Positions 1-64,000 of a stretch of 64,000 nucleotides of DNA are shown one piece after another; positions within the stretch are counted from its first letter, which is position 1; every line of letters starts with the position of its first letter. A program made the translations under genes and the position numbers. Source of the DNA: Ophelia neglecta (lineage: Eukaryota); NCBI GenBank assembly GCA_965285935.1, contig OZ260663.1, positions 68,200,001-68,264,000 on the forward strand, in the 5' to 3' direction. The notes below the pieces were generated by a model. The model was not told where the DNA came from. It searched no databases and saw only the letters and a program-made list of their open reading frames with translations.

Positions 1-1409
1 TCAAAGAATAGCTCGTAATCCCATCACGCTTTGCATTCCATGGTGAAATTTGTCATTTGTGATAATTATATGGTGAATTCCAATGTGATAGCTATTTCCA
101 TCTATTTCCATGCAGGAAATACTATATTGGTTAAAGGAAGGTGCGAGTGAAGGAAAACCAATGCTTGATTGATCCCAATGGGACGAGCTTGCCCTGTACA
201 ATGGAATATAATGAATCAAACTATGACAGCCGCAGATTAGTTTCTGAGAATGATGTGTGATAATATACAGCACCTAATGTGAAACTATAAATTCCTAAAA
301 CTGGGTAACTGGAGACAAAGACAAGAGTATACGCTTCGCTCACAGGCAAGAGATCTTCTGTTTCAAGTGTTCGCTACTGTGTTTTGCTTGATTGATTGAT
401 GATTAAGTTCGATTGCCAATAGTAAAAAGGCAAAGCAAATAAAAAGTGCAGCAGGAAATGTATCACAAAAAAAGTATCAAATAGCACCGCTCATTAAAGT
501 CACATATTTATGTGGCAAAAACCAAGAAGGGTTATAAATCACACATAATACAATCCGACAATAAAGAATTTACTCCCAAATCAACCAAACTTTATAGTGC
601 CGATATTAATCGCATTAGTGGTGGTGTATAACGGGAAAGATTTATTCTCAATATTAGTCTTAGCTAAGCTTTACACATTGAAGCTACCATTTTGACTTAA
701 ACGTTGAATTTGAGATGGGAGCTTATTCCACAGAGTATAGTCCATATAAAACTCGCCTGGCCATTTTTCTAGTGACTTTTCATTGAACGATCTACTATTC
801 CTGATTTCAAATAGTTGGGCATTGATTGTTAATATTTTGAAATATTTTGGCAATATATAAAAAAGGATGATATCCATCTTTCAAAATACGCTCATTTTAA
901 TAAAATTGCAGACGTAACGCCCGATTTAATTAGTACTGCAAGAGTGACTGACACGAAGGTATTTTTTCTCTCCTAAATTAAGAATACATGAGGTCCACTT
1001 CTAGTGAAACATACGATTCATGGATCACAGCTTTTGTCGACGATGTCTTCCACAAAAAATTGTTTGACTTGGGGGAGAAAGGGAAGATTCCTGGAAAACT
1101 ACCACAACCCTATATAGAATCTGCGACATTCTCATTCAGGTGAAATGAAACAAGTCAAATACAATCATTACACTGTATTGTGAAACACATGTGTATCTGC
1201 GTGGGCTGCAAATAGTTTACACTGTTTGGATGCGCTGAGTCCATTTCCATTGTTTCCTCCTGATTATGTGGTCAAAGAGTTTCGCGTGTCCAATCTTGCG
1301 CGTTTCTCTTTATATGTAATATTTCCTGGTTACAGCCTGGATCTGTTGCCTATTACTGTTAATGGATCCTCATCACATGATGTTGAGTGCCCATCTTCGA
1401 CTATGGTCC

Positions 1410-2040
1410 TTAATAGCTTTGCTCGGGCGAGGAAAAATTTTCTTTTTTGTCGTGCCGGTGTGTCTTTTTTTGTGTCCGTGGGCAAGATCAGTAAAAACGA
1501 CTACAGGTCCGATTATAATCAGATTCAGTGAGAATGTAGCTTTGGACAAAGCTTCTAACACTCTCGCTTTTGATTGACCTACTTTCAATATGCAGGTCAG
1601 GACACTATTTTGAAGAAAAAAATCCAACCACTCTTATCTCAGCTGTTTATGGTCCGTTTTCAAAAAGAAGGGAACTATACTATTGTCAGTCAAAATTTCT
1701 TTCGATCAAAAAAATAAGAGTTGACTTATATCAATATATGTAGGTCACAGGGCCATTTTGAAAAGGTCAAATGCTCCTATCTCAGCTGTTTACGGTCCGA
1801 TTTGAAAGAGAAAGAAACCACACTGTACCCAGGCAAGTGTACTTTGGTAAACAAATGAAGGGTTGATCTACTTTGAAAACTTCAAAACGCTCATATCTAT
1901 TTGTTCATAGTCCAATTTCTTACAGAAAGAAACCAGGTTATATGAAGTCACGTTGTTCATTTATAGTGAAAGAAGCAGACGGTTGGGGAAAAATCAGCGT
2001 ATCCGACGGATACAATTGCCATGACTTCATTGTCTTCTAG
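1410..2040 (+). mobile_element. Non-autonomous Helitron/Helentron (HINE)-like element with internal ~145-bp tandem array
   Basis: GT-rich low-complexity head (gtgtgtctttttttgtgtccgt, ~1458-1480). About 3 diverged units: TTGAC(C/T)TA.. at ~1574, ~1721, ~1863 and CT(C/A)xTATCT... at ~1631, ~1774, ~1890. Perfect hairpin GTATCCG-A-CGGATAC at 1999-2013, then a CTAG|T terminus at 2037-2041. The 5' boundary is approximate. Confidence 0.6.
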
Positions 2041-2044
2041 TCTG

Positions 2045-2780
2045 CCGATTCCTCCTGGGAGCAGAATACTGGCTGCCCATTCTTGTTAATTCATTCCAGT
2101 AGAAGGCTAGAGCGTTTCCTTCCATTCCTGCTAATTCCTTTTCACTTAATACTGCATTTTGTCGCATTCCTGTTACTTGTTCATGGCCATATAGACTTAA
2201 TGCTGTTAGTAAATCCTGTCAAATGATCTTCTTGCCATAGTGCCTGACCAATTTTCATTCCTCTTTGCTGATCATACGTTGATCATATATTTATGTTGAC
2301 CATTAACGCATGAGTTTTCAACGCATGAGTACAGATTGCTTGGTATATTTTTTGTGAATACTTCCTGAATACAGACTGCTGTGTGTCTATATTTGTTGCT
2401 TGATGTCATATTACGCACGGTCTGGTGTCCCTTTCTCTTAATTACATCACACGACTGGCTGTCTAATGTCAACGTTCGGTTGGTTATTTCATGAAACAAA
2501 CCGCCGGGCTTCCGTTGGTATCAATTCCTACTAATAACAGACTACCGGGTGTCCATTCCTGTAACTTGATCCAGAAAGCATAAAGTCTGGTGTCCGATCC
2601 TGTTAATTGATCCTTAATGATGGACTGTCCATTTCTATTAATACCTTCTGATTACTGACCTCCAGATTTTCGTCTATCCCTTCAATGTTCTCCTGATGTC
2701 AGGCAGCATAGTGTCCATTCCTGTATATTTGTCCAATCACAGTGCGCACACGTTCAATCATGCCATTTCCTGTTAATTCC
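2045..2780. repeat. Highly degenerate ~42-45-bp minisatellite (core TGTCCATTCCTGTTAATT)
   Basis: The core recurs at ~2078, 2123, 2165, 2212, 2256, 2522, 2554, 2596, 2630, 2716 and 2765. Several spacings are 42-45 bp. Confidence 0.55.
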
Positions 2781-3046
2781 TATATCCTCCTCGCTTTGTT
2801 GAGATTGATCCTCTGCAATTTTGCAACAAAAGGCACAATTAGGTGCTACCCGTGGTGGTCAAAGTATTGTACTGTAATAAACTGCTCATCTAAATATTTA
2901 AACACGTATACTCAACAGGTCATTGTGCCGTATTGACCGAACAGTTAATGTGATTAAAGCTCCATAACGGGGCAATGGGCAAATCCGACTTTAGATTCTC
3001 AGCTCGTCTTTCCAGTCAATTCCAGGTTTATTCATCACGCTAACAG

Positions 3047-3326
3047 GTCACATTAACCAGCATCGATACCGTACGGTCTCCCACTTTGTTGTATAATACA
3101 TCTATAGGTTGCAATACACCCATTATATCGTGGACAAATCCAATTGTGCGCAGGTCCAACAAGATAGCTGCCCCTTTTATTTCTACGATGACGAGACTAT
3201 TACGTGTTATATGCGTACCACTGCGGAAAAGAATAGGCCTACATCCTCTGACGACCAGCATCGTTTGATGTACAAAGGACCAAATCTTTTGCGTTTCTTT
3301 GACATGTATCATGTCCCACGAGATCG
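3047..3326 (+). pseudogene. Candidate (possibly decayed) exon encoding a PAN/Apple-like Cys-containing segment
   Basis: AG at 3106-3107 and GT at 3327-3328 bound a fully open 219-bp phase-2/phase-2 segment: LQYTHYIVDKSNCAQVQQDSCPFYFYDDETITCYMR...GPNLLRFF. An alternative acceptor (ctaacag, 3046) extends the same frame across one TAA at 3094. The CA..C.F.Y......CY spacing resembles PAN/Apple, but one expected Cys is missing. Confidence 0.3.
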
Positions 3327-4510
3327 GTAATGAACGAAAGAGCGGGTCGGCCACTGAAATAAAAACCAAGAAACATATACCCCTTTACATTACATAAAAA
3401 AAACCTTCTGCCTAATCTAAGGCCGTTTGCTGCAATCTCCTCTGCACAAAAATGACATCGGCTACCGCTCACTCTCGTACCAATTTATCCCCATAGGTTT
3501 ATATATGTCATAGTATTATGTTAAAAGGGCTGCAAAAAATCGAGCAACATTTCCCCAAACTGTCAAAGCGAATGTTTGACCTAGATCGATCCGAGATTAC
3601 ATTACATCATAATAAACATATAGCTCGACAGTTGTGTATGGCGCGGTACAAACCTTAACATTTTAGTCTTCTGTTTTTAAAACTGCCTCTGTTCGTGTTA
3701 CGATGGCCAAGCTGGGCAACCATTCAATAATACATCTCTTGTTACCTTTTCGGCTGTTACGAGTTACCCAATTGACACTTAGACTAGTCGATTATGCTGA
3801 CGATTTATGCAGGCTTCATTATAATTGAGGAACGCAGATTTGCTAACTGGTTTCGGCCTGATTCCAGTGCAGTAAGACAGTTGCGAAATGTTCTGCCTTG
3901 ATATATTCAATCGCAACTGCTCCATGCAATGAAATCCTGCCACAACCAGTTGTCCCTGTCTCGGCTGCTCAGCTAGTGAGATCATGACTTAATAGGGTTG
4001 TGAAAGGATCTCCACGCGATTGTTGACATCGGTCATCACATAGGAAAGTCACGTAAGCCCTGCACAAATTGCAATCTCATGGTGCCATTTGTCTATTGTG
4101 GAGCATAATTAAAAAGCATTCCGACGAGATAGCATTTCCGTCTGTTTCCGTGCAGGAATCACTGTGTTGGTGCGTGCGAAGGAATTTGAAAGCCAAAACT
4201 TGGTTAGCCCCAAAGGAACGCGCTTGCGTTTTACAATAGAATGAGAATGTATCATCAAGCCATGACAACCGCAGTCTACCTTAGTCTTATATATGGTGTG
4301 ATTAAACACGCCATCTGACGTGAAAATATATCAATTTTGGAAATTGAGTAAACTGATGATCATGACAGGAGTAACACGGGTATCGAGTCGATGCATTAAC
4401 TGCATTGGCTGCATCCTGAAAACACGATGGCACAAGTCAGAAATGAACTGTACCCTTAAAACAGCCGGCAACGGGCAAGGCTGTTTTACGTGTATAGGCT
4501 ATGCTTATAA

Positions 4511-4792
4511 TGTGACCAGCCCTGCATGAAACTATATATAGTGAAATTATTCGAGCTCAGCAACGAAAACATTTCACAGTGAGAAGTTTTTTTTAACCAA
4601 GGGAAATACAGTTAATCGGTGCGTTCTTTTTTTATATAGTTAATGCATCCAGGTGACAGGTTTTAATTGGTTTTCAATAAACTACTGAGCTCTAAACTCA
4701 ATTTCATTAGCATCATGCAGATTTGATTGCATGATAAACATATAAACCACTGTTTGGTAAGCAAGGTCACGGAAATTTGCAAGAGGGTCACT
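4511..4792. mobile_element. Degenerate palindromic MITE (GTGACC...GGTCAC ends)
   Basis: The left end tgtgaccagccctgca pairs imperfectly with the right end tgcaagagggtcac. An internal mirrored pair is present: gagctcag (~4553) and ctgagctc (~4685). Confidence 0.35.
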
Positions 4793-6712
4793 CATTCTGA
4801 GATTGTTAGATAGATCGCTGTGAAAACATTACTTTATTTTTGTCATGTCCTCGAATTTGGTTCAAGTCATGTCACATCACATATATTCTAAAGTATGCCC
4901 CCTCATATTCAGGCCATGGATAGTATCAAATAACGGAGAAATGTGTAGCTTTCTGAATAGATTTGAATAAATTTTCATGTTGGTGCTTAAAGTTGCCGTA
5001 TGGTGCTGCACTTGAAGTATGATGTTGATCGTGGTAAACTGCATAAGCTAACACATAAAATAGAGAATTTAAACGCTTTAAACAACGCGAATCAGTATAT
5101 CATATATCAAGTCCTGGATAGTATAAGAACCATTTCAAGGAAGGTACAGGTAATGTCTTAGCACGCCATGTTAATTTATGAGCTTTTGCAAACGATTAGA
5201 TGGAATTTATTGCTCTTGATGGGAATGTTATATCGAATCAAGACGTGTCCGCGAGGTGATTATGAGGGAATATGAAGGAGGACCTGCTGCAAGTCCCACA
5301 TTGTAGAACGACAAGGATATTGAAGTCTAGGGAGATAGGCCGGACATAAACAAGTGTTATGAAAGCACCGAAGTCCACCCATCCCAAAGTCAGGCGTCGA
5401 GAGATAAAAAAAAACTTTATGTACAAATGTTCACACTGCCCCTTGGAAAGTGATAACCGATAACATTACATAAAGAAACATGCAAAGCGGTTCACAGGCT
5501 GCACGAAATGCACTAGAAGAACGCATCTTAAAACTAGCATGATATAATGTAGTACATACTTTTTGAAGCAAAATTTCAGGAGTTTGCCATGGATCAAACT
5601 ATCTGTACAGCAGAATCGTGTTCCCATTCTAAATGGTATATATCGCATATATATTAAACTGTCTATAAGGGCTTATGTGCATAGACACTCATTTAAATTC
5701 GTATATAAATATAGTATGCCGTGAGATATCCAGTTGCAATTATAATATTCATTGATATTGATTACCAAAAGTCGCCATTTTTGTAATGGAATACAATAAT
5801 CTCTATTATTCCCCATTATCCTGGTCTGTCCATGTTAAATAAACAACGCTCTCTGTGAAGTGAGTATGGCGTAGCTGGCTTTGATATTTTCGGCGCATGC
5901 AGGACTCAGAAGATGAGCGCCACCTGGAACAAGTTGGACGAGATTTTCTGTACTGATAATGTCGGGCTATGGACCTTAATAAACCTGATTTGAATTATTT
6001 GAATTTATTTTGAATGGTCTTAGGAGAGACATTTGTTCTTCGAGTGAATGTCAACAATATTTTGGCCGCTTGCGTTAACCACTATCCTGTGAAAGTTGTT
6101 ATGTTATGTTCTATAAACCTTTATTTCTAGTTATTTACCTTTGAGCAATAATTCATTATTCATATAGACCAGATGAAATAGTTTTATGATAAATAGATAA
6201 ATAGACTTATTCGATGAATGAGATATAAAAAGGGCTCTCCAGCGATTCGTACAATCGCTGAAATGTTTGCACAAGCCTGTATGTAGATAGTGTAGATTAT
6301 TGAAATGCGTTTGTGTCTATGAAGTAAGCTGAGTAGGTCCTCTCCAATCCATTATCACACATCGATTTGGACGTTGGCGGGACCTGCACAATGTTTTGTT
6401 AAAATATAATTCCCTCTGCCTGGAATGAAGCACGCACGGAGAGGGTGATCGTTAAACCGGGGGCGAGTGTCGACAACAAATAGTGGCTAGCGAAGTTCTG
6501 ACCCACGCATAGTGTGTATAGAAATTGTATCCATTGTCGGTTGGGGGTGGGGGAGGAAGGGAGATTACCAATATTTGTCATTGTCAAATGAGCTTTTCTT
6601 TTAGTTTTGAGGCATACTGAGTTGCTTTATCCAACATTAACCTAACCATTGCCTACAGCTTTCTAGGAAATCTGACCAGAGCGGAAACCTTCTAACGCTA
6701 TTTGAAGTCGAA

Positions 6713-6762
6713 ATCTTTATAGGTTATATTTGAATTCGTGATCTTTATAGGTAATATTTGAA
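6713..6762. repeat. 28-bp-period direct duplication
   Basis: atctttataggttatatttgaa (6713) and atctttataggtaatatttgaa (6741). Confidence 0.8.
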
Positions 6763-9700
6763 CTTCTGACCCCTTCGAAGCATCTCCAGGCGTACTTGCT
6801 TTCAAACGTAGTTGCAGACTACACCTAGGATAGACTTCTACTTGCCCTGCAATAATACCACTGTTCTTGCTTTAATTTTCATAATCCTACAGTAGCGATT
6901 GAGTATCTACGTCATTGGGAAAGTTGGTATAAGTATAATTACTCTAAAGTGACTTATAAGCCTAGGTTAATCTTCTGTTCTTGTCTATAGTTCAATTACT
7001 TTTGTTTGTACATGTAAGATATGTCACTGTTTTAAACGAAATACATCATATTGATCTGATCTTGTCGGTCGATGACAACTTTCAGTCAGTTCGCCATAAT
7101 AATGTAGGCCTATATCAGTAAACCTTCCGACGCCAACAATAATGTAGGACATGACATCTGAATGCCAACGAGTCTATGATTTCAGCGCAAATTGGTCTTT
7201 AGTCTTAACGGCCTCGTCATCTAGCACTCACTCCCAGCAACGGCCTGTCATGTGATATTGAGCAGACCTCTCGAAATTAGTGGCGATTGAACTTGACCCG
7301 ATAGTCCGAAAGGCACAGGTAAGTTGCCTGAGATGTTGTTGTCATCCATCTTTAGTTCTTACACTTACATTTTCTTGGATCGGGTTGGAAGAAAGAAATG
7401 CCACTTAATTAAGTTTATTGATAGGCCTATTTGGCCTGTACAGGCCCAGGTGGGAGTGTGGGTGATGATTCACTCTAGTGATTGAATAAACTACCATTCA
7501 GTACCGTATGGTAGTGCGGTAATGCCACTTCCGTTGTTTATATGCTTTATGTTTTCAATATTTGCTTGTTAGTTTGTCTCTTACATGATTGAATATCTGT
7601 CTTATGTATCTGATCCAGTTTAGTGAGCTTTTAAACGGCAACATAAGCAAATTTTATCCACGTACTGAAAACAAAGAGTTTCGTTTGGCTATTTTATTTC
7701 AAAATAGGCCTATGTATATCGACGGCCCGTTGGCATGGGACAGTGGCTCGTCAGTCGTCTGGTAAATCAGCCGATGAAATGCACTATCAGCGCCCTGTTA
7801 TTGGCGGCGAGTTATACCCGAAGTATTTTCTTCGCCTATAATCTAACAAAATGACAGACATGACTCTTGCCGCAGATGTGTTACAAAAGGAGATCCGGAG
7901 GGGGTATCTCAGTTCGATAGCCTATGTTTGTAACCACCCATGATGTTGATAGGCATATTTACTGCATGACCTTTAAACAAAGACTGCCGATAAACAAACA
8001 ACCAATGCATCAAATAAGTCCGCACCCATCGCCTGCCCTGCTTACGAAGAAGACCACGTGTTCATTCTACAAATTTACAATGCGTCGGCTTCCTTTGAAA
8101 CAAAGCTATACGTATATCAGCCTCTAGTCTTAAAGTTTAGCACAGGAATGGATTCCTTGCCATCAAAGCTAGTTCACTTGTTCCAGAAGAGTGCGAGTAC
8201 CACGTTCTTCACGAGCTAGGCAATATCCCAAGGGACTGGAATTTCTCTCTGCGTGGAACTGACGTTATATTATAGATTACAGATTAGATGTTCCAACAGC
8301 TTCCCAATGTGTTTATCAAGGGCCTGATTCGCTGCAGGCTACGTATGGTTGGTCAAGAATTCTACACACTTTTCTCTCCACTTCTATCTATATTAATGCA
8401 AATAAATGTGGATTCTCCAGCCATTCAGAATATTTTATGTATACATCGTATTTTAGGACAACTTAACTTTATGTTAAATGAAGCTTTATTTACAGGCGAA
8501 TTTAAGCGATTACTCCGATATCCTATAAAAGGATAATAATAGATTGGCCTACATTATGTCTCACATATAAAACCAAAGTGATTGTACTTCTTCTTTGATA
8601 TATGAGCAATTCGGTTCCGTACGTGATACATGTAGCAACATTCCTCAATCTTCCACCCGAGGTGTATTGAGATAGCAACAATCGGCATGCTGTTGGTTTG
8701 TAAGGCCTATTGAAAAAAGGTGTGATTTTGAGTGCAAACGTTGGTCAGATTGAGCAAACGTATAGTAGCTGTAATTTTCGGAACGAGCCATGGATTTTAG
8801 AAAAAGAACAAGCACTTTATTAGAAATTCGTCCCATTTCTTCACGCTGGTGTCAGTGGATTTCGAACTGTTCCTCTCGTCTGCTCACTAAGCCCGGTAGC
8901 AGTTCGATAGACATGCAGGCTTCATTTCAATTTGAATGTGACTCAGACTTGTTTGGCTTTATCAGGCTCAAACCGGAAACAAAAGAACGCACATATCAAC
9001 GATGCAGTCAAAGCCGCTATTCACTCACAGCAAGGGAATCAATTTTGATTTCAATGACCCACATACTTAGGTCACACGACACCCCTTGTCATATCAAAAG
9101 GCTGGTCATAAGTCTAGTGGGTATGAAAGGTTAAACTATGTCATGTCAAATCCGAATTGCATGCGTGCGGACTTATATCAGCGGAAATAGGGCTTTGGGG
9201 CAGTTTAATATAGTCGACAGAAAAGGGGCAATTTGACAACTGCAGTTATTTATGGAGAGGCGCTTCTTATCCCTATTAATAACCTTTGGAAATTGGTCAT
9301 GGATAGTACGCCTTTGATCACCGTTGTTGCACCAGAGCTTCGCCTGAAATTGGAAATTGACGATGCAATCAAAACAAGCATTTAGTCTATCCACATTTAC
9401 CCATTTCTGAACACTTTGAGGTGACCAAGCATGCCCCCTGCAGCGGCCGGCTAGTCCAAGAGCGCACAAATATTAAACCTCTACAATTGGAAAAGGGCAT
9501 TTCTGGGGAATAGAGCTGATCTAAAGTATAGAGATAACATAATTGAGACTGGTCAGTGCTCATATCTAAATTGATAACTGTAGTACTCCATCAACTTTTC
9601 TCTTCCCTAAGCTCCAATTTCCGTCTGTTGTGGCTATGGTGATATTTGATGATAAGCAGATAGGAAATCGTGTCGGTAATCGTCCACTCAACCTAATATT

Positions 9701-10210
9701 TCCCATGTGCAGCGTTGATGTTTAAAATAAATTCTGTTAAAATGAGTGCAATTTTTGCAGAATTCGCATGGGAACCATCCGATACATGCAATGATTGTGT
9801 TTCTCATTGTTATATCAGCTTGTTTCAATATTTAATGGTTTGCAATGTTTGTTTGATCATGTAAGCAATCATTGTTGGCATCTCCTCTGACACGTTCCTT
9901 CCCAAGACTGCAGCGAGCAGGCCGTAATGCTCCTGTGTGGAGTTGATGTGAATTATTCAGTATTTGCCTCAGGGCGAGTTGCTTGTGCATTATGACAAAT
10001 AGGATCCATGTTTCCGAAACACGATTCATTTTACTAATTCAAACCTGGACGACAAAGTCAATTTCATCACCAACATATTATCATAAAAACGATTCTATTT
10101 TGGGAATTTCAAACAAATATTTATAAATGTATATGTATTAGGCACATTGGTTTATGTCGTGTTTTGTTCCAGGTTCCTCGTTGACGTAACCAGTTTAAAA
10201 AAAAATTTAA

Positions 10211-10600
10211 ACCAGCCACATAAAGTCTGGAGACTTTCAGAAAAAAAGGGTTAAAATCATACGATGTTAGAAAACAGTGTGCACTAGCTACTGCTGACGC
10301 ACATATTGTCTATGTGTAATTGATGTGTTTAAAAAAAGGCTGCCTCTAATTAGTTTGCTATGTATGACGTTTGACCCATTTAAACCCGAAGGCAAGTGAC
10401 GCGTTTTGCCAGAGCACTGTGTCTCTGGGTGCCGCTAACTTCTGGTGGTGACGTCATCGCCGAAAGTAGGCCAAGCGTCATTTGCTTTCTGGGCCAATCA
10501 GCGTTCACCATGTGAGCGCGTCACACATGCATAGATTACATATTTGATGCTTCGAGGTTTTTTTTCCCCACAACTAGTCTCCAGACTTTATGCCGCTGGT
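10211..10600. mobile_element. 25-bp inverted repeat pair, probable DNA-transposon/MITE termini
   Basis: accagccacataaagtctggagact (10211-10235) matches the reverse complement of agtctccagactttatgccgctggt (10576-10600) at 23/25 positions. Confidence 0.65.
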
Positions 10601-13600
10601 ATAAAACTCAGCTTTCCTAGTTTTTGTGATAAACCAATTAAATATAAATCATAAAAAGGCATATAGTAAGCAAGAGTGGTGTACACTATTTTTCGTGGAA
10701 GAGAGTTGAGAGTGATGGTGTAATTCACAGACACTCGAGCATTGATCGCTGATTACGGTATTTTTACCTGTCCATAGGGTTTACATCCAGAAGTGTACTT
10801 TGGCATGCCTGGCATTCCGGCCATAACCAATATCTTTGGTGACCGAAAATAAGCGAGTGATGCCTCTAATGCCTTGTTGAATGGGGAATTATTCAATCTG
10901 CTTTCAATTAAGTGGCTGGTTTTTGTTATTGTGTACTTTGTCTTTTCTTTAATATAAGGTGAAAGCTTGATTCCATTTTTTCAAATTTTCTCATAACGTT
11001 CTTAACCCCCAATTCATGTTTGTCCACCTGCAAACTAAACTTAGTTTAGATTAAGAATTATGGTGAATTAGCAATCAAGAATAGTGGAGGTAGATTGGAA
11101 TCAGGGTAAGCATAAACGGAAAGCCTCATTTGTTTCACTTGAGCTTTAATTGCCATAGAGGTTATTGACACTGTACAGGCAGGGTAGGATTTACCAGACA
11201 TACAGGATACCGCCGGCAAAATATCGGGCGCAATGATTCACCCGGCATTTATGGACTCTCAACCATCCGGTCCTCGAGTCATTATACAAATGACCTCAAA
11301 GCTCTCGGATGAAACAGGCTCGAGTAATGCATTTACCAAGGCCAGGGCTGGTTTATTTTTGAACTGGGTTTTCAGTGTAAGTCCAAAAATAGATTTTCGT
11401 GGCCCGACTTTGTCGTCAAAGTAGATCAAAGATCGAGGTATAATTTAACTTGAGGAGCCTCGTCAAGCCAAGATCTTTGTATTGTTGGTCCGCCCCCCAT
11501 TTAATAAGTCCTTCCTTTCCATTTTTCATCTATTTGTGCCCAAGACTAGGATGTAGTCTGGCCTCAGTCGAATAGCGACATTTTGTTGCGGGCGCATGGA
11601 ATCGAACGCTTTGCTAATTTTCGCGGAGTGCCAGGAAGGGCATGAATCACAAGAAAGATGACACTCATTTGTTAGAAGTGTCGGAAATGGGCGAGTTTTA
11701 GGAAATTTAAAACATTTGAAGCAGGGTGTCCCAAATATAAAATGACATTTAACTGGAAAAACTGGAGCTTGATATTTCACAGGATTACTTATAAAATAAT
11801 TAGCAAAAGAGGCTTCTGTCACTTAATTTTACAGTTAAAACCAGAAGCGAAAAGCCACACACTATCTAAAGAAATTAACTGTATAGGTCTTTTCATGATG
11901 AAAAAGTGTCAGTAGAATAAGCGGCAGAAAAATAAGCTAATGCTTGTATATATGCGACTGAAGAATGACATATGTGTCAATGTCTCGCAGGTAAAAGAAT
12001 ATATTGATTACAATTTAAGAATTATCAGTCTAGGGGCCTATTAATCATTTCGTACTAGAACTATTTTGCATTTATCCCTACTTGCGATATATTTTATAAA
12101 CCACCTCAAAGCGAACATTAGGGTGCGGGTGCATGGTTGTGGGTGAAGAACGAATTTTAAAAAAATAGCCCAAATCAAAGTCAAATATAGCTATATATAG
12201 CTTTTTTATTAACGACACAAGTAAGCCAATGTCATCTAATTCGAAGTCAAACCTTGAAGCGTTAGTCGGAAACTATGGAAATAGATTTAGAATTGGAGTC
12301 ATGAATATTTTAACCAGCCTAGCCCTGGCAGGTCTCATTCCTGAGCGATATCAAGATGTTTTCCCCAGATTTGTCATATCCTAATGCTGAGCACCATTGA
12401 TCTCTATGGCAATCACTCTCACGATGCTCCTTCCTAAAAGAGCAACACTAAATTATGTGCTTGCTTTTATCTTCCATTGGCCTTTAGTTATTAACTTCCT
12501 GGGTTGGATAATAATTACAACCTTCAGATTCCTCATTTATGGTGAAATGAAAGACATCTACCGCAGAGATTACAATGCCATTTCTAAAATATTGCTTCAA
12601 GCAGACAAAACAACATTTTCCTTATGTACCTTATACGTCTTCCCATTTCAACATACTACAAAGCATGAAAAGACGTGTCGATCTTTGATCAGGTCTGCAG
12701 TTTATCTTCCATGATTTATTGGAAATCTCCGGGTGTAAGATTAGCACTTTCTGATCTAAATATATCTGATAAATATTCCAACAGTGCATTTTTCCTTTCC
12801 TCGGCATTTTAATGAAAGCCTACCCTCCCTCCTCTGTGATAATGATCAAATAAATGTCAATGTACTTTTCTCCACAGGCCTATTTCGGTAATCGGGTTTA
12901 AAGTGAGATGAGTGGGGGATGGTCCAGTATGGTTTTATCAAACTACAATGAGTAGGTTTAAAGTCAACGTGATGTAGCGTGTAAACCTGTCAACCATATA
13001 TGAACATTTATAGGCATACTTGATATCACACGTTTTCTTTAGGATAACTTTCCTCAATATTTTTTTGTCATTTTAAACAAAACACCAGTCAACATATGTT
13101 GGGTAATATTTGCCTGAGACGACATCCCACACGTGATTAGTACAGGCGGGCTGGGTTACCCGGCAAATTTACATTGAGTTAGCTCTGTGGATTTAATAAC
13201 GAAAGGAAGATGACAATAAGAATGAAAACACCAAGGAAACAAGTCCATAAAACTGCCCCTGTCGATGATATATGAGTGATCATAAGGCACCCGGGCCTTG
13301 GGTAAGCATACACCGGATACCCTGCCTTTCATTCGGTATTAGCACGGTAAGCCTCGGATTATAAGGAAGTCGTATTGGTGCAAAGGCCACATGCTCTTGC
13401 TGGATATTGGGACCATGTCGCGTGGATATCAAGTCACAGTTATATCAAATGTCGTACGTTGCGGGGATTACTATCGGGGATCAACGGACACTGCCCAGTT
13501 GTATCTAATTAACCCACTGGGAATGCTTCATGGAGATAAGGGTGCTCTCAGTAGTCGATCACCTCGAGAGGAAGAGGTCATCTGTCAGGGCGTAACGTCC

Positions 13601-16217
13601 CATGGAGACTGTGATCGTCTGCCTTGCGGTAACCTACGGGACATGCATAAATAAACCAGATGGGACCATCTCCTTTAAATTGGTCGATAGGCACGAGGCC
13701 AATTACATTGAATATAAAAGTCAAACATTTTGTCGAAATTCGGTTCAATTTTCAAAAACAGCCAAGTTTGCCATTTAGCTAAGTATATAAGATGTATTGC
13801 GTTATGATTTGACACTCAATGGTAATATATATTTAATAAGTGCAATGTTAGTGTTGTCAATCAAACTTGGACTATTATGTACTTTATTGAATAGTACATG
13901 CAAAATACATATCATCCAACTTCAAAAAAGAGTATTGAACATATTTTAGAACATATATGTATATATTGTTTATGTTATAGCATTTGAAAGTCCTAGATAT
14001 TTTCAAAATATCTCGATTGAACCCGTCTGAAACTCGAGGTCTGACAGGATAGTGTCATGACTTGCGGATATTGCATGAGTAGTCCCACCTTCAGTGCATG
14101 ATCGTACCTCAACCAGTCACCCATTTACATACTGACAGTTTTGTTGGTCTCACAATGTTTAATGAAATAGAACAATATTTATAGTTTCTGCATGGGATAG
14201 TGGCTTGATGCATGTGCTCAAGTTGAACAATAATAGTTAATATTGTACTTTCAACCAAGTTTTAAATTCAATTTATATAACTAAAGCAAAAACCAAAAAC
14301 ACGAAGAAATAATAAAAACCACAAATGAAAAATAAATAAAAGATATAAGGATGTAATTAAGAAATAAATTCGAGACCGAAAACGACGTATTAAAGAGGGA
14401 AGTAGTAATTAAAATGACTTTCATTATGTTGTTTATCAGCAAATATCAGATTCAGTTGGTGAGCAATAAAGGCTATGGTGACTTTTGAGCCTTGAGTGTC
14501 GTGTGTGCGATTGATCTATTCAAAAGGTTTACATTTACTTTTTCACTGGGCTTCCACCAATATGAATATGAGCACATTAGAAGATTATTTTTAAAACGTC
14601 TTTAAAAAGTCTACGATAAATGGTATTAATTTTCATACTTCAAAACTTAGCCCATTTTCTGTGCAGAAATATCACATATCTCTTCACTGGCTGAAAGGCG
14701 CGCCCAACACACCGTTTCCACTTTAAAAATACGCCTTTCGAGGCTTAACGCTCTAAACAGTAAGAGTGCTGGAATCGCTTCGTCATTGATATTAACATCT
14801 CGCGCCATGGAGCACGGATTATAGCCTTGATTCAGCTATTCAATTATGGATGTTCTACTGGGTACTAAAGCATCGAAAATCTTCAATTGTGGAATTTACT
14901 GCCCGTCTGTCTTTGTCTGTCTTTCATGAATTACATAGTAGACATTCTATTTAGAGTCGTCGGGCGCCACCAACAACCATGTTAACCCAATTCAAATAGT
15001 TCAGTTCTCAATTCACAAGACTAACTTGGCCCATTTCTTTCAAATCGTTTAATATAAATGCATCTTGAAAGCTTTTTGCGCAGTCGGTTATCCGGACCAG
15101 ACCAATATCCAATCATGCTTTCCATTTTTATAAGCTGTGAAGTGTTATCCAAATCCATACCTAGTCTTATAGTCTTGCTCATACGTTTAGCACAGGAATT
15201 TCTATAAGTTATACGCAAATATATAAACATATAAATGAACGCATTCCGACTGCATAGCTTTGTAACATAGTACCGCTGACAGCTATATCATGGCTTATTT
15301 AAAACTAAACGTTCATATTATATAGAAATTACATTTTCTTTAACATGAACATCTTGTTTAATCAATGCAATTTTTGTCGAGACCATCCTGGTTTCTTTGC
15401 TTACTGTAACAATAAGTGAAAAATTGAACCTTGTAAAATTCCAAAACGAATCAATATTGATAGACTATTAAAGTCTAGTAGTTATTTATTCCAAGTTTTC
15501 AATAGTCCACAACTGAATAAATAGCCTCCTATATATCCGTTCAGTGCTTTCAGCAAATACCAGCCGAGAAGCTTCACTTAACAACACTGTTAGCTTTAGG
15601 TACTCCTGCAAAATTACAAAAACTCTCCATCAACGGTTGTATGCACATGTTATTCAAAATAAGTTGATGGTAATATTTTGATGAAGGAAATTTACATTAG
15701 GTTGAATACTGTATTGCAGTGAAAATTGAGCACTGAAAATGGCGCTTTCCAACAGGGTTTTCATGTTCAATATGCAATGGAATCATAAACCATGGCTGTT
15801 TTCACTATGCTACATATTTCCCATTTAGACGATACTTTAAATAATATGGACAAAGAGTATTTAGTCTGTTTATATTTATTTTGTGTTTTTTCTAATGTAT
15901 ATCCTTATTGCACAGTCCATGCGACGTTCCCTATATTATCTCTCTGGATTAACTGAAGTATATACGTGAAAGCACTAGGCCTATATGTTAACATATTTAT
16001 TTCATCACACTAAACGAGAGCAAGTTAGTGCCTCCTATACACTGGTTTTACTCCAATGATGAATATGTCGCTTTATCCTTTAAAGTAATTGAATACATTA
16101 TTATTGATCGGATTGGTGTTGCTTTGTTCGCCGGCTATGTATTCCGATGTTACGAATGGGTCAAATTCAGGAAACATTCATGGGCGGATTGGTGTCGCTA
16201 TGGTACAACCTAATGGG

Positions 16218-16306
16218 TACCCTTCGCAGCAGAGGCTAATGCTTATCGCATAGCTTCTCCGCTACAGTCGAAGAGAGCGGAGCTGTGTACTCTGCTACGA
16301 AGAGAA
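16218..16306. mobile_element. 89-bp hairpin MITE with 9-bp target-site duplication
   Basis: TIRs tacccttcgcagcagag / ctctgctacgaagagaa, with an inner stem ctccgct/agcggag. Flanked by an exact direct repeat cctaatggg (16209-16217 and 16307-16315). Confidence 0.75.
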
Positions 16307-17879
16307 CCTAATGGGTAGTGAACTACATATTTAGTGATGGCCAACATTGTTTAAGACAAACTGGAACATAACTAGTCACTTGTGTGGTTTTTTTAATTTT
16401 TACCTTTTGATCTCGTTGTCATATTGTCATCCGCGTTTAATATTAATATGTAATCATCGGGCGTTATTTGTTGTTATGGCATTTGTGGGTTTTTTGATCT
16501 TTCAACATATTGTGTCTTTATCGTGTGGACTAACGCCTTTTAATGTGTACTAATGGACAGCCATTTACATGTTTTCTCCTAATTCCGTATAAGTGTAAAA
16601 TCACAGTCTATCAATGAGATGTGGTAGATGATCGTGGGACATTCGCATTAACCTCCTCCAACCTGTGTCATGGCTTAGTTGGGCTTTCTTACAATAGACA
16701 GAACCTGTAACCAAGGCGCTGGGGCAAGCACTAGACTGCACAATCAAACACAATTCTACCGTATGTAACAACTGAAGGGCCATTTCCGCAAGCATGCGGT
16801 CTGTGGACATATATTATTTATTGCATACCTTATGAGAGACTAACCATGATTTTCCAATACCTAGTGAACTGACATCATCTTTATAATTCAATGTCCGCCG
16901 ACTTACACGAATCCAGATCCGGCAATATCTGCATTTTGCCAAATATTGATTGGTAAAGTGTAGCTACACGCAGTGATGACAATCACTGCATGCAGACTTT
17001 CCAAGCACTGGACAGAAGAGGAGGGAGGCGGTGGGTAGTAGGGAGGGGGGTGCATACAGTTAATAAAGAAATGGCAGTAATTAGTAGCGAGATAAAATAG
17101 GGAAATGGGGGCGGCTAGGAAGAAAAGTGCAAGTAGGTAGAAAGATAAAATGGGGTTGGATGAGCTTGAAATGGTGTGAGGACAATTTGGTGGGAGTTGG
17201 AGTATGAAGGATTTTGGACGATGAGTTTATATAACGGTTTGTGGTATACAGCAGTGAGGATTGCTCCTGAAAGGGTAAGGTCGTGCCTACAAGTGGATTC
17301 TGGGAATAGGGTGAGGGTCAGAACCTGCAAAAGAGGGCATTAGAATGGGAGGAGGGAAAATGCATCCTTGCACAGCTGCTCATTGACTTCAAAGAGCATA
17401 TTAGGTAGACTATATAATAAAGCAAACAGTGCCTGCTAGACAAGTCTTATTTACACAAATCAATTCAAAAATCTAGCCACTGCCCAACAGCCAAGGTTCA
17501 TGCTGACGTGCTTATAATTTCAACACCTAACTTAATGATATATTAAGCCTGTTTGTTTATTAATTCCATAGTACTTCTACTGTGCTAGTTTTCATTAATG
17601 AATCCCGGTTTGCATATTTCTGGCCAAAACCTGGGCTTGGCCACCTCACCCTATATGCTTATTAATTCTAATTTTGCCCAGTAAGGAGGTAGAAAATATT
17701 ACTTTCAATGTATGTTTCCATAGTCACTACTTGGCTTTGGGATGGCCTACTGTTTTGGAAAATACATCAATGGAAGCCCATAAACTAGCCTGTCTATGTG
17801 TTACTGTTATATATCCAGTTGTATCATATTTACGCATTTATACAGTATTTAAGAGAAATAAAAAGAGAACTAAAATGGA

Positions 17880-18190
17880 TGTATCATGACAATTTTTTGT
17901 TTCCATAGCAACCAAGGATTTAATTGACATCATATCAACAGTATAATAAAAAGATATGTGTAGCATGCCAATTATGTTTATATATAAATATTCCGTTCGG
18001 TATGCCAAGCAAACAGGTAATTACATTAGGAGAGCTTCACTTATTTCTTTTAAAAACGTTACCATGGCAACCAGTGGAAATATGAATTGGCCCTATATCC
18101 AAAAATAATCCCCAGCCAAAGGGCTACAACTGTGCCAAATTTCATGCTTGGCTCCAATTTTGCACAATATTTTGCTTAGCCGCCCCACTA
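17880..18190. mobile_element. Fragment/terminus of a non-autonomous DNA-transposon-like repeat
   Basis: Repeated ccat(a/g)gcaacca motifs (~17903, ~18062) and a terminal tgtgccaaatttcatgcttg...cttagccgccccacta. A possible degenerate partner end ggggcggctagg lies at ~17107. The style is typical of marine invertebrate DNA elements, but the boundaries are unverified. Confidence 0.35.
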
Positions 18191-18902
18191 ATAAGCAAGA
18201 GTGTATTTCTATACGTTTAAATCAATCTATAGTTTAATTTGATAATTATTTTGGCGTGGGTTGTAGATATGGTTTCCATTTGATGCTTATAGTTGATCTT
18301 AATTTTTATATTGTTCTTTTGCACCATTCGCGATGTACTATTGTTTGCATATGGAGGCAATTAAGAATAGAATTTGATTCACTGTAGTCCCCTCAAAGCC
18401 AGGCAGTATTTGCTGTCGTTTGTGCCACCAGTAATTCCTCATTGACTCAAAGAGGCTTCACAAGGCTTTGTAGGCCATTTCGTTCGTGTCAGTGGAGATC
18501 TGGTCTCTCTTTGAGACATTTTGAACTCTCAAGTTCGTATGGTGTAGAGTAAAAAATTACACAGATTCTGGCAATATATCTGTTTATTTACTGGACTGCA
18601 TTAGACAAACAAACTGCGTTGATAGTTGAGGATCGACTGGCTTCTGTCCGATTTGTGCCTATGTTTGTCAGGACAGTTCTCAATTTATGGCGAAATAAAA
18701 TAGTTTGCAAAATTTTATAATTTTGACGAAACAAACACCACACGACTTGACAACAGATACAAATCAAATGAATATCGTAAATAACCTTGTAATGAAATTG
18801 AAACAAAATTATTTCCCATAACTTGCAATAAATAGTATTAAACACTTTTACATGATGAGAATCGGAGCATGAAAGCAAACGAGTCGAAGAAATGTAAGAT
18901 AA

Positions 18903-19056
18903 GTGTGAGAAATGCCCCAGTAGAGTCTATGATGGGCTGAGCTCTCTCATCAATGTGACAAATGCCCCAGGAGAGTCTATGATAGACTAAGCATTCTCAA
19001 AATGTAAACAAATGGCCCAGGAGAGTCTTTGATGGACGCACCCTCTCATAAATGTG
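18903..19056. repeat. 50-bp minisatellite, ~3 copies
   Basis: aatg(c/g)cccag(t/g)agagtct(a/t)tgat at 18911, 18961 and 19011, an exact 50-bp period. Confidence 0.85.
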
Positions 19057-19532
19057 AGTCTTTGGGTGGGTCTAAATACAAAAGTAATGAAAGAGTTTCC
19101 CCTGAAATAATGACTGGGTGAGAAGCATAGGCGAGAACTTGTGTATGTTATTTATATACAATACATTAGAAAATTCCAAAGGGTGAGCTAGGAAATTGAT
19201 TCGCTCTTCTTCCACTCGGTGTACCAAATATCCGTTTTAATGCATATATTTAAAATCCAATGTAATGCTTTTCAACCGCCTAGAGTGCATATGCTGGGAT
19301 TAGCGCACATTATTAATTATAAAAAAACCATTGAGTTGGGCATTTAATTAAGCAGTTGGGTATTCCTGCCTGAACAACATTTTGATTTTGTTTTCTTCAT
19401 CACTAATTTTTTTCTGAATATGTTCTGTTTTAATGTTTCGAACTGTGTTGAGATATAAATGTGAGCTGTGTGTCAAGAATGTCAAGTAATTTGAAAAAGA
19501 AGTATTATTTATCTCTTGACCCCGTGTATGTA

Positions 19533-19703
19533 CAGTGAAACCTGACAATAAGGGACAGCCAATGGACTAGGAAATCTGTCCTCTTTTCTCAGGTGTCCTT
19601 ATTTCACAGGTTACTTTACATGTAAAGTATTACAACTGTGCTATTGTCCTTAATAGTCAGTGTGTCCCTAATTGTCAGGTGTCCTTTAGGCCAGGTTGTA
19701 ATA
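19533..19703. mobile_element. Tc1/mariner-type MITE (CAGTGAAACCT TIR)
   Basis: Left end TA|cagtgaaacctg and a degenerate right end caggttgtaata. Internal caggtgtcc repeats and a central 18-bp palindrome tactttacatgtaaagta (19612-19629). Confidence 0.65.
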
Positions 19704-20289
19704 TGCTTTTACTCTTAACTGAATACATCACCATTTGTCAGTCCATAGTTCTTTCTATATTCTATGGGTAGCTTAACTATTCCTTGCAGATTTGCTCTGA
19801 ATCAAGCCGCGGTCTCTTCCATGCGTCAGGTATTTTTTGATGTAGATTTACAATACAAATTCTCCTTAGCGGCCTACTATTGTATTTGTGTCATAAATTT
19901 TCTGTTCAGATGTTGTGCATGTCTCGCTGTTAGCGTTTCTTGTGGGTGGACAGTATATCATTCTCGCTAGTGCTCAATCCGGAGAGCTTGATGAACCTCG
20001 AAGGCGTTCTTTTCAATTTGCAAGACTGCTTACTAATGACATTTCTCACAACACCTTTATGTAGAAAACCTCCCTAGAGTGTACTCCTCTTGATAAATAA
20101 ACTGGGTGAAAAGTCACAAATCTCGATTTCGTGTCAATATCTCAGCGCACTAATGGCTATTTTAACATAAAGAATTGTTTATTCACTCGTTTTGTGATGT
20201 TATTAACAAAACCCATGACATTATCTTCTAAAAAGCGTGAAAAGAATTTGCCATTTTCATATATCTTGTCTTTGTTCCAAATTAACTCC

Positions 20290-20660
20290 AACATGCACAT
20301 TTCGGATAAATCTCTTTAGTGGTATCATTGCTCACGAATATTGGCAAGTCTCCTACCATTTTCTTTGGCTATACGGACACGACAACGGAATAACATTTCA
20401 CCCTCAAGAAATGGGACTCGCGTGTGGGCTTGGGAAAACGAGTGGAAGGAAACTCTTCATCGAAACATGGAAAAAATCAGTTTCATTATTTAATCTGTTT
20501 GATAATTTCTTTGATAGTTGAAGTCAACATCAATTCCATTTTGAATTACTCGGCGAAAGAGCTTTTGGCTTCCTGATAATTCCATTGAGCTTAATCTTAA
20601 AAGCGATCTTGAACAATACAGCTCTCATTTGAAAGGGTATTGCTTGATATCCGCAATGGC
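20290..20660 (+). mobile_element. Decayed CR1/Jockey-group LINE RT C-terminal fragment
   Basis: The translation IIAHEYWQVSYHFLWLYGHDNGITFHPQE resembles the post-YADD 'I.S.ED..LQ.DL..L..W..N.M.F.P.KC' segment. The downstream AKRAFGFL resembles 'ANRTLGFL'. The region is frameshifted. Confidence 0.3.
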
Positions 20661-23600
20661 TCGGGTGATTTTAATTTGTTCACAGTTTTAAAATGCTAAA
20701 GTTGAAAAAACCACTATAGATCACTAGATCAAAATATGCAAGCATGCTATGTATTTACAAACAAAGGTATATATCAGGGAAAAAGTAAATACATTATGCT
20801 AAAAATGGGATGGCAAATTATAATTAGCAATGGGGGTACCGTGTGCTGTTGTCTTAAAGCTTATTGTAGAATGGATACCTCGATTGTTGCTTGTTATATA
20901 TCACCAAGTTCATTGTTGGCCAAATTATGTGATATGGCTTTAATGAGCACGCCCATTATGTCCAGTTCTATTTGATGGGTAATTGCAATTTTTATTTGTT
21001 TCTTCATTATAAGTGTGTTCCTGACTAATTCTGATTTACTGGCAGGTAACAATAATTCCTATTTCAATGGAGCAACATTCACAATTGTTGTCTACTCTCT
21101 ATTTTTATTGACGTGTATAGACTAAGTGTAGAATTCTTCTCGGTTCTGAGTCACCTAATGCTGCCAAATGAGAATATTAATATGAACACCCTCTGTTCGT
21201 TGTTCTTTTCTGGCATGTTATTCACAGGCAGCAAAATTGCAGGCAAAGCAATATGATTCTTCATTTGTTTCGATCGACCACCATATTGGACAAAAAACAA
21301 GTTTGCCAAACTAATAGAATTTACTTTATCTGGGTATGTGACGCCTGAGAGGGAAAACGTGTTGAGAGGGAACAATTCCGCGATCGCATTAAAGATCAGT
21401 AGAATGGTTACAATTAATTACCAGAACACTGGTTAGTGTCTCATTCGGTGGGGAATCGTGTTAGGACTTGATGTCATCGGGGCAGGAAGAGCTGTGCGTG
21501 TATTGTCGATGTGACCGCTATGCGAACTGTCAACAACTGGAAGCCCGTACCTGTACGGATCTGAGGAGGTTGAACTTTTAAACGCGCCTTATCTGCACTG
21601 TTTGTTTCTTTCGGCCTGTGTCTTATATGTATGAGAATCAATCAACTGCGAGCCCATCCACAACGGGACTGGTTTTAACAAAGGCATAATCCTTAAACAA
21701 AAAGGGATTCCATGGATTTAAGTGGACCATAAACAATAAAGCCACTCCTGACAACAATTCATTAGACATACGGGATCATACACTGAAAATTAGGTCCTGG
21801 GTATTTCTATCAAATGGCGTGATTTCCCCACACAACAAAAGTGCAAAACATATAAGGTAGCACTTTGGATATTTGTTAAAATTTCGTCTAACATCTTAAG
21901 GCGGTCTGGGGGTATTGGGGATGATGGCCAGCTCCTCCCACTCCACTCCTCGTGTAAAACGACCGGCGCAAGTGTCAATCAGATGTGCTTTTAGGAAGAT
22001 TTCTGTTTGCGAAACAGAGTGCTTATCGCAACGGCCAGTTTGGCCTATGGCGATGTCTATAGGTTACACAGTGGTGGCACCTTGTGCAAGGGTGCCGTCG
22101 CTCATGTCTCGAAAGGCCTGGCCAATAAATTGTGCTATTTTGTCTATAAAATTGTTATGATACATTTGCGTTTTTAACGAATCGACGTTTTCTTCCAAAT
22201 ACATATGTACCAAAGTAAATCGTATTTCTCTGTAAATCTCATTTGCCGAAGGAATGTTTAAAGAGTCCTCCAGTCGAGTATACTCCAATTGTTCTATAGA
22301 AGAGTTCAGCAGTTGTTTCGATTGGACCCCGGTCCGTGAACATTATATTTAAACGACTATGACTGGGTAGTCTTATCACGACTTTGGCTGCCTTCTGACA
22401 AACTCAATTTGCTGTTCATGTACTTTCTTATTATCGTGGCTAGCACACGACAGATCTGCCAGCACCTGTCAATACCTGGCACAACCGAACGGCGCCATTA
22501 TGTTATCAGTCGAGGCAGACGACAGACGAGGTTTCGCTGGACGTGGCTGCGGCGGGGAGCAGGTCTTTGCCACAAGTGACATCTCTTTTAATACCATCGC
22601 TATAGAAAATGGGCAACACAAGTACATGAAGTGAACAGCGCACGACTGGAAGCTCTTCATGAAGCCTAATGGAAACTGCTTAACTGACCAACACCCGAAA
22701 TTGGTGTAATCTACACCCTGTTAAAGCGCAATTCTAGTGATAACTGCACGTTTACACACGATTCAATGTATCACTCTTTTCACCGAAATGTCCTTTTGAG
22801 CATTTATCAGTATTTGACAGATTAACCAAGAACAAATCCCCGAAAGTATATACGTATTCCGACACAGGTTTTAGTCCCTGAATATAATTATCGGATACAT
22901 TGTCAAGAAGAATAAGACGCAGTTAGTAAAAGGGCGTATGTATAGAGCATGCCCAAAAAAGTTTCGTTTGAGTGCTTTGACAGCATCGTGGCTAGTAGTT
23001 ATTGTCAGTTCAATAAACATAATTCTATACATGCGATAGCCTATAGCTTTTATAAAAACATTTTTCCCGATTATATAAACCTCGCAAGAAAACACCGCTT
23101 GCCCAGAAGTGGAAAACGTGATATTTAAAGAAGAGAACGCAAGGAGCCACACATTGAGCGAATTTCTTTCAAACTGTGTATATATTGCCTTTAATTAAGA
23201 TCCCGTGAACATTATTATAACTTAGTCACTGGTTGACTTCATTCCTAGATTGACTGATTAGAGGCAAACACGACGTGAAATTATTTCCCTCGACTTTTCA
23301 CGGTATCTAATAATTAGATCATTTTCAAGCTGCACATGACACGTATTTCTGCGCTGCCCGAGCAATTTAGCATCGAGTCCTAAAACTGTTACAGTAACCT
23401 TGGACAATGCAATATACAGTGCAGTTATTAAGGTTGAATGCCATTAACACTTCATATAGTCAAAATGTTGGTACTTGTATTATAAAGATATTAGGAGTAA
23501 CAGTCACATAACTCCAAGGTCACGTTAGTCGTTTTGCTTTTAACGGTCTGCAACCAAAGAAGGGAAATCTATGAGCGGGTGCATGCTATGGCCTAGTGGG

Positions 23601-24018
23601 AATGAAAGCGTTCAATTCCAAGGCGCTAAATTTACCATTGTATATAGACTCTCTCTCTTATTCTGCTCAATATTGATCGATTTGCGGTGGTGATCATTAG
23701 CTTCGCCAATATTAAAATCCCTGTTTGTATTGGAGCTAGATTTTCCAGCCAATAACTTCATCAGTCAGCTGGTGTGAGTTTTGGGATATAATGTGCCATC
23801 TGAAAGTCCATTCTAATGGACCAAATTCACATCTTGTTGACCCAGTGGTCCAATTCAGTCATAGTGGTGATAAGTTCTATTACAATATTAACTTGTAGTG
23901 GTTCATGCAAGTATAAGGCAAGTTTTGGCCTGAAATATGAATTAATTCACGTAACTCAAAGCCAAAATAAAAGTTCAAAGAAATAAAAGCAGATAAAATG
24001 CATTATGTAACACGTTTA

Positions 24019-24042
24019 CATATATATATATATGTATATATA
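24019..24042. repeat. (TA)n microsatellite
   Basis: catatatatatatatgtatatata. Confidence 0.8.
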
Positions 24043-26762
24043 CAAGTATTGAGAATATTCAAGTCAAGAGCAGTCTAAACAACGTTATGTTTCATTGCCT
24101 ACCTGCATACCTATAGGTTGAGTGATAATTAAGATATCAAGCTTTTATTCTAGTTTTGTTTTTACTGGTGCCTAAATCATATTATGACAAAACTACATTT
24201 TTAATACAAGAGCCATAGGATAGATGCACATATTGCTTCAGCAAAGTGACACCCTAGTGTAGGTCATTAAGTTTTAGAAGCGATGGCATGTTTTAAAACT
24301 CCTCCCTTTTATTACCAATGAGGCTTTTTACAAAAATTCCACCATTTTGCAAGTGTCCGGAGAAATCAGTTCTATAACGTCAAGTTTCAGATTTTCAGAT
24401 ACGAGTCTATAATATTTATTAGCGTTTAAATATATTTGTCAACTCTCTTAATGAATTATCAGATATTTTGATTATCATTTCGCATTTCATATTTTGTCCA
24501 AGTTTACACTTTTACTCTACAAATACAAATGTGACATTTAAGATCAACGACAATATTGATAACGCATGGAGATCAATAGTTTGCAATTTGACTTACATGC
24601 TCTGCCAAAGAAAATAAAACGAGAAAGGGTACCGGACAACAATATAAAATCATTAATGAAGAGTCAATTCAATCGAGGCCCACATACATTAATACCCAGC
24701 TCGCAAACAGTAAATAAAATAGCGTTAGTTGGTTTTGTGTCGGTTGAGTGCCTAATTCTGTTTATACTTGCAATAATTAGCAAGCCAAGCACACTTAGAA
24801 GGTACTACTCACACGAGGAATCTGATGGCGACTCGATTTTATATAAGAGTAGAACATGTCCTAGTTCCGTGGGTGTGTGGCTATTTTAACGTTTCTGGTC
24901 GAGAAAAATGAAAAACCATTCGTTATGAAATTAGGCTGTCATGGACTAACACGTAATTATTGGATTAAACAACTGAGAAGAAGAAAAATATACTATGATA
25001 TGTACTTTATTCCTTTTTTGGCCAAGAAATTGCGACTTTCTTGAAGGAGTTTAATTTACGCCCAGTTGGGCAGGCCAATTATTCAGAATTCGATGTTAAT
25101 GCGATGAGAGGGGGATATGTTGAAGATTTAAACTGTATATTGAGAGCAGTTGGTTTGCTAAGTGCATAAATACTATTCCTTCATCCTATTGAGATCCTAT
25201 TAAATCATGGCTATCTTGAGCTAGCCTACTGCAACCACGTGTCTTGCATGGCACAGTCTTACATATGTGTACAATGATGACAATAATTCATTAAACATGC
25301 TATCCATAAGCAACCTGATCTCACTAGATGGTGTCACTTACAAGTATGTGAACAGGGTAATACATTAAGAGAAATCTATTTAAGGAATGCATAACAGGCA
25401 TTTACAAAATCTAGTGATAATCCTTGCTGTAACCCCCTTAACAGTACGTGTTTCGATGCCATATACAATATTTAACAATCAAATAATGAATGACAAGTCG
25501 ATAATTGGGAGCAGCACAGACAATTCGAAATTCGACATTTCTCCCTGCTGATGAATATGATCTTTTAGATCTTCAAAGACAACAGCCATGCCTGGAAACT
25601 TTATCCCACCACACCTGCTTGACTACCTACTTTAATCAGATTTTCAGTAAACCTAGTATAGATTGCTCCGAAAAAAAATGGTCTGCCGGAGGAAATTACT
25701 TGAAGATCACGTGATTAGAGAGGGGTGATCCATCAAGTTTCAAGACGACGAAATCACGCTTTCGCGATGCGTGGATTGATTTGGTGCGCCTTTTTACACC
25801 CAAAGCCTACAATTACTAAGATAAACTTAAAAACAACTTGGCAATTCGAGAGAATTGCCGCCACCAAGTTAGGTTCTGGAAATCGGGATTGAACGGCAAA
25901 TTGCGAAATTGGCGTGTTACTGTAAAGTAAGCCTATAGTCACTTTATTCGAGCTCATATAGGCATGCGATGGGTTCGTTATGCTGCATTGTGGTGAAGAT
26001 AAAATTTCGCTGGGATACTAATGTGCTTACCGGTATAGATATCTTTCTCAAACCTTAACGTGGTATAGTGTCTCATATGATCCCTAATAGATATTTTATA
26101 ATGAACATATATAGGGGTGTAAGCACAAAGCATCTAGCAGATAGAACAAACGCCATCCGATTTAGGCCTATAATAAAGGCATAATGTGAGCTGGTTTTCT
26201 CGTTTCTGCGGTAAATTCTGCCCAATATTTAGTCAGATAATGTCACAGGTGTTTCCTAATGCCGGATTCATATTTTACCTGTATCCATAACGCCTGGTTG
26301 ATAGTTGCCTCATAACAATCAAAATAACAAAAATCAAAAGGTTAGCTGACTGTCTAAAAGACAAAATCGATGAGTTGGTCGCGGTTAATACATACAATTA
26401 TCAAGAGAAGTCGGGTAACAGATTTGTCAGAATTATTCGAAACTATTCGTGAGGTATAAAGGAGCTGATAATCCCAATATATGCCTAGCCCTAGATCTAC
26501 ATGTAGAGTATTCAGTCCTTATTTTAGATGAACAGTACCGACGACCTTGGGCTGATTTATCTTTAGATTTCGGCTCATTGTCTTGCCATGGAAATTCTAG
26601 CATTGTTCCAACTGGTTTTAATGGCGTCATGAGGACGGAGGCTTCCCTAAGTTTGGCATTTCTGTTACCATATCTAAACGTGGCGCATGGCGACTGCTAA
26701 CTTCTCAGGTTTACAAATGTGGAATCTCACATGGACCTATGCCCCATGAAACAAACCAAATA

Positions 26763-26940
26763 CAGGGAAACCTGTGAATTAAGACAACCATAGGGACTGG
26801 AAAATGCTTGCCACATTTTGGAGGTGGTCTGTTAAGACAGTTTAGTCGACATTAAAATTATACAGCATGGTCTGTATGTTAGCGGTCTGAATTTACAGGT
26901 GGTCCGATTATAGAGGTGGTCTTTAAGGCAGGTTTCACTG
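26763..26940 (+). mobile_element. Tc1/mariner-type MITE, 178 bp, TA TSD
   Basis: TA|cagggaaacctg ... caggtttcactg|TA with internal aggtggtc repeats. Same family as 38455-38621. Confidence 0.85.
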
Positions 26941-28661
26941 TAGATTGAAATTTGGAAGGTTGGATGTCCAACAGTCGGTCTTGTTGGGGCCTGTGATTGC
27001 TCAGCATCAAACTCAATCTGACATAAAATTGAACGGTAACAAACTTATATGATTTAAGAGAACAGAATAATTAGATATTCATGAAAGAGGAGGAAATTAA
27101 ACTTATGAATGTTTTCATCCATATAGACCTGAGCCCTTTATTATTTGGTCTAAGAATAACAGGTTATGCACAGACAGTATCTAGAGAGTTGCGTTAATCT
27201 AGCGACCCTTGTGCATGCGAGCCCATGTAAAGCCACAAGGAACCTCAGCCCTGCTACAGCTGGGCAGGTAAACCATTACTCCCTATAGGGGTTACTGAAT
27301 ACCGGTGGCTATGGACACGCTTTGTATCGCATTCAGAAGACGTTTAATGCTTTCGTAATACTGTTCCCTTTTTTCAACTTTCCATGTTATAAAGTATTAT
27401 TTAGTTGTTTAGAAATCCGTGAAAATTACCGTGATGAAAAACCATCTGATGCTTGACCAACTAAATGCTTCATGTCTTTAATTATTCTATGCAATTATTT
27501 GATTGCGTTTCATTTAACTGTGATCTGCACAATAATCTGGATTCTATTCTAGAATGTATTCTATGGATGCTATAATACTTAATAAGGCTGTCTTAAACAC
27601 CGCAGTTTAATTAGATAAGTGACATGCTATCTCTTGCCTGCACCAAAATAATAAGCATATACTTAGGTCCATCATCGCATGTTTGAGCACCGCGAGCGCA
27701 TCCACAAAATATACACTTGAGTATCGTTTCAGCCACGTTTCAGGGTATTGCTTTTTTTCTTAAATCAAATTCACACGGAAGTAGCACTCCCGCATAGGTG
27801 TTAGATTGATCGAATGGCCCCCTCATTGTCCCGATAATAGACCTGATCGCATACGAATAGCCTACCGACGGTTGGTGAAAATTGTGTAAGTATCGTCTTT
27901 TTTGCCGGGGAAGGACGGTGCAGATTTTTGTTCTATGTATACGACTTATGCGATCTTTGTTCATACAATCTATTCGATTATGATCAATGCTTGTAGCGCA
28001 TGCTTTAACGATATTCTCAAATACCACTCACGACTGTTGCATTGAACAGAAAAATAACATACGTCCGGTTTGCCGGTAACCTTAATTAAAGCCAGCTCAA
28101 ATCCTAGGAGTTAACACCTCCATAGAAGTGGAGCAGAAAAGGGTATAGGCCGTACCTTAAGGAACATATACGTCCCATTTGCAAAACCCAACCCGCTTGC
28201 AGATTTAAACGTCACAAAAGCCCATCGTCTGTGAAAACAACGCTTCAGATTCGCCGGGTGATCTCTGAGGACAAGCACTCAGTTTAAGTTTGGCCTAACA
28301 CCACTTTCAGCCATAAATTATTTCAAAAGTCTACGAAAGAACAATAATTTAAAATGAATTACTATTGTCCTAGACTCCTTAGTAACAAATTACGTTTAAG
28401 CAGTAAAAAAATCCTGGAAATGGAAAGTCGCGAAACCATCGGAGCAGGCTGCTCGGCCTGCTTCTGAATGTTAAATATGCCCTATCATATTGAAATCGCA
28501 TTTTTCACATCTTGATGTCTACTGATGATCAACAAATCATTTTCACCACTAATGTTAATGTACATATTATGATATATTTATGAAAGTCCTGAAAAAAATC
28601 CATGATTTGAAAGACTCTTGATTCTCGTAATTCCTTTACAAGATTACCTAAGCACTACGAA

Positions 28662-28960
28662 CCTTGATGAAACGGCAATGTTTGCCAAATTGGCAGCGAT
28701 GGATTGCGATGAAACGTGATGAACCACGATGAATTTCAATGTTAGCCAAATGGGCTGTGACGTATACCGCGATGAACATCAATGAAATGCAATGTTAGAA
28801 AACTGGGCTGCGAAATATCGCGTTGAATCGAGATGAAATGCAATGTAAGCAAAAGGGCATTGACAAATACCGTGATGAACCGCGATGAAACCGATGCAAT
28901 GTTAGCTAATGGGCTGTGACATATACCGTGATGAACCGTGATGAAATTCGGTGCAATATG
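28662..28960. repeat. ~52-58-bp minisatellite, ~5-6 copies
   Basis: Recurrent ccg(c/t)gatgaa...caatgttag...tgggctg. The aatgt motif falls at ~28678, 28738, 28791, 28842 and 28898. Confidence 0.85.
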
Positions 28961-31900
28961 CCGCGGAATGTAACAATATATGCCTGGTATAGGCCTACTA
29001 TGATGCAAATCAATGTTAGTGAACTAACGGTGGAATAGATTACGAGATTTATAGTAGAATTTAACCCAGTAATTATCAATAGAGCCATATGGATGTCATC
29101 ATTGCTTTTCATGAAATTCGTAGCAGATGGCCAATGCAAACGAGTAAACCATACCGTGTAGGGGAAAATGATCCGTCGGCCTTGAACACACGCATGTTTA
29201 TATCCACCATTGGCGATACCCGCATATAAGCAACTATTCAAACTTTGAATAAAACATTTCATTGAATGTTTCATTGTCAAGAATCAGGAATAACTTTATA
29301 AATTACTGGTTTGCTCAGGCAGTTGTGCATATTTAAATTTCGCATTCCCAAACAAATTAGATATACTTATTATGAATTGCTGGTGAATTTAATTTATTTC
29401 AATAATGGTGATCAAGCAGGTTTAGCATAATGGGCAATACGCTATAGGTCATATTTCGCGCATGGGTGATGAACCAAGAACAAAATACAAGCAATTCGCT
29501 TATTTGTCTATTCCCATTATCACTGGAAACTCTCCCAATGACCAGTGAATTCCTTTTAACGGATATAAGCAACCATAGGAGCAGGTCATCCGTCTGCTAG
29601 TGAGAAACCATTTACTGGTACAAGGGGGAGTTTTGGCATGTAGTAATGAAGGCAATGTAAACTTGTGGTCTGACTCACTGACGATCTGGTAACACCTTTT
29701 TCTCGCAGTGGGCAGGCCATTAAATGATCATTACAACCATTCGTAGGAGCAGACGACATAGCACTGAAAAGTTCTGAAAATATTTATATTGGTCGAGGCA
29801 AGCAAATGCTTTCTCGGCTTTGCACCTGTGATAACATCCCAACCTTATGCCTTGGGTAGACCCCTCAGTGATGTTAACTTATAATTCAACAACAACGCCT
29901 TCTCATATAGTGAGGATTTTGGAACAGAAGATTCATTCGACTGTGATCAATATAGTTTGATATGGAAATATATTTGCCAAATCATTTAAATGATTTATCA
30001 GATGAAATAGATTTGTGTTTAGGCGCGTTTTATATAATGAAATAGGTGGTTCTGCGTATGTTCCTCATATAGCATTCTTAGCATTTACAGAACGTATACA
30101 ATTTCTTATTCCAGCAACATTGCGACTATATTCTGGTTCTAGAATAGTTAATTCCTTAATACGACCGCTAAATCCCCCTCTCTCCAACCCTCACATTCAA
30201 CCCATGCACCCCCACCCACCCATTCGACCAATTCCTACCAAAACCAATGAAATAACCGCCTTCATATATTTCTCAAATTATTCCCTCTACCCCACCCCTC
30301 CCCGACCCCACCCCGGATCCTTCCTCCCCGGATATAGAGCCTCGCAGTCCTAAACCCTACCCAACAGGTGGCCCCTTGCTCTGTCTATCTCGTTACAATT
30401 GCAACCAAACTTCACTACGCAAGTTGACTTTCATCGCCTGTGAGAAATCCTTTACTGTTCTTGCATTGTACACTACTATAAAATGTCTAGAACCCCGCAG
30501 CCATCGAATTGAAAAAATAATTTGACGTTTTTCAATGCCTGCTGGAAATAATATCCTGTTTGCTGCCACACATATCCAATCGAGTCCTCCAAGCCAGATT
30601 ACGAGAGCTGGTTTCATGTTTGTCAGCTGTCTATGTTTGTACATCTTGATCGCTTTACAGAGAAAACTTTGCTTTTTAATATGTAAAGAAAGAAAAATTG
30701 TAATTTTTTATAACGGTGGAAACTTACTCCTGCTGCGTTTCCTATTTGCTCATAAAATAAGCCCCAAGGCGTATCATTGATATTTCTACTATTTATTTGA
30801 CATCAACAAACTCTAAGCCACCATGCAGCTAAAACTCCATAAAGTTAGTCAATTTAAGTGAAAAAGCCTATTCCAATATGTGCAGATCATGTTTTGAGTA
30901 CTTTTTTTTCTGTGATATTTAAAGCAGTGCAAGTTTTTCTAGTAATGTGATTCATCTTATGTTCATATAGGGCTGCCGAATCGAGGCCCTTAAAGGTTGG
31001 TCTGGACTTATGCCTGGTTTTGCCTGCCGGGTATCCAATCATATTTCAGAGTGCATTTGTGTGGAATTAGGGCAAATGAACGGCCATAATGTAGACCCAT
31101 ATCTCAGCAAATAATGAGCTTATCAGTTTAACAACTGGATGACCTCATTGCTGCTTATTATCTTGAGGGTAAACGGTAACCATATGTTGTTTAAAAGATA
31201 AACGATAAATAAGAACCAATTTGTGGTGGGAGGAGAGGGGTCTATGTACCCTCCTGGTCTTTTTTGATCCGTTATATTCTTCCCAGGGCTAATTACAAGA
31301 GGGATGCATGCAAGGAGTCATCCTATGAATTCGGTCTGAACATGTTCAAAACTTTTGCTCCTGGAGATCTGGATGTACTAGTGAATTACTACCATTCCGC
31401 TATAGTATCAAGTAGCAAATGGCTCCAATACTTCAACAAAACATCTCGCGGCTCACTATGATACTATACTATGGGCATCGGTGGCCGAGATAGGGCTTTG
31501 CTGTATTGATCACGTGTTTATGTACATACAGACGGTTTGCCAGTTTATAGTCAAATCTAATGTCATAAATAGCGCTATCATTTACTCGGATCATTTTATT
31601 TATTTTTATCTCGTTTTAATCTTACTTTATTTTTCTGGTTGGTGGTAATTATTGGCAGTGCCTCTAACAGTAAAGAACCCTCATAAGTGATTGTTATGTT
31701 TGGGCCTGGGGGCATCTAAACACGAACGTATGCAGGTATATGCAGAATCTCTTGTCTCGGGACATTTAATCCGGTAAGCTTTAGCTAAAGAGAATCTCGC
31801 ATGCACGAGCGTCATAAGCAAAATGATCAATGCTCCTTATTTCATCCCTGGTGTGAAATTTGTTATTTTTAAAGACATGCGTTTGTAATTCATTTACATC

Positions 31901-32079
31901 GATTGCAAACATTGACATGGAACGAATTCTCTATATTTTTTTTCCTAATTAGCAATGGAACACTTTAAAACGAAGAGAAATCTCTCTTTTTTTCAATGGA
32001 AGCTCAGATAACCAAAAACCTTGGTACTTTATTCACGGGACACGTGTGATTCTTCTTGATTGATCTCGTCTTAAAACAA

Positions 32080-32500
32080 GACCGGCTTATTTGTGTTGTG
32101 AAAGCCAAGATAATACTTGCGTGCTGTGCTCAAGAAGTAAGTCGAGTAGACTGACAACCCCTGGAAGGGAGCGGCCCTAAGTGCTTTACAAAAAAGTTTT
32201 CTTAAATAATAGACTAAGCGTGTCTCACTCCGACACATTGTCCTGTTGCCTGTCTTTTGTCTGGAACACTGTAAGAGGTTTGCCTGTCGAACGCACATTT
32301 GCTGCAAATTGCTGAAACACAGAATAGTGATTTGCCAATTCTGAAAAATCTTTTGACCGCAACATTGCCGCATTGGACATCTAATCCAGAATAAGTCGGC
32401 AAGTCGACTTCCCTAACTCTCGTTTTCTGCATTTACTCGCATTAACTCAATTTAGACATCAATCTGTCCAGTAGATCTCTTTTCCCAATACAATAAGCAG
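32080..32500 (-). mobile_element. Possible decayed N-terminal part of a Mutator-like/Kolobok-type transposase
   Basis: Minus-strand frames give DLLDRLMSKL..CE, VQCGNV, IGKSLFCVSAICSKCAFDRQTS and ETRLVYYLRK. These recall the 'GLAS.L...C..C...TS.....N.RLVYA.R.IG' pattern. Stops and frameshifts are present. Confidence 0.3.
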
Positions 32501-33924
32501 CGAGGTCACTTCTTTTCCCGTTTGTTTGGCTTTTTGTTAACTACTGCCTAGCCCTATATTTCCAATTTATTTCTTCGAGAGTGCCATATATATTCTGGTA
32601 ATCACCTTCTTAGATGTTTGTAGTCTCTTTAGAAATCTCCCTGGATTTTGCCCGCGACATGTCCGTCATGAAGCCATGTGTACTTTTGCCCGGGGACATT
32701 TTGTTGCTCTAAAAGCTTTCACCACTTCTTGCTCCAGTGCAAAACGAGAGTTATGAATAGAACCGTTTAACATAAAAGGTTCAATATTTTAGGTCTATAA
32801 CGGGCTTCTCGTCACACTCGAGCATTGACTCCAGCACCCAACTGGAATAAAAATGTAAAATTACTTTCATTTGCTAGTTTTATTGACTTTTTCCCTGAAG
32901 TGGCCCTTTTCGACTCATTCTGTAAATGGCATGGATAGGCAGGAAACCCTAGGGAGAATGAATATTATTTGAATAAGGAGACGAGGAGTGGTCCTCGTTC
33001 CTTTAACTCGGGGGAATGTGACAATTAAGGGGTCTAATCCATTACCAAACGAGGATAAGGAAATAGTTACACAGAATACATTCGGAAGATTTTCTGGTCC
33101 CTTAGCCTATATATGTATTTCATTTACTTCTGCTTCACTTTCTTTGATGAAGCCAATGGAGTTTAGATACTGGCCTTAACAATATATTTATTATTATGTT
33201 AAGGGGTGCAATATCTTTTTTCAGTCTGTTTTTGTTATGATACAATGTGTTTGTTATGTCCCAGCCTGCTCAAGGTCGTCCTGAGCAATGTGAATCACTT
33301 AACCTATATATTTTAGGAGGAATTAAAAACATAAAGTATTTTTTTCTTTCGAGGAACACCGATTGGGTCAGGTTTCAGTGACATGCCTAAAGCATCATGA
33401 CACATGAACGTGCCAAAGAACTATGTAGTTCGCTCTAATTCACCATGAAAAGAAGACTCTAAAGTAACCGACCTCCTCGATTGATAACCTGCAAAAGTAA
33501 CCCTATTCCTTGATTGATCACATTAAAAATCCTGAATGTCGTAAGCGACTGTAAAATGAATTTGGTGAACTTGGCCATGTATCATTTGTCACAATATCAA
33601 ATTAAAGGGCAAGCAGTGCTCCATCAACACAACAAACTGTGGACTAATTTTAAGACCTTTCAACTGGCAGAACATTTTTCAATTGCCTCGGGGCCTAAAA
33701 ATATACATATTGACAAAATATGAGTTATGACGTTTTAAAAATGTTCCTAATGTGACCGTGAAGTACAAATAAGGTAAATTTGTTGCAGAATCTTATCGCT
33801 TGTTGCCAGCGATGAGCGCTTTAGGTCTGTGTCAGATTTCAAAATAAAAGGTGGAGAAATATTACATCCCCCCTCCCCCCGCTGTATATATGTCCCACTT
33901 GTCTAAGCGATTTAAGATCCCCAG

Positions 33925-34550
33925 CAAGGTGTTCATTATTGCGGGGGGGGGGGCGCAACACAAGAGGTGGCAGGGGAAAATGAATCGACCTTTCGAATAG
34001 GGGGAAGGTCAAAAAGTGTGCTGCACGCCCTTCTCTTCCCCAGTTACCGTCGTATGCTAACACGCATTGCACTTAAAATTCACGAGTAGTTTGTGCGTAC
34101 TGCGTGCAAACAACACGTATACTCTTCGCGAACTCTCTTCTAACCTTGCTCAGACTGAGCAGGGTAAGAGGAGTGGGTCTGGCACTCCGAAAAAATTGTC
34201 TGCGCGAATTCTTCGCATACCGTGGACCAATCCTTAAACCTTCACCATGCACTCTACGAAAACTGCATGCGCATTTCATAAACATGCCTATTCATTACTC
34301 AATGAGCATGCACTTAGTTCACACTCAATGTGTTATCTTGCTTTAATTATAAGCAGTCACTTCCAAGTAGGCTTATTGAGTGAGGGTCAAAAAAAGTGTT
34401 CGTGCCTAAGTGGGGGGGGGGGGCGCAAATTTTCGGTATCACAAATGGAAGGTATGGGTTCGCAAAAGTTTAAACCCCCCCCCCTCAGTCACACACCCCT
34501 TACACCCCTCCCCCCGCCCCCTCCGGACATTAATACTGACCACTCCGTAA
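33925..34550. mobile_element. Degenerate G/C-run MITE (PIF/Harbinger-like), possibly with nested insertion
   Basis: The left end aggtgttcattattgc is followed by a G-run. The right end is a C-run followed by cattaatactgaccactccgtaa. ggtcaaaaa(a)agtgt and G-run+cgcaa motifs are duplicated. Confidence 0.35.
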
Positions 34551-37500
34551 TGAAAAGTTTATTGAGTTTTGGTATATAACATATTTTTTGCAGCCGTCGC
34601 AGTTCAGGTATGCATCCGTTGTAAAATCGTGTGCTGCGATGTGCTTTTATCATTCAAACTGAAAATATTCTCTGGAGTATTCATCATTCAACGAGCCATC
34701 TTTTACCATTTTTTGGCTTCGATGACATACAATTAGCAAATTCCATTGTCCCTCATACCACTTGAAAGGGTTCTGGCACTTGTAAGCTTTCCATTGCCAG
34801 TATGCCTCTCCATATCAAAGCCAAGTGTCAACGATGATTTCACTCGGACGTATTTCTGTGGGCCTGCGCTAGCCTGGTTTCCTGTGGGGATCACAAGTCT
34901 TATTTTTCCTGTCACATCTAGCCTTGTGGCCGTCCAATATACCAGGGCTCTGTCATTCGTCTGACGTCTTATTACTGCAGTGACGGCTCTCCCGTGACGC
35001 ACTCTCCAGGAAAAGTCCTGACATTAATTAAGTGAAAATTGATAAGGAAAGTATTATATGATGTCTACCCTGGTCATGGGCGACCGTTTCACCGTTCGAC
35101 TGTTGCCACCAAGCCAAGAAAAAAAATGTGGTAGAACCATTGAATACAATCTCTTATGAAATACGACATTGCTCTCTTCTTATACATGCATCTTTCTGAC
35201 CCTTCTTAGACACAAACACTTTTTCTAGTAGGTCACTTCTTAAACATCGAAAAACAACCGGTGATTGACATCCCTTTTAGATAGTTTGTCGATGCAAATT
35301 AGCCATCAAGAAATATTCTCCAACGGAAATTGCTGCGTGACACAAATGAAACATGATGCAAGAATGTATTCAAAGGAATAATTGTGTGATTATATAGGCC
35401 TACATTCGATCAATGTTATTGTTTCGTAAATTTCAGAATATATTCATGTTGCATAATATGACCGTACCACAGGGCAATGTCTTTGAAAATATTTTCTCTG
35501 GAGGGATTATGGGATATGGGGTAATGAGTTGTTGTCACCAACCCGGCTTTGCGTCGGGCCGTGTGATTAATTGATTAAAATCTCGACGGCAATTTCTGCT
35601 GTCTTGATTGATACATCAATCTAGACAAGTCACTGGGGTCGGGCGTTGATTTACAGACACATTAAGATGATTAGGCAGTAAACACACTCTTTTATGAGCG
35701 GATGTAAGTGCTGAGCCCTAATCACTTGATTATACCGAAGGAATGACTTGCCGAGGCTTCCAGCCCCAAGGCTGATTAGCTATTTCCAATGTCAACATGT
35801 TTTCCTTTGTGGGTTTTTATTTGAAATAGATGAGCTGAAGGATTACTTTGATAAGTCCTACTAGACTACTCATTTCCCCTTACAGTACTGCTGTTATACA
35901 ATTCCCTGATTATCGTTCGGTGTTATTCAACCTCAAAGCGGCTTTTTTCTTTTGAAAGGTGTCGGTCTTTATATGTTTATCTGAAGATAGATTCGGTGCT
36001 ATAGGAAAGTGACATACTTATTCAGGCAAGATGTAACCAAGATATGGGAAAATACACATTTCAAAGAGCCTCGTTTGCATTAAGAATATTGAGAAACGAA
36101 GAGCATCTTCTCTGGTAGGAGTTACGTTTTCTTCCATAATTCTTTGAAATATGCAACAAATTTTCTTAACCAGTCCCCACCATTACAAAATGTACACGTG
36201 TCTCATTCAATGCAAATAAGAAGCAAATAAGAATCTGTTAAGGAACAGATTCGTTTCGTAAAAAATTGGCTTAAGCCTACAAATAATTGTGCTAGTAGGC
36301 ATCAATTACCAAAGAAGTATGGATAGGGTCACCTCTTGATTTATGTGTTTTGCATAGCATGGGAGGAAGTCAGAAGTATTTCACATATCTTGACCGGGCG
36401 ATAAATCAACCTGTTCTCTGATACGACCAATTACCATGACAATAATAAAATGAAGCAAGATAGATGTGAAAAATACACAAAGTGCTCATGAGGAGACACA
36501 TTCATAATATTTTGACATTTTTGCCGCTTAATTTGCCCCGGAATATAGCGGATAAATGAAAACAGACTGCACTAAGGCCGCCTTGGCTTTGCTCAGCCAA
36601 GCTATATAGCTTGTACATTATTGGAATCAATCTAGTCCCGCTGCTAATATTGGACGAAGTGTTATTAAGGAAATTATTTTCAAGCAGAGGGAGTATCCAT
36701 CAAACTATAACTGCACGAGTATCGTGTGCCTGGCCTCTAATAATGGCGGGGGGTTAACCCAGGGGGTGAGAAATGCTGTATCTTAGACGCCAAGAGGTAT
36801 TTTAACGTTGACCCCCACGTCTGAGAGGTACCCAACGAACTGATCTGATGCATATCTGTTCTGATGGTACTTTCAGCTGGCTGGTAAAATAACCTTATAA
36901 GAAAAAGAACAGCCTACAATCTTCTTGGCTGGTTTTCATGAGGTCATTTCCTAGAGACCACTATATGGGTCTGTCATGTGACCAGTACTGAACAACTGAA
37001 TATGTACTGTATGTGCTGCGCGGGAGCAGCTGCTAATTGTGCTGCTGCTCATACATCAGCGTTCCAGCTAGCCGGAAAAAAGAAAAAGATATATGACCAA
37101 TCAGCTAGGATGTCGACTGGCTGCAATACCTTACACTAACTGTTTTATTACTACTGGTATATTCACAGTGCTTTATCTGTTGTTGGCAACGCGCGGGTAT
37201 GTATGTGGGCCCCTATCATTTCTGCAAATTGTAGTTTACTTCAAGACATAGAGAGCTCTGTATCTTTTATTCCAGATATCTAACACCTATACCATGATCA
37301 ACAACAGCGTAATGATTTAATTGGTTATTTTAGACCTGCTAAATCTCCAAATCCTTTTGATATAGGCATATAATATCTAATAATTTAGCTGCATGTAGAT
37401 GCCTTAATTTTTTTCTCCCCAAATCCACTGTTCTATTATGAAATCTAAGATGTATCAGGTTTATTATAACATCATTCTGCTCCATACTTAAGGCTATAGG

Positions 37501-38454
37501 CCTATATCTACATATTTGTTGACGAAGAGCAACCGCGCCCACATTCCGTAAGTGTGCTGAAATATTAATGTATGATACGGGGTAGCCCTCAAAAAAAGTT
37601 ACAAGTGAAAAAATAGAAACGGCGTTGCCGAAAATACTGCATAGATCAAGGTCCCGTATTGTTCCGCTCTCCCCTAATAGAGCTTATATCATCAAATATT
37701 AAAATAACAATCGGTTTCTCTCCCAGTGCATCCACAAGAATAATCGCTGTGATCCACTCTTTTTCCATATGTGTTCAGACGGCGCTTGCTACAATCCTTT
37801 CAGTAGGGATCCCTTGCGGTTCTGGCAAACAAAACCTTTCACAGAGCAACACGACTCCGCTTTGTCACTTCAGCAGGGCACTGCGGCCTTGGTGACTCCC
37901 TACACGTCTTCAAAGTGGCAGGGATTTACCGAGCATTTTCCGAGCAAAGTGATACTCTTGCACTATACAAAACAAAAATAATACTATATAGGCCTACCTC
38001 AAGGCAAAAAGGCTAAAAGCACTCTAGTAGTTCTTTTTTCTTTGAAACTGCCAATGATTCCATTTTGCATTCGGAGTTTGAAAGTAGATAACGAAAAGCA
38101 TGAATAAAATAATGTTTAAACATATATAGATCTAGGGTCGGTATTTTTAGTGATAGCTTATGAATGGGTAATTATATAATTGTGTATGACGCGACTTTTG
38201 TGAGCATTTGCAATCCATGTCAAAGGTAGGCCCCACACCTGATTCTTATGAAGAAACGGTTTGAGCTATGAAGCAAAAATGAAATGCAGAAAAATATATA
38301 AAAAAAAGAAATACAGGAACATATGTATATCCCCTGATCACATCGGACTGATGTTTTCTCATGCAGCAGTATCCGTACATGAAATGAATTTTGTTACGCG
38401 AGCACAACGCGATCTCTGGATTGAATCAGTACATTTATAGTCCTAAAGCTTATA

Positions 38455-38621
38455 CAGTGTAACCTGCCTTAAACACCACCTTTATATTCAGACCACCTGC
38501 CAATTCAGACAACTGATATGAAGACCATACATAGCGCACGCTTTCAATGTAAAATACCCTGTATAAACAGATTACCTCTGTTTTCAGTCCCATGGGTGGT
38601 CTTAATTCGCAGGTTTCACTG
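38455..38621 (-). mobile_element. Tc1/mariner-type MITE, 167 bp, TA TSD (inverted copy of the 26763-26940 family)
   Basis: TA|cagtgtaacctg ... caggtttcactg|TA. Its reverse complement aligns to both ends of the 26763 copy, e.g. aaacctg(t/c)gaattaagac(a/c)acc and aggtggt(c/g)tttaaggcaggtt. Confidence 0.85.
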
Positions 38622-41351
38622 TAATAAACTATATGTAGATCTGGAGGATTTAACCCTCTCCGCAGACGACACAGGGTATCCTGGCTGATCAGTAGCTGAG
38701 GGCACCTTCTTTTAATTCGGATTACGTTTGATCATATAATATTTTTTAACTATAATGTTGCCCTAAGTTTTACACAGATAAAAAACCAAACTATGATCAA
38801 CATGCTTTAGGAACAAACCTCGGTATTGTAAATGTGAAGCCGTCAGATTTTTATGCCACATGAATAATAAATGTTATAACCCTTCCGCGGCTGTCTCGGA
38901 GATACGAGGGATTTGACTCAAATTCCTGATTTCGCCTCAACTTTAGGTTAATATTGATCGGTAAGGCACGTGGAGTGCGGTTACCAATCCGTACTCGTAG
39001 ACGTTTAAAGTTCACCTACCTGTGGTGGATTGTGACAGGTAGCTTAAACCCCATGTAAATCATCGAGTAGTTCACTACAGCGATGTCATTCATTAAAAAG
39101 TGATTTCCAATTATCAATTACTAGTTGTGTCGTCATCATAACGATTTAAAACCACGCATGTAAGGAATTTTAAACTTTACCAAATCCACTTGAAACTGAT
39201 ATGTACTTGGCTTCGCCAGTCGTTGAACGTCTTTGATTTGTGTTTTCATCTAGTATCGTTCAGGTTCTATACAGGTTCTGCATATCCATGATACCATGCG
39301 GCAATGTCCACCTACGCTTTTATAAAACTTTGCCACGGTCGCATCCACTTAACATTTAACTTTTAAACGTGCATAAGCCTATAATAAGACCCTTAAACTT
39401 ATATAGGGGAAAATGGAACAGCGTGTAGACACGAAATAAATTGCCACCCATAGCTGTTCATTGTGTCCCTATGGTGTATATGCAATCCCTGTGGTGTGGT
39501 TAGAAACTTGAATCTCACATAGAATCCAGGAAAAACATTCTACCATAAGCGATATCCTGATTACGGCGACAATGCATGAGAAATAAGCCGCACACTTTCG
39601 TCCTTTCCTACATTTCCTGGTGTCCCTTATTATCCTCATCGAGTAGTTGATGAAGGTCTGTGAGTAGGGTATACATTTGTATTTCTGTCAGCTAAAACTT
39701 TACCGTTTCTTTGTTATCCACTCTGCTCAAAGCACCAAAGGAACCTAATGTCTTCAGAACCAGGCACTAACAAACTCTGTATAGGGAGCCGAAAGGTAAT
39801 GATTGTAAAAAATCAAGGCTTTATTGAATTATAAGAACTCATTTGCTTACTTATCGACAACCTTGGAGCTCTGTAAGCATGTCTGAACAGTTTTGGAACG
39901 CACACTATTCTTAGTTTTCCAGCCGAAAGAAATGCAAAAAAGTAACCATTATGGCCTGGAGGCGTTCTTTGTTTTAAAATTGAATGAGGTTTGGTGGATT
40001 CTAACCGGTTGGTGCAATTTGAAACTCCAATTGACTATCACCCTTTTAAAGTCTTATAGGGCAATATATCTTCACTGCCGTGTTTTACTCTCAATGCCAA
40101 TTACTGCTCAGAACGAAAACATATATTGGCATGTGGGAGCGAGTGCTAATTTGCCCGAAGTAATCCAAAATACATTGAGAGCCATAATCCGTAAGTTGAT
40201 TGAAAAAACCGTTCGATACTGCATACGACGAAGTACCGGTTACTTTATGAAATTGTTCCAACGTTTATATAGTGTATGCTCTCATACTTTAGAGTGGGCC
40301 AATGTAGAATTATTTTTGACGTATACTGATAAAAATGTATAGTCAAATGACTTTGCTCGACAAATGCCATGAATGGAAACGCAAATATAGCCAATGGAGG
40401 ATTGGAGGTTTTGATTTAGTCTTATTTCTAATGAAAATCGTCCGTTTTGGTGCTACTGCTTGGTTTAAATGTGACATTTTAATTCATAAAGTTATCTGAC
40501 AAGTCATTGGTAGACATGAATGGGCAGAATGCACAATATATGAAGAAGGGATTAAATTATTGGGACACTCCTTTCCAATAGGGCAAAGAGAGGAAACAGG
40601 CAGACGAAATCTCCTTGGTTTATTGATTTCCCGACAAGTTCTACAAAGTAATTGTCAGATTCCATTACGGGCGTTGTACCACACAGTCCCAAGCAACCTC
40701 CTCTAACTGTTTCAATCTATTTCGGATATACAGCGGGCTGCGGTCGTTAGCTTCATGTATGAGGTGTGTTGTGTTTAAATCAAACCCTGAACTCAATCGA
40801 GACTCAATCGAGTCGAAATCTGCATTGATTAATTTAACTCTGACGTGGCTCGTTGTTAGAGAATTGCTTGAGGATTAGTGTGTCTATCAACAGACACAAT
40901 GTATTGTGACCCCGACCCTGGTTTTCCTTTTAACCCAAGCCCTGCGACTTTCATTTTCCTATTTCGACATAAACACAGTTTTGTTTTCGCAGAAAAAATT
41001 ATGATAATCAGACCTACGTTGGTTGTTTAAGGTATGTTTAATGAATATGTGCGCTTTATAATTAACTAGCTTTATTTATAAGCGTAGTAGAATGTGTCTA
41101 TTTGGTTTGACCCAAATAGATCTTTATGGTATCTACAGAAAATTGCCCTTAAACATTTCGAGCAACTCTAGTTTTCTCCGTGCTAAACGTATAATAGCAT
41201 AATCGATATTTAATATAAAGCCTTTATCACGTTTTATCTTGAACTTAGAGGCATTGGGATGATGCCAAGTAAATGAAAAACCAGGGGTAATCAGCAATAC
41301 TTTCAATTTACGCTGTATTTCAATCATATTTGCTCACTGTTCTGTGGTTAA

Positions 41352-41757
41352 GAGTTAATACGCATGGCTGCATTCTTATGAGCGATAACACCGGACGCTA
41401 CGGTTTCTCCATGTAAAGTCCATGGGTACCCCAGTGTTATTGCGGCACGCCGGGCAAAGTATTGGAAATTGCTGGAAAATCATGGATTCAAATAGAAGCA
41501 AAGGTTCCGCACACCGTCCCAATATTCTTATTTTATTTCCTTACATTGTTTATAAGGATTCTTGTTTGACAACTGGTTATTGTTTACTAGAAAAACGGAA
41601 TAAGTTTAATTTCATATTTCAAAAAAGTAACATTGGCATGATGTTTGCTGAAATTTTAGCTTAATTTCCAGTAATTTCCATGTCAATTGCACCGCCCGTC
41701 TTGGTGCCAACTGTGCGAGAATAACGTAGGGGTTTCATTAATTGCTAGTATTAACTC
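41352..41757. mobile_element. Non-autonomous TTAA-specific DNA transposon (Sola3/Kolobok-like), 406 bp
   Basis: TTAA|GAGTTAATAC (41348-41361) ... GTATTAACTC|TTAA (41748-41761), a perfect 14-bp inverted repeat including the TTAA TSD. Confidence 0.7.
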
Positions 41758-43333
41758 TTAAGGTATTCGGTCTAAGAGCAATTACACAGTAGTATGGAAT
41801 GTTTAAGGTGTGATAGGCCTAGACAGCAATCAGAGTTAGATATTCAAAACAGGATGATGCGCTCAGCTTTCGCCTTCTTCTACTCATTTCCTTCATGCTG
41901 TCTATCAGACCATAAACAAAACGTGCTACTGTGTTTTTGCCTAGATGTATTTCCTTGCCAGACTGGCACATATACATAATATCACAGCAGAGGATGTTAA
42001 ACTGTAACGAAAAGGAACTGGTGGACCATTTAAAACAATTACATGTACTGGTGGTTTTCAGTTACGTTTCTTGGTTATTGCTGGGTCCTTGAACAACATG
42101 CATTGAGGCTTAAGATCCGTCATTGCACATTACGTCACTGCACATCCGCTTCCAAACTGTTATTTTTAGGCCTACGTTGCTAGTACTACCATGAACATAA
42201 TTCATTTAATACCGCCAGTTTTTCATTTTCAAATATCGAACCGTATCCCGTCACTCAAGTACATAACACTCCATTCTAGTCGGAGTCGGGAATGGCACAG
42301 TTGGTGTCGACAGGTGGAAGTGTTACAGCCATTTTATCGGATGGTGAGTAATCAACTTGAGATGACGTGAAGGGCTGTCGATCTCCTCCACCCAGAAGTT
42401 ACCCCGTCGTGCCGGTCAACAATAGGGTGGAGGTGTATGGTTTATAGATTTCCCTGGAGTTTTCAACGCAGGAAACTCTGAAGGTGGTACTGAAGTCACG
42501 TGGCATCAGTTGAGCATGTTTGTCATCATGGATGCAAGGGTGGTAGTTACTTTTTGACCCTGGATGCTGACACGAATCCTCATAAACAATTCACCTAGAC
42601 TTGCAGATCTTAGTCTGATTTAAAATCCTCAGCAATCGTTTAAATTTTCAGTTTATTTATTGCTTAAAAAGTCAAGCTTGCCCAACCAACCTGACTTTTG
42701 CGTTTAAGTAACAATTTGACCTTCGATGCCAACATGGGCGTGGTAAACTCTTATTCATCAGTGTCGTAATGCCTATTTATGGCTTCAGGTGTTTTTTGTT
42801 TCTCATCGTAACCCGTGGCCTTGTAGGGTGTGTCGTCTGAGGCGTAAATACCTTCTCCAATGGCCTGGGTATTAGTCGAGACTCTAAGACTGCATCTTAC
42901 AACTAGTTCACGCAGACGACAGGACGTGATTCCTGAACAGTACTTGTATCGTCGTCTGCTTTTTGCCCCATTAGCAGTCGGGTCGACGTGTTTCAAGTGG
43001 AAGCGACAGGAATGGCAGAAAATGCATTTTCCGAGCTACTGCTGTGATTTTACGGCTGTTTGGACGCTGCTCGGTGTCGTGTCGACATGAATGACTAAAC
43101 CAACTTGGCAATAAAAGAATGATGACCAAGTACATGCAGATACGTAGGCTTATACAAGATTCTTTCTATTCCTGAGAGGATATATGCATGTGGAAGGAAT
43201 TGTATATTTAATGATTCGTGGTTACAGGTACCTGAAATAACTAGGTTGGGCCCTTATTTTATCTTAGTGTGCATTTATATTTTTTGCCGACATATAGGCC
43301 TATCAATTGGGATAATATACCAGACAGGCTGTC

Positions 43334-43396
43334 TGATCACAGCGTCTAGTAGATGATCACAGCGTCTGCTAGATTATCACTGTGTCTAGTAGATTA
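43334..43396. repeat. 20-bp tandem repeat x3
   Basis: tgatcacagcgtctagtaga / tgatcacagcgtctgctaga / ttatcactgtgtctagtaga. Confidence 0.85.
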
Positions 43397-44759
43397 TTTG
43401 CAGTACGTTTCTGAGAATCTCCTAGGAGATTGTAAGACTTGGAAACAATGACTGCACTCGAACTCTGGAACTACCAGGTTACTATACTGTTGCTCCTAAA
43501 TAGACCTGAAAAAATGAACTTTGAAAAATGACTGTTATAGTTTCAAGCTAAACTCAATATCATTTTCAGGACAATATGACACTGCATTGTGGATTCCAGT
43601 TGGAGTAAATCACTCTAAACTAATTTAAATGGGTAGGCATACATCTTATTGTTAATAGGATTTACATGCGCATTTAAAACTGAATGTTTATTTCTTATCA
43701 TAATGCTTATAGGAATTTAGCCACATCACACCAAATTATTTGAAAATTAATTCATTCTGTAAAGTTTCCACTGTGTGTCTAATGAACTTACATTCATAAA
43801 TAGCCTTTATGAATTAAGTTCCTACTTTGTCCAAGTATTAAACAATGTGCCTTGGCACATCAATTCCTAAACTATCTCAGCAATTCTTTATACTTGAAGT
43901 AATAAGATCGTTTATAAACCAACTGCTCGTGATTAACTGATATATCAGATTCCATATTAAATCGTCTCTTTTGAATATACTCTGATAAAACAATTGTTTA
44001 TAGGACTATTCTCACTAATCTTTATAATAGCTCATTTAGAACTATTCTCGATGTGCTGCCTATTTCACTAAATGCGCTGTATCAAATAGAGCGGTAGGCC
44101 GATTATGATTAAACTCAGGACGCCTTGACGTGGATCCTTCTCTGTAGGGATGCTCTTAATGGCCACTCAGAGAATAATCCATTGGGAGAAGGGTTTCTAT
44201 TCAAGGCCCTTAGATTTGAATAATGCTGCATGTATTCAACACATAGGCCTATATCATTTTCACAAATAAATAAAGCATACCAACTGAAAGTGTGCAGCAC
44301 CAAAAAAAATGGTTCTCTTTCAAACTTGCTATATCCTCATATATTAATGTTAACAGGTAGGCCCTATATCAGAGATTGCTTTCATGCTGACAATTGTAGA
44401 AGCACTCAACTGGGGACCACAGCTGGTCTATATACTGTGTACCAGCCCTTGTCTATGAAGGGCACTATTAACTGAATGTGTCAAATAGGATTTATAGAAA
44501 TTGAAAACAGGAATGGGTCCAAGATTTCCTGCAAATTTCTAGCCATTGACCATCCGGTAAATGTTCAACTATACAAGGCACTGTCAGAGAGTGTACCAGA
44601 AGTGTCTGGTAAATCATCAGGTTGGTCAAAGACATTTGTCAACGTGATAATATATGCATTCCGTGTTTTTTTGCCCACTCAGTTTTCTGCTAGAGAGATC
44701 CCTGCTTCTATTAGACTGTGTTTCAAAGTATGTGTGTCTGTAATGATAATAAAAGATAA

Positions 44760-45600
44760 TATGGACATTTAAAGAGCGCTCCTTTCCTCGTAAAAGAACA
44801 TTTTTTTAATATAAAAAAGAAAAACGTGCTATAGATAAGCCTCAATTGAAATTGAAATGAAATAAATACGGGTTTAAAGCAAACTAAAAACTAATGGCAG
44901 ACATTTATTTCCAGCCAATCAGCCATTAAAAGCGAACTTGAGAAAATTGGGTCTTAAGCCTGATTTATAAGTGTTAAATCACGTGCTAGCTCTCAGGCCG
45001 CTTGGCAATTAGTTCCAAAGCTTGAGTCCAGGTGTGACCAGGCTCGACCTTGTAACCTTGAGAAGGTGTTCTGACTCTGACCATTGTAAACCTGAAGGTT
45101 TATGAATTTCGACAAGTTCTGAAAGGTAATGTGAAGACAGGCCATGCAGTGCCTCCAATGTCTGAGAGGTCGTCTTGTACTTAACCCGAAAGGCGACAGG
45201 GAGCGAATGCAGCTCGCACAGAAGACGTGTTAAACATGCATCATGGTCTCTCCTACGGGAGAGAAACACAAGGCCAGCTGCGCAGTTCTGGACTCCCTGA
45301 GGCCTAAAAACTAATCTCAGTGAAGCACCACTCGAAAAGGAATTGCATTAGTTCAGTTAAGACATAATATCCAGAGCAATGACAAGTCTTTTGGTGGTAT
45401 CAGTGTTTATTATGGAGATGTGGCGATGATGAAATGTGGTTGTGACTTAGGCACGCTCGACACCTAGGTGTCCATGTTGAGAGAGTTGTCAAACACAACT
45501 CCCAGATAACGAACTGGCTTTGTTTGAGCAAGGAATGTCACCTCCCACGTGCGCTGGAAGTGAGGGTATATTGCATTTAACCAGTTCGAAATGAAGGCTG
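44760..45600 (-). mobile_element. 5'-truncated, decayed L2-clade LINE (ORF2 C-terminus plus 3' tail)
   Basis: Minus-strand peptides YLGVVFDNSLNMD, QGVQNCAAGLV and LLCELHSLPVAFRVKYK...LHGLSSHYLSEL...LLKVTRS...PGLKLWN match the L2 pattern 'LQRVQNAAARL..HITP.L..LHWLPV..RI.YK...GLAPSYL...KLWN.LP'. The 3' boundary is approximate. Confidence 0.85.
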
Positions 45601-48310
45601 CTTACTGTCCCTCTACCGATGTCATTAACCATTAAGGGCAGGAGTATGATGAATGCTACAAACCAGTGTGTTCTCATCTAACGACTCGCGAACACGTGGG
45701 AATAACGCGTTGAGCATGGTTCTTAACGCGCCGGGTTAACGCATTGATCTCGAACAATCGGCATTCCCGACGCGTTCAGGGATTCCTTTATTTGTCCGCC
45801 CACTTAATTAAAAGTAGGATTTAGTCATGGCCAGAAACGGTGGCAGAGGTTGAAATGTCATTATGGACCCACAACAGCAAATAAGGCACGAGTGTCATAT
45901 CGACTTTGTGCTCTGAATAAATTAAGGCCTAACAGCTTTCTTAAAAATACCGATAATTGTATCCAAAAGATGGTATTCTCCTGATATCAGTTTTACAAAT
46001 AGGCGATGCTGTGCCAATATACCGCGTGAGTGGTGTCATGAAAACCTTTATGTCTGATGTGGTTCCCAGCCGACCACATGCATTGAGCAGACGATAAAAG
46101 AAAGCCCAACTTATAAAATCAAATCTAGCCGAGGCACCTGTATGGCTTTTAGACCCCATTATAAAAAGTTTGTCATAATAGGATTGTAAGAGCCTGGGCA
46201 AAAGAGGTCTATATGTTTCGTGTGGCACGGAATGGAAAATGTAGCTATAAACCCATACATGCCAATGAACAAAAAGGCTTTGCGAAATGATCATTTGATT
46301 TCTAGACGGTCGAGGGGCTTTAGTAGCATATTGCTGTCGTCTATCCTGGACTATCTATAGACGATTTCAAAAATTGTCAAGCCAGAATAGTTTCCGGGGA
46401 TCCTCCGGACTTGCAGTGGCATATTATGAAAGCCTATGTCTGGCGATTACTTGGCGAAAGTATTGATTGGATGTAGGTCTACAAATCAATTACACCTATA
46501 ATCAATTGTTTACCCAAATTACGTTAGCCGCGTTCCTAAAATATTGTTGTCTGGAAATCTATAAAAATTCAATAAAGAACAAAACGAATGAGCAGATAAA
46601 ATTTACAATAATTTGGCTAAAATGTGATTTCAGTACTCCCTCGGTTAAGTAAACGAGGTTTGCTGGACAAATTAAGGGACCTAGTCTAGGCCAACAATAA
46701 AGAAAGTGGATCACGTTTTCACATACCGCGTAATGGCAAACGCTGTTTTAAAAGAAACTATAATACATTATTATAGCACCATCATGTGTTTTGGGGCAGG
46801 GTTACTAGTAAGTGACCAAAATGACCCCCCGCCCCCTATACTTATGGAGGCTTGAAAGGAGATATATACAACCGTTTATGTATATATCGCTTTATCCTTG
46901 GCGTTTCGTGATGCCAACAAAAAGATATTTAGTGACTTGCGGACGAAGCAATATGAAGCTAGGCACATTTTGGTCCGAAGCAAGTGATACATCCGGAGAG
47001 CGGTAGCCCGAGGAAAATTTTATTTACTTAAGACCCCTATTGGTTCACTTTGCAAACGTAAAGCAAGCTCATATTTGTTTTAGTGCGTTTTTCTTGCTTA
47101 TGATTCCATCTTGACCACATTTGAGTCGTCCAAACCGCCAAGCGCAATAAAGAGAATGTCTTATACTACTCCATAAGCATATATCTAATGAAATGCCTCC
47201 CTTTGCTCCGGTAAATTTCTCCAGAACTTCTTTCTCAAACGTCCATAGGAATGCATATTTAATATTTGCCATCTTATTTTTATGGTAATATCGTGTTTGT
47301 CTTAATTATTAACGCGAATGTCCAATTAAAGTGTGATGCTTCCAACTACCAATATTAGCACTCTAGTTGCGATAAGAAGAATGTCAGGTAATGCTACAAC
47401 TGGACAAGACTGTTCAAGTTGATATCTAGCAGTGGGCAATCCCCTCCTAACTTCCGTAACCAAGACTAACATCACCAAATGAATAGTGGTACGGCAATAT
47501 ATATCAGTATTTATTACCACGACTCGTTGGCGGTAGACCAATCACAGTATCCTCCTACTCAAACATAGGTAATACATAATCCGTATCGTTGCAATATACC
47601 GTTGTTGTTATTATCTAGGCTGTAATCAACATATAAAGGCCAGCCTTTATACATTTACAGGCAATCGAGAATTTACAGGTCTGACCATGGAAAAAATTAC
47701 AGAATCAGTATGATTTAGCTGACTCGTCATAATAATCGTCATTAAGTGGATAATCCGGTTTATGATGTCGTTTACCTGCCTTCGGACAGATATTGCGGCA
47801 GGTATAAGTGGGATATATCAGAATAAGGCCTACTAAATCCCGTAAAATATGTACTGGGAAACTAAAAAGCTCCAATTCAAAGTCATTTGCCGAGCACAAG
47901 ATATCGTACGAACACGCAAATACGACTCGTTACAATTTGTACGGCATAAGGATCAGGTTATGGACTAGATAATACCATCCTATAATATCATAACTTCCGG
48001 TGTTAAGAACCGTGTAGGCCTAATACTATTTAAAATTAACGAAAAGTTTCCATACCTGATAGTCATATTTTTTGGAATAATTTTAATAAGATTAAATGTC
48101 ATTAGATTTGTATTTAATTATTAAGCTATTATCTCTGTTTAAACGAATTATTGTCTATAAATAATAGATATAATAATCACTTAATTAAGGAACAAGAGAC
48201 CAAGTATTTCTGCGGCAATATAGTCTAAGATGCAGTTTAAAGTGTAGGTCAGTGCAGAATGTTCGTCAGCCGTCTGTTCAAACCAATTTTAACCGGTAAT
48301 TTTATTTCAG

Positions 48311-48491
48311 GGTTCGCCATGTACCGCCTTAATGACACCCACAATGAAATGGTCTCGGAGGATAGCATAAAAATACTGTACGAAGATGGTCACTGGAGTA
48401 AGCCCTATTTTGACTGCAAAGGAGGTGATATATGGATGATGACCTATACAGTGCCATTTTATGGATGGCGTAATGACAGCTATCACTTTAA
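48311..48491 (+). CDS. Internal coding exon of a GPR158/GPR179-family (CG31760-like) class C GPCR, extracellular Cache domain
   Basis: Acceptor ttttatttcag|G at 48310 (phase 1) and donor AA|gtaagt at 48492 (phase 2), 181 bp open. Peptide GFAMYRLNDTHNEMVSEDSIKILYEDGHWSKPYFDCKGGDIWMMTYTVPFYGWRNDSYHFK matches the invertebrate family motif YEDG.WSKPY.DC.GG.IWM.TYTVPF.G. It has two N-glycosylation sequons (NDT, NDS). Confidence 0.9.
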
Positions 48492-48814
48492 GTAAGTTCC
48501 TAATCAATTTACTACATTAAAATCTCACCCTTTGGGTATATGATAACATTATATTTCTTGGCCTTGAAGCAGATTCACAACGAACACAGGGGAAAAACGC
48601 GACCTTCTCTTTATACTACACTTACCTGTATTGAAAATGGTCCCATTGTTATTTTGTTGTCTTTTAAATTTAAAAAAATCCCTAACATATCGACTTATTT
48701 GAAATTTATGTGTAGGCCTAGATTGCAAGGTATTTGATACAGGAAAAAGATTATTTCCCTAATTATTGGATGAGAGTTTGCCAAGTGGACAGGACTGAAT
48801 CGGTCACACCAGGG

Positions 48815-49131
48815 TTATTTGATTGGGGTTTTACGTGGCTTTCAACACTTATCTGGTCATATTGCCACAGTGCCTACTTGTGACAGTGGGCTAAATGCCC
48901 TCTTTAGAGTGCTGCCTAACTGGAGTACCTGCCGTAGACACCAGACAGGGAACCCCACCCAGTCACATTATACTGACACTGGGTTGACCAGTCCTGATTT
49001 TACCCCCGAAATACCGGGCGGCTAGCAGGGGAGCTATCAGTACCTATTTGTACGTTTTGGGTTTGACGCGATCGGGATTCTAACCCCAATCTACGCGGAC
49101 ACCCTAACCACTCGGCCACGCCTTGCTGGTG
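48815..49131 (-). mobile_element. tRNA-derived SINE with V-domain-like core
   Basis: On the minus strand: A-box TGGCCGAGTGG, degenerate B-box GGTTAGAATCCC, core gtcaaacccaaaac..ggtactgatagctcccctgct...ggactggtcaacccagtgtcagtataatgtgactgggtgggg, and tail gttgaaagccacgtaaaaccccaatcaaa. Imperfect TSD ggtcacaccaggg (48802) / ggtcacagcatgg (49132). Confidence 0.8.
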
Positions 49132-52100
49132 GGTCACAGCATGGCCTGATGGCGTCCGTGGGCTCTGGCTTAACGTATGTACTCGTGGCCCTACGAGAAT
49201 TTGGCAAACATCTACCTAATGGTCTATAGGTTTTTGTAGCTTGTTCCTGACTGGAAAGGCGATTAATTCAATCGATTGATTCTAATGCAGTGTCAGATTT
49301 ACGTATGTCAGATGTGGGGGCAATTAACTTTTCGATCGCGCTTGACCTGTATATTTAGTACTCGCTTTGACCTATAGAAATACGATAATATAATTATGTC
49401 CATGGTATTTGTATCCTGGACAACCTGGTTGCCACGACTTTAATCCAGCTGTTTAATGTTAATTTTCTCCTGCAGGCCTTTATACTGTGGTCAGTGATTT
49501 ATAAGGACTATTAATGATAGTTCCGGTCCGGTGTCTAAGATTTTTTTATCCCCTGGTTGTTAACTTCTTCAAAGTCCTAGGGTAGTTCGACCCATGGGAC
49601 GAAAAATACCATTATTAGGAAACCGGTGTAAATGTGTATATACACTGTCCACTGTGTGCACTGAACATTTGACATATCTATATATGATGATTTATTCCTT
49701 TGTCTAGTTTATATAAACCATTATTTATATGAAGGTTTAGAAATAATTGAATGTGTGTTCATGGTCATCCGCAAACAGTATTCGATCCTGTTTTCTCGTG
49801 TGGACATGTCTTTGACAAACACTAATTGCCTTAGAGGTTGGTAAATGTACGGATATATAAGTCTACATTCTTCACTCATGGTACCAGTACGGGGCAGGAG
49901 CCTTCTATTACCAATTACCCGAGTATTAAGCCTTATCACTCCAAGCATCTCAATTTAGAGTACCAGTGCTGGGTTTCAATTCCAAACGCTCAACAGCAAA
50001 ACTTTAATTGGGGTTGGGAAATTAGAATGGAATACCAATAGCGCCAATGCCATTCCGCATGTCATAAAATTGCCCAAGAAACTACAAGAAAAAGTCTACG
50101 AAGAGCAGACAAAAGCCTATCGTTATGCGTTGGCACTAACAGCCGACAACTTTGGCATATAATCTATGAATATGAAACTATGCCTGTGTACCAAGGATAA
50201 CTACCTTATTGATTACACACCTCTTACCCTGCTCCTAGGAAGTCACTTGTCTGCCATTAAACCAGAGTGTTGTGTTGAAGACATAGATAACCATTAATGA
50301 CTCCATATTTGTACTAACGATCTGGCAAACAGTGGTATTAGAAGTTGGGCAGAAGCTCGATACGGAAAACACGAGTTACCTTATCATTACAAAACAAGAA
50401 GAAAAGAATCGCATCATTGATTAGCTGCCGACAACATAACCGCATGGCACAGCGTGTGCAAAGAGTTTGTCACACATCAACGTGTTATCGGTCTGAATCG
50501 GATAAAAGTCTGTGCTGCTACCTAGTTCAAATAAGGCTGGTTTCAGGTTCAGTTACGTTTCAGTTTAAACAGAAGACAACCGTCTATGAATGTTTCATAT
50601 GAATTTAAACCTGACTTACTGTGGCATCTATATATTTCAATAAGTATATGCCTTCCTTTTCACACTTGTTTTAAGCTCATCAATTTTGGTCAAAAACATG
50701 AAAAATATTCGCCTTGCAAAGATTAACCAGTGTACTTATATTTGCCTATATATATTTACCAAATAACCCATTTACTAAATTATAATAAGTTTCTTTAAAT
50801 CAGGAAAGGTGATATAATTTGGATTGAAACATAAGGCAAATTATCTTGTTTGTGGTTATTCCTGGGACGAGTCGTCTATTTTGCCCGTTTCCCATACAGT
50901 ATATTGAAGTTTATCGCAGAGTAAATATGGCGCTCACCGGAAGAAATCCATAATGTAAATATTGCCTATATTCTTGGTCCCCTATTATGGTCAAAGAGAG
51001 TCCTTTAGGATCATTTACATCAATAGACCGGATCAACCGATATTGTGCCTCATTGGCTCATTCAATCTACGACTTAATGAAAAATAGGATGCTTTTAACA
51101 TCTTGTATACTAAAAAGCAACGTCTAGCCTTGGTGTCCTCGTGCAGTTTTTTTTTAACCTCACATTGCATTGACGACATGAGCTAAAAATACTACTTGAA
51201 TTCCAAGAGCCCTGTCAACTACTATGTATTTACCACTCATTTCATTCCCCAGCTTCCGGGGGCAGGAAATAACTTACCGAGGACGGATCCTAGCCCTGCA
51301 CATTTCCTGATTTTGGGCTCGAAGAGGCATGTTTGTCTGTATTGAGCGATTCCCACTCAATAACCACATTATCTACAGGCTAATTTCATTCAGACCTTTA
51401 TGAAAGCTTCTAATGGCTATATCGTCTGCTAGGCACATCCATAGCGTGACCTAGCAGGGTTCCCACCGCTTTCCACCGGAGAGGGATTTCAAGGCTGATT
51501 TTAGGCTTTCGTCTGAATAGGCACCATGTTCTGTTCTTTAAACCTAAGTTTGGTTGCTTCCTGCCCAGGCCGGATGGAAGAGAAACCTTGAAGTCAAGGA
51601 ACTGTACCCGCAGCAAGCATATTAAAAGGCGAACATCGTGTGCTAGTGTTACATTGTACTCAATACCGGCACTATAAATGGGACAAGCTTATTCTTAGAG
51701 ACAATCATGTAGAGGCTTAAGCTTATTATGTTTTCCCTCTGATCCTAGGTGAATATACAAAGAAGCAATTGATCGTCAACGAGGAAAAAATAGTTCGGCC
51801 TACATTATGATCTCAAAACATGATTTTGGGCTGTAGGGTCAGGTATTCCAGGTGCAAGAGGAAATACACCATTTTAATTGTTATTCATGTTAGGAGGGTT
51901 ATCAGTTTGTGTATGATGTCCATCGACTCTTTTTTAATATGTATAAATATCATATTAAAGCCTGCCGTATCGTTATTCCTGATTAACAGCTATGCAGTTT
52001 CTTCAACTTCGTGAGTAGTACTCAGAGTGGTTAGTTGCTCTTCCGTGCTAATTGTACGTTTCCATAGTAAAAGAGAGTTAGCCTATTCAGGGATGTCACA

Positions 52101-52560
52101 AGAAAACTGAAATTTGAATTCGCGTATTTCAATTAGTTTTTGAACATCTGGTGGAACGATAGTGTAATCAGACAATAGTTATAGGCCTATACCAGCATAG
52201 TATGGAATGGCATTTTTTTACCTTTTAGAATGTGTAGAGCCGATCTATATGCACTGACATTCATACCGGTAATACCCAGCCTGGACGGTATTGTGGTAGT
52301 TAGAAGACAGACGACTGGTTCCTGTGAGCAAAATCAATAGGACTGCCATACTTTGGCGCCATTTAGGGTGTGTTGTATCGTAATATTCGTGTCATATGAC
52401 AGGTTTTGCGCTAGTTATTTTATATTTTTCTATGCTAATAAAAATGACAATTAATTTGGATACGTATGCTTCTCACGTTTTCCCCTGTGGCTTAGGCATA
52501 TAAGTTGCCTGATGACAACTATTAAATCATTTACTATTTAAATCAAATCTACCAACAATT

Positions 52561-52680
52561 ACTACTGCTGCTGCTGCTGCTGTTGCTGCTGCTGTTGCTG
52601 CCGCTTTTGTTGCTGCTGCTGCTGCTACCGCTCCTCCACCACCACCACCACCACCACCACTACCAATACCCCTACCACTA
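52561..52680. repeat. Compound trinucleotide microsatellite (CTG/TTG)n-(CCA)n
   Basis: ctgctgctg...ccaccaccacca. Confidence 0.9.
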
Positions 52681-54318
52681 ATACAATTTTCAACAGCAGC
52701 CAACCTGCCTTAGTTGATGCAGAAATTTGAATGTCAGCCAGCCCGTTAGCCTCCTCGTAGATTTATCTGGCTGTATTTCCAGTACCTATCTATAGGTGTC
52801 CTTTAATGGACGTAACATGAGCTTTACGCAATTGTTTGTACGATTAATGATAATCTAGCTCAAGCATGGTAAATGTAATCCTGCCAATCTCAATTATAAT
52901 TTGCCTAGAACTTGTCCGATTTTATGAAATATCCCCCAGATTTTTGGTTTTTAAGCGAAAACGATTGGAAAACAGGTTCATCGACGTCCCCGCTAAATGA
53001 CGGTCCTCTGATCGGCCTTGGAGCAAGGGCATGCAAACCTTTCGGAATTACGGATTATTTTGATGCTGCAGCATGCGACACAATGTTAAATCCGCAGTAA
53101 ACTGTTCAGAGAGCTGAATTCGTGCACATGTTGAGCTTACATGATAAAAAATGAAAAAATTCAATAATAGGTTATATTTACCCGATCAGCATTTAAAGAA
53201 ACTTGAAGGACATAGAAGATGAGAAAGGTTCAAGAAAATCTAAAAGAAAATCCAGTAAGAAACTAACCATCAAACCATCAAACCTTGTGAATTTAATAAA
53301 CGTCTAGTTATTCGGGATTAACCTAACCTGGTTCAGGTATTAAATGAAAAGGCTTACTCGTCGAATCTCTCATATGAACAGTATAAGTTTAAATTAAGCC
53401 AGTCGGAATCTAAGAGTTTTATGTTTTCCTGTTAGTGTACCACTAACTCACAGAAGATGAGAGGAGATTAGGTTTATTTAGTCGCCGCACAGCAAGGGTC
53501 ATATTTATGCTTTACATAAGAACTTTGGCAGTGTCGTTCACCTTTATAACGGGCATATTATGTCGTCCTTCATTGACGCACCTTGGCGACAGACCACCTG
53601 CTATTGGCCTTTTTAGGTCCCAAAGATCTACGGGCATGGCCACTTCCGCTGAAGTTCACAAATTTATTGCCCATTTCAGCCATTTACCAAGCTCGTTGCA
53701 GAGCTAAAACTTTCGAGTTTTTAATATAATGAGGTTGGTTTATTTACTTCATTTTAGCCGCAAGTGCAAGTGCCAATACTAAACCCTCTCCTGTCGTAAT
53801 TTAGGAAAACGTTTACTTTAAAGGTAGCTTCCAAGGGACTATCACGGTTAAAAGTGTTCAAGGAAACTTCATCAAATGGCCCGTTTCTCCATTGCCTTCT
53901 TGCTTGAAATTTGCTCTGCATATAAGGGGAAGATTAGCTACTGTCGCAGGACGGTAGCAAGTGTAATATAATGATGGTCTTTGTAATATATCATTTATAA
54001 TAGGGGACACGGGCAGGGAATATATATGTGATAAAAAGTTGGCATTCCCCATGCGCACTTAATTAAGTTTTCAGTTTTTTTTACTTGGCAATATGGAAAA
54101 CGTGTGTAGACGTTTGATGAAAAGGGCTTTCAGCCTAACCTGGTTCCAAGGGGAGGGGTAAGTCCAGTATATCACAAATATTTAACTCGGACTATAATAT
54201 CAAATATTAATTTTAAGGAAGGTTTGAATAACACATAAATATCTTATGCGGATTAATTGTTTTCATCTCGTCGAATATTTGTTATATCTATTGTTGATGT
54301 TTTAAAGGTAGCATAACA

Positions 54319-54401
54319 ATAGGCCTAGCAGCCTTGTGATGGTCCAGTTGGGATTAGGCCTAGCACCTTTTGAACGGTCCAGTGGCTATAAGCCTAGCAG
54401 C
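54319..54401. repeat. ~35-bp tandem repeat x2.3 containing TAGGCCTA
   Basis: taggcctagcagccttgtgatggtccagt / taggcctagcaccttttgaacggtccagt / taagcctagcagc. Confidence 0.8.
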
Positions 54402-57400
54402 ATCGAGCAAGATTTTATACAAAATGGACAGTCACCTTGAACATTGATCAAGGTCAATCATGGTTTTAATTTACTCATTGATCTATAGTAGAAATGACAT
54501 ATTAAATTTCAATTAAATATTCAGAAAATGTAGCCAATGGGCAGTTTATGTTGTAATAGTACACATAGATTAAGACGAAAAGAATGAAAACATACACACT
54601 TGAACGAAATCATCTGCTATAATATTCGCCTTGCAAACCAGAACGTAGATAATGAAATCAGCTACTTTATCATTCTCTATCGTAAACACGCCATATTCAA
54701 TCTCTTTTATAGTCTCTGTTTTGATTAAATAGGCATGGTTGTAACAACGAAATTGCGTTTTTACTTGATGGATTAATTCTTTATCTAATTGATTACTGCG
54801 CAAGGCAAAAGACTCACGATTAGCAAACCGAGGAGGCCAATCAGAATTTAGTATTGATATATCGGAGTAGCGACTATATCAGCAGCACTGTTGTCCTATT
54901 GCTTTATGCATCTTTTCTACAATTACTAAATGTATACCTTTTTGGCGCTAAGAGGTAAGTAAGCTCAATTTGGTCAGTAAATAAGACATAATATTATAGG
55001 CTTATTGTCGTCCATTTCTTTCTCTAATGGAAGTGCTCTTTCGAAGTTAATTGCGCCGTTGGCTGGCTTTCAGGGCATGTATGATAGAACAACGTGTAGG
55101 GACTACATCTGCAATCACCTGGGCGTATGGTGCGCTCTAACTTAACTGGAGAGAGACTGGCGCTTTCAATGAGCTGATCAATGAGGGCAAGGTCAAGACT
55201 ACGTTTACCAAGGGCAGCCCCAAAAGGTCAACACTTCTGCGAGGCATTAGGCATCTCCATGACCAGAAAACCCCTGTAAGTGCGAGGAATTGATCTATGA
55301 TGACTTTACAGCAGGGATATTCACATCGGATGAGACACTGCCATAGATTCCGCACGGATTCACACTAACACCTCTGGCTTAGCTGGATGCGCCACGTTTA
55401 GAAAGGACGCGCCTTAAGCAACTTCCGGGGAGCCATCATGGTGGGCAGCTTTGGGAGAGATCCATTTATAAATCAAGTCAACCCTTGTTCCGATTCGACC
55501 CACATAAAACAACCTTTGTCGCTCCAGTTGCATTAAGAATGCGCTCCCATATTTTCGGGAGCGCACTAATTTTTTTAGCTGTGAAGAAATCAGAAAACAG
55601 CTTATTGTATTAGCCGATTCACCTAATTCGTCTGTTGCTGTCAAATATATTAATTCAAAATATACTTGTGAACCTATTCTGTCACTTCTATGTACCACAC
55701 ATTATATCAAATATATCGATCGCCCTTCTATATGTTACTCCCTACCCCTTGGTGTCTGTTTAAGCAGACGCTTGAGCATGCGCCGTGAGTCCTTTCTGAA
55801 CACTACTCGCGTTGAGTTGTGTAAAAATGAAACAACCGTTGTGTCGTTACGACACAGTTGCCAAAGCCCCAAGGGTTTGCCGATGTAATTTATAGACACG
55901 ACATAATTTGTAATTAGACATAACAGATGTGGCCTATGGGAATAACAACTGGCTTCTGATTGTGAAGAATGCTGCTACAGTTGATGGTTTATCTTCTATT
56001 GACTTCCTTCTTCTTTCATTACTCCTATCTCTTTCAAGCTTTGCCTAATCACAGAAGCCTCCCAGTCTCCGGGTTAAATCCCCTCTCTGTTGGGTCTTAA
56101 GAAACTGTCTGATATCAGATGGATATAGCTTCTACAAATATTATAGTGCAAGATCTTTGGCCAGTTAACCCTGGTGCCTCATAAAGGTCAAGCGAGTTGT
56201 TTCCATGCCATCAATCCGAATTGCATGTCAATATAGCGTGTCCCAAAAGCTGCATGCGATTATGTTGATTTGAACTAGGATTGCAGAAGAAGGAAACAGA
56301 TGTCTTATTCAAAGGCATTTGTATTATTTTTTTCTGATAGTCTGGCTGAGTGAACGATCCACCGACCAGCGATTAGCCATACTGCTATGGCTCCAGTGTC
56401 TATTTGTGTGCAATAATTGTTATGGTCAAGTTCATTCAAAAAGACCTTTCACGGTGACTTACAAAAAGTAGAGGATGTTGCATTATTCGCAACACTGCAC
56501 GTCCCGATGTGGATTAACCCGTGCGTGTTGTCGGAGAGCCGGGGCAGTGCGCAATGTTCTGGGTTCAAAGCCATCCCGACAAACACGTTGTGACTGTCAG
56601 GACATTGCCAATTGATTACACTTCATTTGTCAAAGGTGTCGCAATCATGCCCCTTGCTAAGGCACTCACACCTGGGGATAGGGACATAGAGAAACTCACG
56701 GCAGGACAAGAAGTCTGTTTATGACGTGTCACGGTGTCCAGTGTGTGCAAGGCTTGTCTCTTGTTTCTAAGTCGGCACAAATCTGACGACCTAGTATTTG
56801 GACGACATTTAGAACCCAGGAATTGGTTTTCTATGTCTCTACAGTTTCTCCTTTTCATATTATCTGTTTTTGGGCCATCAACATACTAAAGATGTTTAAA
56901 GAATGCGTCCGACTTAGGTAAAATATATGCAAATATACTCAAAATCTCAGTCTTTGCAAACGATGTGACAATTTGCGTATTTTACTTTGTGCGAAAAGCT
57001 TGTAAATTGGATCAACCTTTCCATGCTGAAGTCGATGTGACGAGCTCGTGTGTTATGACTCGATCTGATTTGGGGCTAAATAAGCATAACCAACAGGCTG
57101 GCAAACAGCAGGGAATGAGCGCTTGCCTTCCATGGACAAAATACCTCAGCCGCACAAGAGAGACGGACGTGTATTGTTCATCTAATAGTTTCTGTTGCAT
57201 TGAACTGAATGAGCTGAGGGGGGTGGGGGGGGGGGGGTTTGAGTGAGTATTAGATCAGGTATTGGTTAGGTGGAACGGAGGTAGGAGGGGAGGAATGGGG
57301 ATAGGGAGTTGATAGGAGGGTAGGGGAAGGGGCCCATACAAAATATCCGATAGAAAAAACTATAGTGTTAAAATTGAGGTTTACTTCATAGGGTCTTTTT

Positions 57401-57559
57401 AATGGGCACCTACAGTAGTATTCATTACTATGTTTTATTTAACAATAATTATAGAGTACAATGTATTTCCACTAAACTAAGGTGTTTTCCTTTTTGAGGA
57501 AAAAAAACCAATAAAACTATTTATTTTTAACTTCATTAAAACTATGCTGAATCCCGAGG

Positions 57560-58600
57560 TACAAAATGCCTTTCCCGGCTATTCGTCTCGCTGTATAAAT
57601 AGCTGTATAAATGCACCAAATGTCCACAAATGCTACGTGCTTTCTCCCCTTCAAAATTATCCTAACACCGAGGCACAAACCAAGTCGTGGCAGAGACCTC
57701 CAACCTCTTAAAGTATCAACCTCCTCGCCGCAATATTGAGAATCATTTATGTCCTGTCTCTGCAAATACCACCTTAAGGAGCCGCGGAGTAAATGTATTT
57801 CTGTTTACTTTCTGGTCCGTCCATACCTCCTGGAAATTGTCCTTATACAATATGCTCTTCACCAAGTGTGCCCAAGTAGTTTGAGGTGATAGGAACATCC
57901 TTCGTAAACATCATGAGTAAGTGTCCTTAGTGTGGACAGATCCATTTACCTACACCAGTAAGAGACCGCCTTCATTTCAAGTTTGCCGAAATTGGGACTG
58001 ATTCAGGGCAGAGATATAACAATTCACTTTTTGTAGATGGTTTTAGGCCCAGTATTTTCATAGATAAATCCTCTGGAATGCGTATATTTCATCATTTTGG
58101 TCAACTCCCCACAGTTCTCCTCCATATGCAATCACTGCGTGGTCCAACCATGCCTCAAACAAACGTACTCTATCTCCTAGTGGGAAGTAACACCGGTAAA
58201 AAAGTTTCTGAAGTTCAAAAATAGTCTTTTGGCCCTTCTGACAAGGGTATCAATTGCCTTGCCCTAACCTCAGTTGAAATTAAGGTCGATCCTAAGGTAG
58301 GTGAAATTATTACCAGTTTAATATCGGCGCCAACAAAAAAAGAGTCTAGGAATTCTTATCCATAAGCCTTTTTATAAAGATCAGAATATTGGGGGGGGGG
58401 GGGGGTTTTCGTTGATACTTTGAGACCCCATATGTCACAATAAAGCGCCAAATGTTCAATCTATCCTGTAGCTGATCTGCTGTCTCTGAAATAACCACCA
58501 TATCATCAGCAAACTGCAACAGGCATATCATGAGACCATCCCACTCTGCTCCAATCTCTGACACAGTTTGTCTCAGATGCAGCGACAAGTTATTAGACAT
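57560..58600 (-). mobile_element. Decayed non-LTR retrotransposon ORF2 3' part (RT FADD motif onward; RTE-X-like, clade uncertain)
   Basis: The minus strand gives ICLLQFADDMVVISETADQLQDRLN, then frameshifted IAYGGELWG, KILGLKPSTKSELLY, YWCR, WAHLVKSILYK..FQEVW and GWRSLPR. This is the typical order of RT thumb and C-terminal motifs. Confidence 0.85.
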
Positions 58601-60495
58601 GATTATTATGGACCCCTTGTGTTTTTGTGTTTATCATGCACTATTTACTAAAATATCATAGCAGTTTGAACATGTCCGTAATTGACTCGTGATGCCCTAC
58701 GATTCCCTCGCTAGGGCACACACTATTTGCCAAGTACTGGCTCTAATATAGAGTCTTGAATTCAATGTTAATACTGCTGAGGCTTAATATAAACCAGGGT
58801 GTTTTTCTCACAAGTTAAGCAAACCCATCGTCTTATCTATTCCATGCACGGATATAAAATCTACAAAACAAAATTAGTTGTTACTTCAACTAACCATTAT
58901 CCTTTGATGATTTTTATGAGTTTCATATTTACATTGATTCCCAAATTAAAAGTTTGCTACATAAAGACGTTGCATGTCCCAGAGCAGGAAAAAGGGCTCT
59001 CGCAAAATTCCAAATTGGAAGTGGATACCCGGCGGACAAAACCAAATCAATCATCAATAATAGTCGATTAAATCGGTCCGAAATCATCAGGAACCAGCAG
59101 TAGCAGGCTCAGAAACACCAATCCTCGCTAACAGTATATACAAACTTGTAATGAAGTCAATTACATTACAATCAAAGTGATATCCCACGCAAGGAGAAGT
59201 ATTTAACAGGTTTCCAAGATACGAGTCAGCACAAAACGAGTCTGGCTCAGGAGAGCAACAGCGATCTGTCCTTTTGTTGTCAAGCTCCTGGGATAGGCTT
59301 ATATGCTGATAAATACACCTATGTAGTGTTTTTTCGAGTACGCCCTTGTCGTGTTTATCCAAGAATTTCTTCTCTTCGTAACAACTAATCTTGTTATGGA
59401 AGACATGACACGGCCTGCGAGGAAAAGAGCTCGGAAGACATACAGGTATCAAGGCCGTATCCAACCGGATATGTTCCTCTATGCCTGCATGGTCAAAGTG
59501 TCATCATATAGATAATCATGCTATAGTTTTAGCTATATTATCTTATATTATGCTTCATTCTCACCATATTTGAGCCCATGATATCATAAGCGATATGTAC
59601 TAATACATATATGTAGGCATATAGGTGTTTAGATATTCTAAATGGCGTATATGAACTAGGAGTAGCCAATAACGCCAGGTTACTGGCCGAATCTGACTAC
59701 ATCATTACTATCCTTTTTGAGTTATTTATTGGACAGATAGACCCACATACAAACCAACATACTGACACGAAATAAGATGATATTAGCAATGTAGTATAGG
59801 CCTAATCATACATGCCTATATTTAGAAAGAGGCTGCTAGGAAGCATTCAGACACGTTTTGCAAAACACTGTTTCCAGTCCGTCATATAATCATACAGTCC
59901 CCTATATTCAGTCCACGCCCGCATTAACTCACTGCTTGTTTCTTAGCACACGAGGGGCGTAGAGTGCGGGCTGTCACGCAATGAATAAGGAGGGGCAAAT
60001 CAGGGTTCAGAGATTACACCTGGAGATAAAAAAAAGTCTCAGGGTCGATGCCTTTTCACGATGACAAATATCACACAATGTAGAAATTGCTTCACCAAAT
60101 GTAAATTTATATATATAATTCATCGTGGAATTTATGCTATTGAATATTAATTTCCATGGAAAAAAAGCTTACCTGTCTTTCTGTGCTATTTTTTGCACGG
60201 CCCCTCCCAAAAGGGCATGTTCACCGATTCAACATATTTTCGATTTCAATATCTTAAAGACAATTTTGTTGGCTCCATGATGTTTTTTGCATACCACTAA
60301 ATGATTCAAATAGGAATCAAATTAACCTGTTATGGTATTTGTCATTTTATATAATTAATTATAAAATAGCTAAATTATTCCTGCTTTAAACCACCCATTA
60401 ATAAAATTAACTTGTTCAAGACTTCGTTATTAGTCGGTTATTCAACAGAATACTTGACGTATTATTAGGTGATTAGTCCTAAGTTCAGGTTTTGG

Positions 60496-60535
60496 GACTA
60501 GTAACTCGACTAGTAACTTGACTAGTAACTTGACT
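60496..60535. repeat. 12-bp tandem repeat x3+
   Basis: gactagtaactc gactagtaactt gactagtaactt gact. Confidence 0.85.
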
Positions 60536-60755
60536 CGAGTGATAGAGAACCCCTGAAATCGTTTTACGTAATATTGTTATTAAATATGCTGTAAGATTCA
60601 TCACAAAAACGAACATGTGTTTAGAATTCCGTGGGACTTAGACCACTACCAACCCAAACATGGCTATTTAGGCCAAGCATTGATGGTATTTTGCCTAGTG
60701 ATTGAATCCTTTCAATCTGGGTTCTGCAATGTGTTTTGCGAGCCCAGTACCTGAC

Positions 60756-60897
60756 ATGCGTCAAGGATCAGTCTGAGGTCCAATACTGCCTGTGACATCG
60801 GGGCCTAGAGTTGATCACCTGGCCTTGGTCACATCGTAAACATGTACCCTACTGCTTTTGATATCACTTCGATGCTGACGACTCCTTAATATAATCA
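60756..60897 (+). mobile_element. Short decayed L2/CR1-type reverse-transcriptase fragment
   Basis: QGSV*GPIL (cf. QGSVLGPIL), LGHIV (cf. LGDII) and YHFDADDSLI (cf. YHFYADDTQL) occur in the correct order across frameshifts. Confidence 0.55.
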
Positions 60898-63800
60898 AAT
60901 ATCACAGTCACCCAACCACAATTTTGTTTCGTGATTTTGCATTCAACGTGCATGAAAACCCGCTGTACCGCTGCATACTGTCCCCACGGTGACTCGGCAC
61001 AAAGGCTGAAAATATTTTCAGCCATTTTTTTTCATATTTATGACCGTTTACCCGCACATCAGCCAAGTTCCATTGGCACGAGGAACGATGTGTCACAGAG
61101 GTAAACAGAATTACCTAACATAGTCTATGGAATTTCCCTGTTTATTTCATTCATGCAAAAAAACCTGCCTTTATCTCTAGGTGTGGAAAATTATGCAACA
61201 AGTCCGTGGTGGTACTTTATACTGAATGCCTCTGACTTCCAGTACTTAAAGAAATGCCTTTGGGAACATTTAATAGGGACAACATGTTTGCGACAATATG
61301 AAGAGTTAATGTGAAGTGTTTTTGATTTGCGGATCACTGAGAGATGGGCACCCGGGGTACGGGTGAGTACATTATAATTGGGCTGGCCTAGAAACTTCTA
61401 CGTCGTCTTCCTGTCATAATACACGACAGTTCCCCATCCCTTACCGGTAATGACCGGTCTCCAGTTCGCGATTTTAAGGAAAGGACCAGGACGGTTTTGT
61501 TTTTTCTTTCACAACACATCCATTTTCCCCGTAATACTGTTCTAAAAATGGGGACCCAAATTGACAAATCAATACTAGTACAAATACACATTTTTGTTGG
61601 TCTTCTGTGGAGTAGTAAAACATGACCTAGCAATAAATATACAACCCTAAACGCTTCGTAGCCAAATGAAAAGAACAGTTATTATCATTATAAATGCACT
61701 TTTAAACATATTAACAGCTTTCAACACGTGATTCGCCAGGAAGAGCATCAGTTTTTTACAGTGTTTTCTACAAACATCAACTTTATAGGCCTGTAATGTT
61801 TTCCGTATTTTGCGTAATATAAGCCTAAAAATAAATACAAAAATCGAAGCAACACTGCTTGAATATACAGTGTTTTCTTTATATAGATAGATATGTAATC
61901 AATTGTCTTCTTTTCCTTCTTATCCGCAATTGAATTTTTTTTAACTAACTCATCATTTTTGAGATTCTGGTTATACTATTTTTCAAATGCGTCGTTAATG
62001 TTCTTATCAAAATAACCAAGAAAACAATGCTTCTCTGTAGGTCGCCTGAGGTGCCCAATGATTGGTCACCTCATAAGATGTATACCTACCCGACTGATTT
62101 ATCAGTGCTCGTACACTCTGATGTCTACCTAAGGTATTCAAATTACCGTCGAGAACTCCAGGACAGTATAACTCACTGTCACGCACATAAAACAATGGAT
62201 GCTTAATGAATATAGAGTCCTACTAGAGACTCTTCAGTCACGAAGGAAAAAGAAAACTAGAATGTATTCGGACAATGGTAGATTAGTTTCTCTTTTGATG
62301 TAAGAATTAATGTTGGCGAAGCATATAAGAAATATTATTATTGAAAACGTTAAGATCGTAAAACCTCAAATATTACCACTGCGTCGGCCCTGATATCGGT
62401 AAAGCCCTTTACGCGTATCACCATGGCCCCGGTTAATTTTATATGGAACTTTACCCCTTATCTCTAACGACTTCTCCCTCTAATACATTTTATGTAGGAG
62501 AGAAATTACCAATCTGTATAATTTTAAATACACAGACTAGTAAAGATCGCCCCAAGTTATTAGTAGCTGTTAAGAGGGATGACCGTGAACCAAAACGATC
62601 AGAAAAAGCTATCCTATCATTGTTAAGTTTGATTTCGTATTCGGTGACAGCCTTTAAGCAGGGAAGGCATTGCAGTGAGTTCAACATGATTTTTTTAGCC
62701 AAGTCCCAGCCATAGTAGTTAGTGGGAGTACCCATCCCGCCATTGTTCCACCTGATTATATTGATGATGGTACTACGCAGGGCGTTTAATCGAGCGGGAA
62801 ACAACCAGGTATTAAATAAACAGACAGATGACGTAAAATGTCTGCCAGAGACAAGGCCGGGCTCTGTGAAGTGACACCAGATGGCAATAAAATGTTTCAG
62901 GTCATCAAATGATTCCTGACATTGTTTGAATAACACAGGACATTTGGACCGAATATTTGTCATAAGTAATTGAATCCAGGGAATTGTTTGGCGGCCAATT
63001 AGGGTCCGGTGCCCGTCAATTTTCTGCAAGACTGTCTTTCTAGATGAAATACAAAAACTCATCGGTATCCTGTTAGTGCGATGATTATATTAACCGCCAA
63101 AAGCAGGACATTTATTCCAGGAAAATGGCGGCTTGACAGCGTCCTAGGTACCATGCGCTGCGTCAAATCCGCTCGGAGAATTTCCTATAAACATGTTTTC
63201 CATTCTTTTAACAATGTCAGGGTATGTTCAGAGATATGTACTAATGGATCTGAATTTCGTCATATCGTGGTTAATGCATCAGGAAATCAAATTTGCATCG
63301 GCAAAAAAAGTCAATCGTGAGGGATTGTTACGTTGCTATAATACAAGACTGGTATGCACAAGACAGGCCTGTAACTTGTGCTGCGGGCAACTCTCTGTGG
63401 GTCAACCAACCACACAAGGTTTATATATAGGCCTAGAACTGTCCTATTGTCGAGCATCACCTAGAATATACTGTATTTTATGATTTTATGGAAAAAAATT
63501 AAAGCAAAAAGCAGGTATTATTGTCTTATTTGCAATCGCACAAACGTACTACACGGTGTAGTAAAGGCACTCCGCGTAGGGACCAGTTTGAGAAGTGATG
63601 CCCGCGAAATTTGGAAAGTAATTTCGGTCCGCGATCATTACACGTGACCTCTTTTTAAGCCTAAGATTATTATATATGATATAATATTATGTTCTTTTGT
63701 TACAGCAAAGTACAGTACATAAATGAAAATGCGCACATTTTTTAACCGCTTAAGAAAGACAGAACTGTGTGTGGTTTCTGGACTGTATAGACTCGACAGT

Positions 63801-64000
63801 GTACACTGTAGTCACGTCATTTGCCAATGCCTTGTGTTCTTAAAACACAGCTTTACGGTCTTTATGTTGTTTTCTAGATTTTCCTTCAAGGTCATCGGGC
63901 CTAAAAACTGCACGCTTAATGCAAATAAACTGTATACCTTAGAGCATTTAAAATTATTTAATGTACCAATGATCACGCATACATATGGCCATAACAATAC

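Follow-up and report, generated by a model that had tools for sequence, protein, structure and literature searches.

A dispersed TA-bounded palindrome in Ophelia neglecta as a probable excision footprint of GG-ended pogo transposons

The palindrome in the window and across the genome

The 64,000-nucleotide stretch analyzed here (the window; positions 68,200,001 to 68,264,000 of Ophelia neglecta contig OZ260663.1, forward strand, assembly GCA_965285935.1) carries 21 exact copies of the 8-bp palindrome TAGGCCTA against 0.8 expected, together with dispersed variants. The features are listed below in window coordinates, with no strand assigned.

3234..3241, TAGGCCTA, a likely excision scar; exact match, no paralog among the 1.93 Mb searched
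7105..7112, TAGGCCTA in single-copy DNA; exact match and genome-wide copy check
7422..7429, TAGGCCTA in single-copy DNA; exact match and genome-wide copy check
7705..7712, TAGGCCTA in single-copy DNA; exact match and genome-wide copy check
15976..15983, TAGGCCTA; exact match
26163..26170, TAGGCCTA; exact match
28990..28997, TAGGCCTA; exact match
35395..35402, TAGGCCTA; gapless under a second-haplotype-like contig (15 other letters, 0 gaps)
37497..37504, TAGGCCTA; exact match
37989..37996, TAGGCCTA; exact match
41814..41821, TAGGCCTA; exact match
42167..42174, TAGGCCTA; immediately outside an old repeat of ~160 bp
43295..43302, TAGGCCTA; within an old repeat (66-76% identity)
44244..44251, TAGGCCTA; exact match
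48015..48022, TAGGCCTA; gapless under a divergent contig (13 other letters, 0 gaps)
48713..48720, TAGGCCTA; ~100 bp from a high-copy SINE-like repeat, outside it
52182..52189, TAGGCCTA; gapless under a divergent contig (10 other letters, 0 gaps)
54320..54396, tandem triplication of ~35-bp units with TAGGCCTA at 54320 and 54355 and TAAGCCTA at 54389; read from the letters
59797..59804, TAGGCCTA; exact match
63428..63435, TAGGCCTA; exact match
6957..63663, eleven dispersed TAAGCCTA or TAGGCTTA variants; exact matches

All 21 exact copies lie at the starts given in a preliminary description, with no further copy in the window. The variants, put there at no fewer than eleven, number exactly that, the ten listed plus 54389 (starts 6957, 25928, 34368, 36272, 39374, 43145, 54389, 54997, 59294, 61820 and 63656). 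They share the flank bias of the exact word (T at +1 in 48%) and are likely to be mostly decayed scars. The sites at 54320, 54355 and 54389 are units of one local tandem triplication and therefore represent a single origin, subsequently copied. Positions 6900-7900 are single-copy across the genome, and it is not the case that most copies lie within one or two known repeat consensuses. A listing of the open reading frames identified no gene in the window.

Window GC was measured at 39.0% rather than the approximately 37% judged by eye, and the earlier expectation of about 0.7 copies agrees with order 1-2 models (0.7-0.85), giving an excess of about 25-fold. TAGGCCTA ranks first among the 256 8-mer palindromes of the window. 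Markov models of orders 1-6, trained on 940 kb from outside the window, predicted 0.81, 0.78, 0.85, 1.4, 3.3, and 6.8 copies per 64 kb, and 0.8-1.3 when TAGGCCTA was masked (1.1 and 1.3 for orders 5 and 6). The two highest orders, on which the preliminary description had proposed that the excess might founder, thus leave the 21 copies unexplained (Poisson P(≥21) of 7e-11 at an expectation of 3.3 and 9e-6 at 6.8). An order-6 model trained within the window expects 19 copies, a circular figure because its 7-mers stem from the TAGGCCTA copies themselves. Genome-wide, TAGGCCTA occurs 69,501 times (9.1 per 100 kb; control, 3,592), and its density in the window is 3.6-fold the genome mean.

Six added letters and their sister words

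Alignment of paralogous repeat copies, proposed earlier as a way to separate insertion from substitution, uncovered a 6-bp insertion at TA at several comparable repeat sites. A clean 6-bp gap stands opposite TAGGCCTA (TA to TA-GGCC-TA) at 9 of 27 informative sites, equivalent to seven independent events, one of them weak at 71% identity. Eight control TA-palindromes displayed such a gap at 1 of 51 informative sites (Fisher P = 2e-4 for 9/27 and 0.004 for 6/24). The remaining 18 sites comprise 14 local tandem units, in which GGCC-like words already abound, and four dispersed sites with point differences; dispersed-repeat cases are mostly clean insertions. A GGCC copy within a SINE-like repeat faces a 6-bp gap in all 14 paralog alignments. 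Two high-copy repeats were searched genome-wide for insertions at fixed TATA sites (18 and 29 matches per repeat; controls 7 and 7). The inserted cores included CATG (3 and 10), GGCC (1 each), and GATC (2), so that in these young repeats CATG outnumbers GGCC by 13 to 2. Net insertion relative to an empty site, with TA duplicated, was thus found in this genome, as it was in other hosts (see below); no trio of filled, empty, and scarred copies was seen at one site.

For the 21 window sites themselves, no spanning paralog was found in 1.93 Mb of genome searched. Comparison of positions 35001-55000 with public contigs from one sample was swamped by repeats; second-haplotype-like and divergent contigs were among the matches, and no indel lay at a motif site among the matches listed (12 indel rows).

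The cyanobacterial HIP1 is likewise a dispersed, highly iterated 8-bp palindrome, thought to be born of substitution and linked to a methylase. Unlike HIP1, TAGGCCTA arises via insertion at TA where repeat sites could be compared, and its dispersed cases are mostly 6-bp insertions instead of point substitutions. Two earlier suggestions, a methylation/repair ratchet of this kind and selection acting on a protein-binding site, would have TAGGCCTA built or kept by substitution. Such readings could draw on the 18 sites that differ from their paralogs without a 6-bp gap and on the climb of TAGGCCTA density with CpG o/e (rho 0.41, P = 2e-4, 80 random 10-kb loci), a rise that TACATGTA does not share. 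Those 18 sites are, however, mostly the GGCC-rich tandem units, and variants occur over most positions, as in neutral decay. The CpG link fits equally well with insertion into open, unmethylated DNA, comparable to the location of the transposon Passer near start sites described in the available text of PMC9976928. Since both readings predict substitution, which is seen mainly in tandem units, neither the ratchet nor the selected binding site is supported as the origin, and we regard them as very unlikely. The related proposal that the variants form a decay or assembly series survives in its first half: the excess at most positions, with transitions prominent, looks like decay and not assembly. 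One-change variants stand at approximately 1.45 to 1 against exact copies, roughly 15% decay per base.

Other palindromic cores between two TA showed which words are raised. Within 1.17 Mb, GGCC was enriched 12-fold, CATG 4.7-fold, CCGG 3.6-fold, and GATC 3.0-fold; ACGT (1.9-fold) and CTAG (1.7-fold) were mildly raised, with no matching element found for either; and AATT, AGCT, ATAT, GCGC, GTAC, TCGA, and TTAA remained at 0.9- to 1.2-fold. TAGCTA, which first looked enriched, lacked the flank bias, fell to 1.15-fold once masked, and was dropped, and three-base forms TAGGGCCCTA lie at expectation. TA-CATG-TA, TA-CCGG-TA, and TA-GATC-TA correspond to TA-flanked elements ending in CA, CC, and GA in the same genome, so that the four enriched cores fit four classes of element ends. 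The CA class comprises 30,747 TA|CAGT ends beside 117,701 genomic copies of TACATGTA, TA|CCGT elements are present, and a TA|GA pogo family has 72 ends and a 764-aa transposase. In the GA-ended sister L329, the Pfam domains HTH_psq as well as HTH_Tnp_Tc5 pass the curated cut-off.

Flanks carry a further signature. TAGGCCTA is followed by T (.52), C (.21), or A (.15) at +1, by A (.49) at +2, and by T (.45) at +3, resembling TACATGTA and intact TA|CAGT ends and unlike background TA; 32% of its arms start with another TA. A transposon-free origin, in which host DNA repair or non-templated insertion adds GGCCTA at breaks in TA-rich DNA, would suit these TA-rich surroundings, the position of the insertions at TA, and the small number of surviving elements. 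The core is nonetheless fixed and independent of its flanks, and the agreement of four enriched cores with four classes of ends, most other palindromic cores lying near expectation, renders such an origin highly improbable.

A GG-ended pogo clade as candidate source

A search for TA-duplicating elements with GG..CC termini, as suggested in the preliminary description, retrieved a pogo clade of DD35D type, probably Fot-like, whose ends read TA|GGGGAGA and which is represented by intact copies and ~400-bp derivatives. Four copies have paired, TA-flanked ends with terminal inverted repeats of ~26 bp.

C12:72688257-72692816, GG element with paired ends and an intact DD35D frame of 647+ aa, its transposase being put at 671 aa
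C1:19488112-19491869, GG element with paired ends
C12:72189861-72194844, GG element with paired ends
C84:5691-8056, GG element with paired ends

Looser GG ends, including ~400-bp pairs, number 866 against 348 in the control, and the clade displays many distinct end variants. Its transposase contains Pfam DDE_1 (E = 2e-20), and L338 has 35 residues between its final two D, as do 18 of the 19 metagenome relatives that were scored. In L338, for which the query lacked the first residues, the matches to HTH_psq and to HTH_Tnp_Tc5 both score under the curated cut-off; the two domains are listed for many homologues. The transposase has 1,824 homologues at E ≤ 1e-50, the named ones being from snail, bryozoan, tunicate, Hydra, tick, and insects. 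A tree built without named references, which shows only this division, splits G-ended from CA-ended transposases with 100/100 support. The clade may already be catalogued in Repbase or Dfam.

TAGGCCTA, which at several comparable repeat sites consists of six letters added to TA, is probably the excision footprint of this GG..CC-ended, TA-duplicating clade. Observed directly are the 6-bp insertions, TA|GGGG...CCCC|TA elements with intact transposase, and the match of four words to four classes of ends, each word's inner bases being those at the termini of a TA-duplicating element of this genome (GG; CA, CC, and GA for the sisters). The earlier suggestion of a TA-targeting transposon with GG..CC ends is thereby strengthened. 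A GG element would insert at TA and duplicate it; the excision cut would leave two element bases on each flank, and end joining would retain both base pairs to yield TA+GG+CC+TA. Germline insertion and excision, recurring through long periods, would have produced some 60,000 scars that are still intact, besides others that have decayed, with the GG elements remaining low-copy or disappearing. A minority of TAGGCCTA copies is due to tandem repeats and to scars carried within other repeats.

The scars could instead derive from another, older TA|GG family, extinct or unrecognized, with the surviving pogo clade a minor or coincidental source. Surviving GG elements number roughly 250-500 against ~60,000 excess words (>100:1), compared with a scar-to-element ratio of ~6:1 for CA-ended elements, and the ratio of one-change variants to exact copies given above points the same way. 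At GG ends in this genome, +1 is C in 23, T and A in 10 each, and G in 1 (n = 44), whereas scars prefer T; this tally was made by hand from 44 independent ends, drawn from the first 100 of a total of 173 matches after G-rich chance matches and tandem copies had been removed by eye. The flanks of both have a pyrimidine followed by A, but differ in which pyrimidine is preferred at +1. Against an older family, two end-finders recovered no other TA|GG family in 1.7-1.9 Mb, no TA|GG ends occur among the DDE_3, DDE_1, and DDE_Tnp_4 copies with ends read, the many end variants of the pogo clade are those that long turnover would give, and GG clade and word co-occur in other hosts. We consider an older family unlikely.

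A 512-bp KolobokP-like unit with GGTTGCAG ends is abundant (1,561 exact ends), has GG..CC termini, and is often flanked by TATA, with TATAGGCCTATA present in 21 copies in 1.2 Mb. It duplicates 4 bp, however (TTGA, TGTA, TATA), which predicts 8-bp scars and is disfavored by the observed 6-bp insertions. TGTAGGCCTGTA, TTGAGGCCTTGA, and 4-bp-duplicated forms other than TATA are absent, TATA on both sides is near its independence value (21 vs 15.4), and KolobokP excision is reported in the available part of PMC9587614 to delete flanking bases. That this unit makes TAGGCCTA is accordingly most improbable. Other candidates were rejected: pogo/Tigger and Tc1-like copies end in TA|CAGT or TA|CAGC, which do not fit; ISL2EU-type copies have AT duplications (cf. 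the text available from PMC4482050); small elements with GGG ends and TWA flanks would leave scars of 7 bp, and TTAGGCCTTA occurs only 5 times against 2.1; and the TATA|GT element at L318 matches the Sailor description in the accessible text of PMC8533490 and has unfit ends. Several copies of IS630-like and DDE_Tnp_4 type yielded no element ends, nor did three sister pogo families, whose ends lie farther out than the 1.5 kb searched.

Known systems and other hosts

According to the available text of PMC3520976 (citing Eide and Anderson 1988), taCATGta is the footprint of Tc1 in Caenorhabditis elegans. TAGGCCTA follows the same plan of TA, two bases per element end, and TA, and the Tc1 word TACATGTA is itself enriched here beside TA|CAGT ends. 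Unlike the Tc1 footprint, described as rare in that text, the GG word has ~70,000 copies and points to another, GG-ended clade. With Fot/Fot-like transposases (Gao et al. 2020, PMC7386202) this clade shares DD35D; the Fot layout given in the portion at hand is HTH_psq, HTH_Tnp_Tc5, and DDE_1. Several fungal, algal, oomycete, and amoebozoan members described there have ends starting with GG, one with a TA duplication. Whereas that survey, as far as its available text goes, places the group outside animals, the GG clade sits in an animal. Ends starting with GGGGA number 0 in the accessible part of its supplementary file 3, and the available text states nothing on footprints of Fot/Fot-like elements.

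The pogo member Passer, per the available text of PMC9976928, leaves 0-4 bp footprints in cells and targets TA inside a palindromic AT-rich consensus with a start-site bias. Its CCGTA ends, listed in the available PMC7386202 supplement, fit the TACCGGTA seen here. Unlike the GG clade, Passer has CC ends and other DNA-binding domains, and would yield TA-CCGG-TA and not TA-GGCC-TA. AGGCCT is not covered in the available part of PMC4700943. A literature search returned no match to TAGGCCTA as a whole word; as an embedded string it occurs, by title and among the matches listed, in what look like primers or oligos, and nothing on genome-wide footprints appeared by title or abstract start among the matches listed.

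Excision footprints are usually viewed as rare laboratory by-products. On the present reading they would number ~60,000 for TAGGCCTA and ~90,000 for TACATGTA, and such numbers would make them a main source of short insertions and of the highest-ranking "motifs" that motif searches return from genomes like this one. Intact copies of a candidate transposase make a long-visible, unexplained word directly testable, and scars would allow past transposition to be counted and dated after the elements vanish.

Metagenome contigs chosen by relatives of the clade only, without a control set chosen by another transposase, carry a TAGGGGAGA-like end in 36 of 54 clusters and 55 copies of TAGGCCTA in 198.7 kb against 1.1 expected; a small number of related hosts is their probable origin. 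Of 28 contigs in which a TA-flanked repeat was paired automatically, 23 have that repeat beginning with GG, and paralogs revealed five clean or near-clean 6-bp insertions. We would put at about even chances the broader view that TAGGCCTA was written in different animal phyla by a single clade of Fot-like pogo elements with GG ends, widespread among animals. The top TA-bounded palindromes in animal genomes (CATG, GGCC, CCGG, and GATC cores) would then form a readable, datable ledger of cut-and-paste by element class, recording far more events than surviving copies and biased to unmethylated regulatory DNA, where scars could pass for, or turn into, binding sites. In these other hosts, C at +1 is preferred by both scars (.40) and elements (.55).

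Abundance and probable insertional origin of TAGGCCTA

The 21 exact copies of the palindrome TAGGCCTA (TA-GGCC-TA) in the preliminary description were all recovered at their positions with none besides, against an order 2 expectation of 0.85, and the word is the top-enriched 8-mer palindrome of the window. Neither of the two explanations that could have dissolved this excess held: Markov models trained on 940 kb, all outside the window, predicted 3.3 (order 5) and 6.8 (order 6) copies per 64 kb (1.1 and 1.3 with TAGGCCTA masked), and none of the 21 sites was spanned by a paralog within the 1.93 Mb of genome examined, which argues against membership in one or two repeat consensuses. Positions 6900−7900 are single-copy DNA. 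The flanks are unrelated in general, as described earlier, except at 54320/54355/54389, which share one origin by local tandem triplication. Repeat content and homologs of the transposases mark the genome as probably that of an animal. Across its 762 Mb (seven large chromosomes), 69,501 copies were counted versus 3,592 for the reversed control; 80 evenly spaced 10-kb loci contained 90 in total, with at least one in 44 of the 80. A ~474-bp satellite with inverted blocks (L031−L033, G000:C5:68100001−68130000), starting 70−100 kb left of the window, has zero TAGGCCTA inside. Head-to-tail runs of three or more units gave 19 matches genome-wide, mostly one ~1.5-kb tandem array.

Head-to-tail TAGGCCTA runs
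G000:C7:68991397−68999730
C1:113647166
C1:131393232
C9:45266551

Paralogs without TAGGCCTA were aligned to every copy in the sampled loci, and 27 of 241 sites were informative. The proposed conversion of TA to TAGGCCTA was borne out by a clean 6-bp gap at nine of these 27, compared with 1/51 for a control set of eight TA-palindromes; the nine represent seven independent events (L069, L153, L195, L235, the weak L304, and two pogo-family sites). The other 18 comprised 14 local tandem-repeat units and four dispersed cases with point differences, indicating that repeats make or spread a minority of copies. A second, whole-genome search took two high-copy repeats and looked for 3−8 added letters at a fixed TATA position; it returned 18 and 29 matches (controls, 7 and 7). 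The inserted words were TA-CATG-TA (TACATGTA) in 3 and 10 matches, with four further forms one change away, TA-GGCC-TA in one match each, and TA-GATC-TA in 0 and 2. Against the GGCC-bearing copy of the SINE-like repeat, 14/14 aligned paralogs, one within the window, have a 6-bp gap; the GGCC-bearing copy of the other repeat has one paralog, at 71% identity, with this gap.

Empty-site reference for the GGCC copy comparison
window 48819−49094, very high-copy SINE-like repeat

Divergent contigs from one sample cross window sites 35395, 48015, and 52182 gap-free, as expected if these sites are old and common to both haplotypes. At most positions of the word, variants with a single change are more frequent than expected (200 ± 18 vs 138 exact), and decay is ~15% per base, a rough upper figure because the background was masked. 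Old repeats (66−79% identity) occupy window ~43250−44240 and ~42000−42163; many of their paralog alignments begin just past site 43295 or end just before 42167.

A GG-ended pogo element and words matched to element ends

A candidate for the postulated TA-duplicating GG..CC element was found by tracing relatives of a GA-ended transposase, which led to a 671-aa frame preceded, 1.3 kb upstream, by a TA-flanked GGGGAGAGCGGGG end. The transposase of this GG element possesses a DDE_1 domain with DD35D spacing. A degenerate search for GG ends yielded 41 matches vs 15 for the control, with TA flanks at 7/7 additional ends retrieved; a looser search gave 866 vs 348, ~400-bp pairs among them. No GG-element remnant lies within the 64-kb window. 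In sister pogo families, an additional frame upstream encodes the HIRAN domain (PF08797 of Pfam; E = 1e-6 in L334).

Paired GG ends from the degenerate search
C12:72688257−72692816
C1:19488112−19491869
C12:72189861−72194844
C84:5691−8056

HIRAN-bearing frame
L334:669−1052, minus strand, by Pfam profile (L330−L333 by DNA similarity)

At E ≤ 1e-50 the GG-clade transposase matches 1,824 homologs; those from named organisms span several animal phyla. Among the best 80 of 520 metagenome contigs with transposase relatives, whose hosts are probably few and related, 28 contained an automatically paired TA-flanked repeat, starting with GG in 23; the contigs collapse into 54 clusters, 36 with a TAGGGGAGA-like end. 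In 198.7 kb of these clusters, all from contigs chosen by transposase relatives, TAGGCCTA occurred 55 times in 22 clusters (1.1 expected), the control word 0 times, and TACATGTA 12 times, and the 6-bp insertion was visible in five paralog pairs. A tree of 32 transposase cores, built without named references and with two rows long or short, separated G-ended from CA-ended transposases with 100/100 support; two of the G-ended rows have GA ends.

Four TA-flanked cores stand out in 1.17 Mb, namely GGCC (12×), CATG (4.7×), CCGG (3.6×), and GATC (3.0×). Seven others fall at 0.9−1.2×, followed by CGCG and TGCA (1.3×), CTAG (1.7×), and ACGT (1.9×), with TATA at 2.7× as simple repeat. A pyrimidine-A-T flank bias not present at background TA is common to TAGGCCTA (150 sites), TACATGTA (188), and intact TA-flanked CAGT ends (169). 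Copies of a GA-ended pogo family (L183:6241−8382 and L319−L329; ~2.1-kb non-autonomous and 4.8-kb autonomous) are distinguished by two TAGGCCTA insertions, and one scar has thus been multiplied inside another transposon.

Small elements with TA-flanked CAGT ends, very high-copy families
window 19531−19700
window 26867−26942
window 38453−38623

Proposed mechanism, source, and age of the scars

Insertions converting TA to TA-GGCC-TA, TA-flanked GG..CC elements with an intact transposase, and matches of words to ends are all demonstrated. Excision by Tc1/Tc3 leaves two-base overhangs. A cut staggered by two bases would likewise leave GG on each flank, and joining would keep both. TAGGGCCCTA is not in excess, and TAGGTA (1.15×) and TAGGCTA (1.3×) are weakly so, which fits two-plus-two as the dominant product. 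An excision footprint as such is of a known kind: by published accounts, the TA target is duplicated by ITm elements and a footprint remains between both TA after end joining (PMC2874221), Tc1 leaves taCATGta (PMC3520976), and a pogo element leaves 0−4 bp (PMC9976928). A pogo survey (PMC7386202) includes GG-starting ends of Fot/Fot-like elements from non-animal hosts; none of its listed ends starts GGGGA, unlike the clade here. In the openly accessible literature, judged by titles and abstract openings, there was no account of TAGGCCTA as a genomic word or of genome-scale footprints. The present analysis adds a specific candidate for the element and a correspondence of words and ends across four classes.

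Several observations speak against the surviving GG elements as the source. Roughly 250−500 of them stand against ~60,000 excess TAGGCCTA (>100:1; about 6:1 for the CA class), and young repeats hold CATG and GGCC insertions at 13 to 2. Position +1 is C in 23/44 surviving ends of this genome (a hand tally from which rows resembling chance or tandem hits were removed by eye) and T in 52% of its scars, partly owing to the adjacent TA; in the metagenome hosts, C is preferred at scars and ends alike. The ratio, the flank mismatch, and the CATG excess together suggest that most GGCC scars predate the surviving families, or derive from other clade members or another family. In the sequences compared, no single site showed all three of a filled, an empty, and a scarred allele. 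Across 80 evenly spaced 10-kb loci (L051−L090, L157−L196), the density of TAGGCCTA correlates positively with CpG o/e (rho 0.41, P = 2e-4, n = 80, one of nine correlations run), and TACATGTA gives rho −0.15. The CpG link of TAGGCCTA is compatible with insertion into unmethylated DNA; later selection is also possible.

Other repeats and elements

A 512-bp unit with inverted GGTTGCAG ends (1,561 exact ends) and a 4-bp TNNA duplication occurs as solo copies and ~1,412-bp multimers, an architecture similar to KolobokP as presented in PMC9587614. ISL2EU-type elements (L197−L228, L237, L240) are young and multi-copy; their ~530-aa frames are intact, and their target duplications are AT. Several small elements have TWA-like flanks, GGG ends, and a G run inside; ten-G runs are strongly enriched in the genome sample.

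Additional features
L058; L194:1182−1679; L277−L306 (e.g., G000 C1:973475−973987), 512-bp GGTTGCAG unit
L035, L051, L082, L109, L114, L186, L195, L234, L236, L241, TWA-flanked GGG-ended small elements
window 52565−52680, 28718−28947, 18899−19057, 43336−43397, CTG/CCA trinucleotide tract and three minisatellites
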